Shown: positions 1 through 64,000 of the stretch, piece after piece
How the letters are laid out: every line of letters begins with the position of its first letter
Numbering within the stretch: position 1 is the first letter of the stretch
Source of the DNA: Candidatus Woesearchaeota archaeon B3_Woes
GTDB lineage: Archaea; Nanobdellota; Nanobdellia; Woesearchaeales; B3-WOES
Direction: 5' to 3'
NCBI GenBank assembly: GCA_005222965.1
Contig: NJBG01000001.1
Location: forward strand, 799,533-863,532
DNA: 64,000 nucleotides
Notes under the pieces: generated by a model
Told to the model about the DNA's origin: nothing
Database searches by the model: none
The model's input: only the letters and a program-made list of their open reading frames with translations
Translations under genes and position numbers: made by a program

Positions 1-276
1 AATAATGGAGATATAATCAAAATTGGAGACCCTTTCCCTTTCGATAATGTACTAAAACACTGCTATCCTATTGTAAAAGTCATGCCAGGATGGAAAGATA
101 CGCCAATAGCAGCAGATAAAAGAAATCCAGACGACAAATTACCAAGAAATATACAAAACTTTATTGGAACAATAGAATCTTTAACAGGATTTAGTGTATT
201 AGGGATAGGCAATGGGCAAAACACCGATGATATGATATATATTAAAAGAAAAAACAATTCAGAAATAGTAATATAA
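1..276 (+). CDS. purA: Adenylosuccinate synthetase, C-terminal part (5'-truncated by window edge)
   Basis: Frame open from base 1; CYPIVKVMPGW...LPRNIQNFIGTIESLTG...GIGNGQ matches the PurA C-terminal pattern. Confidence 0.75.
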   Translation, partial: NNGDIIKIGDPFPFDNVLKHCYPIVKVMPGWKDTPIAADKRNPDDKLPRNIQNFIGTIESLTGFSVLGIGNGQNTDDMIYIKRKNNSEIVI

Positions 277-328
277 TCCATATATTATTCAGAAACTTTA
301 TAAATAACAATCCAATTATTCTTATGGC

Positions 329-1621
329 ATGGTTGAAGCAAATCCACAATCTATTGAATTAAACAACACAATAAAGAATAATAGTTCTATCTACGATTTA
401 ATATCTAACAGAGGTAAATTAATATTCTTTCCTAGAAAAGAAGTTATGGCCCAATCAGCAGATGCAAAAGGTAAAAAAATAAACGCTACAATGGGCATAG
501 CTTTAGAAGAAGATCTATCTCTAATGCGTCTAAAATCAATAGCTAAATTAATAAAAAAGCTTGATCCAAAAGAAATTTTTACTTATACATCTAGTTTTGG
601 AAAACCAGAACTAAGAGAAAAATGGAAAGAAAAAATATATGAAAAAAATCCATCTTTAGAATTAGAAACAAGTCTGCCTATAACAACAAACGGTATAACT
701 CATGGATTAAGTCTTGCAGGATACCTTTTCATAAACCCCGGAGATAAAATAATCATCCCAGATAAACTTTGGGAAAACTATGAACTTATTTTTACTAATA
801 CATATGGTGCAGAACTAGACAAATTTAATACATTTAAAGATAAAAAATTTGATCTAGAAAGTTTCAAAAACAAATTAAATAAAGGAGAAATCGGAAAAAA
901 AATAATTCTCTTAAATTTTCCAAACAACCCAACAGGATATACTTTAACAGCAGGAGAAGCAGAAAAAATAGCTGAAATAGTAAAAGAATCAGCTGAAAAA
1001 GGAAATAAAATTCTTGTTATAACAGATGATGCTTATTTTGGTCTAGTCTATAGACAAGGAGTTTACAAAGAATCAATCTTTACAAAACTAGCAAACCTCC
1101 ATCAAAATATCTTGGCAGTTAAAATCGACGGTGCAACAAAAGAAGATTATGTATGGGGATTTAGGGTTGGATTCATCACCTTTGGAATAAAAGACGCTAA
1201 CAAAGACCTTTACAAAGCCTTAGAAAACAAAACAGCAGGTGCTGTTCGTTCAACAATATCAACCGCACCACATCTATCACAATCACTAGTATTAAAGGCA
1301 TTTAACTCTAAAAAATATCAAAAAGAAAAGCAAGAAAAATATGAATTATTGAAATCAAGATATCAAGAAGTTAAAAGAGTTTTACAAGACGAAAAATATT
1401 CTGAATTCTTTAAACCACTACCTTTTAATTCAGGATATTTCATGTGCATAGAATTAAACACAGATGCAGAAAAAGTAAGACAAACACTACTGGAAAAATA
1501 TTCAACAGGAGTAATTGCAATGGGAAATCTCTTAAGAATAGCTTTCTCAGCACTATCAAAAAATCAAATACAAGAATTATTTGATAATATTTATAAAGCT
1601 TGTAAAGAACAAGGAAATTAA
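329..1621 (+). CDS. PLP-dependent aminotransferase class I/II (aspartate aminotransferase-like)
   Basis: NFPNNPTG, DDAY and DGATKEDYVWGFRVG (PLP lysine) motifs. Confidence 0.9.
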   Translation: MVEANPQSIELNNTIKNNSSIYDLISNRGKLIFFPRKEVMAQSADAKGKKINATMGIALEEDLSLMRLKSIAKLIKKLDPKEIFTYTSSFGKPELREKWKEKIYEKNPSLELETSLPITTNGITHGLSLAGYLFINPGDKIIIPDKLWENYELIFTNTYGAELDKFNTFKDKKFDLESFKNKLNKGEIGKKIILLNFPNNPTGYTLTAGEAEKIAEIVKESAEKGNKILVITDDAYFGLVYRQGVYKESIFTKLANLHQNILAVKIDGATKEDYVWGFRVGFITFGIKDANKDLYKALENKTAGAVRSTISTAPHLSQSLVLKAFNSKKYQKEKQEKYELLKSRYQEVKRVLQDEKYSEFFKPLPFNSGYFMCIELNTDAEKVRQTLLEKYSTGVIAMGNLLRIAFSALSKNQIQELFDNIYKACKEQGN

Positions 1622-1622
1622 G

Positions 1623-3410
1623 ATGGAACCCAATAAAACAAACTTTTCTTTTTACAATAAACAAGTAATAATCAAAAGTAATGGCGAAATTTGTAAAAAT
1701 TCAAGGGATTTAACTAAAACAGAATTATTCAAAAATATAATTCATAGATTTCTAGAGGATCTTAGAGAAAGAGACTCCCCTTTTCTAAATGTGTTTCCAG
1801 AAAAAATGTCTAAAAGTGAACAAGAAAAAACCATGATAAATCTTTTACAAAAACTTTCAGAATCACCTAAGGAAAAAATAATTAAAACAGCACCAGAATT
1901 TACTGATTTTTTCAAAGATAATTACTTGCTTCACCAGTTTGTTGAAGAGCTATATGACTACTGGCGTAACTTTGAGAGGTTTTTTGTATGTTATTCAACA
2001 GACAATAATGAAGAATATACACACAAAAAGCCGTATAGGACATTTAATAAAACAATAGGAACTCTAAACCATCTCGTTCGTAAAGTTTACAGAGACATAT
2101 GCGAGAATATTACTAATGATCATCCAAGAGTATACCGTCAGATATCTGCAGGATGTCAGGTAGGCCTTATTGTAGCTAAAGAAGACTGGAAATGCCCTTC
2201 CTACCTTGATAATCAATTAAGAAATATCAATTTTATCAAACAGGTTCTTATAGAACCACCATTGATCATAGACTCTCCAATGAATAAAAGAACAGGCCAA
2301 TTTAAAAAAGTTGATACAAATCCACTGAAAAATATAGAGTTAAAATCTGAGGATTGGCTGTGTTATCCTGCAAAAGTTGGAGAACTAGTTATCCATCTTT
2401 TTTTCCATAATAATTTTATAGGATTAGGAACCGCTGTTGCAAATTTGTTTGAATTAGTAGATGACAAAGATCTTGAAAAAAAGCCAGATGCTATATTTGC
2501 ATACGGAGTTCCAAAAAATTCTCTTGATAAATTTGGAAAACTTCCAACAGTCTTTTTTGATGATGAAAAAAATAATATATTTGTAGCCGCAATCCAAAGA
2601 TCAGATGATTTTGGCTATTTTGGATACATCAAAAAGATGATGTTAACTCTTCATAACATCATAATGATGAAAAAAGGAAGACTGCCAATTCATGGTGCTA
2701 TGGTAAATATAGCTCTTAAGAATGGAAAATCATCTAATATTGTTATCTTAGGAGACACAGGAACTGGTAAATCAGAATCCTTAGAAGCATTTCGTGTTCT
2801 TGGAAAAAAATATATCAGAGACATGACTATAATATTTGATGATATGGGTTCATTAGAACTTAAAAACAATAAAATAAAAGCATATGGAACTGAAACAGGA
2901 GCATTTGTCAGATTAGATGATCTTCAGCCAGGATTTGCTTTTGGAAACATTGACAGATCAATAATAATAAGTCCTCAAAAAACTAATGCAAGAGCACTAC
3001 TGCCAGTCACAACACTTAAAGAAGTTCTCCACGGTTATCCAATTGACTTCTTACTATACGCAAACAATTATGAGGAAGTTGATAAAGAACATCCTTTATT
3101 TGATGAATTCGAGTCTGTTGATGACGCACTCGAGGTGTTTAATGAAGGAGCTAGGATGGCAAAAGGAACAACTACTGAAAAAGGCATTGTTCATACCTAT
3201 TTTGCAAATGTATTTGGACCTGTTCAATATAGGGATATTCATGAAAAATTAGCATTAAAATATTTTAAAGTATTATTTAAATCTGGAGTTAGAATAGCAC
3301 AGCTAAGAACAAGGCTTGGAATTCCTGGTTTTGAAACAAAAGGACCAGAAAGCGCTGCTGAAGAACTCTTTGAAATTATATCAAAAACTAAAAAAGGGTC
3401 TAAAAAATGA
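1623..3410 (+). CDS. PEP carboxykinase-like P-loop protein
   Basis: PIHGAM, Walker A GDTGTGKSE, IFDDMG and GTETGAFVRLDD; ATG 1623 directly follows the upstream stop. Confidence 0.75.
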   Translation: MEPNKTNFSFYNKQVIIKSNGEICKNSRDLTKTELFKNIIHRFLEDLRERDSPFLNVFPEKMSKSEQEKTMINLLQKLSESPKEKIIKTAPEFTDFFKDNYLLHQFVEELYDYWRNFERFFVCYSTDNNEEYTHKKPYRTFNKTIGTLNHLVRKVYRDICENITNDHPRVYRQISAGCQVGLIVAKEDWKCPSYLDNQLRNINFIKQVLIEPPLIIDSPMNKRTGQFKKVDTNPLKNIELKSEDWLCYPAKVGELVIHLFFHNNFIGLGTAVANLFELVDDKDLEKKPDAIFAYGVPKNSLDKFGKLPTVFFDDEKNNIFVAAIQRSDDFGYFGYIKKMMLTLHNIIMMKKGRLPIHGAMVNIALKNGKSSNIVILGDTGTGKSESLEAFRVLGKKYIRDMTIIFDDMGSLELKNNKIKAYGTETGAFVRLDDLQPGFAFGNIDRSIIISPQKTNARALLPVTTLKEVLHGYPIDFLLYANNYEEVDKEHPLFDEFESVDDALEVFNEGARMAKGTTTEKGIVHTYFANVFGPVQYRDIHEKLALKYFKVLFKSGVRIAQLRTRLGIPGFETKGPESAAEELFEIISKTKKGSKK

Positions 3411-3742
3411 TAAAAGTATTTATTGCACCTTTAGTTGCATTGTTAATATCTCACTCTATAAAAGTATACTTAAGAATACACAAAAACAAAAAACTGAACA
3501 AACACCAACGCCATAAAGGAGGAGGGATGCCTTCTGGACACGCTTCTACTGTATCATCCCTGACACTATCATTATATCTCTACCAAGGTTTTGACACACT
3601 GTTTATAGTAACTTTCATATTCTCTTTAGTTATTTTAAGAAGTACAATGATAAGAAAAAAAGATACTAAACATACATTATTAGAATTATTAGTTGGTATT
3701 ATTATAGGAATGTTAACCAGTCTTGTAATATACCTTATATAA
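3407..3742 (+). CDS. Divergent PAP2-family (DUF212-like) membrane phosphatase
   Basis: GGMPSGHAS and HTxxExxVG motifs with transmembrane segments. Confidence 0.75.
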   Translation: MIKVFIAPLVALLISHSIKVYLRIHKNKKLNKHQRHKGGGMPSGHASTVSSLTLSLYLYQGFDTLFIVTFIFSLVILRSTMIRKKDTKHTLLELLVGIIIGMLTSLVIYLI

Positions 3743-4190
3743 AAAACAGAACCAGACAAACAAAGAATAACAGATTATTCAATAAAATCCTAAAATAATT
3801 CTTTTTCTTAAAATTAATTTGTAAAGAACCTATGAAAAAACCATAAAACAAAATCAAACTAGAAACCACTAATAAAAAATTTACATTTTTTGATGAAATA
3901 TAAAACACAATTCCAAGGAGAAAATAAGTAATATAACTCTTTTTATACAGTTCATTAAAATAAAACAAAACAACAATCAAAACCAAAGGTAAAAAAAGAG
4001 CCAAATAAACATTTACCCTAAAAAATTCTAAAACAAAGAACAGTATAAAACCCAAAATAATATTATGCAAAAGAATAAAATATCTTTTTCCATCTTTTAA
4101 TTCTTCTTTTGCCATAAAAGAAAGTATAATTCCAATTAATAATCCTAAATAAACAACCAAACTTATTAAAAAATAATTTAAAAAATCCAT
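3735..4190 (-). CDS. Hypothetical multi-pass membrane protein
   Basis: 151 aa with several hydrophobic segments; overlaps the upstream gene on the same strand. Confidence 0.7.
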   Translation of the reverse strand: MDFLNYFLISLVVYLGLLIGIILSFMAKEELKDGKRYFILLHNIILGFILFFVLEFFRVNVYLALFLPLVLIVVLFYFNELYKKSYITYFLLGIVFYISSKNVNFLLVVSSLILFYGFFIGSLQINFKKKNYFRILLNNLLFFVCLVLFFI

Positions 4191-4417
4191 TTACTATGCC
4201 CCCACTGTACTAATAAGTCTGCATCAACTTTAGGAGTATCACATGCACCAAAACAAGAATTAAGCCATATAAAACATTTAGCATCTGTCTCATGGTGAAT
4301 TGTATCAACTATTTCATTTGCTTTTGATTTTAAACCATCTGGCAGTTGAATTAAAACTGTTTTGGCCTTTTTCTCTTTTATTCCCTTTACAACCCTATTT
4401 AATTCTAAATCATACAT
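4178..4417 (-). CDS. dph2: Diphthamide synthesis protein Dph2, N-terminal domain only
   Basis: VLIQLPDGLK, CFGACD and ADLLVQWGHS motifs; only 79 aa. Confidence 0.8.
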   Translation of the reverse strand: MYDLELNRVVKGIKEKKAKTVLIQLPDGLKSKANEIVDTIHHETDAKCFIWLNSCFGACDTPKVDADLLVQWGHSKWIF

Positions 4418-4463
4418 AAATCATTAAAAGAACAAGCATTATAAAAAGATTATGTTAATTTCT

Positions 4464-5204
4464 TTAGTTTTGTGCTAAAATATCTGGATTTGATTCTATA
4501 AAACATCTCACATTATCTTCAGATAATAAAGGAGCATCAAATAAAGGTTGTAAATACGAATCAGTCATACCAACTAAAACACCACAACCATAATAATTTG
4601 GTTGAGCACTATCCCTATTCGTTGAAGTATGGCCTATCATATATTCAGAAGCCACAATTGCCATAGCTTCTAATGAAGTACCAAAATCTTCTGGGGTCAT
4701 ATCAGGAAATCTATTATCTCTGTTTTTCAAATATGATAAATATCTTGCAACATACTCTATATTTGTTTCAGGATTAGTCAATCTTTCTTCATATAATTCA
4801 CGTTGTTCAGGTGTTAATTCACCAGTAATACCATCTAATGAAGCTGCAGTGCTTATTGTCATTTGTCCAGGACCTAATGAAACATCTAAGTTTAACAAAT
4901 CCCCTACACTATCTTGAAGATCATCACAACGCCTTCTCCCATAATTTTCACTTGCAATAATCGAAGCAAGATATGTATCAGGCACACCATATTTAACAGC
5001 ATTCCACCTTATTATTGATTGATATTTATTAAGAAAATTATATATATCAACCTCTTTTTTATCAATCCCCTTGCTTTGATCTGGAGCAGTTATAACAGGG
5101 TTTTCTACATGTTTTTCTAGATTATTAGAAGGATACATTAAATAGAAAGTACCTAATGTAACAGTTCCTAAAATAGCCCCAATTATCCCTTGTTTAAATA
5201 ACAT
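4464..5204 (-). CDS. Membrane-anchored lytic transglycosylase (SLT)/lysozyme-like protein
   Basis: N-terminal TM; AVKYGVP..YLASIIASE (catalytic Glu), SLGPGQM, NPETNIEYVARYL; start 5204 or 5237. Confidence 0.75.
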   Translation of the reverse strand: MLFKQGIIGAILGTVTLGTFYLMYPSNNLEKHVENPVITAPDQSKGIDKKEVDIYNFLNKYQSIIRWNAVKYGVPDTYLASIIASENYGRRRCDDLQDSVGDLLNLDVSLGPGQMTISTAASLDGITGELTPEQRELYEERLTNPETNIEYVARYLSYLKNRDNRFPDMTPEDFGTSLEAMAIVASEYMIGHTSTNRDSAQPNYYGCGVLVGMTDSYLQPLFDAPLLSEDNVRCFIESNPDILAQN

Positions 5205-5227
5205 TATACATCCTTTATAAGATAGTA

Positions 5228-5356
5228 TTATTCCCATTCACAAAATAGTTCATCCATTTCGTGCTTTCCTAATTTTGACTTATTTAGAGCATCTAGTACT
5301 CTCTTCTTACCTTTTCCGCCGGTAACTTCATCATATACAAATTCTTCTTCTTCCAT
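5228..5356 (-). CDS. Small hypothetical protein, 42 aa (MEEEEFVYDEVTGGKGKKRVLDALNKSKLGKHEMDELFCEWE)
   Basis: Translated by hand; ATG at 5356, TAA at 5228; TATA-like TTTATATA upstream on the minus strand (~5398-5405). Confidence 0.5.
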   Translation of the reverse strand: MEEEEFVYDEVTGGKGKKRVLDALNKSKLGKHEMDELFCEWE

Positions 5357-5435
5357 TTTATCATAATTTTATGTTAAAAAATAACAGAAATAACTAGTAT
5401 ATAAAGCTTTCTATTTTATATCTACTGGACAGTAG

Positions 5436-5756
5436 TTAAATTATCTTTTTAATAGGAAACCTCATATATTTCTTACAATCTAAACAATAATACACTAATT
5501 TACCTTCTCTGGTTCTAATCCTCAAATTTTCACTAGGAACAAGATATGAATAACAATGCTTGCAAAACCTCTTTTTAATAGAACTATTAAGCCTTATATT
5601 ATGCTTCATAGCAAGCCGCCTAGCTTTACGCACGCATCTATTTGATTTAGCCTTATCATCTTTAAACGATTCTTTAGCTAACTTCATGAAATTAGAAATA
5701 TCAATTCTAGCCTGTTTCTTTAATTTCTCCTTTCTAACCTTGAATTTATTTAACAT
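5436..5756 (-). CDS. rnp4: Ribonuclease P protein component 4 (Rpp21)
   Basis: KRFCKHC...RIR...YYCLDC...RFP zinc ribbon. Confidence 0.9.
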   Translation of the reverse strand: MLNKFKVRKEKLKKQARIDISNFMKLAKESFKDDKAKSNRCVRKARRLAMKHNIRLNSSIKKRFCKHCYSYLVPSENLRIRTREGKLVYYCLDCKKYMRFPIKKII

Positions 5757-5811
5757 ATATTATATTATAAAACCCAAATCTTTAATAACTTTATCAATTT
5801 CTTTGAATGTT

Positions 5812-7050
5812 ATGATTAACTTCATGAAAAAATTCTTAAAAAAAAGAGAAAAAATAGGTTTGCCGCTTGAAAAATTAGAAGAATGGTTCAGTAGAAAAAC
5901 AGAATCTTCTTATGAAAATGTTAACAACAAATTAGATGAAATCAAACAAAATATTCTAAAAGAAACCTCAAAAACAAGAGAAAATATACAAAATCTTGAA
6001 AATGCACAGCTAAAAAACGATAAGATAACTACAAGAGAAATGCAGTTTATGGAAGGCAATAGAGACTTTTATACTAAAAGAATCAACATTTTTATTGAAT
6101 CTATAAAAATACCAGAAGAAGATATCAATGAGTTTATAGAGCAAATTCATGAAGATATTAACAATCTGGGAAAAAATACACTAAAAGCATATCAAACTCT
6201 GCAACATTTTTTTAGTCATGAAACATATGCTATTGCTCAAAACATAAAAGCTATAGATAATCAATTTAAGAATTTAAAAGAAATATTATCAGATAGAAAA
6301 ATAAAAGACATAAAACAAGTAAAAGACAATATAAAATCATTAAAAGAGAATATTGAAAAAGAAAAGCAATTAAAAAACGAAAAAGAACAAACAAAAAACA
6401 AAGTTAATGAACTTGAAAAAGAGAAAAAAAATATTCTATCAGAAATATCAAACAAAGAGCAAAGCCAGGAATTTAAAGAATATCATAGATTAGAAGTAGA
6501 AAAATACAAGATAAATGAACAATTAACAGAATTAAAAGATGAAATACTCCACTACTTCTCTGTTTTAGAACATGCACTAAAAAAACACATGAAATTACAT
6601 CCAGAAGATGAAAAATTCTTAAAAGACTATATCGAAGATCCTATAAAAGCAATAGTAGATGATTATAAATTAGACATAAAAAATGTTTTAGAAAAACTAG
6701 AAGAAAATATACACACAAAAAAAATAGAATTAAAAGACAAGAAAAAAGAAAAAACACTGCAAGTTATAAATAAGATAAATAAAGCAAAACTCTCTTCTTT
6801 TTTAACAGAATATAATAATCTTATGGTAGAACTAAGAAATCTTACAGAAAGAAACAATAATCATACAGTAATTGATGAAATAGAAAATATAAAATTAAAA
6901 CTAAAAGACAAAAAACAGGATATTGAAGATATTAAAAACAAAGTTGAACAATTAAATGAAACATTATCTCAAATAGACATTAACCTAATGAAAAAACAAC
7001 TAAAAGAAAAAATAAATGAAATGTTAGATATTGATTTAGAGATTGATTAA
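5812..7050 (+). CDS. Long coiled-coil hypothetical protein
   Basis: K/E-rich heptad pattern throughout; true start likely 5812 or 5824 because the extension overlaps rnp4. Confidence 0.75.
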   Translation: MINFMKKFLKKREKIGLPLEKLEEWFSRKTESSYENVNNKLDEIKQNILKETSKTRENIQNLENAQLKNDKITTREMQFMEGNRDFYTKRINIFIESIKIPEEDINEFIEQIHEDINNLGKNTLKAYQTLQHFFSHETYAIAQNIKAIDNQFKNLKEILSDRKIKDIKQVKDNIKSLKENIEKEKQLKNEKEQTKNKVNELEKEKKNILSEISNKEQSQEFKEYHRLEVEKYKINEQLTELKDEILHYFSVLEHALKKHMKLHPEDEKFLKDYIEDPIKAIVDDYKLDIKNVLEKLEENIHTKKIELKDKKKEKTLQVINKINKAKLSSFLTEYNNLMVELRNLTERNNNHTVIDEIENIKLKLKDKKQDIEDIKNKVEQLNETLSQIDINLMKKQLKEKINEMLDIDLEID

Positions 7051-8159
7051 AAACCCAATACTTTCAATCCAATAAGTTTTTTACCTTCTAAAAATTCCAG
7101 AGAAGCACCACCACCAGTACTAACATGTGTCATTTTGTTTTGTAAATTAAGTTTTCTAACAGAATCTGCTGTTTCTCCTCCACCAATAATAGTTTTGGCC
7201 TTGCTTCTTGCCAAATACTTAATTAATTCATTTGTTGATCTATCAAAAGGTTTCTTTTCAAAACACCCTAAAGGCCCATTCCATACAATTGTTTTAGCAT
7301 TCTTAAGAATATTTTTCCATTCCAATATTGTTCTAGACCCAACATCAAATATCTTTTTATTTTTAGGTATTGAATTAACATCAACAATCTTCTTATCTTC
7401 TAAAACATAATCAACAGGTAAAACAAGTTTATTAGAGAATTTTTTCATTAACTTCCTAGCTATTCTTCTCTCTCCTAAATCAATGTAATGAACATCAATA
7501 AAAGCCAAAGCCATTTTACCACCAATAAAAATTTTATCAGCCTTTTTACCAAATTTCCCTATAACTTTTATTTTGCTTTTAATCTTTGATCCACCAAAAA
7601 CAACATAAAAAGGGGGTTTTAAAATAGGATTTAACATCTTAACCTCTTTTTCCACCAATAAACCAGCACAACGATTCTTGAAATATCTAACAATTGCATT
7701 AACAGAAGCATGAGATCTGTGACAAGTCCCAAAAGCATCATTCACATAAACATCACCATGATATGAAAGTTTTTTTGCAAACTGCCTATCATTCTCTTTT
7801 TCCCCTTTATGAAATCTTAAATTTTCCAATAAAACTATTTTATCCAAAGGCAATTTAACATCAATACAATCATCAACTTTTACAACCTTTTCCCCAATCA
7901 ATCTACTTAATTTCTTGGCAGTCTTATCCATTTTTAATCTAGAATCTTTTTTACTAGCAGGATTATTCTTCCACGGATCAAGATGACTCATCAAAACAAC
8001 CTGCTTTGCTTTTTGTTTAATATATTTTATAGTTGGCAAAGAACATCTTATCTTAAAATCATCTGTAATATTTCCTTTTTTATCTAAAGGCACATTAAAA
8101 TCAACCCTAAGCAGAACTCTTTTATCTCTTAAATCTATATTTTTTAAGGTTTTTAACAT
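7047..8159 (-). CDS. pgk: Phosphoglycerate kinase
   Basis: LRVDFNVP, LLENLRF, NDAFGTCHR, WNGPLG and HVSTGGGASLE motifs. Confidence 0.97.
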   Translation of the reverse strand: MLKTLKNIDLRDKRVLLRVDFNVPLDKKGNITDDFKIRCSLPTIKYIKQKAKQVVLMSHLDPWKNNPASKKDSRLKMDKTAKKLSRLIGEKVVKVDDCIDVKLPLDKIVLLENLRFHKGEKENDRQFAKKLSYHGDVYVNDAFGTCHRSHASVNAIVRYFKNRCAGLLVEKEVKMLNPILKPPFYVVFGGSKIKSKIKVIGKFGKKADKIFIGGKMALAFIDVHYIDLGERRIARKLMKKFSNKLVLPVDYVLEDKKIVDVNSIPKNKKIFDVGSRTILEWKNILKNAKTIVWNGPLGCFEKKPFDRSTNELIKYLARSKAKTIIGGGETADSVRKLNLQNKMTHVSTGGGASLEFLEGKKLIGLKVLGF

Positions 8160-8160
8160 A

Positions 8161-9150
8161 TTACCTTGCCATCAACTTGACAACATCAATCATCCTTTTA
8201 CTAAAACCCCATTCATTATCATACCAAGCACCTAATTTAACAAGATTACCCTTAACTCTTGTTTGCTTACTATCAAATATACTCGAATGAGGATTCCCAA
8301 CAATATCTGAACTAACTAGTTCTTCCTCAGAATATTCCAGAATTCCTTTTAATTCTTTTTTTGCAGCTTCTTTCACCACATTATTTATCTTATTTTCACT
8401 CATTTCTTTTTTTAGAATTAGAGTAGCATCTGAATAACTTCCATCAGGAGTAGGAACCCTTATTGCCATTCCATCTATTTTTCCTTTTAAAGATGGAATA
8501 ACCATACCAACAGCTTTTGCTGCCCCAGTTGTTGTTGGAATTATATTAATAGCAGCAGCCCTGCCTCTTCTTAAATCTTTATGAGGTAAATCAAGTATAT
8601 TTTGGCTGCTTGTATAAGAATGAACAGTTGTAATAAAACCCCTTTCAATACCAAACTTTTCATCTATAACTTTAAGCAAAGGAGCTAAACTATTTGTTGT
8701 ACAAGAAGCATTTGAAACAAACTTTCTACCTTTTGCATCTTTATCATTTACACCCATAACAACAGTTGTTATATTCCCTTCTTTTGCTGGAGCAGATAAC
8801 AAAACCTTTTTAGCTCCTGCTTTAATATGATTTTGTAAATCATTCTCTGTTTTAAACCTGCCAGTACTCTCAAACACAACATCAACATTTAATTTCTTCC
8901 AAGGAAGTTTAGCAGGTTCTTTTTCAGAGAAAAATTTTATTTTTTTATTATTTATAACTAAAAAACCACCTTTAACATCAACCTTTCCTTTAAACTGATC
9001 ATGAACACTATCATACTTAAACAAATAAGCCATTGTTTTTAAATCGCTCAAATCATTTATTGCTACAAAATTAATATTCTTATCTTCTAAACCAGCCCTA
9101 AGAACTAATCTTCCTATCCTCCCAAACCCATTAATAGCCACATTTACCAT
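8161..9150 (-). CDS. gap: Glyceraldehyde-3-phosphate dehydrogenase, class I (bacterial type)
   Basis: INGFGRIGR, SNASCTTN and WYDNEWG motifs. Confidence 0.97.
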   Translation of the reverse strand: MVNVAINGFGRIGRLVLRAGLEDKNINFVAINDLSDLKTMAYLFKYDSVHDQFKGKVDVKGGFLVINNKKIKFFSEKEPAKLPWKKLNVDVVFESTGRFKTENDLQNHIKAGAKKVLLSAPAKEGNITTVVMGVNDKDAKGRKFVSNASCTTNSLAPLLKVIDEKFGIERGFITTVHSYTSSQNILDLPHKDLRRGRAAAINIIPTTTGAAKAVGMVIPSLKGKIDGMAIRVPTPDGSYSDATLILKKEMSENKINNVVKEAAKKELKGILEYSEEELVSSDIVGNPHSSIFDSKQTRVKGNLVKLGAWYDNEWGFSKRMIDVVKLMAR

Positions 9151-9212
9151 AATATCACCTTTTTTAATATTTAAGCAAAACCTATTTATATAGTTTGTTA
9201 TTATAGTCTTTT

Positions 9213-9869
9213 ATGGACATAATAGAAGAATCATTCAAAAGACTATATCCTGAAAAAGAATTTAATTATGAAACTCAAATAAAGTATAGTGGAAAATTCC
9301 AGCCATTTAATGCTAATGTAAGATTTAGTTCTAACAAGATAACATTAAATCTAAGCAAACAATGGAAAACAGTTGACAGCGAAATAAAAATTGGATTAAT
9401 TCAGGAAATGTTAATAAAATTATTCAAATCAAGAAAACATACAAAAAACATGGATATGTACAACACATTCATAAAAAAATTACATAACTTTGTGCCTAAA
9501 ACACAATCAGAACCAATCTTAGAAGCAAGCTTTAACAGAGTTAACAACAAATATTTCTCAAATATGATAGAACAACCAAACCTTAAATTTGGCCAAGAAT
9601 CATTCACAAAAGTAGGGAGCTACAGTTATGCTTCAGACTTAATAACAATAAGCTCTGCACTAAAACACGATTATGAATTAATCGACTATGTAATGTATCA
9701 TGAATTATTGCATAAAAAACACCAATTCAAAAACAAAAACGGAAGAAACTACCACCATACAACTCTTTTTAGAAAAAAAGAAAAAGAATATGAAAATTCT
9801 GAATTAATGGAAGAAAGATTAAAAAGACTAAAAAAACAACAATCAAAAATCTTTACGTTTTTTAATTAG
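9213..9869 (+). CDS. SprT/M48-like zinc metalloprotease-domain protein
   Basis: YVMYHELLH (HExxH) followed by HHTTLFR. Confidence 0.7.
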   Translation: MDIIEESFKRLYPEKEFNYETQIKYSGKFQPFNANVRFSSNKITLNLSKQWKTVDSEIKIGLIQEMLIKLFKSRKHTKNMDMYNTFIKKLHNFVPKTQSEPILEASFNRVNNKYFSNMIEQPNLKFGQESFTKVGSYSYASDLITISSALKHDYELIDYVMYHELLHKKHQFKNKNGRNYHHTTLFRKKEKEYENSELMEERLKRLKKQQSKIFTFFN

Positions 9870-9877
9870 AAAATAAT

Positions 9878-10192
9878 TTAAGCTCTAACATACGATCCAC
9901 TAGGATCTAAAGCCATATAACTCAATGCAGCATTAAGAGCTTTATCAGGATTATCTGCCATTTTTCTTGAATCCTGTAATCTACCTAAAATCATGTATAA
10001 TGGATCATTATAATTCTGAACATATCCTTCATAAGCAGACCCAACTTTCTTTTCATTTAGTAAAGGATCTTTAAGAAGATGTGGTGGTAATCCTCCTTTT
10101 TTATAAAGGTCTGGCATATTAGGAGGACTAACTAAAGCAGCAGGAGAAACACCTGGATTACTACCTCCCCTATTATATTTAAAATCTGTCAC
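9878..10192 (-). CDS. Hypothetical protein
   Basis: 104-aa ORF with GTG start and TATA-like box upstream. Confidence 0.55.
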   Translation of the reverse strand: MTDFKYNRGGSNPGVSPAALVSPPNMPDLYKKGGLPPHLLKDPLLNEKKVGSAYEGYVQNYNDPLYMILGRLQDSRKMADNPDKALNAALSYMALDPSGSYVRA

Positions 10193-10265
10193 CTTATTAT
10201 ATTGTAATTTTACTAAATTTATAAATCTTTGGGTTTTGTTACTACTAAATAATTAAATTAAAAAA

Positions 10266-10694
10266 TCAAGAAACTATTTCTACAACCTTAATCTTAAAAT
10301 TAAGATTCTTTCCAGCAAGAGGATGATTTAGATCAATAGTTATCTCCTTATCATTAGCATCTGTTACTCTAACTGGAATCTGTTTTCCATCTGGTGTACC
10401 CATTCCTAAAACCATTCCAGGTTTTATCTCCTTATCTTTAGGCAGCTTGTCTCTAGGTACTTTCTTAATTAATTCAGGATTAACATCACCATAAGCTTCA
10501 GATGAACTAAGTTTTATCTCTTTCTCCTGCCCTTTTTCCATACCCACAACAGCCTCATCAAAGCCTTTTATTAATTGACCAGCCCCAACTTCAAACTCTA
10601 TTGGTTGTTTTCCTTCTGAAGTATCAAATACATTACCATCATCAAATGTTCCAGTATAATCAACTTTTATTTTATCTCCTTTCTTTATTGGCAT
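10266..10694 (-). CDS. slyD: FKBP-type peptidyl-prolyl isomerase (SlyD-like)
   Basis: VDYTG..DDG.VFDTS, LIKGFDEA and DLNHPLAGK motifs. Confidence 0.95.
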   Translation of the reverse strand: MPIKKGDKIKVDYTGTFDDGNVFDTSEGKQPIEFEVGAGQLIKGFDEAVVGMEKGQEKEIKLSSSEAYGDVNPELIKKVPRDKLPKDKEIKPGMVLGMGTPDGKQIPVRVTDANDKEITIDLNHPLAGKNLNFKIKVVEIVS

Positions 10695-10714
10695 TTTATC
10701 AACTCCTATTTATA

Positions 10715-12088
10715 TTATTTAAATTTAACACCTTTGCCCATCATATTGGCCATGTTTCCCATTCCACCCATTTTTTTAACCATCTTATCCATATCTTTTC
10801 CGCCTTTCATCATCTTCATCATTTTTTTGCCTTGTTTATATTGTTTAATCAATTCCCTCACATCAGAAGGATTAACACCAGCTCCTTTTGCTATCCTATC
10901 AATTCTTGTTGAGCTAATCAAAGAAGGATCTTCTAATTCCTCTTTAGTCATAGAACCCATTGCATGTTTCCACTTTTCTAGTTTGCCTTCCTGAACCTGA
11001 AGCATTTCTTTTGGCATTTTAATTTGTGAAAAACCAGGGATCATCTCCATAACTTTGTTTAAAGGCCCCATTTTCTTCATAGCAACCATCTGTTCATACA
11101 AATCAATAAGCGTAAAATCACCCTTAAGAAGCCTAGCTCCTAAATCCTGAGCTTCATCCTCTGTAATAGCACCTTTTGCTTTTTCTAACAATGCTGCTAT
11201 ATCTCCCATACCCAATAACCTGCCAACAAAACCCTTTGGATTAAATGATTCTAAATCATTAATTTTTTCACCAACTCCAATAAACTTAATCGGAGCCCCC
11301 GAAACAGTACATGCAGATAAAGCACCACCTCCACGTGCAGTTGAATCCATCTTTGTAATAATAATTCCAGTTATATCACAACTTTTATTAAATTGCTCTG
11401 CTTGTGTCTGAGCAGCCTGTCCAATATCAGCAGAAATAATAAGCAATCTTTCCTGAGCCTTAATCAAATCATTAATAGACTCAATCTCTTTAATCAAATC
11501 ATCACTCAAGGCATCTCTTCCTGCAGTATCTATCAAAACAATATCATACTTTTTCTCATGTGCTTCAAAAGATTTCCATATTTTAGTAACATCTTTCTCT
11601 TTTTTATCTATATAAACAGGAACATTAGCCTGATGAGCAATCTGCTCAATCTGATCCATTGCAGCAGGCCTATGAACATCTAGACCAACTAAAGCAACCT
11701 TATAACCTCTTGTAGTGAAATATCTTGCCAATTTTCCACAATGAGTTGTTTTGCCAGAACCAAACAAACCAACCATCATTATTTTGAAAGGCTTAGAATC
11801 AACATTAATCTTAGAAACTTCACCACCCATAAAATTAACTAATTCATCATAAACAATATTAACTAATTGTTCTTTTTTAGTCAAACCAGAAGGAAGATCT
11901 TCTTTTAGAGCCCTCTCCTTAATCTTCTTGGTCAACTCAAAAACTAACTTAACATTAACATCAGCCTGTAGTAGTGCCTTTTGTATATCTTTAATTAATT
12001 CATTTATTAGTTTTTCATCTACAAAAACAGACTTAGCTATCTTGCTTAAGGTATTTTTCAAATTATTACCTAATTTCTCAAGTACCAT
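10715..12088 (-). CDS. srp54: Signal recognition particle protein SRP54
   Basis: GLFGSGKTT, DTAGR, TKMD..ARGGGALS, RLLGMGD and Met-rich M domain. Confidence 0.97.
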   Translation of the reverse strand: MVLEKLGNNLKNTLSKIAKSVFVDEKLINELIKDIQKALLQADVNVKLVFELTKKIKERALKEDLPSGLTKKEQLVNIVYDELVNFMGGEVSKINVDSKPFKIMMVGLFGSGKTTHCGKLARYFTTRGYKVALVGLDVHRPAAMDQIEQIAHQANVPVYIDKKEKDVTKIWKSFEAHEKKYDIVLIDTAGRDALSDDLIKEIESINDLIKAQERLLIISADIGQAAQTQAEQFNKSCDITGIIITKMDSTARGGGALSACTVSGAPIKFIGVGEKINDLESFNPKGFVGRLLGMGDIAALLEKAKGAITEDEAQDLGARLLKGDFTLIDLYEQMVAMKKMGPLNKVMEMIPGFSQIKMPKEMLQVQEGKLEKWKHAMGSMTKEELEDPSLISSTRIDRIAKGAGVNPSDVRELIKQYKQGKKMMKMMKGGKDMDKMVKKMGGMGNMANMMGKGVKFK

Positions 12089-12193
12089 TCCAAAATAAAA
12101 TGAATAACCCTATATAAATATTAAGGTTTATTCCACAACATTTATAAATAAAAGATATTACCATAAAAATATAAAAAACAAGGGTGGTAATAT

Positions 12194-12967
12194 ATGAAAA
12201 AACATAGTTCTACTAAACACAAAACAACCAAAAAGAAATCTACAAAATTTAAAATAAAAAAATCAGACTTTTGGAAATACACAACATTTATCTGTGTTAT
12301 ATTATTAATCTACGTTCTTGCAGCTGGTACAGGATCAGTCAGTGAAAAAAATGCAGGAAACATTGCTATAAATTATATAAACACCAACCTTCTTCCAGAA
12401 GGCAATACAGCTGAACTCAATTCTATAACTGAAACAAACGGTGTTTATGCTGTAGATCTTTCAATTAATGGTCAATCATATACATCTTATGTAACTAAAG
12501 ATGGAAAAATGTTGTTTACACAAGAAGGAATTGATATGACAAAAGAAGTAGAAGCATCAGTAGAAACAACACCAACTCAACCTCAAGGACCAGAAGACTG
12601 GACTGTATTTGAAAATGAACTTTCTGCAGATATTAAATCAAAAATACTATCATTTGAAACAGGATCACCAGAAACATATGAAGGAAGAATATTAGAATTT
12701 AAAAGCTTTGAAGAAATTCCAAAAACTTTGATAGTATTTTATTCTCCAGGTTGTGGATGGTGTAAGAAATATTATCCTGTTCTTCTTGAAGCAAAAGAAA
12801 AATATCCACAACTTAAGATATATGCACTTGAATTAAATGATTATAGAAATGTTGCAAATAAATATGGAATTACAGGAACACCAGGAAATGTAATTAATGG
12901 AAAATATAAAGTTAGTGGATACATGCCAATAGGGGATTTGTCAGACATTTTGAATAAACTAAGTTAA
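12194..12967 (+). CDS. Membrane-anchored thioredoxin-fold protein
   Basis: N-terminal TM; C-terminal FYSPGCGWC and GITGTP (cis-Pro loop). Confidence 0.8.
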   Translation: MKKHSSTKHKTTKKKSTKFKIKKSDFWKYTTFICVILLIYVLAAGTGSVSEKNAGNIAINYINTNLLPEGNTAELNSITETNGVYAVDLSINGQSYTSYVTKDGKMLFTQEGIDMTKEVEASVETTPTQPQGPEDWTVFENELSADIKSKILSFETGSPETYEGRILEFKSFEEIPKTLIVFYSPGCGWCKKYYPVLLEAKEKYPQLKIYALELNDYRNVANKYGITGTPGNVINGKYKVSGYMPIGDLSDILNKLS

Positions 12968-12968
12968 T

Positions 12969-13715
12969 ATGAGAAAACCTTTGATAGCAGCTAACTGGAA
13001 AATGAACTTAACAGTTAAAGAAGCTGTTAGGTTAGCCACTTCATTAAAACAAAAACTAAAAAAGGTAAAAAACAAAGAAATTCTATTATGCCCTTCTTTT
13101 ACAGCTTTACAAGAAGTAAATAAAGCTATAAAAAATTCTAACATAAAATTAGGAGCACAAGATGTTTGTTACAAAGATAAAGGAGCGTATACAGGAGAAA
13201 TCTCTCCTAAAATGCTTAAAGAATTTGGTTGTAAATATGTTATAGTGGGACATTCTGAAAGAAGGCATATCTTTAATGAAACAGATAATATAATAAATCT
13301 AAAATTGAAAAATGCCTTAAAAAATAAACTAAATCCAATACTCTGTGTTGGAGAAACTTTAACAGAAAGAAAATCAAACAAAACAAAAAAAGTTATCATA
13401 AACCAAATAAAAAAAGGATTAAAAGACGTTAGTAAAAAAGATATGAAAAATGTTGTTATTGCTTATGAACCAGTATGGGCAATTGGAACCGGAAAAACAA
13501 GTTCTCCTCAAGATGCTCAAAAATCCCATAACACCATAAGAAACCGAATCAATAAAATATATAGCAAAGGAATAAGCAAAAAAATAAGAATTCTTTATGG
13601 AGGAAGCGTCACTCCAGATAACTCAAAAGAATTAATAGCTCAACCAGATATAGATGGTTCTCTAGTTGGTACTAAATCATTAAAAGCACAAGATTTTTCT
13701 AGAATAATCAAATAA
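12969..13715 (+). CDS. tpiA: Triosephosphate isomerase (bacterial type)
   Basis: AANWKMN, GHSERR, AYEPVWAIGTG and YGGSV motifs; 248 aa. Confidence 0.97.
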   Translation: MRKPLIAANWKMNLTVKEAVRLATSLKQKLKKVKNKEILLCPSFTALQEVNKAIKNSNIKLGAQDVCYKDKGAYTGEISPKMLKEFGCKYVIVGHSERRHIFNETDNIINLKLKNALKNKLNPILCVGETLTERKSNKTKKVIINQIKKGLKDVSKKDMKNVVIAYEPVWAIGTGKTSSPQDAQKSHNTIRNRINKIYSKGISKKIRILYGGSVTPDNSKELIAQPDIDGSLVGTKSLKAQDFSRIIK

Positions 13716-14232
13716 CTTTTACATAAACTATATTTGTACTAGAAGTTCCACCAGTTACACTAATTGTTACAGCATACTTTCCTACTTGTGCATCACCACT
13801 AACTCTAATAGGAATATCAAATATTTCTCTTTCATTACTCTCTATAGCTCTTGTTACACTTGTAACTTTTATATCATTAACAGTACAACCACTCATTACA
13901 GAACCATCATTATCATAACAAGACGTACCATCCCATGAAGGGGTTATTCCAAAACTAGTTGTATTATCATTTATATTTAATATTCCAATACCAACAATAT
14001 CACTCTTCCCTTGTCTTACTGTTAGTTGAGATGGATAAACAACAACCTGATCAGCAGAACTCATCATAATTTGTTGTATCTCTTTTTTTGTCTGATCATC
14101 AAGATTTTGTTTTATAACATCTGCTTCAACAAAAAACTTTCTAAATAAACTTAAACCCATCCCAAACACAACTAACGCTATTACTAACATTACAATAAAA
14201 TTAATAGTTAATTGAAGCCCTTTTTTATTCAT
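13708..14232 (-). CDS. Class III signal-peptide (pilin-like) surface protein
   Basis: MNKKG/LQLTINFIVMLVIALVVFGMG followed by a beta-rich Ig-like C-terminus. Confidence 0.7.
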   Translation of the reverse strand: MNKKGLQLTINFIVMLVIALVVFGMGLSLFRKFFVEADVIKQNLDDQTKKEIQQIMMSSADQVVVYPSQLTVRQGKSDIVGIGILNINDNTTSFGITPSWDGTSCYDNDGSVMSGCTVNDIKVTSVTRAIESNEREIFDIPIRVSGDAQVGKYAVTISVTGGTSSTNIVYVKVI

Positions 14233-14744
14233 TTTGTATCTGTAACATCTACAACTACTTCTAACATTTTTGTATTGTTATCAGAGTCTTTTGCCAATAA
14301 TTCAAATAAACAAGTTCCTTCATAAAGCTTTGGATCTGCTTCTATTACTAAAGGAGGAACCCTATTACTCCTTGGTAACACGGTTATACCTTCTTTATAA
14401 TCAAAAGAAATTTTACTACAATCTATATCTTTACTAATATTACTATATGTGTGGTTTATATTCCATGCAACAACCTTGCTATCTTCATTTTTCAAAAGCA
14501 TAAAAAATATTCTCCTTTCTCCAGGTTGAATACTAACTGTTTGAAATTCCAAATCAAATGTTTTTTCAGACATTTTTAACCTATCAATCCTTTGATTAGT
14601 TATAGTATCAAAAGCATCTTTTATATCTCCCCCCATTTTTGAATACATATAACGTCCAAAAGTCAAAAATATCCCTAAAAAAACAATAGCAATTATTATT
14701 AAAACGATTGTTTCTGTTGTAATATATACAGTAGCTTTTTTCAT
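14229..14744 (-). CDS. Class III signal-peptide (pilin-like) surface protein
   Basis: MKKA/TVYITTETIVLIIIA; same architecture as neighbours; C-terminal LEVVVDV. Confidence 0.65.
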   Translation of the reverse strand: MKKATVYITTETIVLIIIAIVFLGIFLTFGRYMYSKMGGDIKDAFDTITNQRIDRLKMSEKTFDLEFQTVSIQPGERRIFFMLLKNEDSKVVAWNINHTYSNISKDIDCSKISFDYKEGITVLPRSNRVPPLVIEADPKLYEGTCLFELLAKDSDNNTKMLEVVVDVTDTK

Positions 14745-14768
14745 CTTAATAAAAAAGAAACTATTAAC

Positions 14769-14981
14769 TCATTTTATTATTTCATACTCTTTTACAATTA
14801 TTATAAGCAATAATATTAATACAATTGCTCCTATTGATATAACTGCAACACCATCAAGAGCCATACCTCTAAATATCAACCATAAACCAAAAACCATTAT
14901 AAATGTGCCAATCCACAAAAATTTGTCTAGAACAAGCTTCATTACCTCAAATTCTTGTTGGTCTGTTAATCTTTTTTTCAT
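14769..14981 (-). CDS. Small two-TM membrane protein
   Basis: 70 aa; FEVMKLVLDKFLW plus two hydrophobic helices. Confidence 0.65.
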   Translation of the reverse strand: MKKRLTDQQEFEVMKLVLDKFLWIGTFIMVFGLWLIFRGMALDGVAVISIGAIVLILLLIIIVKEYEIIK

Positions 14982-14997
14982 ATTAAAAAGAGCAAAT

Positions 14998-15651
14998 TTA
15001 ACTTACTACATCAACAGTCAATTCAACTATTTTATTATAATCAGGAGTACCTACACTATCTGCATCTGAATCCCCTTTTAATTCAAAAACACAACTACCT
15101 ACATTTGAACTAGATGTTGTTTTAATATTTATTGGCACTACTACAACAGAACCCTTTGCTACTTTTGTTTTAGTACCTTTAAACTCAAGATATACTTCTA
15201 CTACATCTGTTGGTTCTGTCCCACTATCTGTTCTTGCACCACATAAACCTGTTGTTGTCCCTTCCATTGAAATAACTCCTGCTGTAGTAACATTAAATAC
15301 ATTTGTCCTATTAGTAGAACCAGTTTCTCCCAATCTACTTGCCTCAACCTGCCTCAACTGAAAATTTTTCCCAACCGTAGCTTTATTTTTAAATCCAATA
15401 AAAATCTGAGTATCTTCTCCTGCTTTAAGCTCAACTTTAGGCCTGCTTAAATCAAAAACTTTATCACTCTCTTTCATCTGATCAATCATTTGTTTTTTAA
15501 CAGTCCCACCAACCTCTTCAAACTCCTTTGTAGCAGAACCAAATATATTTCTCATAAAAGACAAACCAAGCCCAAGCATGGTTATAGCAAGAATCAAAAC
15601 AACAATAGCATTAATACTGAGATTCAAACCACCTTTTTTATTACGCCTCAT
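14998..15651 (-). CDS. Class III signal-peptide (pilin-like) protein, paralog A
   Basis: MRRNKKG/GLNLSINAIVVLILA; AGGTGG RBS. Confidence 0.75.
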   Translation of the reverse strand: MRRNKKGGLNLSINAIVVLILAITMLGLGLSFMRNIFGSATKEFEEVGGTVKKQMIDQMKESDKVFDLSRPKVELKAGEDTQIFIGFKNKATVGKNFQLRQVEASRLGETGSTNRTNVFNVTTAGVISMEGTTTGLCGARTDSGTEPTDVVEVYLEFKGTKTKVAKGSVVVVPINIKTTSSSNVGSCVFELKGDSDADSVGTPDYNKIVELTVDVVS

Positions 15652-15665
15652 TTATCCACCTCTAT

Positions 15666-16235
15666 TTAACTTACAATATCAACAGTCAACTCAATAGTTT
15701 CATTCTTATCTAGACTACCTGAAGTAGTACCATGTTCAACAACTATTTCATAAAAACAAGTATCTTGATCTACATCAGAACTGGTTTTAACATTTAAAGG
15801 CAAAACAACAACTTCTCCTTTTAATACTTCTGTTTCACCTGTTTTAAACTCTAAATAAATTATTTTATCTCCGGTATTATCTAATATATTACAAGTATCA
15901 GCATCACCTAATGTAGTTGATGACGAACCAGTAGTACTTACCTGAAAATATCTTTGAACATTGCCATCATTTTTAAATCCAATAAAAATTTGAGTTTCTT
16001 CCCCTGCCTTAAGCTCTACTTTAGGCCTGCTCAAATCAACAGTATTATCACTCTCTTTCATCTGATCAATCATCTGCTTTCTAACAGTTCCTCCAACTTC
16101 TTCAAACTCTTGTGTAGCAGAACCAAATATATTTCTCATAAAAGACAAACCAAGCCCAAGCATGGTTATAGCAAGAATCAAAACAACAATAGCATTAATA
16201 CTAAGATTTAGAGCAGCCCTCTTATTACGCCTCAT
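15666..16235 (-). CDS. Class III signal-peptide (pilin-like) protein, paralog B
   Basis: MRRNKRA/ALNLSINAIVVLILA; N-terminal ~88 aa nearly identical to paralog A; GAGGTG RBS. Confidence 0.75.
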   Translation of the reverse strand: MRRNKRAALNLSINAIVVLILAITMLGLGLSFMRNIFGSATQEFEEVGGTVRKQMIDQMKESDNTVDLSRPKVELKAGEETQIFIGFKNDGNVQRYFQVSTTGSSSTTLGDADTCNILDNTGDKIIYLEFKTGETEVLKGEVVVLPLNVKTSSDVDQDTCFYEIVVEHGTTSGSLDKNETIELTVDIVS

Positions 16236-16366
16236 TCATACACCTCTTTTTCTAAGATAAACATAATTATAAGATATTATTTTTTTCTTAATATATAAAG
16301 CTTTCTATAAATTAGTTTTGTTATTTTCACGAAAATCTTATAAACTTGGAATTTATATTAAGAAAT

Positions 16367-18031
16367 ATGAATAAAAAAGATATAAGGAATCTTGTTTTAC
16401 AAAACGCAGTAAAATTTAACGGAAAAGCTAATGTTTCTGCTGTTATCGGCCATCTAATCTCAAACAATCCTAAGGTAAAAGAAAACATAAAAGAGATATC
16501 CAAAGAAGTAAACAATATTGTAAAGGAAATTAATAAACTAAGCCTAGAAAAACAACAAAAAGAACTTAAAAAAAAAGCTCCTGGATTATTAAAAGAAAAA
16601 AAACAAGAAAAAAAACAAGGTTTAAAGGATCTACCTAATGCTGAAAAAGGAAAAGTTGTTATGCGGCTTGAACCAAGCCCTTCTGGCCCTTTGCATATTG
16701 GTCATGCCTATGTTGGAAGCCTGAATCATTCATATTGTGAAAAATATAATGGAAAATTTATAATTAGAATTGGAGATACAAACGCAAACAACATCTATGA
16801 ACCTGCTTATGAATTAATTAAACAAGATTCTAAATGGTTATGGGGAAATGATATTGAAATTACAACTCAATCAGATAATATCAAAGTTTATTATGAATAT
16901 GCTGAAAAACTATTTGAAAAAGAAGTATTATATGTTTGTGATTGTGATCCTGAAAAATTTAAAGAGTTAATTATTAGCAAAACAGCCTGTCCTTGTAGAC
17001 ATCTTTCTAAAGATAAACAAATCCAAAGATGGAAAAAAATGTTAGATAAAAAAGGCTACAAAGAAGGAGAAGCTGTTGTAAGATTCAAATCTTCTGTTGA
17101 TTATAAAAACCCAGCAATGAGAGATTTTCCTTTGTTAAGAATTAATAAAACAAAACACCAAAAAACAGGAAACAAATATAGAGTATGGCCTCTAATGAAT
17201 TTTTCAGTAGCTATTGATGACCTAACATCAGGAATAACCCATAATATAAGAGGAAAAGACCATGCTGATAATGAAAAACGCCAGAGAATGATTTTTGAAG
17301 CCTTGGAAAAACAACCTCCAACAGCCTTGTTTGTCGGAAGAATTAATTTTGAAGGATTTGAAGTAAGCTCTACAAAAACAAAAGAAAAGATTGATAAAAA
17401 AGTTTATACCGGGTGGGATGACATAAGAATTCCTTTTATTCCTTCTCTAAAAAGAAGAGGATATCAACCTCAAAGTTTTGTTAAATACGCAATTGATGTT
17501 GGTGTTAGTCTAACAGACAAAACAGTTCATATTGAGGATTTTTTTAAATCAATTAATCATTTTAATAAAGAAGATATAGACAAAACATCAAACAGATATT
17601 TTTTTGTAGAAAATCCTAAAAAAATAAAGATTCAACACAAAGAAAAAGAAGTTAAATTACTGATACACCCAGATTTTAAAGAAAGAGGGTATAGAATTCT
17701 AAAGGCAAAAGATGAATTCTATATACAGGATAAATTAGAAAAAGGAAAGAATTACAGGTTAATGCATTTACTTAATTTTAAAGATAATTCATTCATTTCA
17801 GAAGGAATTGATGAAAGCCTAAAAGCCAAGATGATACACTGGCTTCCTGTAACTGATGATTTAGTTGATGTTGAAATCCTAATGAACAATGGAAAAACAA
17901 TAAAAGGCCTAGCAGAACCAGACCTAAAAAACGAAAAAATTAATAATATAGTGCAATTTGAAAGATTTGGGTTTTGTAAATTAGACAAAATAGAAAATAA
18001 TAAATATAAATTTTGGTTTACACATAGATGA
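16367..18031 (+). CDS. gltX: Glutamyl-tRNA synthetase (archaeal type)
   Basis: RLEPSPSGPLHIGH, RGKDH, GWDDIR and QFERFGF motifs. Confidence 0.97.
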   Translation: MNKKDIRNLVLQNAVKFNGKANVSAVIGHLISNNPKVKENIKEISKEVNNIVKEINKLSLEKQQKELKKKAPGLLKEKKQEKKQGLKDLPNAEKGKVVMRLEPSPSGPLHIGHAYVGSLNHSYCEKYNGKFIIRIGDTNANNIYEPAYELIKQDSKWLWGNDIEITTQSDNIKVYYEYAEKLFEKEVLYVCDCDPEKFKELIISKTACPCRHLSKDKQIQRWKKMLDKKGYKEGEAVVRFKSSVDYKNPAMRDFPLLRINKTKHQKTGNKYRVWPLMNFSVAIDDLTSGITHNIRGKDHADNEKRQRMIFEALEKQPPTALFVGRINFEGFEVSSTKTKEKIDKKVYTGWDDIRIPFIPSLKRRGYQPQSFVKYAIDVGVSLTDKTVHIEDFFKSINHFNKEDIDKTSNRYFFVENPKKIKIQHKEKEVKLLIHPDFKERGYRILKAKDEFYIQDKLEKGKNYRLMHLLNFKDNSFISEGIDESLKAKMIHWLPVTDDLVDVEILMNNGKTIKGLAEPDLKNEKINNIVQFERFGFCKLDKIENNKYKFWFTHR

Positions 18032-18042
18032 GGTGAAATAAA

Positions 18043-18222
18043 ATGTCAGAATTGGTTGTTAAAGCAAAAATAAAAGAACTAGCAAAAATAGATGAAAAAT
18101 CTCTTAACGTTTCAACAGATTTCTATGAAAAAATAAATAAAAAAGTAGAAAGAATAATTCTTGAAGCTTGCGAAAGAGCAAAAGCAAACGGAAGAAATAC
18201 AATTATGGGAAAAGATGTTTAA
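18043..18222 (+). CDS. Histone-fold protein, 59 aa (MSELVVKAKIKELAKIDEKSLNVSTDFYEKINKKVERIILEACERAKANGRNTIMGKDV)
   Basis: Not in ORF track; GAGGTGA RBS at 18030; C-terminal RAKANGRxTIxxxD histone L2/RD-clamp motif. Confidence 0.85.
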   Translation: MSELVVKAKIKELAKIDEKSLNVSTDFYEKINKKVERIILEACERAKANGRNTIMGKDV

Positions 18223-18773
18223 ATCTTTTCTTTTAACCTATTAATCTTATCTTCAATAACTTTTAATTTAGATTTAGGAATCCCCCTTGATTTTAATTTC
18301 TCATATTTTTCTTCTAAATCATACAATATATTCTTTAATTCAATATTTTTGGTATTAGTAACAGGATCTACAATGCCTTTTGCTTTATCTTCTTTCATCT
18401 TTGTCTTAATCTTTTTCTCTAACTCTTTTACCTTTTGCTGCCTTCCCTCAATCATCTTAGTATACTTTTCAAATTTTTCCTCTAATTCTATTATTCTATC
18501 CTTAACTTCCTGACTAATATCTTTTTCATCTCCTCTAGCCAATATTCCCCTCTCTAGACTAATAACTTCAAGAATTAGCTTTTCTAATCTCTTAAACTCC
18601 TGAGTAATTTTTTTCTTAGGTGTTTTTTTATTCAAAGATAATTCTTTTACTTTTTCAACATGTTTGTTTAATCTTTCCTTCGCCTTGTCAGTTTTTTCAT
18701 ATTTATGATAAGCATTAGCTAAACTTTTAAAAAATTCTTTAGAAATATCTTTATTATAAATTTGTTGATCCAT
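18219..18773 (-). CDS. Coiled-coil hypothetical protein
   Basis: 184 aa, K/E-rich heptads. Confidence 0.7.
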   Translation of the reverse strand: MDQQIYNKDISKEFFKSLANAYHKYEKTDKAKERLNKHVEKVKELSLNKKTPKKKITQEFKRLEKLILEVISLERGILARGDEKDISQEVKDRIIELEEKFEKYTKMIEGRQQKVKELEKKIKTKMKEDKAKGIVDPVTNTKNIELKNILYDLEEKYEKLKSRGIPKSKLKVIEDKINRLKEKI

Positions 18774-18775
18774 TC

Positions 18776-19315
18776 TTACTTTTTTCTAAATAAACCTTTT
18801 TTAACAGGTTTAGAAGGCCTAGGCATTCCTTTTGGAGGAGGGACCCGCATTGGATTCATACCAGGCATACCTGGTTTAGGAAAAGAAGGGATTCCTTGAA
18901 TTGGAGGTCCTTGAGGTGCTCTAGGCAGAGGTTGAGGACCAGGCATAGGGGGTCTTGGACCTAATCTTGGCATAGGTTGATTAGGAATTGGTCTTGGGGC
19001 CATCGGTCTTTGTTGAATTTCTGGTTTTCCTCCTTTTACCAAATCAGCAATAGATAAAAGCCCTTCTGCAATTTTTTGATTTTGATCAAGAAGATTATCT
19101 AATTTATCATGTATAGCTTCTAATTTTATCCCATCAGGTTTTTCATTTTTAAGACTTAAGCTAGCCTCTTTAAATAAATCTAACATTTGATTAAGTTTAC
19201 CCATAACATTATTTGCAGAACCAGAATTTTTCCCTTCTTTTAACTCTTTTATTTCTTGTTTTAATCTTGCAATATCTTTACGTGAAATAATCTCATAATC
19301 TACATCATCACTCAT
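18776..19315 (-). CDS. Hypothetical protein with coiled-coil and Pro/Met/Gly-rich tail
   Basis: GAGGTG RBS; Pro-rich C-terminus ending KKGLFRKK. Confidence 0.7.
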   Translation of the reverse strand: MSDDVDYEIISRKDIARLKQEIKELKEGKNSGSANNVMGKLNQMLDLFKEASLSLKNEKPDGIKLEAIHDKLDNLLDQNQKIAEGLLSIADLVKGGKPEIQQRPMAPRPIPNQPMPRLGPRPPMPGPQPLPRAPQGPPIQGIPSFPKPGMPGMNPMRVPPPKGMPRPSKPVKKGLFRKK

Positions 19316-19384
19316 AAAACACCTCTTTTTAAATAAAACTAGAGTTTATTCTTTATAAACATTTCTTTTTTAGAATTAAAAAAA

Positions 19385-21031
19385 TCACATCATTCCAGGC
19401 ATACCTGGAGGCATACCAGGTGGCATTCCCCCACCCATTTCTGGCCCAACCTTTCCACCTTCAATAACATCATCTATTCTTAAAATCATTACAGCAACTT
19501 CTGAAGCAGAAGCAATAGCTTGAGTTTTGATCTTTAAAGGCTCTATAACTCCTTCTTTCCAGGCATCCATCGTTTTTCCTGTAAATACATCAATACCTGC
19601 CCATTTGTTCTTTTTATCATGAGCAGCTTTTAACTCTGTTAATGAATCTATTGAATCAATTCCAGCATTCTCCGCTAAAGTTCTTGGAATTACTTCCATT
19701 GATTTTGCAAAAGCCTCTACAGCTAGTTGTTCTCTTCCTGATAAGGAGTTTGCATACTTCATTAACCCTTTTGATAATTCTAATTCAGGAGAACCAGCTC
19801 CAGCTACAACCTTTCCATTTTTTAAAGCAGCAGCAACATCACCTACAGCATCAGTAACAGCTCTTTTTACTTCATCAACAACATGCTCTGTTCCGCCTCT
19901 TATTAATAATGTAACAGATTTAGGATTTTTACATTCCTTAATATAAGTCATATTCTCATCTCCAACTTTTACATCTTCAACAAAGCCAGCCTTTCCTAAA
20001 TCATTTCCATTTAAATCTTCTAAATTAGTAACAATCTTTCCACCTGTTGCTTTTGACAAAGCCACCATATCAGATTGTTTGGATCTTCTAACAGCATAAA
20101 TTCCATGTTTTGCTAAGAAATGCTGTGCCAAATCATCAATCCCTTTTTGACAGATTAAAACATTTGCACCAGAATCAACAATCTTTTTTACTTTTTGTTT
20201 TAACATACCTTCTTCTTGATCTAAAAAAGCCTGCATTTGTGATGGATCAGTAATTTGTATTTTAGCATCCATCTCTGTTGATTTTATCTCAATTGCAGAA
20301 TCAACCAAAGCTATTTTTGCATTCTCTATTTTTTGAGGCATTCCTGAATGAACCCTTTCTTTATCCAATACAATCCCTTTTATTAATTCAGAATCTTCTA
20401 CACTTGATCCTACTTTTTTCTCTATCTTTATATTATCTTTATCTATAAGGATTTTATCACCATCTTGTTCTGAAATGGTTATAATTGATTTAACAGTTAT
20501 GTCTGCTAATTTTTCTTTTGCATTTTCAGCACCTTTACCAGTCATTGCAGTCATTGCAATTTTATTTAGTGTTTGAACATCTTTTATAGAAACATTTTCT
20601 GCCATCTCATTTAAGATTTTTTGAGATTTAGACTCAGCCAATCTATATCCTCTTGCTACAACAGTTGGATGAACATCTTGTTCAATTAATCCTTCTGCAT
20701 TTTTTAATAGTTCACCTGCAATAACAACAGCGGTTGTTGTGCCATCTCCAACTTCTTCTTCTTGAGTTTTAGCTATTTCCACAATCATCTTAGCAGCAGG
20801 ATGCTCTATCTGCATTTCTTCGAGAATTGTAACTCCATCATTTGTAACAGTTATATCACCCATTCCAGTAATCATCTTGTCCATTCCTTTAGGACCTAAT
20901 GTAGTTCTAACAGTTTCTGCTACTAATTTAGCAGCCATGATATTCATTCTTTGAGCTTGTCTACCTTGGCTTCTCTGAGTGCCTTCTGGCATTATGAATA
21001 CAGGTTGTATATTGCTATTATTATCTGCCAT
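19385..21031 (-). CDS. ths: Thermosome subunit (group II chaperonin)
   Basis: [24 protein letters not shown] and GMPPG tail. Confidence 0.98.
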
Positions 21032-21138
21032 TTTTTATAATACCCCCTAAAATTAACAAGTACAAGGAATAAATAATCATTTATAAATTATATGTTTTTT
21101 AGAAACATAAATAAATGAGTTAATTCTTAACTATTAAT

Positions 21139-21672
21139 ATGATAATAACAATATCAGGAAAACCAGGCTCTGGAAAATCAACAGTATCTAAGATAATTTC
21201 TAAAAAACTAAACCTTAAACACTACTCTATGGGCGATTTCCAAAGGCAGATTGCAAAAGAAAAAGGCCTTTCAATAAACGAATTAGGAAAACTAGAAGAA
21301 CAAAGTGATGAAATCGATAAACTAGTAGAGCAAAAACAAATAGATTTAGGTAAAAAAGAAGATAATTTCATAATTGATTCACGACTAGGTTTCTACTGTA
21401 TTCCAAACTCAATAAAAATATTTCTTGATGTTAGTTTAGAAGAATCTGCAAAGAGAATTTTCAAAGACAAAAGAGCAGAAGAAAACTTTAAAGATGAAGA
21501 ATCATTAAAAAAACATCTAATAGATAGAGCAGAATCAGAAAAAAAGAGATATAAAGAATACTATGACATTGATTTTAATGATTTAGACAATTATAATTTG
21601 GTTGTAGATACAACAAATATAGACATAGGTGGCGTTGTTAATAAAATACTAAACTTTATAAATAACCAATAA
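21139..21672 (+). CDS. cmk: Cytidylate kinase (archaeal type)
   Basis: ISGKPGSGKST, IDSRLG, RYKEYYDID and DTTN motifs. Confidence 0.9.
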   Translation: MIITISGKPGSGKSTVSKIISKKLNLKHYSMGDFQRQIAKEKGLSINELGKLEEQSDEIDKLVEQKQIDLGKKEDNFIIDSRLGFYCIPNSIKIFLDVSLEESAKRIFKDKRAEENFKDEESLKKHLIDRAESEKKRYKEYYDIDFNDLDNYNLVVDTTNIDIGGVVNKILNFINNQ

Positions 21673-21725
21673 TTCTTTTAATCTGTAATTTCTTCTCATT
21701 TTTAACATGAGATAAAAGGGGAAAA

Positions 21726-22379
21726 ATGACTAAAATAAAAAAACAAGACTTTGTAGAAATCGAATACACAGGAAAACTAAAAGATGAAGGATATGTGTTT
21801 GATACAACTGATGAAAAAATAGCAAAAGAAAACGGATTATTTAATGAAAAACACACATATGGTCCTGTAAAAATAATGGTTGGAAACGCTCAAGTATTGC
21901 CGGGTCTAGATAAGTTTATAGAAGGTAAAGAGCCAGGAACATTCAAAGTTGAACTAAAACCAGAACAAGGTTTTGGGAAAAAAAATGCTAAATTACTAAA
22001 ACTTTTACCTAAATCAATTTTCACAAAACAGGAAATCAATCCAATGCCGGGATTACCAGTTTCAATTGATGATATGGAAGGTATGATCAAAACAGTTTCA
22101 GGCGGAAGATGTATTGTTGATTTTAATCATCCTCTATCAGGCAAAGAACTTCAGTATGATCTGAAAATAAACAGAATAGTAACAGATGAAAAAGAAAAAG
22201 TTGAAGCAATGATTGAATTACAGCTTGATAAAAAAGATTTTGAAGTAAAATTAGAAGGTGAAAATGTCACTATAACTCTGAATACAGAAGTGAAAAAACC
22301 ACTGAAAGATTTGCTTGCTGACATGATTAAGAAATTCACTAAACTAAAACAAGTTGAATTCAAAGATAATAAAAAGTAA
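21726..22379 (+). CDS. Long-type archaeal FKBP peptidyl-prolyl isomerase
   Basis: EYTGK....VFDTT and DFNHPLSGK motifs plus C-terminal extension. Confidence 0.9.
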   Translation: MTKIKKQDFVEIEYTGKLKDEGYVFDTTDEKIAKENGLFNEKHTYGPVKIMVGNAQVLPGLDKFIEGKEPGTFKVELKPEQGFGKKNAKLLKLLPKSIFTKQEINPMPGLPVSIDDMEGMIKTVSGGRCIVDFNHPLSGKELQYDLKINRIVTDEKEKVEAMIELQLDKKDFEVKLEGENVTITLNTEVKKPLKDLLADMIKKFTKLKQVEFKDNKK

Positions 22380-22435
22380 CAAAGTTTAAATATAAGTAGG
22401 GTTATGTAAAACCATAAGCTTAAAAAGGTGAGCAC

Positions 22436-23596
22436 GTGGAAGTGGAAAATCAGGAAGAACCCCAACATATTGATTCTAATGAAGATCAATCTCAACACGA
22501 TAAACTTAGTCAGACATCTGAATCATTAGTTGAAAAAAAACCAGTTGACAATATAGCAGATGCTCAACTAGCTGAAATTCTATCTCAACAAAACGCAAGT
22601 ATTCGTGTAGTTGGAAGTGGAGGCGGTGGAAACAATACTATTAACAGAATAAGTGAAGTAGGAATTGTTGGTGCTGAAACAATTGCAGTTAACACAGATG
22701 CTCAGGATTTACTATATACAAAATCTGATAAAAAAATATTAATCGGAAACGAAGTAACAAAAGGCCTTGGAGCAGGTTCAAATCCTCGTTTAGGGGAAGA
22801 AGCTGCCAGAGAATCAGAACACGAAATTAAAAAAGCTCTTCATGGAGCTGACATGGTCTTTATAACCTGTGGATTAGGAGGGGGAACAGGAACAGGTTCT
22901 GTACCTGTTATTGCAGAGGTTGGAAAAAAAATAGGTTGTCTAACAGTTGGAATAGTCACACTACCTTTTGCAATGGAAGGAAAAAGAAGATATGAAAACG
23001 CTACTCTAGGTTTGGAAAAACTTGAAGCAATGGTTGATACCTTGATTGTAATCCCTAATGATAAATTACTGGAATTAGCACCAGATTTACCATTACATAC
23101 TGCTTTTAAAGTTGCAGATGAAATATTGACTAACGCTGTAAAAGGAATTTCTGAATTAGTTACTAAAGCGGGTTTAGTTAATTTAGATTTTGCAGATGTA
23201 AGAACAGTTATGTCAGATGGTGGAGTTGCTTTAATCGGAGTAGGTGAATCAGATACAGACAACAGAGCAGTAGAAGCTGTTGAAAAAGCAATTAATAATC
23301 CTTTATTAGATGTTGATATCACAGGAGCTACAGGCGCATTAATAAATGTAAGCGGTGGCAAAGACATGACTCTTGAAGAAGCTCGAAGAGTTGTTGAAAC
23401 AATCTCAGATAAGATGGGAGAAGACGCAACTGTTATTTGGGGAGCACAAATATATGATGATTTGGAAAAAACAATCAGAGCAATGTTAATAGTTACAGGA
23501 GTACAATCATCTCAAATCTTCGGGCCTGGCAGAACAATAGGGTCAAAGAAAAGAAAAGAGATTGAAAACGAACTTGGCATAGATTTTTTAGAATAA
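22436..23596 (+). CDS. ftsZ: Cell division protein FtsZ
   Basis: [15 protein letters not shown] and NLDFADV motifs. Confidence 0.98.
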
Positions 23597-23674
23597 ACGA
23601 AACTTTTATAAATATGGTATTATCTTTAACAATTACTGCTTCTTAAAAATTAAAAAGAAGTAGTGAGAACTAAA

Positions 23675-23875
23675 ATGGAAGAAGGACAACAAAAACCAAC
23701 ATTAATATTCAAACTAAAAAGATTCTTTGTTGAATGCAAAAGAGTATTAAGAGTTACAAGAAAACCAGACTCAGTTGAATTTAAAACAATTGTAAAAGTA
23801 TCTGGTTTAGGAATGGCTATTGTTGGATTAATAGGATTTGTAATACAAATAATAAAACAAATGTTTTTTGGTTAA
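23675..23875 (+). CDS. secE: Protein translocase SecE (Sec61 gamma)
   Basis: RVLRVTRKPD..EF plus TM; ftsZ-secE-spt5 synteny. Confidence 0.92.
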   Translation: MEEGQQKPTLIFKLKRFFVECKRVLRVTRKPDSVEFKTIVKVSGLGMAIVGLIGFVIQIIKQMFFG

Positions 23876-23876
23876 A

Positions 23877-24347
23877 ATGGCAGAAGAAAAAACAGAAAAA
23901 ATATTCGCTCTAAGAACAACTGCAAACAGAGAAGATCAAGTTATGGATTTTCTTATGAGTAATGTAGAAAAGAAAAAGCTTAATGTTTATACTATTGTAA
24001 GATCTCATGGGATGCGTGGTTATATTTTCTTAGGTGCTTCATCAAAAGCAGAAGCAGAACAAGCAGCATTTAATATTCCTTATGCTCGTGGTATTTTACC
24101 TAAAGAAGTTAACTTCGAAGAAATAGAACATATGCTCGAAAGGAAGAAAAAAGAAATTAACATGAAAAAAAATGATATTTGTGAAATAATATCCGGTCCT
24201 TTCAAAAGAGAAAAAGCAAAAATAACAAGGATAGATCCACAAAAAGAAGAAGTAGTTGTTGAATTATTAGAAGCAGCTGTTCCAATTCCAATCACAACAA
24301 AAATAGATTCAGTAAAAGTTATAAGAAGGGAAGAAGAAGAGGATTAA
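23877..24347 (+). CDS. spt5: Transcription elongation factor Spt5 (NusG)
   Basis: NGN domain plus KOW (IISGPFK), VELLEAAVPIP. Confidence 0.95.
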   Translation: MAEEKTEKIFALRTTANREDQVMDFLMSNVEKKKLNVYTIVRSHGMRGYIFLGASSKAEAEQAAFNIPYARGILPKEVNFEEIEHMLERKKKEINMKKNDICEIISGPFKREKAKITRIDPQKEEVVVELLEAAVPIPITTKIDSVKVIRREEEED

Positions 24348-24351
24348 ATTT

Positions 24352-24681
24352 ATGGTACCTTTAATAATAATGTTTGTTGTTATGCTACTTTTTACCATAT
24401 ATCTTATTTTTATTTTAATTCCTGATTTTGTAGCTTTAATTGTAAACATTCCAATTCTATGGGTTGTTTTAGTAAGAGCCTATTTTGAAATAAGTAAGCA
24501 AAAAAAGATATATAACTATTTAGCAGCACTTGTTATAACTACAATAATATTTATCTTTTTATTCGACAAAATACAAACGCCATTTATGTTCTGGCAGGTT
24601 TGGTTTTTAACAGTCCTCTTTATAATTGCAGAGGTTATTAATTTATTATTAATATGCAAAAAAAGACTGGAAACAGCTTGA
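24352..24681 (+). CDS. Hypothetical membrane protein
   Basis: 109 aa with ~4 hydrophobic segments. Confidence 0.65.
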   Translation: MVPLIIMFVVMLLFTIYLIFILIPDFVALIVNIPILWVVLVRAYFEISKQKKIYNYLAALVITTIIFIFLFDKIQTPFMFWQVWFLTVLFIIAEVINLLLICKKRLETA

Positions 24682-24921
24682 TTCTTCTATAAAATAATAC
24701 CTTAGTATACTTTTTACACTACCAATAAGCAAAAGATTTATAAAGAGAAATCATCAAAAATATACTAATTCCTGGGGGTGGTTTACAATTTACTTAAACA
24801 ATCAGTTAGAGAATTCTTTAAAGATAGATGTGTTAAGCTCACAAGGCAAATTCGAGATACACAAGCAAGTAGAGAGAAGAGATGGTCTAACTTTTATGCG
24901 AATTAAAAAAAGAAAAGTGTT

Positions 24922-25284
24922 ATGAAAACAACCAAAACGCAAAATTTCATGTTGTTTAGTTTAGGCAAACTCTATGAAATAGCTAACAAAAAGGTGAAAA
25001 ACAAACCTTTAGAAGTTTTTATTTCTAAAAAAAGCTTTATAGAAATTCTAATGAAATCAGGCATTGCAAAAAAGCAGGAAAGAGCCATCTACAAAAATTT
25101 AGAAGTTCTAGAAAAGAAAAAATTAATTCGTTACAAAACAAAAGAGCTTATGCTAACTTCTAAAGGCAAGAAATTATTTAGTACTCTGAAAAAAGAGTAC
25201 GACCCTTATGTTTTTCTTTGCGAAATACTAAAATCAAAAGGATTAACAAGCTATACAAAAAAAATACAGACAGTTCTTAAGTAA
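24922..25284 (+). CDS. Putative winged-helix DNA-binding protein
   Basis: RAIYKNLEVLEKKKLI....LMLTSKGK wHTH pattern. Confidence 0.65.
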   Translation: MKTTKTQNFMLFSLGKLYEIANKKVKNKPLEVFISKKSFIEILMKSGIAKKQERAIYKNLEVLEKKKLIRYKTKELMLTSKGKKLFSTLKKEYDPYVFLCEILKSKGLTSYTKKIQTVLK

Positions 25285-25324
25285 TCAAAAGATATAAATA
25301 TACAAATATTCTTTTAACCATATT

Positions 25325-26029
25325 ATGGAAGAAAAAGAGGACATATTTAGAGATGGATTAAAAGGAGGCCATCATCCACCACCACCTGCTAAGGAAATCC
25401 ACGCAGATAAAATAATAAAAAAGTACTACAAACCTTTCTTAGTTCTAATTATTATATTTGGTCTTTTCTTTGGAGGCTATTACACAAGAGAGGTTCCTGT
25501 TTGTGAAATATGTGAAGAACCATCTCCTTGTCCAGAATTAGACTATTCTAAATGTCCAAAAGAGATTGAAAAAATAACTACAATAAGATACGCCTGTTCA
25601 AACGGTCTAATTGTAGACAATTTAGATGAATGTAATCCTCTTAATTATGTAACAATCACATCTCCTTACAAAGAAACAAGCAATACTGTTACACTTTCTA
25701 TTGATAAAGTAGAATATGAAACAGTAGGGAGCTATAACAAAATAACAGAGATAGATTATACCATTCTGAATATGGGAGAACACGAAATAAAACCAATCAT
25801 ACTAGTAAATATATATTCAATAACAGACGAAAGATCAGAACAGGGATATGTGCATGAGGTTTTTGATGATGAAGAATACATTGATTCAAACGCATGGGCA
25901 ATAAAAAAGAAAAAAACAAACATAGGTTTTAAAAGTACAGATATTGTAGTTAGATTAGTATTAAAGGATACATTACCTGATCCAGATAAAGAATTAGTTC
26001 GTGTTAGTAGACCTTTAAATGTAATATGA
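25325..26029 (+). CDS. Membrane-anchored protein with Cys-rich linker and beta-rich domain
   Basis: Single TM; CEIC..PCPELDYSKC; C-terminal beta strands. Confidence 0.65.
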   Translation: MEEKEDIFRDGLKGGHHPPPPAKEIHADKIIKKYYKPFLVLIIIFGLFFGGYYTREVPVCEICEEPSPCPELDYSKCPKEIEKITTIRYACSNGLIVDNLDECNPLNYVTITSPYKETSNTVTLSIDKVEYETVGSYNKITEIDYTILNMGEHEIKPIILVNIYSITDERSEQGYVHEVFDDEEYIDSNAWAIKKKKTNIGFKSTDIVVRLVLKDTLPDPDKELVRVSRPLNVI

Positions 26030-26613
26030 AAAAATTAAATTTTTTCCAAAAAATTGAACTAATTATATCAAATCCTCATAAATTTTTTGATAAAATACAA
26101 GACAACAAAAACATTTTTGATGTTTTCAAATTCTATTTTACATTTATTTTTGTAAGTATTGTTATTAATACTTTATTTCGCTTGCCAGAACTAACAAAAA
26201 GCAATCTTAATATTACAATATCAAAATATTTCCTTTTTATTCTTATTTTAGTCGCTTTTATTTTGATTCTTTCACTCTTAACAGCTGTTTTTTCTTTTGT
26301 ATTGTATTGGTTTTGTCATATCCTTATTAAAATCTTTAAAGGCAAGGAAAAATATTCAGAAACCTACAAGTTGTTGTATGCAGCAACGCCTTTATTAATA
26401 GTTTCACTAATACCATATCATGGTGTGTTTAAGGTTTTGTTTTATCCTTTGTTTATTATAGCTGTTTTAGACACTTTCTATCTTGAATTTATTGGTCTGA
26501 AAAAACTACAAAAATTAAACAAGGAAAACGCAATTACAGTAATTGTAATAGGCACAATTATTGCAATATTATTAGTAATGTACTTTGTAAAGATTGGTTT
26601 AATAATACCCTAA
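26026..26613 (+). CDS. Yip1-domain membrane protein
   Basis: IISNPHKFF start, HILIKIFKGK..Y.ET...YAATP, ~5 TMs. Confidence 0.75.
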   Translation: MKKLNFFQKIELIISNPHKFFDKIQDNKNIFDVFKFYFTFIFVSIVINTLFRLPELTKSNLNITISKYFLFILILVAFILILSLLTAVFSFVLYWFCHILIKIFKGKEKYSETYKLLYAATPLLIVSLIPYHGVFKVLFYPLFIIAVLDTFYLEFIGLKKLQKLNKENAITVIVIGTIIAILLVMYFVKIGLIIP

Positions 26614-26757
26614 GAGGAAAAAATTAGCATTAAAAACAAAATAGGATGGATAATATTTATAATTGCATTATTCATTCTTATAATGATGTATAGAAACAAT
26701 ATGAACTTCGAATTGGTTGTTCAGAAAATTCTTGGCTTTTTTGGAAAATAAAAACAT

Positions 26758-28485
26758 TCAATCTTTTTTAATATATTCTCCTACAATTGGAAAAGGTTTT
26801 CCATGATCGTGAAGCCATTGAGTGTTAACTGATAAAATTATATTGTCATTATTCCCCTGAAGTGATTTAGTATTTACCCAATCTCCTAATATTCCTTTTG
26901 CTTTTTCACCAACAAATATAGGTACAGTTCTAAAATATTGATATGCTCTCTCGCTTGCTGAACCTTTAAAATCAAATGTTTCCCCAGCAATCATATAATG
27001 ATAACCATCTTCAACTTTTCTTCTTCTTAATGTTGTACTACCTAATAAATTCCAAACATCAGCAGAATTACCTAACTCCCCTGCATCATTTACCTTAGTC
27101 CCCCCTCTTATGTCATCCATATACTCCCATCCATCATCTGCATGATATTCTGGATTGGTGCTGGGAGTCCATTCTCTTCCTTTTGTTTGTATAATCAAAC
27201 CACCCCATTCCTCATCAGAAAGATCAACCTCCATTGGTTTTCCAGAACCATAAAGATAACGTGCCAATGCCTTAAGCCCCCTTCCATAATCACCAGTCAT
27301 TTTATTTAAAAGAGAAGTAGGAGTAGAAACAATAGAATAATATAATGGTGTAGATATTCCTCTTGGGTTTTCAGATTTTGAATCATCAAATGAATGAATT
27401 ATATTTGTTTCAAACCCAATAATACTTCCCTTTTCTAACTGCTTCCCTTCTTTAAAATAAAAAACACCATTATTAGACTCCTCTTTTTTTAAAACCAATT
27501 TTATTTCACTATCATCCTTTTGATATACTACAAACACATCATAATCACCATCATCAGTTTCTATTTCAATCTTGTCATTACCTATAGCATTCACATAAAA
27601 TTCATAAATAAGAGATTTACCCTTAAATCTAGAACTATATATTATTGTGCTTATTTCTTCAGAAGGAATATCATCATAATTAGTTCCAACCAACATATCA
27701 GAAGAAACTTTTATTTTAGTTCCTTTAGGATTTTCAAATTCTGTTGGATTTTCTTCAGATGCTATTAATAAAATACTATCACCATACACAACTTTAGCAA
27801 ACCCTTTTACAGATCCTTTTATTTCATTTATTGAATCATCATGTGTTTCTTCTATAATAACCCATTCACCTTGTGTATCAATTATTTGTGAAGATAAATC
27901 ATAATAAATCATTTCTCCTGATTTTGGTTTATAAACAAAATCATCAATCCCAAGATCTTTTTTACTAATCATTATGCCAGTTGTACTATCATAACTAACA
28001 TCCTCACCCTTAATAATCCCACCATCTATCTCATTCCAAATAAGATTAACATTATTTAATTGAACAACACCATCAACAACAATAACAGTCCCACCTTTTC
28101 TTAATTTAAAAATTCCATTTGTTCCAGTAATTTCTCCACCAGATTCAATCGTTATTGTCCCACTATACTCTTTAACATCTGCAGACCCCCCATCTAAATA
28201 AACAAGAATACCAGTATTAGAAGTTAATACAGCTTCACCACTATTAATAAAAGCAAAACCTAAGATTGGGTCAATGGAAATATCATCTGGAGTAACAATA
28301 GATCCAAAAAATTTTTCAATAAATTCATCAAAATCCATGCCATAGTTTTCCCTTACAAAATCTCCTTTTACTTGTATATCATCTGATTTTTTTGGTATTA
28401 ATACAATTTCAAGTGGAGCAACAACAAAAAAAGAAAACACAACTAAAAAAACAATACTAATAACTAAAACATTTACCTTATTCAT
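26758..28485 (-). CDS. Secreted modular protein: conserved beta-rich N-module plus C-terminal colicin M-like domain
   Basis: Signal peptide; N-module homologous to 44333-46249; C-terminal MTGD......ALARYLYGSG, LLGSTTLR, ETFDFK..R and GKPFPIVGE resemble colicin M motifs in order. Confidence 0.55.
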   Translation of the reverse strand: MNKVNVLVISIVFLVVFSFFVVAPLEIVLIPKKSDDIQVKGDFVRENYGMDFDEFIEKFFGSIVTPDDISIDPILGFAFINSGEAVLTSNTGILVYLDGGSADVKEYSGTITIESGGEITGTNGIFKLRKGGTVIVVDGVVQLNNVNLIWNEIDGGIIKGEDVSYDSTTGIMISKKDLGIDDFVYKPKSGEMIYYDLSSQIIDTQGEWVIIEETHDDSINEIKGSVKGFAKVVYGDSILLIASEENPTEFENPKGTKIKVSSDMLVGTNYDDIPSEEISTIIYSSRFKGKSLIYEFYVNAIGNDKIEIETDDGDYDVFVVYQKDDSEIKLVLKKEESNNGVFYFKEGKQLEKGSIIGFETNIIHSFDDSKSENPRGISTPLYYSIVSTPTSLLNKMTGDYGRGLKALARYLYGSGKPMEVDLSDEEWGGLIIQTKGREWTPSTNPEYHADDGWEYMDDIRGGTKVNDAGELGNSADVWNLLGSTTLRRRKVEDGYHYMIAGETFDFKGSASERAYQYFRTVPIFVGEKAKGILGDWVNTKSLQGNNDNIILSVNTQWLHDHGKPFPIVGEYIKKD

Positions 28486-28581
28486 TGTTTATCTTTAAAA
28501 TAAGCTTATGATTATATAAAATTATCTTAAAGAAGAAAATAAACAAACATTTTTAAACTAATTCTTATTATTTTTAGCTTA

Positions 28582-28926
28582 ATGAGTCAGAAAAAAGAAG
28601 AAAAAGCAAAACAAGAAGCATTTCAACAGGAAATAAGAAGAACAAAACTTCCTCGCGGTAATCAAAGTTTTGGAATTCTTGAACAGCGTTTAGGAGCATC
28701 TCGCTTAAGAGTTAAATGCCTTGATGGAAAAAGCAGGGTTTGCAGAATTCCTGGAAAACTAAAAAGAAGATTATGGGTAAGAGAAGGAGATATTGTAATT
28801 GTTGAACCCTGGGAATTTGGCGGCGATGAAAAAGGAAATGTTATTTTCAAATATTCTAAATCACAGGTTCAGTTCCTAAAAAACAAAGGTTATCTTAAGA
28901 AAATCGAAGAAGTTGATGAATTCTGA
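28582..28926 (+). CDS. eif1a: Translation initiation factor 1A
   Basis: VKCLDGKSRVCRIPGK..RLWVREGDIVIVEPW. Confidence 0.97.
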   Translation: MSQKKEEKAKQEAFQQEIRRTKLPRGNQSFGILEQRLGASRLRVKCLDGKSRVCRIPGKLKRRLWVREGDIVIVEPWEFGGDEKGNVIFKYSKSQVQFLKNKGYLKKIEEVDEF

Positions 28927-28980
28927 TTTTACCACTCTAGAATAGAAATCTTTATATATTAGGTTCTTTCTTTTGTTTAT

Positions 28981-29616
28981 ATGAATTGGGGGAGATATTT
29001 TGCATTACTTATTGTGTTATTTCTAAATCTGTTTACAATACTGGTGCTTGGTTTAAGAATTAATTTCTTAGGCGAGTTATTTGTATTCTTATTATTTTTA
29101 TTATTCTCTCTCATAATGTTAGTTTCAGTCTATAATAATAAACATAGTGAGCCTTTTATTTCATTATTCTTTTTAGTTTCTTTAATCAACTTATGGTATA
29201 TCAAAACATCTTTTGTATCTAATCCTCATGTTAATGTAGGTTTAAGAGGTTGGTTCTTGTTTGGTTTGACATTACTCTTAAACGCTATTGGCTTTTTGTT
29301 GTTTGCATCTTTGATTACAAAAAAACAACATGAAAGAGAAGAAGTAATTGAAAGGGTTGTTGAACCTTTTGAAGAACCAGAAGAAATTCCACCTGTAGAA
29401 GAGTATGGAGAACCTAAAAAAACAGTTTCTAAAAAAACATCTGTTAAGAAAACATTTAAGCCTGGAAAATTCATTGCAAGCAGCAATAGTACTTATTATC
29501 ATGCTGCTAAATGCGACTGGGCCAAAAAGATTTCTAAAACAAATAGGGTATGGTTTAAATCAAAAGAAGACGCTCGTAAAAAAGGCTTTAAACAACACTC
29601 TTGTTTAAAGAAATAA
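28981..29616 (+). CDS. Membrane protein with C-terminal Ada-like metal-binding domain
   Basis: 4 TMs, then YYHAAKCDWAKKI...NRVWF.S...A...GFK.HSC. Confidence 0.7.
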   Translation: MNWGRYFALLIVLFLNLFTILVLGLRINFLGELFVFLLFLLFSLIMLVSVYNNKHSEPFISLFFLVSLINLWYIKTSFVSNPHVNVGLRGWFLFGLTLLLNAIGFLLFASLITKKQHEREEVIERVVEPFEEPEEIPPVEEYGEPKKTVSKKTSVKKTFKPGKFIASSNSTYYHAAKCDWAKKISKTNRVWFKSKEDARKKGFKQHSCLKK

Positions 29617-30015
29617 TTATTCTTTTATAAAATAAATTATTAATAAGATAATTCCAACACTTAAAGCAGAATCTGCAATATTAAAAGAAGGCCAAATTCT
29701 TAAATTAATAAAATCAATAACACCTTGGTATAAAATCCTGTCAATTAGATTTCCAATAGCTCCACCAACAACTAAACCAGAGCCTAGCTTTAATTTCCAA
29801 TCACCTTTTTGAATTTTATCATAATTAAATAAGAATAATCCTATAATTACAATTGATAACCAGGCTAATATTGAACTAGCTCCTTTGAATAAGCCAAACA
29901 AAGACCCAGAATTTGTTATATAACTAATATTTAGAACCTTTACTAAATATTTTGTTAATTGATCAACTACAACTATAATAAAAGCACTTAAAAGAAATAT
30001 ATTTTTCTTTACCAT
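29617..30015 (-). CDS. lspA: Lipoprotein signal peptidase (signal peptidase II)
   Basis: DQLTK, NSGSLFG, GAIGNLIDR, VIDFI and WPSFNIAD motifs, with both catalytic Asp residues. Confidence 0.92.
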   Translation of the reverse strand: MVKKNIFLLSAFIIVVVDQLTKYLVKVLNISYITNSGSLFGLFKGASSILAWLSIVIIGLFLFNYDKIQKGDWKLKLGSGLVVGGAIGNLIDRILYQGVIDFINLRIWPSFNIADSALSVGIILLIIYFIKE

Positions 30016-30443
30016 CCTCTTTGCTGCTGTTGTGGGGGCTCTTGTTCACCCTCTGCAATTTGTTCAATTTTTTCAATCTTATGGCTTAGATTGTCTAAAA
30101 CAGCTTTGATAGTATCAACCTTTGATGAAATTATTTGCACATTTTGTGATAAAGAATTAATATCATTACCTTGAACAGGTTGTTGTTGATTCATTTGTTG
30201 AATAGCTCCTGGTTGTTCAGGTGGTGTTTCTTCAACAGGCTCTAGATTTTGAGCAGGATTTACAGCTGCTGCAGATTCTGAAGGTAAGTTCCCACCTGGT
30301 TGTTGTCCCATATCTCTTTCCAAACCAGTTGGTGTGTTTAATCCAAGTCTATCTCCTATTGGCTCTCCATGAACACTCGCATTACTCTCAGAACCAGGAC
30401 CAGGAACATCTTTTTCCTTCTTAAACATACCCAAAATACCCAT
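30009..30443 (-). CDS. Hypothetical protein (disordered region plus C-terminal coiled-coil)
   Basis: GAGGTGA RBS; QIISSKVDTIKAVLDNLSHKIEKIE. Confidence 0.7.
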   Translation of the reverse strand: MGILGMFKKEKDVPGPGSESNASVHGEPIGDRLGLNTPTGLERDMGQQPGGNLPSESAAAVNPAQNLEPVEETPPEQPGAIQQMNQQQPVQGNDINSLSQNVQIISSKVDTIKAVLDNLSHKIEKIEQIAEGEQEPPQQQQRGW

Positions 30444-30510
30444 TATTTCACCTCTTTTAAGTTATATTAAGAATTAGACTATATAAAGATTATTGTTTAT
30501 TCAAGAATTA

Positions 30511-31035
30511 CTACAATTTACTCTTTTTAGCTTTATCAGAAACAATTGCAGAGTTTCCAGAAGGATCTTCAATAATTATTTTTAATTTATCCTTCCCCCA
30601 CATAGCCTTTGTTATTTTTTTGAGCATGTTTTTAGCTTTTTTCTTTAGAGCTGGGTCTTCTTCATTATCTCTTGTTGATTCTAATTGCTTTTTAACCCTG
30701 TTTAATAAGCCTTCAATGTTTGATATATAACCTTCTGCATTTGTTCCAGGCTCAATTGTCATTATATGTGGAATTTTAACAGTCGCTTCACTGCTTTTAA
30801 CAATTCTTATTTTCATATCCTTTTCAGAGTCAACATCAATTGTGAATTTAGTTGGTTCGTGCTGTTCTTCTGCTTCAATATCTGCTTTATGGAATTTACA
30901 ACTGCTGCAGCTCATTGAGAACAAATAAACCTTTCCAAAGTATGGAATTTCCATCCCCTCTTCTATTAATGTTAAGGTTTTCTTTAGGCACATTGGACAT
31001 TGTTGGCCTTTCACTGTTTGTGGTACTTTTTCCAT
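30511..31035 (-). CDS. ZPR1 zinc-finger domain protein
   Basis: CPMC..IPYFG..CSSC, EGYISNIEGLL and DPSGNS motifs. Confidence 0.92.
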   Translation of the reverse strand: MEKVPQTVKGQQCPMCLKKTLTLIEEGMEIPYFGKVYLFSMSCSSCKFHKADIEAEEQHEPTKFTIDVDSEKDMKIRIVKSSEATVKIPHIMTIEPGTNAEGYISNIEGLLNRVKKQLESTRDNEEDPALKKKAKNMLKKITKAMWGKDKLKIIIEDPSGNSAIVSDKAKKSKL

Positions 31036-31216
31036 GCCTAAATAATGAGGGGCCGAATTTAAAAACTTATTGGTATTAGAATCTATATGTTATTTGGGTT
31101 GGGTTTTATCCATTTTCTCACTCCCTTTAATAAAAAACAACAATCTAAAATTATCTTTTTATTTTGAGTATATTTAAATACTAGTTTGTCTATTCTTAAC
31201 TTAAAGAGGTGATATA

Positions 31217-31549
31217 ATGGCTAAAGGAAATGTAGGTAAAGTACAGGATGATAAGCTTTGGGGATTCCTAGCTATATTTTTAGGAATAATTGGTTTTCTT
31301 ATTGTTTTATTAACCAAAAGAGACAGTGAATATGCAATGTACTATGCAAAACAATCACTTGTGCTATTTATTGCTTGTATATGTGTTGGATTTGTTGCAT
31401 GGATACCATTTATTGGATGGTTTCTTCTAGGACCCATCTTGTATATAGTGATATTGGTGCTTTGGGTAATAGGGTGGGTGCGTGCATTATCTGGAGAAAT
31501 GAAACCAATTCCTATAATAGGTAAACTTGCTGAAAAAATAAAATTATAA
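31217..31549 (+). CDS. DUF4870-like membrane protein
   Basis: YYAKQSLVLF, IPFIGW and PIPIIG motifs; GAGGTGA RBS. Confidence 0.75.
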   Translation: MAKGNVGKVQDDKLWGFLAIFLGIIGFLIVLLTKRDSEYAMYYAKQSLVLFIACICVGFVAWIPFIGWFLLGPILYIVILVLWVIGWVRALSGEMKPIPIIGKLAEKIKL

Positions 31550-31563
31550 AGGAGGTAATGTGA

Positions 31564-32046
31564 ATGAAAGCACACTATCTATTGGTAGTATTGTTACTAA
31601 TAGGAATTTTAATGATAGGTGGATGCGTCAAAACGCCAATAAAGCAACTTGTAAGTGAAGAACTAACTAAGCAGTCAACAGGTGAAGAGCCATCAACAAG
31701 CAAAGCAGGAGTACCAACAACAGATGTTTCTGGAAAAGATATTGCAAATGTGCCAAGATATCCAGGCTCAATAAGAAACTATGCTGGAACAGTTATGGGT
31801 GGAGATATGATTGCATATCAGACATCGGCAAGCGTTGATACAGTTGCAGTTTTCTATGAAGAACAGCTGCCAACAAAAGGATGGATGATAATAGCTTCTA
31901 CCATAGACCCAGATTTAAGAGGAATTACAGCAACAACAGACTCAGGAGAGATGGCAATTATTGCAATTGCACCTAGTGAAGAATACTCTGGGTACACCTC
32001 TATAAGCATAGTATCTAGAAATGTTTTACCAACTGGTTTAAGGTAG
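31564..32046 (+). CDS. Putative lipoprotein
   Basis: Lipobox-like LMIGGC; VPRYPGS and FYEEQLP..GW motifs; GGAGGT RBS. Confidence 0.7.
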   Translation: MKAHYLLVVLLLIGILMIGGCVKTPIKQLVSEELTKQSTGEEPSTSKAGVPTTDVSGKDIANVPRYPGSIRNYAGTVMGGDMIAYQTSASVDTVAVFYEEQLPTKGWMIIASTIDPDLRGITATTDSGEMAIIAIAPSEEYSGYTSISIVSRNVLPTGLR

Positions 32047-32144
32047 TATCAGTAAATTAGTATATAATCAGATGAGTTAATTATTGGATAACTAGATATG
32101 TAAAAAAGAGTTAGTAGTTTAAATTAAGAAAAAGGAGGTAATAA

Positions 32145-33110
32145 ATGAAAGCACACTATTTATTGATAGTTTTATTCTTAATTGTGGTTTTAGTAATTAG
32201 TGGATGCGTAAAAACGCCACAAACACCAAGTGTTGAAAACATTCTAGAGAATCCTGACGAGGCAATAACCACCTGTGAAAAGATGTCTGAATCTGATAAG
32301 GAGAACTGTTATGATAATGTTAGTTCTGCCTTGTCTGAAGCTGGGCTATTTGATAAGATGATGGAAGTATGTGGCAAAACAGAGTCAGACGATTGCTATT
32401 CTGAACTTGCAATTAGTGCACAACTTGTCGATGCCTGCAAAAAGATTTCTAGCAGCACCACGAAAAGGGACTGCTTATTCAGCCTGGCTAGCCAAAATAA
32501 TACAGCAGCTTGCAAAGAAATGACCAATCAATTTGACAGAAACAGATGTCTTTTTGACATCGCCATGCAGACTGAATCACTGGAAACCTGTGGTGAAATA
32601 AATGATGTTTCTATAGAAGAAGACTGCTATATGGCATTGTCCAACCTTTTTAGGAGCACAGACCCTGACAAGGCATTTGAAGCTTGCGAAAAAATGTCAG
32701 AAAAGGATGACTGCTATTGGGATATCATACAAAATCTTAAGAAAACAGATCCAAATGTTGCGCTCACTGCATGCTCTAAACTGTCATTTGACATAGATAA
32801 TTGTTATTTTGATATGGCAAGAGTTCTGCTTCTAACTGACATTGACAAAGCAGTATACGTCTGCGGGAAAATGGAATACACTTTTAATAAAAATGACTGC
32901 TACATGATGATTGTCAATACACCAAAAGTTACATTAGCAAACCCTGACAAGGCAATAGATGTTTGCGGAAAGGTGACTATGGATATGACTATGTGCTACG
33001 AAAGCATAGCAAAAATCATTACAGAGACTGACAAGGACAAAGCAAAGGAAGTTTGCGGCTACATTACTGAGGATGACTTCCAAATGCACTGTGAACAAAT
33101 TTACGGCTGA
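32145..33110 (+). CDS. Putative lipoprotein with tandem Cys-pair helical repeats
   Basis: Lipobox VISGC; repeated C(x8-10)C[YL] units. Confidence 0.75.
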   Translation: MKAHYLLIVLFLIVVLVISGCVKTPQTPSVENILENPDEAITTCEKMSESDKENCYDNVSSALSEAGLFDKMMEVCGKTESDDCYSELAISAQLVDACKKISSSTTKRDCLFSLASQNNTAACKEMTNQFDRNRCLFDIAMQTESLETCGEINDVSIEEDCYMALSNLFRSTDPDKAFEACEKMSEKDDCYWDIIQNLKKTDPNVALTACSKLSFDIDNCYFDMARVLLLTDIDKAVYVCGKMEYTFNKNDCYMMIVNTPKVTLANPDKAIDVCGKVTMDMTMCYESIAKIITETDKDKAKEVCGYITEDDFQMHCEQIYG

Positions 33111-33250
33111 TTCTTTTTTTATTTTCTTTACAATACAAAAATTTATCATATTCTAAGAAATAATACATATTAAACAAAAAATTAACAAATAAATATTTTG
33201 AGAATTATTTAAATCTTTGCAGTAGTTATAGTTTTTAACCTCTAAGAAAT

Positions 33251-33661
33251 CTACTCCTGAAAGCCTTCTGCTGGGGATTCTTTCACTTCAGTTGTTTCTT
33301 TTGTTCTATAAATCTGAGCAAAAGAGGGTGTTACAACAACATAATCTTCACCAAAGCCAGCAATCTCACCTTCAATAGCATCAGTTGTTTTCTTAAGTTT
33401 ATTTATAGCCCTTTTCAACTCAATCAAATCCTTATCTTTCAAAGGTCTTATATTAACCAAGGCAATTGTCTTACCATCCCTTAAACTATCTAAAATAGGT
33501 TTTATGCTTTCAAAATCTTTCATAACAAAAGGACGAACAATAATTTTTGAACGAACATCGCTTGGAGAATCAGTATCAAGTTCAACATAACCTTCTTCAA
33601 CATCTGCTTCTACTTTCTCATGATCTTCTTTATTTGATTTTAAAAAGTTTAAAAAACCCAC
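33251..33661 (-). CDS. sepF: Cell division protein SepF
   Basis: Amphipathic MGFLNFLK; LRDGKTIALVNI..LKRAI..GEIAG...VVVTP. Confidence 0.88.
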   Translation of the reverse strand: MGFLNFLKSNKEDHEKVEADVEEGYVELDTDSPSDVRSKIIVRPFVMKDFESIKPILDSLRDGKTIALVNIRPLKDKDLIELKRAINKLKKTTDAIEGEIAGFGEDYVVVTPSFAQIYRTKETTEVKESPAEGFQE

Positions 33662-33728
33662 TTTGACACCTCGAATGATATTATTAACTTGTTAATAATT
33701 AATTTGCAATACATATATTTAAAGGTTT

Positions 33729-34823
33729 CTATTCTTTTTCCTTACTAGTACTAAATCTTTTTATTAATAAAAATCCTTTTTCAGCTTCTATACAATACTC
33801 TTCTTTATCATCAAACTTAGTCATTCCAGTCACAGCAGAAGGAAGAAGTATTCTATTACCACGAAAATCAAGATTAGTTATAATCTCTTTTAATTTATCA
33901 CCACCTTTTATACCCATATCAACCATTATCTTAGAAGCATCTTTTACTTTTCCTTCTTCTTTAAGCTTTTTAGCATTTTTATGCAGTAATTTAGCAATCT
34001 CTTCAGCAACATCAATCTTAGTAGCTTTAGTTATTCCTTGTAATCCTGGTGATAGATTTATTTCAATTATAACAGGACCTTTTGCACTTTCTAATATATC
34101 AACAGCACATATATCAGCACCAAGAACCTTTGCAGCTTCTACAGCTATCTTTTTTGTATAGCCATCTAATTCACACGCCTTTCCTTCTCCACCTATATGT
34201 ATATTTGCTCTCATCTCTTCTCCTTGGGATTCACGATTCATAGAAGCAACAACCCTATCACCAACAACAATAGCTCTTGTATCTATTCCTCCAGTTTCAA
34301 CAAACTCCTGAATCAAAAAAGGCTGTCTTAAAGCTGATAAAGCATCCATCATAGATGATGCAGAGCCAAAAGAATCCGCAAACATAACTCCTTTTCCCTG
34401 AGTTCCAGATGGGAATTTCATAACAATTGGATAATTAACTTTTTCCAAAACCTTTTTAGCAGCATCAACAGAACTAGCTAAGTAAGTTTTAGGCATAGGT
34501 ATCTTGTTTTTCTGAAGCTCTAATTGAGTCAAAACCTTATCATGACCAATTGTAAATGCCTCAGGAGAAATAGAAACATATGTTTTATGAAAAAGAGCAG
34601 TTGAGATAGCTCTCATAATAGGTTGATACCTAAAAGAACCCATGATATGAACACAATCATACTTATCAATCTCCTTTCCTTTATATAAAACCTCTAATTC
34701 TCCAACAGTATTTACTTCTATTTCTTTTAAATTAAGATGATCAACTTTAGTAAAATATTTCTCCATAGCTGTAACTATCCATTTTGAGCTTACACTTCCC
34801 AAACTTATCAAAGCGCCTTTCAT
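33729..34823 (-). CDS. rimK: RimK-family ATP-grasp alpha-L-glutamate ligase with C-terminal extension
   Basis: HDK, GTQGKGV, QEFV, RANIHIGG and EINLSPG motifs. Confidence 0.88.
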   Translation of the reverse strand: MKGALISLGSVSSKWIVTAMEKYFTKVDHLNLKEIEVNTVGELEVLYKGKEIDKYDCVHIMGSFRYQPIMRAISTALFHKTYVSISPEAFTIGHDKVLTQLELQKNKIPMPKTYLASSVDAAKKVLEKVNYPIVMKFPSGTQGKGVMFADSFGSASSMMDALSALRQPFLIQEFVETGGIDTRAIVVGDRVVASMNRESQGEEMRANIHIGGEGKACELDGYTKKIAVEAAKVLGADICAVDILESAKGPVIIEINLSPGLQGITKATKIDVAEEIAKLLHKNAKKLKEEGKVKDASKIMVDMGIKGGDKLKEIITNLDFRGNRILLPSAVTGMTKFDDKEEYCIEAEKGFLLIKRFSTSKEKE

Positions 34824-34832
34824 TTTTTCAAC

Positions 34833-34860
34833 GTGTCAGAAATCAAAGATTTCTGAGCAC
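34833..34860. repeat. Intergenic palindrome/hairpin GTG-TCAGAAATC-AAA-GATTTCTGA-G-CAC
   Basis: Perfect 9-bp stem with 3-nt loop plus outer pairing. Confidence 0.6.
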
Positions 34861-34862
34861 AT

Positions 34863-35225
34863 TCAAACACCTTTGGTTTTTGATGGATCAATTAAAAATC
34901 CTTCTTTTAGTACATTCTGACCAATTAAAACCTTAAATTTCATATGACTTCTATCAGCAATTGTAAATTCAGCCTTTAGTTTTTTACTTCTTATCTTTAC
35001 TTCTGCTTCCATAACAGGTCTCAGTGTTCTGCCATGAGTTGAAACAACTAATTTTCTTCTTATGATTGGACCTAAATGTAATTCAGCTGCTAATTTTGCA
35101 TCTATCGCACTCTTAACAGCACCAGTATCAATACGAGCTTTTACTTTCTTCTTCTTAGTAGAGTTTCCAAACAAAGTTACGTCTTCTACAAACCCCACAA
35201 CTGTACGCTTTTTGTACTTATCCAT
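34863..35225 (-). CDS. RimB-like (RimK-associated) retropepsin-fold protease
   Basis: KARIDTGA..SAID, RPV and FTIADRSHMKFKVLIG motifs; adjacent to rimK. Confidence 0.82.
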   Translation of the reverse strand: MDKYKKRTVVGFVEDVTLFGNSTKKKKVKARIDTGAVKSAIDAKLAAELHLGPIIRRKLVVSTHGRTLRPVMEAEVKIRSKKLKAEFTIADRSHMKFKVLIGQNVLKEGFLIDPSKTKGV

Positions 35226-35406
35226 CTGATTAGTACTCTTTATTTTCTTTATAAACTTTACTAAATTAGAGAATATTATAAGAAAATAAATATTACAAGT
35301 ATACTTAATTACTAAATAGTAGTTACAAAATAGAAAGATTTATATACTAATATTATCAACACCATACAACACAAATAATCAATAAAATATAATAGGAGGA
35401 AATAAA

Positions 35407-35763
35407 ATGAAAATGTATAAACCACTTGTGATAGGAGCACTAGCTGTTTTTACTGCTGCTAATGTATATGCAGCTGATCTATCTAATAAATTGATCAAAA
35501 AATACAGTTTAAGTCCTAAACAAGTACAAGAGTTTAAACCATTTGAATTTTATAGCAATAAAACACTTGAGAAAGCATTGAGAAACTATACAATCCAGAA
35601 AAAAGATGATATGGCTTTTGGAGAGAAACACCAAACAATCAAAGAGTTTCTAGAAGAAGTTGATGCTGCTGATGGTGAAACAGATGGCTATATAACTGAT
35701 GATGGAGTTGAAAGACAAAAAGAAAGCGATGCTTTTGAAGGCATGGATTCTATGTTTGATTAA
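35407..35763 (+). CDS. Secreted hypothetical protein with DxxDGxxDG Ca-binding-like loop
   Basis: Signal peptide (VYA/A); VDAADGETDGYI; GGAGG RBS. Confidence 0.65.
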   Translation: MKMYKPLVIGALAVFTAANVYAADLSNKLIKKYSLSPKQVQEFKPFEFYSNKTLEKALRNYTIQKKDDMAFGEKHQTIKEFLEEVDAADGETDGYITDDGVERQKESDAFEGMDSMFD

Positions 35764-35815
35764 ATAATATTTTTTTTCTTTTTCTATAATTTTTTCCTTC
35801 TAATCTATTACTTTA

Positions 35816-36073
35816 TTATTCAACAAATGTTGCATCAGAACGAGATGGAATATAAAGATTATCCAAAGGCATATGTAAAGAATCAGTTTTTAATTCCAGT
35901 TGACTAGGAGCAACTACTTCTTGTTGAACAGGAACATCTTCAAAATCACTATTATAACACTGAACTCCAAGAATACCAAGATAAACAACAGATATAACAA
36001 TCTGCGTTATTGTACTTATTCTAGAATACATCTTAGTTCGTGGTGTTATCTCAGGTTCATACTCTTGATTCAT
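35816..36073 (-). CDS. Small single-TM hypothetical protein
   Basis: 85 aa with one hydrophobic helix. Confidence 0.5.
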   Translation of the reverse strand: MNQEYEPEITPRTKMYSRISTITQIVISVVYLGILGVQCYNSDFEDVPVQQEVVAPSQLELKTDSLHMPLDNLYIPSRSDATFVE

Positions 36074-36180
36074 ACAAATCAGAACTAATAATCAGCTTAT
36101 AAACTTTTTGTAAAACCACCACTACAGAATCCTAAACATCTTTCGAAAGCCTTAAATAAACACCAAAATCCTAAGAAAAC

Positions 36181-37362
36181 ATGAAAACAAGAAGAAAAAA
36201 ACTAGAAGCAAACATATGGAAATTCTATTTATACAGAATATTTGCCAGCATCTTCTTCGCAATGCCAATCTTTGTTCTATACTACCAGGATAATGGATTA
36301 AGCATGACACAAGTCATGATTCTACAATCAATTTACACAGCAATAAGCATGGTAACAGTAATATTATTTGGAATCATAGCAGATTATATTGGAAGAAAAA
36401 AAGTTTTAGTAGCAAGCACAATCATCTACATACTTACATGGGTCTTGTTTGCAATGAGCCATAATTTCAAACAATTTTTACTGGCAGAAATAGCAGCAGC
36501 CTTATCCGCTTCAATGTGGGTAGCAAGTGGAACAGCTTTTTTCTATGATAATCTAAGGGAATTAAAAAGAGAAAAAAAATTCAAAAAACTTTATGGAAAT
36601 GTAATTAGCATAAACTATCTAATGTGGGGAATTTCAGCTCTAATCGGAGGATATATGGCTGTCAAAAGCCTAAGGTTTCCTTATTGGGCAACCACAATTA
36701 CAGCATTTATAGCTTTACTGGTTTCATTTACACTAACAGAAACAAAAAAATACAAACACGCAGACACACATTACTTAACACATTTAAAACAAGCTGCACA
36801 ATTTGCAATAAAACACCCAAAAGTAAGATTATTCATACTCTACTCCTCAATAATTTTCTCAATGGGTTTTATCTGCTACATGTTTTACCAGCCCTATTTC
36901 AATCAAATAAAAATAAATCTAGTATATTTTGGATGGATATATCTCTTAATGAATCTGGCAGCAGCATTTGGCTCTAAATCAGCTCATAAAATAGAAAAAT
37001 ACTTAGGAGAAAAAAAGATACTATTAATCATACTTTTAATCATGATTATCTCCTTTTTTGGAATATCAAAAGAATTAATAATCCTGGGAGCAATATTCCC
37101 AATACTATTATCTTTTAATTCAGGAATATTTGAACCAGTTATATCAGACTATATGAATAAACACATCGATTCTCATCACAGATCTACTGTTTTATCACTA
37201 GGGTTTGTTGTAACCCAGATGATGTCAACAGTCCTGGCACCTTTTTTTGGCTGGATAGTCGATTTCTGGAGTCTAGAAACAGCTTTCCTAACAGCAACAA
37301 TAATACTAATCATAAACTTAGTAATTCTAATAGGATTATTCATAATTAGCAAAAAGAAATAA
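36181..37362 (+). CDS. MFS transporter
   Basis: GIIADYIGRKK motif A; ~12 TMs. Confidence 0.9.
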   Translation: MKTRRKKLEANIWKFYLYRIFASIFFAMPIFVLYYQDNGLSMTQVMILQSIYTAISMVTVILFGIIADYIGRKKVLVASTIIYILTWVLFAMSHNFKQFLLAEIAAALSASMWVASGTAFFYDNLRELKREKKFKKLYGNVISINYLMWGISALIGGYMAVKSLRFPYWATTITAFIALLVSFTLTETKKYKHADTHYLTHLKQAAQFAIKHPKVRLFILYSSIIFSMGFICYMFYQPYFNQIKINLVYFGWIYLLMNLAAAFGSKSAHKIEKYLGEKKILLIILLIMIISFFGISKELIILGAIFPILLSFNSGIFEPVISDYMNKHIDSHHRSTVLSLGFVVTQMMSTVLAPFFGWIVDFWSLETAFLTATIILIINLVILIGLFIISKKK

Positions 37363-38679
37363 TTACTTTCTTATAATTTTAAGAACTTCTTTTGTCTTCT
37401 TCTTCATCAATCTTTTTGTTTTAGCCTCTAAATTAAGCCTTAACAAAGGTTCTGTATTTGACGGTCTAACATTAAACCACCAATCATCAAACTCAACCAT
37501 CACACCATCTAACTTAGATATCTTGCCATCTCTATACTTTTTCTCAAGCTCTTCCATTTTTGCCTTTTTATCACTAACCTCTGAATTTATTTCACCGCTC
37601 TGAAAATACCTTTGCAATGGCTTAACTAATTCAGACAAAGGCATATGTTCTCTTTCAATTAACTGTGCAATCTTAACCAGAGTAAAAATAGTGCTTTCAG
37701 TAAAAAAATGATCTCTGTAATAATAATGACCAGACAATTCACCACCAAAAGCAATATTATCCTGTCTCATACTCCCTTTGATAAAAGAATGACCAACTCT
37801 ATGTATGACAGGCTTATTCCTGTTCTCAGCAATAGCCTCTTTAACAGCCCATGTTGATCTTAAATCATAAAGAATACTCTCATGATTAAATGTTTTTGAT
37901 ATCAAAGCAGTTATTATATCACCACCAATCACATGACCTTTTGCATCAACAAAACCAATTCTATCACCATCACCATCAAACATAGCACCAAAATCTGCCT
38001 TATTCTTTTTAACAGCTTTTACAAGTTGTTTATACATCTCGTGCTTTAAAGGATTTGCTTCATGATTTGGAAAATTCCCATCTAATTCTTTATTAACATA
38101 AACAATATCTACATCTAAATTCTCAAAAACCTTTGGAACAGTTAATCCACCCATTCCATTGCTTGTATCCACAACAATTTTTAGTTTAGGCATTTCTTGC
38201 ACTACATTTAATATAAAATGAATATACTCTTTCATAATATCTCTCTCAATTATCTCGCCAAAACGCAGTGGATTTTCAAACTCATTAGAAATTACAGCCA
38301 TCTCAATCTGACCAATTCCTTCATTATATGTTAATGGAATAGCTTTCTCTTTAGTAAACTTAAATCCATTATACTCACTAGGATTATGAGAAGCAGTTAC
38401 CATGACTCCGCCATCTGCCTTAAGAAAATTCACAGCAAAATAAAACATTGGTGTAGAACATAAACCAATATCAATAACATCTCCGCCCTGCTCATTAATT
38501 CCTTTAGCAACCGAATCAAATAAAGGATTAGAACTCGAACGCATATCTCTTCCAACAACAATCTTGGGCTTTCCAATAAACTCAACCAACCCTCTGCCTA
38601 TCTTATAAGCAACATCCTCTGTAAGATCCTTGCCATAGACACCTCTTATGTCATATGCCTTAAAAATATCCTTTAACAT
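37363..38679 (-). CDS. Phosphomannomutase/phosphoglucomutase
   Basis: FKAYDIRG, TASHNP, FDGDGDR, GELSGH and RPSNTEP motifs. Confidence 0.95.
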   Translation of the reverse strand: MLKDIFKAYDIRGVYGKDLTEDVAYKIGRGLVEFIGKPKIVVGRDMRSSSNPLFDSVAKGINEQGGDVIDIGLCSTPMFYFAVNFLKADGGVMVTASHNPSEYNGFKFTKEKAIPLTYNEGIGQIEMAVISNEFENPLRFGEIIERDIMKEYIHFILNVVQEMPKLKIVVDTSNGMGGLTVPKVFENLDVDIVYVNKELDGNFPNHEANPLKHEMYKQLVKAVKKNKADFGAMFDGDGDRIGFVDAKGHVIGGDIITALISKTFNHESILYDLRSTWAVKEAIAENRNKPVIHRVGHSFIKGSMRQDNIAFGGELSGHYYYRDHFFTESTIFTLVKIAQLIEREHMPLSELVKPLQRYFQSGEINSEVSDKKAKMEELEKKYRDGKISKLDGVMVEFDDWWFNVRPSNTEPLLRLNLEAKTKRLMKKKTKEVLKIIRK

Positions 38680-38688
38680 CCTCTTTTA

Positions 38689-39378
38689 TTAAAGTTCTTT
38701 TTCAGCTTTTTTATATTTTTCTATATCATCTGTTGGAAACCAATATCCTTGATGTGAAAAAGCATAAACACTGCCGTACTTTCCGCAAAATTTCTCAAAA
38801 CAATCACGCTCAATAGAAGATTTTCCAGAAGGCAAAATTTCTAATGATTCTGGCTCCATTACATAACCACCGGCATTATTAAGATTAGAAGGCGCTTCTT
38901 CCTTAGTTGGTTTTTCTATGAAATTTATTATCCTGCTATCATCAAGCTCTGCAATCCCATACCTGGTAACATCTTCAACAGGATACAAGGTCATAGTTAT
39001 TCTTGCCTCTTTCTTCTTATGAGCTTTCAGAATAGCTGTCCAGTCAAAATCAGCAATATTATCACCATTAATAGCAATAAATGTCTTCTTAATATTTTTA
39101 GAGGCCTTTTTTATAGCACCGCCAGTACCTAAAGGATCATCTTCTACACAATAAGATATCTTTACCCCAAACTTGCTTCCATCACCAAAATACTCTTTTA
39201 TCTTATCAGCTCTATAACCAACAGACAAAACAATATTCTTTATTCCGTGCTTTTTGAAATTTTCAATAGCATGCTGAACAATTGGTTTTCCTTTTACTGA
39301 AAGCAAAGGCTTCGGAATATTATCTGTTAAAGGTCTTAATCTTTCTCCTAATCCCCCTGCTAATATTATTGCCTTCAT
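38689..39378 (-). CDS. Sugar-1-phosphate nucleotidyltransferase
   Basis: ILAGGLGERLRPLT..PKPL, LGTGGA, NGD and FIEKP motifs. Confidence 0.92.
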   Translation of the reverse strand: MKAIILAGGLGERLRPLTDNIPKPLLSVKGKPIVQHAIENFKKHGIKNIVLSVGYRADKIKEYFGDGSKFGVKISYCVEDDPLGTGGAIKKASKNIKKTFIAINGDNIADFDWTAILKAHKKKEARITMTLYPVEDVTRYGIAELDDSRIINFIEKPTKEEAPSNLNNAGGYVMEPESLEILPSGKSSIERDCFEKFCGKYGSVYAFSHQGYWFPTDDIEKYKKAEKEL

Positions 39379-39423
39379 ATATACCCTTCACTCACACCAC
39401 CCTTTTTAAAGTTTGTGAAATAA

Positions 39424-40698
39424 TCAATCCAATACTTCACCAACCAAATAGTGCTTTGTAATATCAATAATTTGAACCCTGACTTTATTACCTAATTTAA
39501 ATTCACCTTCTATAACAATCGGTTTATATGCAAAATTTCTTCCCATAAAAGTACCTTTCTTGCCCTTTTCATCAATCAACACACTACCCCCCCATTTTGA
39601 CCATTTCTTATTTACACTAAAACCAACCCAGTCAAACACACTTGTCAATAATCTGCTTCTGTTTTTAATATCTTCTCCAGATAATTGCTCCATTTTAGCA
39701 GCATCTGTTCCAGGCCGAGGATTGAATCTTGAAATATTAATAACATCCGGCTTTATCTCTTCAACCAAATTCAAAGAATCCTGAAACTGCTCTTTTGTCT
39801 CTGTAGGAAAACCAACAATAATATCAGTTGAGATAGTAATATGCTCAAAACTCTCCCTAAATCTGTTAACAATTTTCTTGAAATCCCCAACAAAATACTT
39901 TCTTTTCATTAACTGCAGAATCTCATTATTCCCAGACTGAACAGGGATATGAATAAACTTGAATATTTTTGGATTTTTATAAACCTCAATAAGATCATCT
40001 AACATCCTAATAACATGATCAGGATTCATCATTCCAACACGAATCATAAAACCCCTATCAATCTTAACAATCTCTTTTAATAATTCAACCAAACTTGAAT
40101 TAATATCCTTTCCATAAGCTCCTGTATCCTGAGATGTTAACCAAATCTCTTTGCATCCGTCATTTAAAGCAGTATTAATCTCTTTGATTATCATCTCAAT
40201 TGGATAAGACTTCAAATCACCTTTGATTAATTTAACAGAACAATAAGAACAATACCCCAAACAACCAGAAGATATAGGAATTATCCCAACAATCTTATTC
40301 TTCCTAACTCTAGGAAGATTTATTTTATTATCAGATGATTTTCCCAAAATCTCTACAACATTATCATTTATTGTCTCTTCTATAACAGAAACAATCTCCT
40401 TGATATTATGAGTAGAAATCAGACTAGCTTCTGGAACTATCTCTCTTATCTCAGGAATAATACTTTTAGTTATACACCCAGCAACAATAAATTTCTTATT
40501 TTTTAATTCACTCAATTTCCTTATTTTCTTTAAAGCATTAGTATTATTTTTTACAGTGCATATGTTGATAATAATAACAAAAGCATCTTCAGGACTATTA
40601 ACTATCTCAAACTCGTGTTCAGCCAATAAACCCTTCATTATCTCTGATTCTGAAAAGTTTATTGAACATCCTGACGTATCAAAATATACTTTTACCAC
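39424..40698 (-). CDS. mtaB: tRNA t6A37 methylthiotransferase (archaeal MtaB/MiaB-like radical SAM)
   Basis: UPF0004 domain (GC..N, NICTVK, AGC), CLGYCSYC, RVGMMNP and C-terminal TRAM; GTG start at 40698 inferred. Confidence 0.85.
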   Translation of the reverse strand: MVKVYFDTSGCSINFSESEIMKGLLAEHEFEIVNSPEDAFVIIINICTVKNNTNALKKIRKLSELKNKKFIVAGCITKSIIPEIREIVPEASLISTHNIKEIVSVIEETINDNVVEILGKSSDNKINLPRVRKNKIVGIIPISSGCLGYCSYCSVKLIKGDLKSYPIEMIIKEINTALNDGCKEIWLTSQDTGAYGKDINSSLVELLKEIVKIDRGFMIRVGMMNPDHVIRMLDDLIEVYKNPKIFKFIHIPVQSGNNEILQLMKRKYFVGDFKKIVNRFRESFEHITISTDIIVGFPTETKEQFQDSLNLVEEIKPDVINISRFNPRPGTDAAKMEQLSGEDIKNRSRLLTSVFDWVGFSVNKKWSKWGGSVLIDEKGKKGTFMGRNFAYKPIVIEGEFKLGNKVRVQIIDITKHYLVGEVLD

Positions 40699-40776
40699 AT
40701 TAATAAAAAACAAACACCCATTTAAAAAGGTATTCGTTAAATTTATAAGCAATTCTTTGTTTTTCTCAAATTAGAA

Positions 40777-41241
40777 ATGACAATTTTGTATATTTTATTA
40801 CACAAACCTCAAACAATTGATGAATTTGTCCAGGAAGTACAAAGAAAAGGATACACATCAGTAGATATAGTCATAGCACAAAACGGAAAAAACAATTTAA
40901 AGAGTATACACGGAGATTTCTTTGAAGCACATTATACAGTCAGGCTTGAATCAGGCAAAATAAGATTAAAACTAGCTACATATGATGCAACATCAAATAC
41001 ATTTAATGGTGAGAAAAATGTTGAGGCCATCCACGAAATTAAAGAAAAAGAAGCATTAATAGCATCCCTGATGTATTCTGAAAGTGTTGCATATAGATTA
41101 CAACAAAAAGATTTAGAAACAACAATTAATGGAAAACCAATAGAAAATGCCAGAAATAGATCTAATCAATGTAGACAACAAATAGAAAAACTAGACAAAC
41201 TAATAATAAGAAACAAGTATCAAGGAGACCTATTCAAATAA
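40777..41241 (+). CDS. Hypothetical protein
   Basis: 154-aa ORF with no recognised motif. Confidence 0.6.
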   Translation: MTILYILLHKPQTIDEFVQEVQRKGYTSVDIVIAQNGKNNLKSIHGDFFEAHYTVRLESGKIRLKLATYDATSNTFNGEKNVEAIHEIKEKEALIASLMYSESVAYRLQQKDLETTINGKPIENARNRSNQCRQQIEKLDKLIIRNKYQGDLFK

Positions 41242-41281
41242 ATCAATAATCTTTTAAATAAAAGAAACTATTTCTTCAATT

Positions 41282-42025
41282 ATGTCGCGCTTCGGATGGG
41301 TTGTTCACAAAGTTATTGAAAAATCAGATATAGTTCTGGAAGTATTAGATGCAAGATTCATAGACGAAACAAGAAACAAAGAACTTGAATATAAGATTAA
41401 GAATAGGAATAAGAAACTGATTCATGTAATAAACAAATGCGATTTTGTAAATAAAAAACACCTCGATAAAATAAAAAAAGACCTAGAAAACTGTGTTTTT
41501 ATTTCTGCGACAAAACATCTAGGAACTACATTATTAAAACAAAAAATAACACTGCTGGCCAAACAAAAAAAAATAAAAGAACCAATAATCGGTGTAATTG
41601 GTTATCCTAATGTTGGAAAAAGTTCTCTAATAAACGCATTAAAAGGAAAACATTCAGCAAGAACATCATCAGAAGCAGGATACACAAAAGGAAAGCAGCT
41701 TCTAAGAATAAGTAAAGACATGATGATGATTGATACACCTGGAGTTATTCCAAGAGACAAAAACAAAGACCTAGATTTAGTACTAGTTGGAGCAAAAAAC
41801 CCAACAACAATAAAAGATCCTGATTTAGCAGTTATAAAACTAATAATAAAAAATCCAAAACTCATAGAATCATACTATGATGTAGTACCAGAAAGAAACA
41901 TAGAAAAAACAATAGAAAAACTAGCATTAAAACTGAATTTTAAGATAAAAGGAAATCTGCCTGATGTAGAAAGAACCTCAAGGAAAATATTAAGAGACTG
42001 GCAGTCAGGCAAAATAAAGAAATGA
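41282..42025 (+). CDS. Circularly permuted ribosome-biogenesis GTPase (RbgA/YlqF family)
   Basis: LDAR, NKCD, GYPNVGKSS and DTPG in G4-G1-G3 order. Confidence 0.92.
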   Translation: MSRFGWVVHKVIEKSDIVLEVLDARFIDETRNKELEYKIKNRNKKLIHVINKCDFVNKKHLDKIKKDLENCVFISATKHLGTTLLKQKITLLAKQKKIKEPIIGVIGYPNVGKSSLINALKGKHSARTSSEAGYTKGKQLLRISKDMMMIDTPGVIPRDKNKDLDLVLVGAKNPTTIKDPDLAVIKLIIKNPKLIESYYDVVPERNIEKTIEKLALKLNFKIKGNLPDVERTSRKILRDWQSGKIKK

Positions 42026-42711
42026 TTCTAAAAATATACAATACATTATTAGAAGAATACAGCTATCAGGGTTGGTGGCCAGTAACTCCTTCAGGAAGTT
42101 GCCAAGGTAAACTAGAGCCTATCTATGGATTAAGAGCAAGAACAGACAAACAAAAACTAGAGATTATTTTTGGAGCAATTCTAACTCAAAACACCTCTTG
42201 GAAAAACGTAGAAAAAGCAATTATTAATCTAAATGAAAAAAACTTAATTAACATAGATAAGATTCTAGAGATTGAACACGAAAAACTAGCAAAAACAATT
42301 AAATCAGCAGGATACTTTAATCAAAAAGCAAAAAAACTAAAGAATGTCTCAAAATTTCTAAAAAAATATCCAATTTCTAAGTTAGAAAAAACAGATTTAG
42401 ACAACGCAAGACAACTTCTCCTTAATGTTAATGGAATCGGACCTGAAACAGCAGATTCAATCTTATTATATGCTCTAAACAAACCAATTTTTGTTGTAGA
42501 CGCCTACACAAAAAGAATTTTTACAAATTTAGGCTTAGTAAAATCAGAAGATACTTATGAAGATATCCAAAAACTATTCATGGATCATCTGCCAAGTGAT
42601 GCAAAACTCTTTAATGAGTATCATGCCCTAATTGTTCAACACGCAAAAAAAGCTTGTAATAAAAAACCAAAATGTGATTTATGCTCTCTAAAGAAAATCT
42701 GTAAAAACTAA
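42022..42711 (+). CDS. Endonuclease III-related HhH-GPD glycosylase
   Basis: AILTQNTSW, GIGPETADSILLY, VDAY and C-terminal Cys cluster. Confidence 0.9.
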   Translation: MILKIYNTLLEEYSYQGWWPVTPSGSCQGKLEPIYGLRARTDKQKLEIIFGAILTQNTSWKNVEKAIINLNEKNLINIDKILEIEHEKLAKTIKSAGYFNQKAKKLKNVSKFLKKYPISKLEKTDLDNARQLLLNVNGIGPETADSILLYALNKPIFVVDAYTKRIFTNLGLVKSEDTYEDIQKLFMDHLPSDAKLFNEYHALIVQHAKKACNKKPKCDLCSLKKICKN

Positions 42712-44282
42712 ACCTCTTCTAACAACTTAATAACTCTTTTAACACCTAGCAGCATAATAAATCCAGCTAATTTAGGACCTTTTTCTTTATTTAACAAAAC
42801 TCTATATGCTCCTCTAAAAAATTCTAAAGGTTTTGTTCCAGCTTCATTACATATGTTCATAAAATCTTCATAAAGTGAATTTTCATCATACTTTTTACTA
42901 CTAAGCCTATCTTTTAAAATCCCTAAAGCCTTTTTCTGTTCAGAACTTAGAGATTTTTTAACTTCAGAAGAAACTTCTTCTTGTACTTCAAACTTCATAT
43001 CATCAGGAGCGTGCTTTTCTAACCAATTACCAACGCATTTAGTTCTTAACTTAAGCCTTTCCTCATCCTCTTTGTTCTTTAAATCATAATACTCTTTTAT
43101 TTTATCAAAATTTCCTTGATAAAGCTGATACATTGTTGTTAGATGCCTGAATAAAGGTTGGAAAGGCATTTTCTTAGAAAGTTCTACAGCACTTAACTCA
43201 TAAATCCTTTTCTGCTTTTCAAATTCCCTCTTATCTTTAGCTTCCTCTTTTTTATAATAGATTCTCTCGCATCTATCAAAATCTTCATAATACTTTAAAA
43301 CATCTAAATCAAATGATATTGCAAATTCTGATAAAGGCCTGGAACCAGCAAAAAACCACCTAACCATTGACGGCTCATAAACATCTAAAACATCTTTTAA
43401 AGTAACAACCACTCCCCCTGAACTTGAAAATTGGCCTCCTCCTTTAATGCTTATCCAGCCAAAACCATAACCTAATGCTGGCTTAATACCATAAACCTCT
43501 TTTGCAAGCTTTGGTGCAATATCAAAAACACCTCCAGAAGCATAATGGTCTTTACCAGCACTCTCAAAATCAACACCCTTATACTGCCAAAAAGCAGGAA
43601 CCTGAATACGATACTTTAGTTTTATAAAACCCTTTTTTCTAAAATCAAATTTCTGCCAATTTCCATCATTATCTTTATATTCAATCTCATATCCACCAGG
43701 ATACCTTGTTTCTGTAGCCTCAAAATGAGTCTTTTCATCATAAACAGAAATAGGTAGCCATTCTTCTGCTAAATCTTCTTTTCTATATTCATTAAGAAAT
43801 TCTTTTATCTTATCTGTCTTCTCCAAAGCTGTTTTTATTTGGTCAGCTAAAACGCACTTCTGATATTGCTCGCTGTTTCTAATAATTTCAGGACTTAACC
43901 CAACAATTGGCAAATAATGTTCAAAATCTTCCTCAAAATGAGTTGTATAATTCTTATGTTTTCCGTCAATAACATCAGGAACATCTACTAAAGGTTTTCT
44001 TAAACACTTTTTTAAAACACCCTGTTTTGGCATATTTACAGGAACCTTTCTAAAAACATCATAATCATCCCAATAATGGCAGTGAATAGCCTTTTTCCCT
44101 TTATGTCTCAGAGCTTTTGCAATAAAATCTCCCATAATAAACTCTCTAAAATTACCGACATGTAGAATACCGCTTGGAGTTGCACCAGTAGCAACAACAT
44201 ACTCTTTTTTATTCCCCCTTTTCTCAATAATAGAATCTGCTGTCTGATCAGCCCAATGAGTTCCTTCTGATTCTTCAGTCAT
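42708..44282 (-). CDS. lysS: Lysyl-tRNA synthetase, class I
   Basis: HWAD, TPSG.LHVGNFRE, GKDH and GPKL motifs. Confidence 0.95.
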   Translation of the reverse strand: MTEESEGTHWADQTADSIIEKRGNKKEYVVATGATPSGILHVGNFREFIMGDFIAKALRHKGKKAIHCHYWDDYDVFRKVPVNMPKQGVLKKCLRKPLVDVPDVIDGKHKNYTTHFEEDFEHYLPIVGLSPEIIRNSEQYQKCVLADQIKTALEKTDKIKEFLNEYRKEDLAEEWLPISVYDEKTHFEATETRYPGGYEIEYKDNDGNWQKFDFRKKGFIKLKYRIQVPAFWQYKGVDFESAGKDHYASGGVFDIAPKLAKEVYGIKPALGYGFGWISIKGGGQFSSSGGVVVTLKDVLDVYEPSMVRWFFAGSRPLSEFAISFDLDVLKYYEDFDRCERIYYKKEEAKDKREFEKQKRIYELSAVELSKKMPFQPLFRHLTTMYQLYQGNFDKIKEYYDLKNKEDEERLKLRTKCVGNWLEKHAPDDMKFEVQEEVSSEVKKSLSSEQKKALGILKDRLSSKKYDENSLYEDFMNICNEAGTKPLEFFRGAYRVLLNKEKGPKLAGFIMLLGVKRVIKLLEEV

Positions 44283-44332
44283 TCTAAAAACAAAAGAAAG
44301 GAGTTATATAAAGATTTCCCTATCTTGAATCA

Positions 44333-46228
44333 TTAAGGTGTAGGATTTCTAATTATAGTTGTTCCCATATTCATGTCTTTTAATTCTTCTTGAGTTAAAG
44401 GTCTAGTTAAGTCAGGATTTGCTAATAGTCCTAATATTCTTTCTTTTATGATATTTGGTGTATCCATTGTTGATGATGCTTTTGGAAATGTACTAATTCC
44501 TGTTCTACCATCTTGATTAACTAACACATCATATTCTGTACTATAACTAAATCCCTCATCTACTGAAACAAACTCATTTCTATATAGTGCACCACCACCA
44601 TTTGGATCACCCATTATATAATCAGCATGTATATCCATTTTTTCTCCTTGATCGTATTGTCCATTACCATTACTATCAGTAAAAGATCCTTTAATTACTC
44701 CTCTTGGCATACCTATTTCTTCTCCATTTACTTCAACACCAAAATGATGCACTTCTTCTCCAAAATGATTACTTACAACACCCATTTCTAAAGCATTACT
44801 AGCAAATTCTTTAACAACTTCTGAAACATCAACATCCCCAACAATGTCTTGGAATTCAGGAGGGGGAGGCATCAAATCTAAATAATCACTCAACCTACCA
44901 TTAAAATCATAAAAATCACCAGCTACGTCCCTAGCTGTTGCCCCAACTTCATCTCCTGTCAACTCTTTTCCATTATAAATCATCCATGGAACACCCTCTC
45001 CTTCCCACCTTCCATCAACATACATAATATTTGTTCTCATCCCACTTAAATCACTTTGTGAAATTACACTATCTTCACTAAAAACAAACCTTACTACACT
45101 AGAAGCAGGAGATTCTGTTCTTCCATCAGCTAAACGCTCAAATGTAACAACTTCCATATCCACTCTAGAACCCCCTTCAATTTCATTTACAAAAATATTA
45201 TTAATATCATCTGGCCCAGGTCCAACATTCCAAAACTCTATATCAATTTTATTATCCTCTTTTTCATCATTTGCAGTATCAATAAATAAATCAGAAGTAA
45301 AAGGATAAGGATAAGTTCTAGTTTCTGATTCCATTAGTATTATACTATTTCCATCATTTACACAACCTGGTGCTGCAGCTGCTACACCAATACAAGTATC
45401 CTTAGATACACCGATAGTTACCTGACTACTTTCATCTCTTTCTTCTTCCTCATTTTTAATAACCATAGTCAAAACAGAACCGCCATCTAGAGTAAGACTA
45501 TTAAGATAATAATTATCACCAAAACTAACAGCCCCATCTAACAATATCATTTCTTTATTAACAATTTCATTATCTACAATACTTCTATGCATTATACTAA
45601 CCCATCCATTGTCAACAACAGTTACTTTATTAGTTGCAATATCATAAACAAAAGGTAGATTATCAAACTCAGAATTAATCTCAATATCAAATATCTTAAG
45701 ATTTTTACTAGTTATTTGTCCAGTTTCACTATCATAGCTAATCCTTTCACCATGAATCATAACATGTCCATGTTCAATAGTTGGATGATTGAATTCAGTA
45801 CCTTCTTTAAGATCAACATTTTGAAACTGAATAACCCCATTAACAACATCAACACTACCACCTTTACCAAAATTAAACCTACCATTTGCTCCCCAAATCG
45901 TTCCACCATCTTGAATCTCTATTGTTCCAGTATAAGGCTCTTGATCAGAAGAAGAAACAAATACAGTACCTCCGTTCAACACAACAGGAAAACCAATATC
46001 AGTTAATACAGCATAACCTGTATTAATAAAAACCGTACCTGTGTATGGATCAATAGAAACATCATCTGGAGTAACTGTTGTTCCTTCTCCAAACAGTTCT
46101 ATTAAAAATTCTTCTTGTTCACCTCTACTCATTTCATTATAAGGTTTTTGTTCATCATCAGAAATAACAACAAAAGAAAACATAACTAAAAAAACAACAC
46201 TAATTACTAAGATTTTTGATTTATTCAT
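44333..46228 (-). CDS. Secreted modular protein: shared N-module plus unrelated acidic C-terminal domain
   Basis: Signal peptide MNKSKILVISVVFL (start 46228 or 46249); VTPDDVSIDP...INTG.AVLT shared with 26758-28485; DSNGNGQYDQGE EF-hand-like loop. Confidence 0.7.
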   Translation of the reverse strand: MNKSKILVISVVFLVMFSFVVISDDEQKPYNEMSRGEQEEFLIELFGEGTTVTPDDVSIDPYTGTVFINTGYAVLTDIGFPVVLNGGTVFVSSSDQEPYTGTIEIQDGGTIWGANGRFNFGKGGSVDVVNGVIQFQNVDLKEGTEFNHPTIEHGHVMIHGERISYDSETGQITSKNLKIFDIEINSEFDNLPFVYDIATNKVTVVDNGWVSIMHRSIVDNEIVNKEMILLDGAVSFGDNYYLNSLTLDGGSVLTMVIKNEEEERDESSQVTIGVSKDTCIGVAAAAPGCVNDGNSIILMESETRTYPYPFTSDLFIDTANDEKEDNKIDIEFWNVGPGPDDINNIFVNEIEGGSRVDMEVVTFERLADGRTESPASSVVRFVFSEDSVISQSDLSGMRTNIMYVDGRWEGEGVPWMIYNGKELTGDEVGATARDVAGDFYDFNGRLSDYLDLMPPPPEFQDIVGDVDVSEVVKEFASNALEMGVVSNHFGEEVHHFGVEVNGEEIGMPRGVIKGSFTDSNGNGQYDQGEKMDIHADYIMGDPNGGGALYRNEFVSVDEGFSYSTEYDVLVNQDGRTGISTFPKASSTMDTPNIIKERILGLLANPDLTRPLTQEELKDMNMGTTIIRNPTP

Positions 46229-46233
46229 CTTAC

Positions 46234-47577
46234 CTATGGTCTTTCCCATTTTTCAACTTCTACGATAAATGAATCACTATCAGATTCTGTATTTACATCA
46301 AATACTAAGACAGTTACAGTATATCTTCCTTCTTGACCAGGTTCTGGTGCAAAACTCATATCACCAGTTGAAGGATTAATATTAAAATTAGGCAAAGAAG
46401 TTTCTACAGCAAACCAAATAGCATCTCCATCAGGATCTGTTGCATGTACAGGTGCTCTAACCAAAGCTGAAGAAACGTCATCCCCAACATAAAAATGAAG
46501 ATCTTGAAGATCTTCAATTACAGGTGGATTATTTTCAGTAACAACCTCTAACTCAAACACAACACTACCTTCATTTCCATTATCATCCTCTGCTTTAATC
46601 ATAACAGAATGTGTTCCTCTATCTTCTATATTTGGAGTAAATCTAATTACACCAGTATTTTCATCAATATCAAACAAACCAGAAAAATCACTAAATTTAA
46701 GATTAGTAGCATTTAATGAAACGACCTGATAAACAAATTCATAATCAGGGAAAGCCTGTTGAGGTGGTATTGATTTTAGTTGAATATCTTCAGCCACTGC
46801 TTGTAATTCATACCAACCATATTGGGCTGCAAAATTAAATAATAAAGTTTTCTCATCATCTAATAAATCATTAAAAATCAAAGAATAAACAACAGAATTA
46901 TTATCACCATAAATTAAATCATAAGTAAAGCCATTATTATAAGCAGCTAATGATAAATGACCAATAGGAACAAAATCAGGATTTTTTTGGTGTTCTACAG
47001 CAAAATCTGAAAGAATATTATACAATTTATCAAAATTAAAATTATAATCCAAATAAAAACTCTTTATATCTGTTTTTGATTCCTGTTTTTTAACAGAAAT
47101 AGGATACTTAACCTTCATATTAAGCATTTTACCCAAAGAAGTATCAACAGAAATACTGCCTGCATTAATCTCATATCCAATTTCCCTAAAAGATTCAAAA
47201 TCATTAATACATTCTGGCAATTTATCTTCCATATACTTAGAAAATTCTCTTTCAATTACACTCTTCGAAGGAAACTTTGATTCTCCTAAATAAAAATAAA
47301 AAGGAATTTCAATAAATTCATAATCATAACCATCAACTACATTATAATAACCACCTTGTAAACTCAGCCATATAACTTCATCTTCAACAATATCCTTGAT
47401 ACAGTTATCAACATAATTTTTTATTGGAATAACATCAGCAGGTATTTTTGAAGTTTCTTCTATCCAAACATCCCCTCTCATTGTTAAGTCTGTTTGCATA
47501 GAAAAAAAGATTAAAGATGCGATAATAATAATCCCAATTATTATAAAAATAGTTACTTGGCCTCTTTTATTAAGCAT
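46234..47577 (-). CDS. Class III signal-peptide protein with C-terminal cadherin/Ig-like repeats
   Basis: KRG/QVTIFIIIG; FDIDENTG..RFTP, NNPPVI, ATDPDGD and INPSTG motifs; the longer start overlaps the tRNA. Confidence 0.75.
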   Translation of the reverse strand: MLNKRGQVTIFIIIGIIIIASLIFFSMQTDLTMRGDVWIEETSKIPADVIPIKNYVDNCIKDIVEDEVIWLSLQGGYYNVVDGYDYEFIEIPFYFYLGESKFPSKSVIEREFSKYMEDKLPECINDFESFREIGYEINAGSISVDTSLGKMLNMKVKYPISVKKQESKTDIKSFYLDYNFNFDKLYNILSDFAVEHQKNPDFVPIGHLSLAAYNNGFTYDLIYGDNNSVVYSLIFNDLLDDEKTLLFNFAAQYGWYELQAVAEDIQLKSIPPQQAFPDYEFVYQVVSLNATNLKFSDFSGLFDIDENTGVIRFTPNIEDRGTHSVMIKAEDDNGNEGSVVFELEVVTENNPPVIEDLQDLHFYVGDDVSSALVRAPVHATDPDGDAIWFAVETSLPNFNINPSTGDMSFAPEPGQEGRYTVTVLVFDVNTESDSDSFIVEVEKWERP

Positions 47578-47622
47578 AATCATATAATTTACTCTTTCAT
47601 ATATAAACTTTACTTTTTGAAA

Positions 47623-47710
47623 TGGGCCCAAGGGGATTCGAACCCCCGACCTATCGCTTTCTTTTCTAGATTAAGAGGCGATCGCTCTAACCAGGCTGAG
47701 CTATGAGCCC
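47623..47710 (-). tRNA. tRNA-Lys(CTT) with 13-nt intron at 37/38 (47659-47671)
   Basis: Cloverleaf GGGCTCA/TGGGCCC; anticodon stem ATCGC/GCGAT; T-loop TTCGAAT. Confidence 0.93.
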
Positions 47711-47768
47711 GTAATCTAAAGAAAAAGAGATAGATTATTTATAAAACTAACTAAATTATTTTTTACCT

Positions 47769-47897
47769 CTAACTTGATTTAGCAACATTACGTTTGCATT
47801 TACTGCATCTCCATATCAAATATTCAGTACCAACTACTCTTTTTTTATCTACCTGTTCCATTTCAGAATTACATAAAGTGCATTTTGGATTTGTCAT
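47769..47897 (-). CDS. Zinc-ribbon microprotein, 42 aa (MTNPKCTLCNSEMEQVDKKRVVGTEYLIWRCSKCKRNVAKSS)
   Basis: Translated by hand; two CxxC motifs. Confidence 0.7.
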   Translation of the reverse strand: MTNPKCTLCNSEMEQVDKKRVVGTEYLIWRCSKCKRNVAKSS

Positions 47898-47907
47898 AAT
47901 TCAGTTG

Positions 47908-48042
47908 TTATTGCTTTTCTTTTGATCTTGTTTCATAACATTCTTTGCAAAATGTATGTATTGTGTCTCCGTCATGTGAAGTTAATTTGCAATCGCTCGC
48001 GCCTTTTATCCATTTCCCACACGCTTCGCATTTATCATACAT
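47908..48042 (-). CDS. Zinc-finger microprotein, 44 aa (MYDKCEACGKWIKGASDCKLTSHDGDTIHTFCKECYETRSKEKQ)
   Basis: Translated by hand; CxxCG...HxFCxxC; TATA box ~25 nt upstream. Confidence 0.7.
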   Translation of the reverse strand: MYDKCEACGKWIKGASDCKLTSHDGDTIHTFCKECYETRSKEKQ

Positions 48043-48075
48043 ATTATTAACACAACATATAGAAATATATAAATC

Positions 48076-48789
48076 TTATGATAACTTTTTCAACTTCCCA
48101 AAATTATAAACTTTATCACCTATAACATAAACCTCAAAATTATCTAGCTTTTGTTTCAAAAAAGGAGAAAACTTTTTTACAGATGTTACATCCAAACCAT
48201 AAACAAGCAAGTTAAAAGAAGGCATAACAATTAAATTCCTTCTCAAATACCTTCCTTTTAAAAAACACTTATACTTTTCAGCTCTTGCAGCATCTCTGAT
48301 AGTTACAGCAGGATGCTCATGACCAATTATTATTGTTTTAACACTTTTTAATAATTCCTTTTTTACTAAAACATCACCATGAATAAGCAAAATATCATTT
48401 ACTTTAACATAATTTGTTACCTTTACTTTTCTTTTATTTGCAATCGGACCTAAAATAGTGTCATGATTTCCTTTTACTAAGATAACCTCTTTACAATGAT
48501 TGGATAAAAAATCCAACAACCTTAAAGTATGCCTCCACTCTGTTTCAGAAATCTTACCAAACTCATGCTTTATATCACCATTAACAATTATTCTATCTAA
48601 TTTACCTGTTTTGCTTAATATTTTCTCTAATTTCAACACAACTTCTTTAAAACTTATTCTTGGAACAAACACTCCTTGTTTGTTAAGAGCCTCTTCATAA
48701 CCAATATGAGTGTCTGATATTACCAAAATCTTCTCTTTTTTTAGATATAAAGCCAAATCTATTATTTCAGTATCTTTTAAAATTTCCAT
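48076..48789 (-). CDS. Metallophosphoesterase (calcineurin-like)
   Basis: SDTHIG, NGD, GNHD, HGD and GHEHP motifs. Confidence 0.9.
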   Translation of the reverse strand: MEILKDTEIIDLALYLKKEKILVISDTHIGYEEALNKQGVFVPRISFKEVVLKLEKILSKTGKLDRIIVNGDIKHEFGKISETEWRHTLRLLDFLSNHCKEVILVKGNHDTILGPIANKRKVKVTNYVKVNDILLIHGDVLVKKELLKSVKTIIIGHEHPAVTIRDAARAEKYKCFLKGRYLRRNLIVMPSFNLLVYGLDVTSVKKFSPFLKQKLDNFEVYVIGDKVYNFGKLKKLS

Positions 48790-48823
48790 AGAACAAGTAT
48801 TAAACAGGACTTTTTAAAACTAA

Positions 48824-49012
48824 TTATTTTATAAATCCAATTACACTGTATATTTTTTTTGCAACATCCCAATCCATCCTCTCAATATCACACTCTTCAT
48901 AATCAAAAGAACTACCTTCTAACTTTAAGGTAAACAATTGAACAACAGGTTTACCATCCTTATTAGTATCAACAACCTTTGCTAAATAATTCCGATGATC
49001 TTTTTCTTTCAT
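48824..49012 (-). CDS. Small hypothetical protein
   Basis: 62-aa ORF between genes with its own TATA-like box. Confidence 0.5.
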   Translation of the reverse strand: MKEKDHRNYLAKVVDTNKDGKPVVQLFTLKLEGSSFDYEECDIERMDWDVAKKIYSVIGFIK

Positions 49013-49094
49013 ATATACCTATTCCAACAGTACTATAAAAACCTTACTCTTTCAAAACGATAAGTTTATGTATTTCTTCAGATACTCTCAAAAC

Positions 49095-49625
49095 ATGGAA
49101 ACAGAGTTTGAAGTCAAAATCCTAGATATAGATGTTGAACAAATAAAAAACAAGCTAGAAGAAGTAGGAGCTAAAAAACATCTAGAAAGAAGTATGAAAA
49201 GATATGTCTATGATGTAGTTTCCACTCATAAACATACATGGATTAGATTAAGGGATCAAGGAGATAAAGTAACACTAACTCTAAAACAAATACAACATGA
49301 TGGTATTGATGGTACAAAAGAAACAGAAATAGAAGTCAACAACTTTGAAAAAACCAACCTTTTACTTAATAAATTAGGATTTCTTCCTAAAGCGTATCAG
49401 GAAAACAAGAGAATCAGTTACAAATTAGGTAATGTAGAAATTGAAATTGATTTCTGGCCTAAAATTCCATCATATCTAGAGATTGAAGCTAAATCTACTG
49501 AAGAAATAGAAAAAACAGTAAAATTACTGGGTTTTGACATGAACCAGACTACTTCTATAGGAGTTCAAAAAGTCTATGAAAAATATGGAATAAATATTGA
49601 TGATTTCAAAGAACTAAAATTTTAG
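49095..49625 (+). CDS. CYTH-domain protein (class IV adenylate cyclase/triphosphatase family)
   Basis: EFEVK, WIRLR, LTLK, ENKRISY and YLEIE motifs. Confidence 0.9.
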   Translation: METEFEVKILDIDVEQIKNKLEEVGAKKHLERSMKRYVYDVVSTHKHTWIRLRDQGDKVTLTLKQIQHDGIDGTKETEIEVNNFEKTNLLLNKLGFLPKAYQENKRISYKLGNVEIEIDFWPKIPSYLEIEAKSTEEIEKTVKLLGFDMNQTTSIGVQKVYEKYGINIDDFKELKF

Positions 49626-49628
49626 TTT

Positions 49629-50063
49629 TTATTTAGAATTCATTCTTTGCAAATATGTTATTAAGTTTTCCCTACTTGAGGAAGTCAAAGAATCTTTATC
49701 AATACTTTCTATATCAACCCATTTAATATCACTACATTTGCCTGGTTCCAATATTTTTGGAGTTCCAGATTTATATTTTGCAATAAAGGCAGGTGATACC
49801 CAATGTTGACCTTCTTCTTGTATTATATGATCCACAACTTCTAATAATTCTAAAATATCTATATCAAAACCAAACTCTTCTTTTATTTCTCTTTTGATGG
49901 CTTCTTCACATTTTTCACCAAAATCTACAGAACCACCCGGGAAGTCCCATTTTCCTGCTTCATTTCTCGATTTTGGACCGCGTTTAGCTAAGAATACTTT
50001 TCCATCTTCATTAAATATTAGTGCTCCTGTACCAACCCCAATATAATCAATTCCTTTTCTCAT
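49629..50063 (-). CDS. NUDIX hydrolase
   Basis: PGGSVDFGEKCEEAIKREIKEEFG Nudix box. Confidence 0.93.
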   Translation of the reverse strand: MRKGIDYIGVGTGALIFNEDGKVFLAKRGPKSRNEAGKWDFPGGSVDFGEKCEEAIKREIKEEFGFDIDILELLEVVDHIIQEEGQHWVSPAFIAKYKSGTPKILEPGKCSDIKWVDIESIDKDSLTSSSRENLITYLQRMNSK

Positions 50064-50155
50064 TAAAATTTAAGAAATCACATTTATATATAAAATTTAC
50101 GTTAAGAGTGCCATCAAATCACCTAGAGAATTTAAAACACATTAAATTATAATAA

Positions 50156-50241
50156 TGTGAGGGAGGGGATTCGAACCCCCGAAGGCACTAAGCCACAGGA
50201 TCTTAAGTCCTGCACATTTGACCAGACTTTGTTACCCTCAC
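50156..50241 (-). tRNA. tRNA-Leu(TAA)
   Basis: GTGAGGG/CCCTCAC acceptor stem; CAGGA-CTTAAGA-TCCTG; long variable arm. Confidence 0.95.
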
Positions 50242-50293
50242 ATATATTCATAAATTATCCTCATTTATTTATAAATTTAACTAAAGAAAAAGT

Positions 50294-50944
50294 TTAACAT
50301 TCAACAGTTGCTTCTAAATCATCAGGAAATGTTATTTCCTTAATCTCTGTATTTGTACCAGCATCTATAAGAACAGCTTTAACCTTTTTAGAATTATCAA
50401 TTCCAACAAAACGACCTTTGTTTGAGAACCTGCCACTATCAACAGTAAATGTAGTACTCAAAGGAGCACCAGACAGAATCTTTATATTATCAATAAATGC
50501 TGACTTATCTTCAATCTCATCTAAAATTCTCCCTTCCCAAAGATAAAATTGTATTTCTCCTTCAAACGTTCTTTTATAACCATTTTTTATATATATACTC
50601 ACACTATCAAACATTCCTTGATCATTATCCTCATCTTCTACACATAACTTAACGTCTGTTAGTAAAAATTCAACCTCTCCAGAAAGAGATGGAGTTGTAT
50701 CATCATCAGTAGTTGTTGTAGTAACAGTAGTAGTTGCAGTTGTATCATCAGGAGGAGTAACCTCTTCAGTTGGAGTTGTATCAACAGCACCACATTCTTC
50801 TACTTCAGGACACTCTCCTACTTTTAATTTAACAACAGAAAATATAACCAACCCTATTATTATTAAAATATAAATAAGCCTTTCAAGATTTCTAGGAGTT
50901 ATCTTAATTACAATTTCCCCTTCATGATGACTTCCTTCTTCCAT
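50294..50944 (-). CDS. Single-TM surface protein with Thr-rich linker
   Basis: TM, TTATTTVTTTTT linker and beta-rich C-domain. Confidence 0.7.
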   Translation of the reverse strand: MEEGSHHEGEIVIKITPRNLERLIYILIIIGLVIFSVVKLKVGECPEVEECGAVDTTPTEEVTPPDDTTATTTVTTTTTDDDTTPSLSGEVEFLLTDVKLCVEDEDNDQGMFDSVSIYIKNGYKRTFEGEIQFYLWEGRILDEIEDKSAFIDNIKILSGAPLSTTFTVDSGRFSNKGRFVGIDNSKKVKAVLIDAGTNTEIKEITFPDDLEATVEC

Positions 50945-51031
50945 CTAAAAAACATTTCAAAAGAAATATATAAATCTTTCTGTATCAAAAACAACAAATT
51001 TTAAATATGTAACAAAAACACAAGAAACTAC

Positions 51032-51116
51032 GCCCTCGTAGCATAGTAGCTATTGCGCCACCTTGGTATAAACTACAAAAAGGTGGAGGTCGCGAGTGCA
51101 GATCTCGCCGAGGGCT
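51032..51116 (+). tRNA. tRNA-Thr(GGT) with 12-nt intron at 37/38 (51069-51080)
   Basis: GCCCTCG/CGAGGGC acceptor stem; CCACC/GGTGG anticodon stem; atypical T-loop TGCAGAT. Confidence 0.85.
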
Positions 51117-51165
51117 TTTCTTTTAGCAACTTTTTTATATATCTTAACATTACTAAAATATTCAG

Positions 51166-51238
51166 GGGCCCATGGTCTAGCGGCTATGACACCACCTCGA
51201 CATGGTGGGGATCGTGAGTTCAATTCTCACTGGGCCCA
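51166..51238 (+). tRNA. tRNA-Val(GAC)
   Basis: GGGCCCA/TGGGCCC; CCACC-TCGACAT-GGTGG; T-arm GTGAG-TTCAATT-CTCAC. Confidence 0.9.
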
Positions 51239-51332
51239 TTCATATTCTAAAGATAAGTTGAAGGGACTTCAAAGCGTTAGCTTTGAATGTCGCTTATTGC
51301 ATATCAAATGGGCGTAACCATTTGAAAGAATT

Positions 51333-52100
51333 CTAAAGCAGCTTTTTCATCTTAACAGCATCACCAAAAGGGTCAGGGCTTTCATTAATTATTGTTACAT
51401 CTATTTTATACTTTTTCAAATAATTAAACAGATCTTTCATATCTTTTACTTCTGTTAACAAATGCCTTCTTTCACCTTTGTCAGTCCACTCAATACCAGA
51501 AAAGTGCGCATGAATATGACCTAATGGTTTTAGCTTTTTCATAACTTCATCATAATCTATTTTTCCTTTATTCCTAGCTCTTAAATGAGCAAAATCAACA
51601 CACAAATTACAACCTGTTTCTTTCTTTAATCTGATTAATTCATCTAAACTACCAAACTGAGAGGCTTTTCCAGTTGTTTCAGGAGCCAGAACAACCTTCC
51701 ACTTTTTCTCTTTTATAACTTCCATCATATCCAGAATCTCTTTTTTAATAGTATGATAAATTATTTCAGGGTCTTTCTTTTGATAAAAACCAGCATGAAA
51801 CACAATATACTTGGCTCCTAAATAATGACCTATTTCACAACTCTTTAAGATTCTTGATTTAGAAGCATGAACTTTTGGCCTTTCAAACGAAGCTAAATTA
51901 ACAAAATAAGGAGCATGAATACTAAACCTTAATTTTAATTCCTTGTTTAATTTATTAAGTTTTACAGCATCTTCTTTTTTCATCCAAATATTATAAGTAA
52001 ATTCTACTTCAACTGCATCTAATCCTAATTCTTTAATTCTTCTAAATCCTTCTTCAGAACTCCCGCCTGTCCCAGCAGGCCCAATTAATATCTTCCCCAT
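51333..52100 (-). CDS. nfo: Endonuclease IV-like TIM-barrel AP endonuclease
   Basis: HAPYFVN, FHAG, PETTGK..QFG, DFAH, HFSGIE and ESP motifs. Confidence 0.88.
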   Translation of the reverse strand: MGKILIGPAGTGGSSEEGFRRIKELGLDAVEVEFTYNIWMKKEDAVKLNKLNKELKLRFSIHAPYFVNLASFERPKVHASKSRILKSCEIGHYLGAKYIVFHAGFYQKKDPEIIYHTIKKEILDMMEVIKEKKWKVVLAPETTGKASQFGSLDELIRLKKETGCNLCVDFAHLRARNKGKIDYDEVMKKLKPLGHIHAHFSGIEWTDKGERRHLLTEVKDMKDLFNYLKKYKIDVTIINESPDPFGDAVKMKKLL

Positions 52101-52338
52101 CTTAAAATCTCTGTATTATTTTATATATTAAGCTTTCTATTGGATTATGGTAAAAGGAAAAGATTTTTAAAGATAAACTTCTTAATAAACTATGTAGCTA
52201 TAACATTAGTAAATGGGCGAAAATAAATGAAAAAAAAGAGTGGCACACCTAATTCTAAAATTAAAACAATAAACCTTATAAAGAATAATTCATTCTTTTT
52301 ATTAGAAAGAAATTTATTACTATTTAAAAGGAGTTAAA

Positions 52339-52677
52339 ATGACAGAACCAGAAGAAAAACAATCAGAAGAAGTTCCTAAAGAAGAACCGAAAGAAGAAGT
52401 AGAAGAAAAAAATGAAGAGGCTGAAGTAGTTCAACCCTGTTCTGTGAAAGAAAGCCCAACAGAAATTGAAGTAATCAAAAAGATAGCAGAAACCTATATG
52501 GAAGATGTGCAAAGTATAAATGAGATAAGAATAATTTACACAAAAAGAATAAATGGTCATTGGAAAGTTCTAGTTAAATATTCAACTACTCAAGACCCAG
52601 AAATAGTATCTATGCTAATGATAAATTGGGAAACTAAGAAAGTTGATGCCTTCAAAGAAGGAGTTGTAATGTTTTAA
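52339..52677 (+). CDS. Hypothetical protein (acidic N-terminus, small alpha/beta domain)
   Basis: AGGAG RBS; 112 aa. Confidence 0.65.
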   Translation: MTEPEEKQSEEVPKEEPKEEVEEKNEEAEVVQPCSVKESPTEIEVIKKIAETYMEDVQSINEIRIIYTKRINGHWKVLVKYSTTQDPEIVSMLMINWETKKVDAFKEGVVMF

Positions 52678-52679
52678 AC

Positions 52680-53048
52680 ATGGGGCAAATAAAAAAAGAC
52701 ATAGTTGTGCTTGGTTCTAATAATAAAGGCAAGAAATTAAGGGCACTTTTTGATACTGGTGCAACACGTAATTATATAAATGAAAATTTTATTGAGACTA
52801 ATGGAACGATTTATGATATAGGTATTAACGAATATCATAAAAAATGTGATGTAATATTTGTTGATGGAACTGAAAGGCAAGGTCAGATTATTAAATTAGA
52901 ATTATTAAATATTGAAGGATTTCAAATAAAAAAACCGAAATTCTGTTTATTCAATATGACTTCATGTGATGTTATCATAGGTGCTAAATTAATGCAACAA
53001 CTAAAGATAGTTCTTAATCCTTCTATTAAAAAAATAAGTTTTGGTTAG
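52680..53048 (+). CDS. Retropepsin-like (clan AA) aspartic protease
   Basis: ALFDTGA and DVIIG...MQ motifs. Confidence 0.8.
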   Translation: MGQIKKDIVVLGSNNKGKKLRALFDTGATRNYINENFIETNGTIYDIGINEYHKKCDVIFVDGTERQGQIIKLELLNIEGFQIKKPKFCLFNMTSCDVIIGAKLMQQLKIVLNPSIKKISFG

Positions 53049-53183
53049 TTTCTATTTCAAACTCTTTCTTAATTATTACACAAAGCCTTCTATTAGGCAC
53101 TACAAAATACACTCTTTTTAACATGGTAATAAGCTCTCTAAGGCCCTAAAACAAGCATTTCAGCTAATATACAGAAAACTATA

Positions 53184-53744
53184 CTATTCTTCAAATATCT
53201 GAGCCTGGAACTTATATACCTTAGTATTAGCATCTTTCCAAGCATCAGAGCTTAAATTAGCCTTTTGACAAGTCATTTCCAAAGCCTTAATAACATCACA
53301 ATTATATTCTGCAAATACCTGAGGCAATAATAAACCAGAACCAAACTCAGATCTAATAATCAAACCATCTTCACCAATCTTAATCTTATCTAAATACTCT
53401 TTAGAATCCTTAACATCAATCAACTCAGGAACACTTAAAACAGACATCTCAATCTTAACATCTTTAAACTCATCTTTATTCAAAGGATTAAATCTCGGAT
53501 CTCCAAAAGCAGCTGATTGTGCAGCTTCACTAACAGCCTTATACAAAGGCAAAGTAGGCTCTGGAAAACCAATACAACCTCTTAATTGTTTATTCAAATT
53601 CAGAGTCACAAAAACACCCTGTTTAGTCAAAAATCTCTTCTTAATATCTTCACTAATCTTTAAATCTGAATCAGAAAAATAAGAATTAATACTCTGCCTA
53701 GCCAACTTAATAAGTTCTTTTCCTTCTCCTTGGTTTAGTACCAT
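53184..53744 (-). CDS. AMMECR1-domain protein
   Basis: GVFVTL...LRGCIG, DPRF and GLLLPQV motifs. Confidence 0.93.
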   Translation of the reverse strand: MVLNQGEGKELIKLARQSINSYFSDSDLKISEDIKKRFLTKQGVFVTLNLNKQLRGCIGFPEPTLPLYKAVSEAAQSAAFGDPRFNPLNKDEFKDVKIEMSVLSVPELIDVKDSKEYLDKIKIGEDGLIIRSEFGSGLLLPQVFAEYNCDVIKALEMTCQKANLSSDAWKDANTKVYKFQAQIFEE

Positions 53745-53748
53745 AGAA

Positions 53749-54024
53749 TTATTTTAATTCCTTTGATAAATCTTTACGTGTTTTATCTGCAAAGGTCTTT
53801 AGCTTTTTTACTGCACTAAGCACAGCATTTCTAGGATTTGCACCATCAGTCTCAACCAAAAACTTAGGAATATTAATAAGAGGATGTTCTACCTTATATG
53901 TAGCTGTTTTTACATGGCTGTCCTCTAATAACCTCTCTTTAAGCATATTGCAAAAGCCATGAGAAACATCGTCAATCTCAAAAACAAATTTGTTTTTCCC
54001 CTCTTCAATTTTTTTGATTTCCAT
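53749..54024 (-). CDS. rpoL: RNA polymerase subunit L (Rpo11)
   Basis: SHGFCNML...V..ATY.VEHPL. Confidence 0.9.
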   Translation of the reverse strand: MEIKKIEEGKNKFVFEIDDVSHGFCNMLKERLLEDSHVKTATYKVEHPLINIPKFLVETDGANPRNAVLSAVKKLKTFADKTRKDLSKELK

Positions 54025-54061
54025 AATAATACAGAGAAAATGAGCTTATTTAAAAAGGTTT

Positions 54062-54691
54062 CTAAATCTTCTCAAACACAAAACAACTGACGTTTATCCT
54101 CTTTATTCTCCGACGATGAAACCCCATTGTCTGCTTCAGAGGCCATGAAAAATCAATAGTTTCCTTCAAACTAAAGCCATTATCCTTTGAAAAAGATGAA
54201 ATAAACCCCTTACTCTCACTTTTATGAAAAGAGTATATTGTTTTAGCTATCTGAACAGCCTTTTCAAGAAAGGTTTTATCAGCATGTCTCACTTTTACCC
54301 CAAAAGGAGGGTTCATAATGACTGTATCCACCTTTTTATCAAAATCCACTACATCTTGGCATACAAATATAGCCTTTCCCCTTATTAACGAACTCTCACT
54401 TTTTATGTGTAAATAGTTGGATTTTGCTATATCTAAACTGCTTTTATCGTTATCTACAAAATATACCTTTTTTGCCCCCAATAATAAAGCCCCAATACCT
54501 AATATACCTGTACCACATCCCAAATCAGCCATATTACAACCACTTACTCTTTGCGCATAAAGAGCATGCCAAAGAACATCACTAGCTATTTCAGAATCTA
54601 CTATATATTGTTCAGCCATCACTTTGGGATCTTCAAATCCTTTTAATTTGCTTAAAATAATCCCCAACCTTGATTTTGATATTTCAACCAT
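54062..54691 (-). CDS. METTL5-family N6-adenine RNA methyltransferase
   Basis: EQY, DLGCGTG, NPPFG and HAD..FL motifs. Confidence 0.88.
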   Translation of the reverse strand: MVEISKSRLGIILSKLKGFEDPKVMAEQYIVDSEIASDVLWHALYAQRVSGCNMADLGCGTGILGIGALLLGAKKVYFVDNDKSSLDIAKSNYLHIKSESSLIRGKAIFVCQDVVDFDKKVDTVIMNPPFGVKVRHADKTFLEKAVQIAKTIYSFHKSESKGFISSFSKDNGFSLKETIDFSWPLKQTMGFHRRRIKRINVSCFVFEKI

Positions 54692-54828
54692 TTTATTTTT
54701 TAATCTTTATTTTTATTTAAATCTTTTGCCAATCTTTAAATTAATTTTTTTAAAATAAAATTTTTAATCATTTTTTAAAACAAAAATAAATTCAAAACCT
54801 ATATTTTTAACAAAAAATAAAACAAAAA

Positions 54829-55037
54829 AGTCATTCCCATTTCATTCCCAACATAGTCCCATTTTAATTCATAACAAAAAAAGTTCTCTGTCGATATTCT
54901 TTTCTATTCATTCCCAAGTCATTCCCAGATAGTCCTAAGACATTCCCAAGATAGTCCTGGGAATGACTCTTCTACCGTGTTAAAGTCATTCCCAAAATAG
55001 TCCTAGGACCATCCTGGGAACATCCCATATAGTCCCA
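54829..55037 (+). repeat. Array of ~13 phased 9-bp motifs (TCATTCCCA / ATAGTCCYA) with ~11-bp spacing, preceded by an AT-rich tract (54692-54828)
   Basis: Copies start at 54831, 54842, 54853, 54908, 54919, 54929, 54940, 54951, 54986, 54997 and 55029; inverted copy TGGGAATGACT at 54958. Confidence 0.85.
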
Positions 55038-55083
55038 TTAAATAGAAATCTTTATATATGATAATACATACTTTACACTTAAC

Positions 55084-55839
55084 ATGAAGCTTTTTTCAAC
55101 AAAAAAAAGAGATGAAAATCTTCATTATACTTTACAAACTTCTTTCCAAGGAGTTAAAGGAGACATCTCCAAAATATTTGAATGGCTTAACTACCTTTAC
55201 AACAAAACAATCCAACAGGAAAAAGTTATCCATCATCTTCAAAAACAAATCATGTATGTTCCAAAATCAAGTGAGGAGTTAAGACAGTTAATGGATTCCT
55301 ACTACTCCATCACACCTTTAGAAAATAAAGTTGATAGACTAAACTCAAAAGTTGATTCTCTCTACCAATCTCAACGTACAGTTCTCTCATTAAAATACCA
55401 AATAGAGCATATTCAAGCGAGAATTGAAACACTATCAAAATCATCTTCTGTAAACCATCTAATACCTCAAATAGAGAGGATAAATACTAAAATTGAAGAG
55501 TTAAATGAGGAACAAAAAACCATTAAAAACAGCATAGAACAACAACAACTAGAAAAGCCAGATCCTAATGTTCCACCTATCCACTTAAAAGAAAAACTCA
55601 TTAGAAAAATCGCAAGATCGAGTAAAGAACACATAAAAACCATCATTAGAACATTGATAATGAAATACGGAAAAATCTCAGCTCTACAACTAAGAGACAT
55701 CCTTGTAGAAGAACAAGCACTCTGCTCAAAAAGCACATTCTACAGGCTTTTAGAAGAACTAGAACAAGATCATGATATATCAGTTATTCACGAGAAAAAA
55801 GAGAAAAAATACGTTTATGATACGCTTAAAGTAAAGTAA
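55084..55839 (+). CDS. Coiled-coil protein with C-terminal winged-helix
   Basis: Long heptad region; CSKSTFYRLLEELE helix plus wing. Confidence 0.75.
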   Translation: MKLFSTKKRDENLHYTLQTSFQGVKGDISKIFEWLNYLYNKTIQQEKVIHHLQKQIMYVPKSSEELRQLMDSYYSITPLENKVDRLNSKVDSLYQSQRTVLSLKYQIEHIQARIETLSKSSSVNHLIPQIERINTKIEELNEEQKTIKNSIEQQQLEKPDPNVPPIHLKEKLIRKIARSSKEHIKTIIRTLIMKYGKISALQLRDILVEEQALCSKSTFYRLLEELEQDHDISVIHEKKEKKYVYDTLKVK

Positions 55840-55893
55840 AAAATATCTATTGTAAAATATAAATATATTTAAAGAATCAATTTCCTAAAAAGC

Positions 55894-56472
55894 TTGGGTG
55901 CAAAAAAGGTGTTGTCAAATTTTAACTTGAAAAAGATTTCTTCTTCGGTAAGGTCCCTTTTTAATTCCAACAAAAAACTAAAAAAAGAGATAGAAATCCT
56001 AAAAGAGCAAGTTGAAGATCACCTAAGTTCAATCAACCAAAACACAAACGAGATACAATCAAACTACGAATATTCTCTCAAAGTTGACCCAAGAATAAAC
56101 AAACTATCAGAAAGAATCGACGAAATGTCAATGGTAATAGGTCTGAATAAACACAAAAAAAACCCTGAAATGCCAAAGCTAACCACAATCGAAAAAGAGA
56201 TCTTTTTAGCTCTTTATACTCAATGTGAAGAAAGAGAGTACACAACCTACAAAAACATCTCAACAAAAGTTAGGCTATCAGAAACACTTGTAATGAACTA
56301 TCTAACAATCTTAATTGAAAAAGGAATTCCAATCATAAAGAGCTATTCCGACGACACAACAAAGATCAAATTAAGCTCATATTTCAAAACACTACAAACA
56401 AAGAAAAACGTATTGAAAATCAACGCAGATTTCTCTAAACAAAGTGCCCTAGCACATTTCATAGAAGGATAG
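55894..56472 (+). CDS. Coiled-coil protein with C-terminal winged-helix
   Basis: Coiled-coil, then LTTIEKEIFLALY...TYKNIS...LSETLVMNYLTILIEKGIPI; start uncertain. Confidence 0.75.
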   Translation: MGAKKVLSNFNLKKISSSVRSLFNSNKKLKKEIEILKEQVEDHLSSINQNTNEIQSNYEYSLKVDPRINKLSERIDEMSMVIGLNKHKKNPEMPKLTTIEKEIFLALYTQCEEREYTTYKNISTKVRLSETLVMNYLTILIEKGIPIIKSYSDDTTKIKLSSYFKTLQTKKNVLKINADFSKQSALAHFIEG

Positions 56473-56574
56473 GATTTTAAAGGCCTTTTTTGCTTAAATT
56501 TCTTTCAAAACATAGAAATCATTAATCCAACCACATTTCAAGGCCTAAAATCAAAAATAAAGGCAATTTTATTG

Positions 56575-56660
56575 AAAATGCAACACTTCTCAGTATTCTG
56601 TTTCATTTTTAAGGCATTTTTTGGCCAAAACACAACATTTAAATACAAGTGTTGCATTTT
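56575..56660. promoter_or_regulatory. 14-bp perfect inverted repeat upstream of the recombinase
   Basis: AAAATGCAACACTT (56575-56588) and AAGTGTTGCATTTT (56647-56660). Confidence 0.6.
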
Positions 56661-56669
56661 TTAGTGAAA

Positions 56670-56733
56670 TTAAAGCTTTGAAAAAGGTTTATGGCTTTTT
56701 AATTTAAAGCTTTGAAAAAGGTTTATGGCTTTT
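56670..56733 (+). repeat. 30-bp direct repeat (period 34) just upstream of the recombinase start
   Basis: TTAAAGCTTTGAAAAAGGTTTATGGCTTTT at 56670 and 56704. Confidence 0.9.
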
Positions 56734-56737
56734 CAAA

Positions 56738-57391
56738 ATGGCAAAAAAATTTAACGAATACTATCTTGGATGGGATGAAATAAACAGCATCATAGCTGCA
56801 GCTAAAAATCTAAAAGAAAGCCTAGTTCTAAAGCTGTTAGCAAGAACAGGAATGAGGCGCTTTGAACTAGCTAACCTAAAAGCAAAAGATGTTGATTTTG
56901 AGAGGAAAAGACTATTTATTGCTAAGGGAAAAGGAGCAAATGAAAAAGATCCAAAATCAAGATCAGTTCCAATTGACGATGATACCATTCAAGTAATAAA
57001 ATTCTATTTAGAAGGCCGAAAAACAGGCTTTTTAATCCAAAGCAATAAAAAAACCTCTGATGGCATCTCATTAAGCCAAATAAACCGTATTGTGGCTAAC
57101 GCAGCCAAAAGAGCGCATGTTAATAACCCAAATCCAAATCTAAAGAACCTAAATCCTCATATCTTTCGTCATAGCTTTTCTCGACTGAGTTTAGCAGCTG
57201 GAATACCCTTTAACATGGTCCAAAGAATTGCTGGCCATGCAGACGCTAGGACTACTTTACAAATGTACGGAATTCCTTCAATAACAGACACTCAAGAGCT
57301 CTATGAAGAAAAGCTAATAGAGAAATTTAAGCAAAAACCAAAGTCAAAAAACAATACAAAATTGACAAAATTCACAGAAAAATCAAAGTAA
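56738..57391 (+). CDS. Tyrosine recombinase (XerA/integrase family), catalytic domain only
   Basis: TGMRRFEL (R), KGK (K), HIFRH (HxxR), AGH and MY (Tyr); 217 aa with no N-terminal core-binding domain. Confidence 0.9.
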   Translation: MAKKFNEYYLGWDEINSIIAAAKNLKESLVLKLLARTGMRRFELANLKAKDVDFERKRLFIAKGKGANEKDPKSRSVPIDDDTIQVIKFYLEGRKTGFLIQSNKKTSDGISLSQINRIVANAAKRAHVNNPNPNLKNLNPHIFRHSFSRLSLAAGIPFNMVQRIAGHADARTTLQMYGIPSITDTQELYEEKLIEKFKQKPKSKNNTKLTKFTEKSK

Positions 57392-57800
57392 TCATATAAA
57401 TAATTTGTGGTTGATTGTCGTCTATTAAATTAACCATTTATATGAATTATTGTCTTTTAAAACAAATATTATAATCTATTTGTTCTATTAAAACTATTAC
57501 AAAATAAATATTAAATAATATTGTTCTTCATTATAAATATTCTAAAATATATTTTAAAAGATATAATTAAAATTTTTAATCAAAAAGTGAGCGAAAAATA
57601 CAGTGAGCACTCACTTTTGCTACGGCAAAAGCCTAAAAAAGAGTTCATTAGGCACCACAAATAGCACCCTTTTAGAGCTTTATAGGCCTTATAAGGCTTG
57701 ATTTCAGACGTTTCAGCCATTTTAGAGACTTCACTAAAACCAATACTCAATATAGATTATAATTAGAACCTTTAGTAAGAAATCAAAAAGTGAGTTTAAT

Positions 57801-57838
57801 TAGGTGACTACAACATAATAAAAATGTAGACACCTATT
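57801..57838. repeat. Inverted-repeat site at the 3' end of the Fic gene
   Basis: TAGGTGACTACA-N12-TGTAGACACCTA. Confidence 0.7.
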
Positions 57839-58727
57839 TGTATTGTTTTCTATACTCTAATATAAAAAACCTTAATGTGGGTTTTATATCATTATCTTTA
57901 TCAAATTCCTGAAGAACCCTATAATACTTTTCCCTATCTTTTAATCTAATATTTAATGGAGGATAATCAAATTGAAGCAAAATATAATTTAATAGTAATC
58001 TTCCAACTCTTCCATTCCCATCTTGGAATGGATGAATATTCTCAAATTGATTATGGACAAGAGCAGCAAGCAATAAAGGAGGGTACTTCTTTTTATGTTC
58101 ATTAAACCATCTAACTAAATTCTTTAAAAGTTTCTCAACATCTTTTACAGGTGCGCCTTGGTGAATTACTTTACCTATTTTATCTCTAATAATAACTTCA
58201 ACATCTCTTAGTTCTCCTGCAAAAGATTTGGTTTTATCAAAACATAGCTCATGAAGTTTTCTAATAAAACCAATAGAAAAATCATCCTTAGTTGTTTTTA
58301 TATATTCAACAGCCTTTGCCACATTAATTGTTTCAATCTCATCATTATTTTTTGGTTCATCTTTTTTTCCAAGAAGATCTTTAACCTCAGAATAATCTAC
58401 CATTGACCCCTCAATAGCATTTGTATTAAAAACAAATTCTTGTGTGAATCTTTTCCAATTTACTTGAAAATGGTTTATTTCTAATTTATTTTCATATTTT
58501 TTATAATATCCAATTTCTTCTTTGCTTAACTCAAATTCAAACAAACTTTTTTCTTTAATCTGTTCAAAAATTATTTTTTCGGATATTTTTTTTAATTTTT
58601 CAAGCGTTTTTTTATCTAAATCAGAACCAAGATATCTTGAAATTCTATTAACTTTATCTCCTAACCTATAAGAATGAATTAAATAATATTTTTTCTTTTT
58701 ACCTTGCTTTCTAATTTCAATAAACAT
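57834..58727 (-). CDS. Fic-domain protein (AMPylase type, class II)
   Basis: HPFQDGNGRVGR catalytic motif; inhibitory TNAIEG upstream. Confidence 0.93.
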   Translation of the reverse strand: MFIEIRKQGKKKKYYLIHSYRLGDKVNRISRYLGSDLDKKTLEKLKKISEKIIFEQIKEKSLFEFELSKEEIGYYKKYENKLEINHFQVNWKRFTQEFVFNTNAIEGSMVDYSEVKDLLGKKDEPKNNDEIETINVAKAVEYIKTTKDDFSIGFIRKLHELCFDKTKSFAGELRDVEVIIRDKIGKVIHQGAPVKDVEKLLKNLVRWFNEHKKKYPPLLLAALVHNQFENIHPFQDGNGRVGRLLLNYILLQFDYPPLNIRLKDREKYYRVLQEFDKDNDIKPTLRFFILEYRKQYK

Positions 58728-58739
58728 TATTAACATATA

Positions 58740-58784
58740 AGGTGTCTACATTTATAAAACTTTGCTTTTTTGTAGACACCTATT
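58740..58784. promoter_or_regulatory. Inverted-repeat site bracketing the Fic TATA box
   Basis: AGGTGTCTACA-TTTATAAA..(N20)-TGTAGACACCT. Confidence 0.7.
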
Positions 58785-58855
58785 CTTTATTAAAAAACAA
58801 TCAAATCAAAAGTTATTGCAAAATTTTATAAAAACAATACTAATTACATCTAATT

Positions 58856-59533
58856 ATGATTGAGGCTGTTTTATTCGATAATGATGGTACTTTAGTAGAT
58901 TCAGAACCAATGTATTTTCAAGCAGCTAAACAAATCTTTAACCCCCTTTTACCTGATGGTGTCGAGATAAGCAAAGCAGAATACATACAAAGATGGATGC
59001 TTGATCAAACAGGGAGTAGAAAATTAATAAAGGATTATAACCTTGATGTTAATGTGGAAGATGTTCTAAGAGCAAAAACAGCATTATGCATCCGACTAAT
59101 CCAAGAAAGATTACAAATAATGCCTGGTGCTCAACAATTAATAGAAAGGTTTTATGGTGACTATCCTCTTGCATTAGTATCTTCTTCTCAACGAGAAGAA
59201 GTAATAGCCAAAATTAGTAAATTCGATCTCTTAAAATATTTTGAAATAGTATTAGGGGAAGAAGACGTCGAAAGAAAAAAACCATATCCAGATCTTTGGT
59301 TAAAAGCCTGTGAAGAAATTGGTGTAGATCCACAAAACACAATAGCTATAGAAGATAACCCCTCTGGAGCAATATCTGCTGTTAGAGCAGGTATTGGAAA
59401 AGTATTTGTTCATCCAAGTGGATTCATTGAAGAAAAAATGGAATTTCCGAAGAATGCGTTATTGTTGATAGTCTTGATGAAATTACCCCTTAGCTTTGAA
59501 AAACAACCAATTCTTTTCTTTAAAATGAACTAG
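58856..59533 (+). CDS. HAD-superfamily phosphatase (beta-PGM-like), probable 1-nt frameshift near the C-terminus
   Basis: FDNDGTLVDSE, VSSS, KPYPD and IEDNPSG motifs; -1 frame from 59461 reads IVDSLDEITP*. Confidence 0.85.
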   Translation: MIEAVLFDNDGTLVDSEPMYFQAAKQIFNPLLPDGVEISKAEYIQRWMLDQTGSRKLIKDYNLDVNVEDVLRAKTALCIRLIQERLQIMPGAQQLIERFYGDYPLALVSSSQREEVIAKISKFDLLKYFEIVLGEEDVERKKPYPDLWLKACEEIGVDPQNTIAIEDNPSGAISAVRAGIGKVFVHPSGFIEEKMEFPKNALLLIVLMKLPLSFEKQPILFFKMN

Positions 59534-59851
59534 AGTAAATCTTCCTTTTAGTTTTTTACCGTGAATAATAGCAACAATCTTATTCTCCTTAACACTCTCA
59601 GGCTCCCAAAAACCTTTATCCCATATCTTAACAGAACCCTTACCATAACCTTCTGTAATTTTACCTTCAAAATCCATATACTCAACAGAATGATCTTCAA
59701 CTAGAATTGCTAATCTTTTAACACCTTCTTTTGAAGAAGGCTCTTTAGGAATGGCCCAAGATCTAGCAACATTATCTATTTCTAGACGTAAATCATAATG
59801 TAAATGAGAAGCATCATGTTTTTGTATAACATATTTTAGTTTTTTTACCAT
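59483..59851 (-). CDS. Stand-alone LigD 3'-phosphoesterase (PE) domain
   Basis: IQKHDA.HLHYDLRLE, SWAIPK, RLA..VEDH and YG.G.V.IWD.G motifs. Confidence 0.92.
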   Translation of the reverse strand: MVKKLKYVIQKHDASHLHYDLRLEIDNVARSWAIPKEPSSKEGVKRLAILVEDHSVEYMDFEGKITEGYGKGSVKIWDKGFWEPESVKENKIVAIIHGKKLKGRFTLVHFKEKNWLFFKAKG

Positions 59852-59852
59852 C

Positions 59853-61427
59853 TTAAAATTTATCCTTTTTCCACAACAATTCAAATTGTTGTTTATACAT
59901 ATTATATAAATTTTTATTATCTATAATTATCACAATTGGTTCTTTTTCCATCCAATTAGTAATCACAACTCTATTACCATAAATCCAGAACACACTTAAT
60001 TGACTAAACTCTTTTGGTAAAGTATATTTTGTCTTAACAAAAGGAAATGTAGTGATTCTATGGCCCCTAACTTCAGGATCAACAATATTCCTCATCTTAA
60101 AACCTTTTTTAATAGCTCTTTTTTCCCATTCATCAATAAATTTAGGTCTTTCATCAACAAAATAACCTCTAGCCCCAATAAAATCTACTTCACCATACTT
60201 TAACATCTCTTCAAATATATCCTGTACTGCATCAATTCCTTTCAAAACCCGAGCTTCCTGATTCCATAATGCTTCAAAGTTTTTATTAAAAGACTTTGAA
60301 ACTTCTTTATTATTAATAGTTATAATGATGGGTTCTTTCTTTTGAATCACTAATAAAGTTCTATTTTTAGATGAGAATGTTGCGACAGGAGAATCAGTTT
60401 TGTATGGAAGGAATTTGTATTCTGTATTTTCTCCCTCTATGTATTGCCTATAGGGTGTGTATTTTTTAATGAATTCTTTTGACTCTTGTTGAAACAACAT
60501 TTTACCCTTAATTCCTTCTTCTAATCTTCTTTTATGAATCTTCCTGAAGAAGTCAGCATATTTTTTATCTTCTCCTTTTTCCCCAAAAGTGGCCCCAAAC
60601 ACCCGATAATCTTCTCCAGGTTCCAATCCACTAATAAAATTATTTACAGCATCACTTAAAGCACCCATACTTTTACTTACTACTGTATCTTGGTTCCACC
60701 TCATCTCAAACTGATTTCTAAAAGAATCTGCTACTTCTTTACTTTCAATCATAAAAACAGTAATCTCTTCAGCCATTACATTAATCAAAGTTATATTACC
60801 AGCAACATTGACAATTGAAGGGGTTTGTAGTTCATCAGGAACATATTTCACTTTAGTATGAGAAAGTTTTTCTCTAACTTTCCCATCATTTTTATCCTTT
60901 TCATTAAATATCATCCTTGATTTTAACCCTTTCTTAGCTCTCCATTCATGAATTTTAGTTAACAAATCAAAATATCTTCTGTTGTTAAAAGATATGACAA
61001 AACCTACCCATTCATCATCTTTAGTCATAGAATTGACTAAATATCTAAACGCTGTTTCTCCTCCTTTTAATCCTTTAAAAATTGTTGCTTCTGATTTGTA
61101 TTTTGAAAGTTTTTGTTTAAGTTTAAGTTCAGGAATAATCTTGTTAATTTCTTTTTTCTGTTGATTGAATTTTTCCTCTTTTTCCATCATGTAATCCATA
61201 ATCCTTTCAGGAGGAGCAGCTTCAAAGTATTTAACTCCAGACTTAATAATAAAACTAACAAGGCCTTTTTGCATCAATTTATCAAGAATTTCATAAATCT
61301 TAGATGAAGAAGCACCAGATTTATCTACTATTTTTCCTGTAGAAGAGCTTCCTAGCTCTAATAATGCCAAATAAACATTGATTTCTGACTTTGTTAAACC
61401 AATCTCTTCCAACAGTTCTTTATTCAT
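59853..61427 (-). CDS. TrmB-family transcriptional regulator with three tandem C-terminal domains
   Basis: IGLTKSEINVYLALL..KIYEILDKL..KGLV; three repeats ending F..(R/L)W. Confidence 0.85.
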   Translation of the reverse strand: MNKELLEEIGLTKSEINVYLALLELGSSSTGKIVDKSGASSSKIYEILDKLMQKGLVSFIIKSGVKYFEAAPPERIMDYMMEKEEKFNQQKKEINKIIPELKLKQKLSKYKSEATIFKGLKGGETAFRYLVNSMTKDDEWVGFVISFNNRRYFDLLTKIHEWRAKKGLKSRMIFNEKDKNDGKVREKLSHTKVKYVPDELQTPSIVNVAGNITLINVMAEEITVFMIESKEVADSFRNQFEMRWNQDTVVSKSMGALSDAVNNFISGLEPGEDYRVFGATFGEKGEDKKYADFFRKIHKRRLEEGIKGKMLFQQESKEFIKKYTPYRQYIEGENTEYKFLPYKTDSPVATFSSKNRTLLVIQKKEPIIITINNKEVSKSFNKNFEALWNQEARVLKGIDAVQDIFEEMLKYGEVDFIGARGYFVDERPKFIDEWEKRAIKKGFKMRNIVDPEVRGHRITTFPFVKTKYTLPKEFSQLSVFWIYGNRVVITNWMEKEPIVIIIDNKNLYNMYKQQFELLWKKDKF

Positions 61428-61555
61428 ACATTTACTGAGTTATTATAATATATAAATATATCTATTTCTCCCCCTTTAGGGGTAGGGAGTATTTATATAC
61501 AATCTACATTACCACTATTAAGTAATAATCAAAATATCTTGGAGGTAAAACAAGA

Positions 61556-62185
61556 ATGAAAGAACCAAACAAAGCAGTAATAACTTTCTTAACTGCAGCT
61601 TCAATAGCAAGTGCAGCTAATAAACCAACTGCAAATATTGATTTAACAGAAATAGTCTCAAACGAACAAAAACCAATATCTAGAATAGATGCATTAGTAC
61701 CTAATCTTACTAATAATTTAAGTCTCATTATGTTTATGCAACATTCAGGAGATGAAGAAGGAGATAAAGACTTCTATAGAGCAATAATTCAATATCTACC
61801 TATTAATGGAAAGTATAAGGGTATAGAATATAACTTAGGATTATCAGCACAACATTTTGATGGAACAAGAGTTGATGCTCATCAAGAAGCAGGTTTAGTT
61901 TTATCATTAAGTGGAAAACCCACAGAAAATACATTTATGAAAGGCATAGCGAGATATTATCCATCAAAAAACAACATACATTCCTTCATAGTTGCAAGTA
62001 TAAATGGTGTAAAAGCAGATGTATTATCCTCATTAAGTGTAGGTGGAGAAGGAGATTTTGTTAGATACGCTCTAAACATACCTTTGAAAAGGAATATTGC
62101 ATTTCGTTTAGAAGGACAACACAATAGAATAAATGGCAATCTAAAAAGCTCTTATGGTGGATTTGGAGTACAAGCTAAGTTTTAG
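61556..62185 (+). CDS. Secreted beta-strand-rich protein ending in GGFGVQAKF
   Basis: Signal-like N-terminus; alternating amphipathic strands; GGAGGT RBS. Confidence 0.6.
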   Translation: MKEPNKAVITFLTAASIASAANKPTANIDLTEIVSNEQKPISRIDALVPNLTNNLSLIMFMQHSGDEEGDKDFYRAIIQYLPINGKYKGIEYNLGLSAQHFDGTRVDAHQEAGLVLSLSGKPTENTFMKGIARYYPSKNNIHSFIVASINGVKADVLSSLSVGGEGDFVRYALNIPLKRNIAFRLEGQHNRINGNLKSSYGGFGVQAKF

Positions 62186-62187
62186 AG

Positions 62188-63504
62188 ATGAAAATCCAAT
62201 TAATACACCCGCCTATAGATGAAGAATACAAAGGCCACGCAATCAAAGATTGGTTAATGGGCCCCCCAACAGGATTAGAATTAATAGCAAAAGCAACAGA
62301 ATTGTTTGTTGAAGAAACAAACATAGAAGTGATTGATGGTAATAGACATTCCCTAGATACAATATTAAAAACAATAAGTGCAGACTTTGTTGGTATGAGC
62401 TCTCAATATTCTAATTATCATAATGCTCTAAATATCTTAAGACAAGCAAAACTAAAAGGAGCAACTACTGTTATTGGTGGCCCTAACATAAATCATATTG
62501 CAAAAAGAACACTTAGAAATAATCCTTTTATTGATTACGCTGTTGTAGGAGATGGAGAAGACTCTTTTAGTATGTTAGTTAAAGGAATTCCTTTTTCAGA
62601 TATTCCTAATTTAGTATATAGAGAAAATAATAATATAAAAGAAAATCAAAAGATAAGCATTAGATTAGGTATGTTATTTGATTTAGAACATTTAGATTGG
62701 AAAGTTTATGATAAAAATGATCAAGTTCCAATCTCCTCAATAAGAGGGTGTATTAAAGCACAGACAGATGGAAGATGTACTTTTTGTTCAATAGACAGTT
62801 TATTAAGAGTCATGGCTCCTGAAAAAGTTTGGCAACAAATAGACATACTAAATAGAAAGTATGGTTTTAATTATTTCTTTGAAACAGGAGATTCTTTTGT
62901 TGTAGGCAATTTCCCACAAAAACTACTTGAATCAAGACCAAATCATTTAAGTGAAATAAAATTCAGAATATATACTTCTCCAGATCAAATAACACCAGAA
63001 ATTGTAGAAGTGTTTAGAGAACTTAATGTTAAAAACCTACTTTTAGGAATAGAATCAGCTAATGATACTATTCTAGAGAAATCTGGAAAAGCTTATTCTA
63101 GACAAGATATTGATAATGCCTTAAATTTACTTTATGGAGCAGATATGGACCTTATTTTACCATTTATTTATGGATTACCAGGGGAATCTGAAAAAACACT
63201 AGAAAATAACTATCAATACGCAAAAGAAGTTGTAAAAAGACATCCTGGTATGTTTGTTTTAGCTAGCAAAGCAATACCTATGGTAGGATCAGAATTATTC
63301 ACAAATTTAATGAATAATACAACAATAAAATCTCAATATCAAGGGGATTTATTGAGAGACGATATCTTGGATTACCAACAACTAATCAAACTACAAACAA
63401 AGCATTTTACATCTGTGACTTATGAAAAAGTCTCAGAATACACTGAAAAAACAAGGAATCTTGTTGGAGAAACAAGAACACCATCATTTGGAGAATGGAA
63501 ATAA
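62188..63504 (+). CDS. Cobalamin-binding radical SAM protein
   Basis: PPTGL, VIGGPN, GDGE, RGC(x8)CxxC, GIES and GLPGE motifs. Confidence 0.88.
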   Translation: MKIQLIHPPIDEEYKGHAIKDWLMGPPTGLELIAKATELFVEETNIEVIDGNRHSLDTILKTISADFVGMSSQYSNYHNALNILRQAKLKGATTVIGGPNINHIAKRTLRNNPFIDYAVVGDGEDSFSMLVKGIPFSDIPNLVYRENNNIKENQKISIRLGMLFDLEHLDWKVYDKNDQVPISSIRGCIKAQTDGRCTFCSIDSLLRVMAPEKVWQQIDILNRKYGFNYFFETGDSFVVGNFPQKLLESRPNHLSEIKFRIYTSPDQITPEIVEVFRELNVKNLLLGIESANDTILEKSGKAYSRQDIDNALNLLYGADMDLILPFIYGLPGESEKTLENNYQYAKEVVKRHPGMFVLASKAIPMVGSELFTNLMNNTTIKSQYQGDLLRDDILDYQQLIKLQTKHFTSVTYEKVSEYTEKTRNLVGETRTPSFGEWK

Positions 63505-63508
63505 TCCA

Positions 63509-64000
63509 TTAACCAACATAACTCAACTTCTTGGCATCAGCCATACCTTTTGCTTCTTCACCTTTCTTTAGAAGTCCTTTTAATTTCTCCTCGAATTTAG
63601 CTGCCTGTTCAAGTAAAGGATCTGGATTAACCTTTAATCCTAAATACTGGTCTAATACTTTTATAACCCTTGCAGCAGCTTTGCTATCTGGTAAATCAGT
63701 ATGTGTCTCTGCAAATATACAGCTTAGAGCAGGTTTCTCAACATTTAACAACAAAGCACCTGTAACACCCATTATAATTCCCTCTTTTAATGGATTTAAA
63801 CCGATTTTACTTAATTTCTTCTTAGCATTTACATTTTTAGAAAAATAAAATACTCTCTCAGCATCTGGTTTTGTTGCAGGACTTCCTACTCCTTCTAAAC
63901 TAATAATCTCTTTAGCTCCTAAATCTCTAGCTAATTTTTGGATTATATCTGATAACTTCCACTCTATTCCAGTAGAAGCAGTTACAGCATGAATAATAAC
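63509..64000 (-). CDS. PAC2-family proteasome assembly chaperone (5'-truncated)
   Basis: Frame open to window end; EIISLEG, GIIMGVTGALL, LPDSKAAA and C-terminal YVG. Confidence 0.85.
   Translation of the reverse strand, partial: VIIHAVTASTGIEWKLSDIIQKLARDLGAKEIISLEGVGSPATKPDAERVFYFSKNVNAKKKLSKIGLNPLKEGIIMGVTGALLLNVEKPALSCIFAETHTDLPDSKAAARVIKVLDQYLGLKVNPDPLLEQAAKFEEKLKGLLKKGEEAKGMADAKKLSYVG

Follow-up and report, generated by a model that had tools for sequence, protein, structure and literature searches.

To our knowledge, how DPANN archaea engage with other cells is largely unknown. Colicin M-family bacteriocins are lipid II-cleaving enzymes with an Asp/Tyr/Asp..His-Arg catalytic motif, and the EppA-dependent (Epd) type IV-like pilins of Methanococcus carry class III signal peptides with Gln at +1. 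The bacteriocins, with structures for ColM (3da4, a PDB entry with 'phosphatase' in its title), PaeM (4g76), syringacin M (4fzl) and pectocin M1 (8jc1), are among the closest known systems to the locus described here.

Polymorphic toxin systems (including Rhs/YD, CdiA and LXG/MafB-type proteins) join a conserved N-terminus, which serves for trafficking or as a stalk, to many unrelated C-termini; one tip can be found on several carriers, and a conserved junction motif marks the swap point (PMC3482391). In archaea, such toxins were long regarded as rare (Zhang et al. 2012, PMC3482391). Two other studies describe secreted peptidoglycan hydrolases of archaea, especially Nanoarchaeota, that kill bacteria, together with a patchy presence of ColM homologues in archaea (PMC12352652), and predatory gene sets in Woesearchaeota (PMC9723730).

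So how does the present locus compare? In the window, a stretch of 64,000 nucleotides from a Woesearchaeota archaeon, a tiny, probably host-dependent organism, two separate genes encode proteins, P0001 and P0002, that resemble polymorphic toxins in the conserved N-terminal region, the many unrelated C-termini across the family, the occurrence of one tip on several carriers and the conserved motif at the junction where tips are swapped. Unlike the polymorphic toxin systems, this family has a new all-beta carrier without Rhs, filamentous haemagglutinin, PAAR or LXG parts, lacks immunity genes and orphan cassettes, includes tips that look non-toxic, and combines a DPANN archaeal producer with a conserved pilin-like partner gene. 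With the archaeal peptidoglycan hydrolases it has in common an archaeal origin, secretion, swapped catalytic and binding modules, presumed action on bacteria and a producer for which self-protection would be unneeded, whereas those enzymes consist of known Pfam hydrolase and binding domains (PMC12352652) and here neither carrier nor tips have a Pfam match and a conserved pilin-like partner is present. We lean, if not strongly, towards the view that P0001 and P0002 are secreted modular surface proteins in which a constant carrier holds interchangeable effector or adhesin tips and has a pilin-like partner. We would call them a polymorphic-effector-like display family; the initial annotation had read them as a polymorphic-effector-like family, and that reading is partly supported.

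Two paralogous proteins with a constant carrier

Both open reading frames recognized in the initial annotation are present, with the following layout.

P0001: 26758..28485, minus strand; 575 aa; a Sec-type signal peptide, then the constant beta stalk, with a toxin-type domain at the C-terminus
P0001 constant carrier: 27370..28329, minus strand; residues ~53-372, predicted to be elongated and all-beta
P0001 variable tip: 26761..27360, minus strand; residues 376-575, toxin domain of the Rhs-CT type whose fold may be colicin M-like
P0002: 44333..46249, minus strand; 638 aa, signal peptide, the same constant module as in P0001 and an unrelated acidic tip
P0002 constant carrier: 44969..46153, minus strand; residues 33-427 by profile match, ending at the junction motif VPWMIYNG
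P0002 variable tip: 44336..44959, minus strand; residues ~431-638, an acidic domain that has a D/N/G-rich loop and lacks an enzyme signature

The start of P0002 is probably the second Met (MNKSK, residue 8, base 46228), which matches the N-termini of P0001 and of P0005, a full-length relative that is 52% identical to P0001. The two proteins are paralogues: BLASTP aligns them across 197 aa at 46% identity (E 2e-31), a segment that spans the signal peptide and the beta-rich motifs previously quoted as common to both, and no further significant segment was found in this comparison (all others at E >= 1.2). Constant-region profiles built without P0001, P0005 and P0002 matched residues 53-370 of P0001 (E 1e-65) and residues 33-427 of P0002 (E 4e-47), and by these leave-out profiles the common module comprises ~320-395 aa. 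Identity between the two drops from 45% in the first half of the module to 19% in the second; the module itself, at ~350 aa, extends further than had been noticed. The final ~200 aa of the two proteins are unrelated, with separate sets of relatives and separate BLAST classes, in agreement with what had been seen for the last ~180 aa. The genome (1.02 Mb, 96% complete) encodes these two copies of the carrier only.

The initial annotation did not recognize the module from any described system, and it indeed matches no described family: for P0001 and P0002, searches of Pfam, NCBIfam and PDB sequences yielded no match to it, and the AlphaFold model of the carrier, a confident all-beta stalk, had no clear structural relative and a weak likeness to OspA/MORN-type sheets. 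A search of the ESM Atlas with the whole of P0001 gave no usable match, and no carrier or tip had a PHROGs match above cut-off. An elongated beta carrier with this weak likeness would be compatible with ordinary paralogous surface or S-layer-associated adhesins, that is, structural or binding parts for host attachment, in which case any link to Rhs proteins would reflect reuse of a binding or other domain that is not a toxin; we regard this explanation as unlikely in view of the evidence on the tips given below.

When 1.84 billion representatives were searched with a HMMER profile, 14 matches were obtained at E <= 1e-3, namely the two window proteins, 9 that we read as relatives, and 3 chance matches (P0012, P0014 and P0016), which were rejected as repeat proteins in which a short part of the profile is matched many times. 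Among 401 genomes of one DPANN order, a profile search detected the carrier in 10, among them the window's genome and G244, which is unpublished; most of the order-level matches cover the distal half of the module only. As judged by these sequence searches, the family is small and lineage-restricted, belonging to one DPANN (Nanoarchaeia/Woesearchaeota-type) order. Word-indexed searches proved nearly blind, returning P0001 alone and missing P0002 when residues 1-200 of P0001 were used, and P0002 and P0011 only with carrier alignment A3; their negatives are therefore not counted as evidence of rarity. Searching 60 relatives with a single protein gave no match, and the later profile search did yield relatives; a search of genome contigs for related loci returned nothing with alignment A1 and only already-known contigs with alignment A5. 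Sec-type signal peptides with A-x-A/Q-like end sites can be read from the sequences of the members, many of which also have a conserved carrier-tip junction, ..PW[ML]IYNG..; the form present in P0002, VPWMIYNG, recurs in P0006, G083 and G394a/b.

A pilin-like partner

A conserved partner gene that was missed in the initial annotation overlaps the start of P0002.

P0004: 46234..47577, minus strand; pilin-like, 447 aa from the MLNKRGQ start, overlapping the P0002 start by 16 bases

Its class III signal peptide reads KRGQVTIF and continues in a hydrophobic stretch; the protein also contains a conserved domain of ~230 aa and the Ig-like domains He_PIG and Big_9 (35.4 and 31 bits in Pfam, respectively). 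The N-terminus, MLNKRGQVTIFIIIGIIIIASLIFF, conforms to the pattern of [KR]-G, a small residue or Gln, and a hydrophobic helix, and G6, Q7, I12 and G15 are invariant across 9 P0004 homologues. Like the Epd pilins, P0004 and its homologues begin with M..K[KR]GQ[IV]T[IV]F and a hydrophobic stretch, and the window's genome encodes a prepilin peptidase (Peptidase_A24, PF01478, 64.7 bits) and has two matches above cut-off to the assembly ATPase T2SSE (PF00437). Unlike the Epd pilins, P0004, for which a filament role is putative, is large and includes the novel ~230-aa domain and the Ig-like domains; it also pairs with the carrier family, in one case as a fusion. In 7 related loci a homologue of P0004 (E 4e-24 to 5e-73, with no decoy ORF matched) is encoded immediately before the family member, and in an eighth, G246, the pilin-like protein is fused to the carrier; the upstream pilin-like gene is present in 8 of 10 related loci, in addition to the window. 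A further copy, 81% identical to P0004, lies 30 bp downstream of P0005, and in the window's genome no pilin-like gene adjoins P0001.

The conserved adjacency to a class III signal-peptide gene, the fusion in one genome, and the presence of a prepilin peptidase and assembly ATPases could also be taken to mean that P0001 and P0002 belong to a type IV pilus-like fibre as minor subunits or as proteins at its tip, with the two-gene cassette building a part of the pilus and the diverse ends providing antigenic or receptor variation. We consider this highly improbable given that the carriers have Sec-type rather than class III signals, that no assembly genes adjoin the P0002/P0004 pair in the window, and that an Rhs-type tip would be left unexplained. 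The Ig-like adhesin domains of P0004 are, for their part, a point in favor of the adhesin explanation.

Variable tips across the family

BLASTP sorts the tips of the 17 family proteins into 12 classes with no relation to one another, which supports the constant N-module with variable C-termini that was initially postulated from two proteins. A toxin context is found for the P0001 tip only. For none of the tips did Pfam or NCBIfam return anything above cut-off (matches to DUF1402 and DUF4347 score 18-20 bits, below the cut-offs), and PDB sequence searches with P0001, P0002, P0013, the tips of G246 and G238 and the tip profile produced nothing credible. The tips other than those of P0001 and P0002 can be provisionally named from short motifs or sub-threshold Pfam matches: several relatives contain the protease-like motifs HELAH (HExxH) and NNHG..DSC (His..Cys), recognizable at the motif level only, and sub-threshold lysozyme-clan-like matches occur as well.

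Could these proteins be surface-tethered scavenging exo-enzymes, with the module anchoring hydrolases (peptidases or wall-degrading enzymes) that digest host or environmental polymers for a genome-reduced archaeon, without any antagonism? The protease-like motifs and lysozyme-clan-like matches are compatible with this possibility, and so are the small genome (1.02 Mb) and the 'vampiristic' lifestyle of Woesearchaeota that has been proposed (PMC9723730). We find it rather improbable nevertheless, because 12 unrelated tips with no conserved enzyme fit diversification in conflict better than nutrition, and because the P0001 tip is common to Rhs carriers, which are conflict systems; in practice, the scavenging and effector readings overlap. 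The same protease-like motifs also argue against a family made up of adhesins.

Only one relative of the P0002 tip was found, in G389: a stand-alone protein of 187 aa that is secreted (E 4.5e-6, 29% identity). The tip has no match in Pfam, NCBIfam or the PDB and no enzyme or toxin signature in its sequence. The earlier 'EF-hand-like' label captures one acidic D/N/G-rich loop; neither Pfam nor NCBIfam contains a family that matches the domain. By sequence this tip is non-enzymatic, and it is probably calcium-binding or adhesive; the combination of a missing enzyme signature with a small secreted protein as the only relative is an argument for adhesins.

The P0001 tip and the Rhs connection

The tip domain of P0001 is present in 3 of 401 genomes, its own among them. 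In the other two, G070 (E 6.6e-41, 49% identity) and G139, which carries it in two ORFs, this domain follows directly after the TIGR03696 Rhs_assc_core in 3 ORFs (60.7-69.7 bits, cut-off 32.5) and is preceded by a ..NNPM.YVDPSG motif. The same C-terminal domain is accordingly mounted on different carriers, the beta carrier in P0001 and an Rhs core elsewhere, and, judged by its position, it would be a bona fide polymorphic-toxin cassette. Since the P0001 tip type is also borne by Rhs toxin proteins of related archaea, the constant module looks like a new effector-domain carrier. For adhesins, occupation of the exact Rhs toxin slot, after the DPSG cleavage motif, is difficult to accommodate.

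The Rhs proteins in question are minimal, with the TIGR03696 core only and 320-530 aa in length, and are common in the order, where 53 of 301 genomes have matches above the TIGR03696 cut-off, with up to 13 copies, and tandem arrays occur. P0001 resembles these mini-Rhs proteins in having their tip domain (at no more than 49% identity), in being secreted, and in the absence of an adjacent immunity gene; it differs from them in that there is neither an Rhs core nor a DPxG cleavage motif, the tip being attached directly to the beta carrier. TIGR03696 had 0 matches in the window's own genome, with control genomes matched, and no Rhs-associated core or other NCBIfam match was detected in P0001 or P0002. 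A limited literature search found no prior description of the archaeal mini-Rhs proteins or of the carrier; a 2019 article by Makarova et al. in mBio reportedly deals with archaeal polymorphic toxins and may already cover the mini-Rhs proteins or the present carrier.

No immunity genes were found. Downstream of P0001 and of the G139 copy there is no same-strand ORF of at least 40 aa, downstream of the Rhs-borne G070 copy none of at least 150 aa, and beside P0002 there is no immunity gene either. P0001 is flanked by genes for a Yip1 membrane protein and aIF-1A, of which the Yip1 gene is downstream and convergent, and the gene downstream of P0002 encodes lysyl-tRNA synthetase. We rejected the possibility of a horizontal-transfer island because the 16 kb between the two ORFs contains housekeeping genes and the G+C content is even. 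No orphan tip cassettes were found, each tip being present as a single copy in the genome. The comparison with polymorphic toxins that had been drawn initially is apt with respect to the variable tips and the Rhs-CT slot of the P0001 tip, and fails with respect to orphan cassettes and to the adjacent immunity gene, one of the traits by which such systems are defined. The absence of immunity genes is itself a further argument for adhesins.

Is the P0001 tip colicin M-like, as had been surmised? P0001 has no Pfam match at E <= 1, Colicin_M included; the Rhs-borne copies have none at E <= 0.1; PF14859 (Colicin_M) has no match in the window's genome and is above cut-off in 0 of 401 genomes of the phylum; phmmer and profile searches of the PDB likewise gave no match, and a BFVD search with the tip returned nothing. 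The invariant motifs of the tip family are YL.G.G, EEW, GWE and GE.FDF.G. What speaks for the label is a weak likeness of fold: the predicted structure of the tip, with a tip model that draws on five sequences, is nearest to the colicin M catalytic domain, and its full-domain structural matches are to bacteriocins and one T6SS effector only, which is another observation that sits poorly with adhesins. With a colicin M-like predicted fold and no immunity gene, the tip would fit the picture of an effector that acts on bacteria and has no target in the archaeal producer. In the strongest version of this idea, the family would be a pilus-docked polymorphic-effector contact weapon, with the P0001 tip acting on bacteria as a colicin M-like toxin that cleaves lipid II; an immunity protein would be unneeded because archaea have no lipid II. 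We view this version as conceivable and doubtful.

A model and its implications

The hypothesis that appears to accommodate most of these observations is that of modular surface proteins. The proteins would be exported by means of a cleavable Sec signal peptide; the carrier, ~330-400 aa, would form an elongated all-beta structure of at least two sub-domains, the distal of which is the more widespread, and would hold out at the cell surface an interchangeable C-terminal tip attached at the conserved junction. The carrier probably docks on the pilin-like protein encoded upstream (P0004 in the case of P0002), which, given its class III signal, may be part of a type IV pilus-like structure or sit at its base. 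The tips would be effectors or adhesins aimed at other cells, that of P0001 representing a putative toxin cassette that, in the same archaeal order, is also mounted on mini-Rhs proteins. The sequences directly show the paralogy, how far the module extends, the variable tips, the tip common to Rhs carriers, the conserved neighbour with its fusion and the missing immunity gene; surface display, docking and the toxicity and lipid II target of the P0001 tip are all steps that we infer.

This hypothesis defines a testable family, with a confidently modelled, unclassified carrier fold, a tip-exchange junction, a conserved pilin-like partner and one tip that is common with mini-Rhs proteins; furthermore, the carrier and its tips are a source of new enzyme or toxin domains that are invisible to current family libraries. 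If lipid II is what the P0001 tip cleaves, a Woesearchaeota-type archaeon would possess in it a concrete antibacterial weapon, and the missing immunity gene would be explained. Should the contact-weapon reading turn out to be true, the family would amount to a polymorphic-effector system linked to a pilus and would offer direct evidence of tiny archaea attacking bacteria.

The two paralogs and the extent of the shared module

The two paralogs are open reading frames (ORFs) of the minus strand:

26758-28485, minus strand: P0001, ORF of 575 aa
44333-46249, minus strand: P0002, ORF of 638 aa

As the initial annotation proposed, they share an N-terminal module (46% identity over 197 aa within the first ~190 residues, BLASTP E 2e-31) and have unrelated C-termini: BLASTP finds no further significant segment outside these ~190 residues, and the last ~200 residues of each protein are unrelated to those of the other. 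P0002 most likely begins at its second Met (residue 8) and would then open with MNK.., as P0001 does. The shared part is longer than the stretch aligned by BLASTP and longer than first described. With P0001, P0002 and P0005, a full-length relative of P0001, all left out of its construction, a constant-region profile still detects residues 53-370 of P0001 (E 1e-65) and residues 33-427 of P0002 (E 4e-47); the two are 45% identical in the first half and 19% identical in the second. The own genome (1.02 Mb in 4 contigs, 96% complete) holds only these two copies of the family. A word-indexed protein search with P0001 residues 1-200 missed P0002 despite the 46% identity there, so that negatives of such a search are weak for this family.

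Identity and distribution of the constant module

P0001 and P0002 match nothing in Pfam, NCBIfam, PHROGs or the PDB sequences, and no description of the carrier module was found in the literature searched, in agreement with the earlier impression that the N-module resembles no described system. All full-length members start with a Sec-type signal peptide that ends at A-x-A/Q-like sites, as read from the sequences. Searching 1.84 billion representative proteins with a HMMER profile that covers columns 1-146 yielded 14 matches at E <= 1e-3. Two are P0001 and P0002 themselves; nine appear to be genuine relatives (P0005-P0011, P0013 and P0015), three of these being fragments; the other three, repeat proteins in which a short stretch matched many times, were set aside. 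Profile A3, which spans the entire constant region, matches 10 of 401 sampled genomes of the same order, a tally that includes the own genome and the unpublished genome G244. Among the other genomes matched, the whole module is found in G083 only (E 5.6e-41) and the remaining matches are mainly to the distal half (model positions ~145-334); the carrier therefore comprises at least two sub-domains, the distal one being more widespread.

Diversity of the tips

A junction motif, [YW]PW[ML]I[YT]NG, common to many members, marks the end of the constant region. When 17 family proteins (G244 left out) were cut after this region and compared all-against-all (BLASTP, E <= 1e-3), the tips fell into 12 classes:

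P0001 and P0005
P0002
P0006, G083, G394a and G394b: long helical repeats
P0009 and P0013: sub-threshold DUF1402 match (18-20 bits, cut-off 27)
eight singletons, including G238 (HELAH motif) and G375 (GHHY..SSCNS)

In P0006 and G394b, the helical repeats are followed by a ..NNHG.. / ..DSC[FY]S.. segment that can be read as caspase-like, the sole family support for this reading being Raptor_N (E 0.037) in G394a. PDB and PHROGs searches named none of these tips. Of the many different enzymatic tips that, according to the initial annotation, would support its model, the diversity is therefore established and the enzymatic nature no more than suggested. In G394, two family genes stand in tandem behind one pilin-like gene (L020:6549-13305, plus strand); both belong to the P0006 tip class, and the ..NNHG.. 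/ ..DSCYS.. segment at the end of G394b resembles the one in P0006.

The P0002 tip has a single clear relative in the 401 genomes, a stand-alone secreted protein of 187 aa in G389 (E 4.5e-6, 29% identity) with which it shares an acidic D/N/G-rich loop; two further matches, one in the unpublished genome G273, are marginal. Nothing in this tip suggests an enzyme, and our guess would be a binding or calcium-dependent role.

The P0001 tip and its link to Rhs proteins

Residues 376-575 of P0001 match three of the 401 genomes, namely the own genome, G070 (E 6.6e-41, 49% identity) and G139 (two ORFs). All three ORFs in G070 and G139 (371-403 aa) contain the Rhs-associated core TIGR03696 (60.7-69.7 bits, cut-off 32.5), which ends in ..NNPM[KN]YVDPSG.. 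and is directly followed by the P0001-like domain; the slot after the core is the place of the exchangeable toxin in Rhs proteins. Since the carrier profile A3 has no match in G070 or G139, the P0001-type tip occurs on two unrelated carriers. Proteins with the Rhs core only (mini-Rhs) are common in the order: they are present in 58 of 301 genomes at E <= 1e-3 and in 53 of 301 over the TIGR03696 cut-off, both tallies including the unpublished genome G183. These core-only ORFs are mostly 320-530 aa long, reach 13 copies per genome and often form tandem arrays; examples are G168:C35:57667-63404, G139 with 13 copies, and G006 and G085 with 11 each. The TIGR03696 search found no mini-Rhs protein in the own genome.

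A usable model for the P0001 tip from a five-sequence alignment (mean pLDDT 76.9, pTM 0.70) gave nothing at E <= 1e-3 in Foldseek, where colicin M (3da4) ranked 14th (E 0.21). In an exhaustive VIA pass, only five structures matched over most of the 210 residues.

VIA matches to the P0001 tip model (VIA value, residues, identity)
Syringacin M (4fzl): 4.7, 134, 13%
PaeM (4g76): 4.4, 141, 15%
Colicin M (3da4): 4.2, 131, 19%
Pectocin M1 (8jc1): 4.2, 143, 18%
T6SS effector C-terminal domain (9jdi): 3.7, 137, 9%

Neither P0001 nor any Rhs-borne copy of the tip is matched by the Colicin_M profile, which exceeds its cut-off in 0 of 401 genomes of the phylum. The original label 'ColM-like' finds no backing from the profile and is plausible as a predicted fold (bacteriocin matches at 4.2-4.7), with roughly even odds; given such a fold, the target may be lipid II.

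A pilin-like partner

46234-47577 (from the MLNKRGQ start), minus strand: P0004, pilin-like gene just upstream of P0002, 16-base overlap

P0004 begins with KRGQVTIF and a hydrophobic stretch, an archaeal class III (type IV pilin-like) signal peptide, after which come a conserved domain of ~230 aa and Ig-like domains (He_PIG/Big_9). In a survey of nine related regions with ten family genes, its N-terminal part is present for eight of the ten, and these eight are the only ORFs of at least 150 aa that phmmer with P0004 matches there (E 4e-24 to 5e-73). A separate P0004-like gene lies immediately upstream in seven cases, one of them from the unpublished G244, and in G246 a gene fusion has made the P0004 part the N-terminus of the carrier. 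The two genes without it are the second of the G394 tandem pair and a G385 gene running off its contig. The G246 fusion ORF (L019:6079-9195, minus strand, 1038 aa) has the pilin-like N-domain at residues 4-267, the distal carrier module at residues ~457-718, plus an unassigned tip of 320 aa.

P0001 itself is 16 kb from P0004 in the window and sits among housekeeping genes. In a close relative, the P0001-type gene is also linked to a pilin-like gene, because a P0004 copy (81% identical) adjoins P0005 (52% identical to P0001), 30 bp downstream, on a metagenome contig (L045:426-3574, plus strand). The disparity between 81% and 52% means either that the carrier/tip gene evolves much faster or that a different paralogue is involved.

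The own genome encodes a single Peptidase_A24 prepilin peptidase (64.7 bits) together with T2SSE-type ATPases, and several further large ORFs begin with the P0004 N-domain. Outside the window, at G000:C1:762-774 kb and 662 kb (L042, L043), four ORFs of 1045, 1097, 780 and 654 aa start with such a domain (E 5e-8 to 5e-20), with no Pfam match and no carrier module detected; a Schlafen/AlbA_2-HATPase_c_4 gene lies among them. Within the window, a 132-aa ORF (29617-30015, minus strand) matches Peptidase_A8, lipoprotein signal peptidase II (97 bits), a gene unusual for an archaeon that may bear on the anchoring of surface proteins.

Immunity genes and comparison with polymorphic toxin systems

26026-26613, plus strand: Yip1-domain polytopic membrane protein (49 bits), 145 bp from the P0001 stop

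Downstream of P0001 there is no same-strand ORF of at least 40 aa, and the next gene is the convergent Yip1-domain gene. We considered the latter as a possible opposite-strand immunity gene, but no equivalent stands beside the Rhs-borne tip copies (G070, G139), which have no downstream same-strand ORF either (at least 40 aa in G139, at least 150 aa in G070). P0002 is followed by a class I lysyl-tRNA synthetase gene. Each of the two tips has one copy in the own genome. A missing immunity gene would be expected if the producer lacks the target, for example the bacterial envelope, and equally if the tips are non-toxic.

The family works like a polymorphic toxin system and has two of the defining traits, a constant carrier whose tips vary and, for P0001, a tip found on different carriers; unlike such a system, it comes without an immunity gene, a defining trait, and without orphan cassettes, and therefore we do not file it as a member. 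In the relevant passages of Zhang et al. (2012, PMC3482391), polymorphic toxin systems are described as generally absent from archaea, save some methanogens and haloarchaea; other reports describe, for archaeal dark matter, both divergent pilins and loci of polymorphic toxins (PMC6393860), secreted peptidoglycan hydrolases as prominent in Nanoarchaeota with ColM homologues patchy in archaea (PMC12352652), and propose predatory Woesearchaeota (PMC9723730).

Plain adhesins, scavenging exo-enzymes and pilus subunits are less probable rival readings. The family is best read as secreted, surface-presented modular proteins, in which a constant beta stalk would bear exchangeable effector or adhesin tips and the carrier would be functionally tied to the pilin-like protein, with P0001 bearing a toxin-type cassette from the Rhs repertoire of the order.
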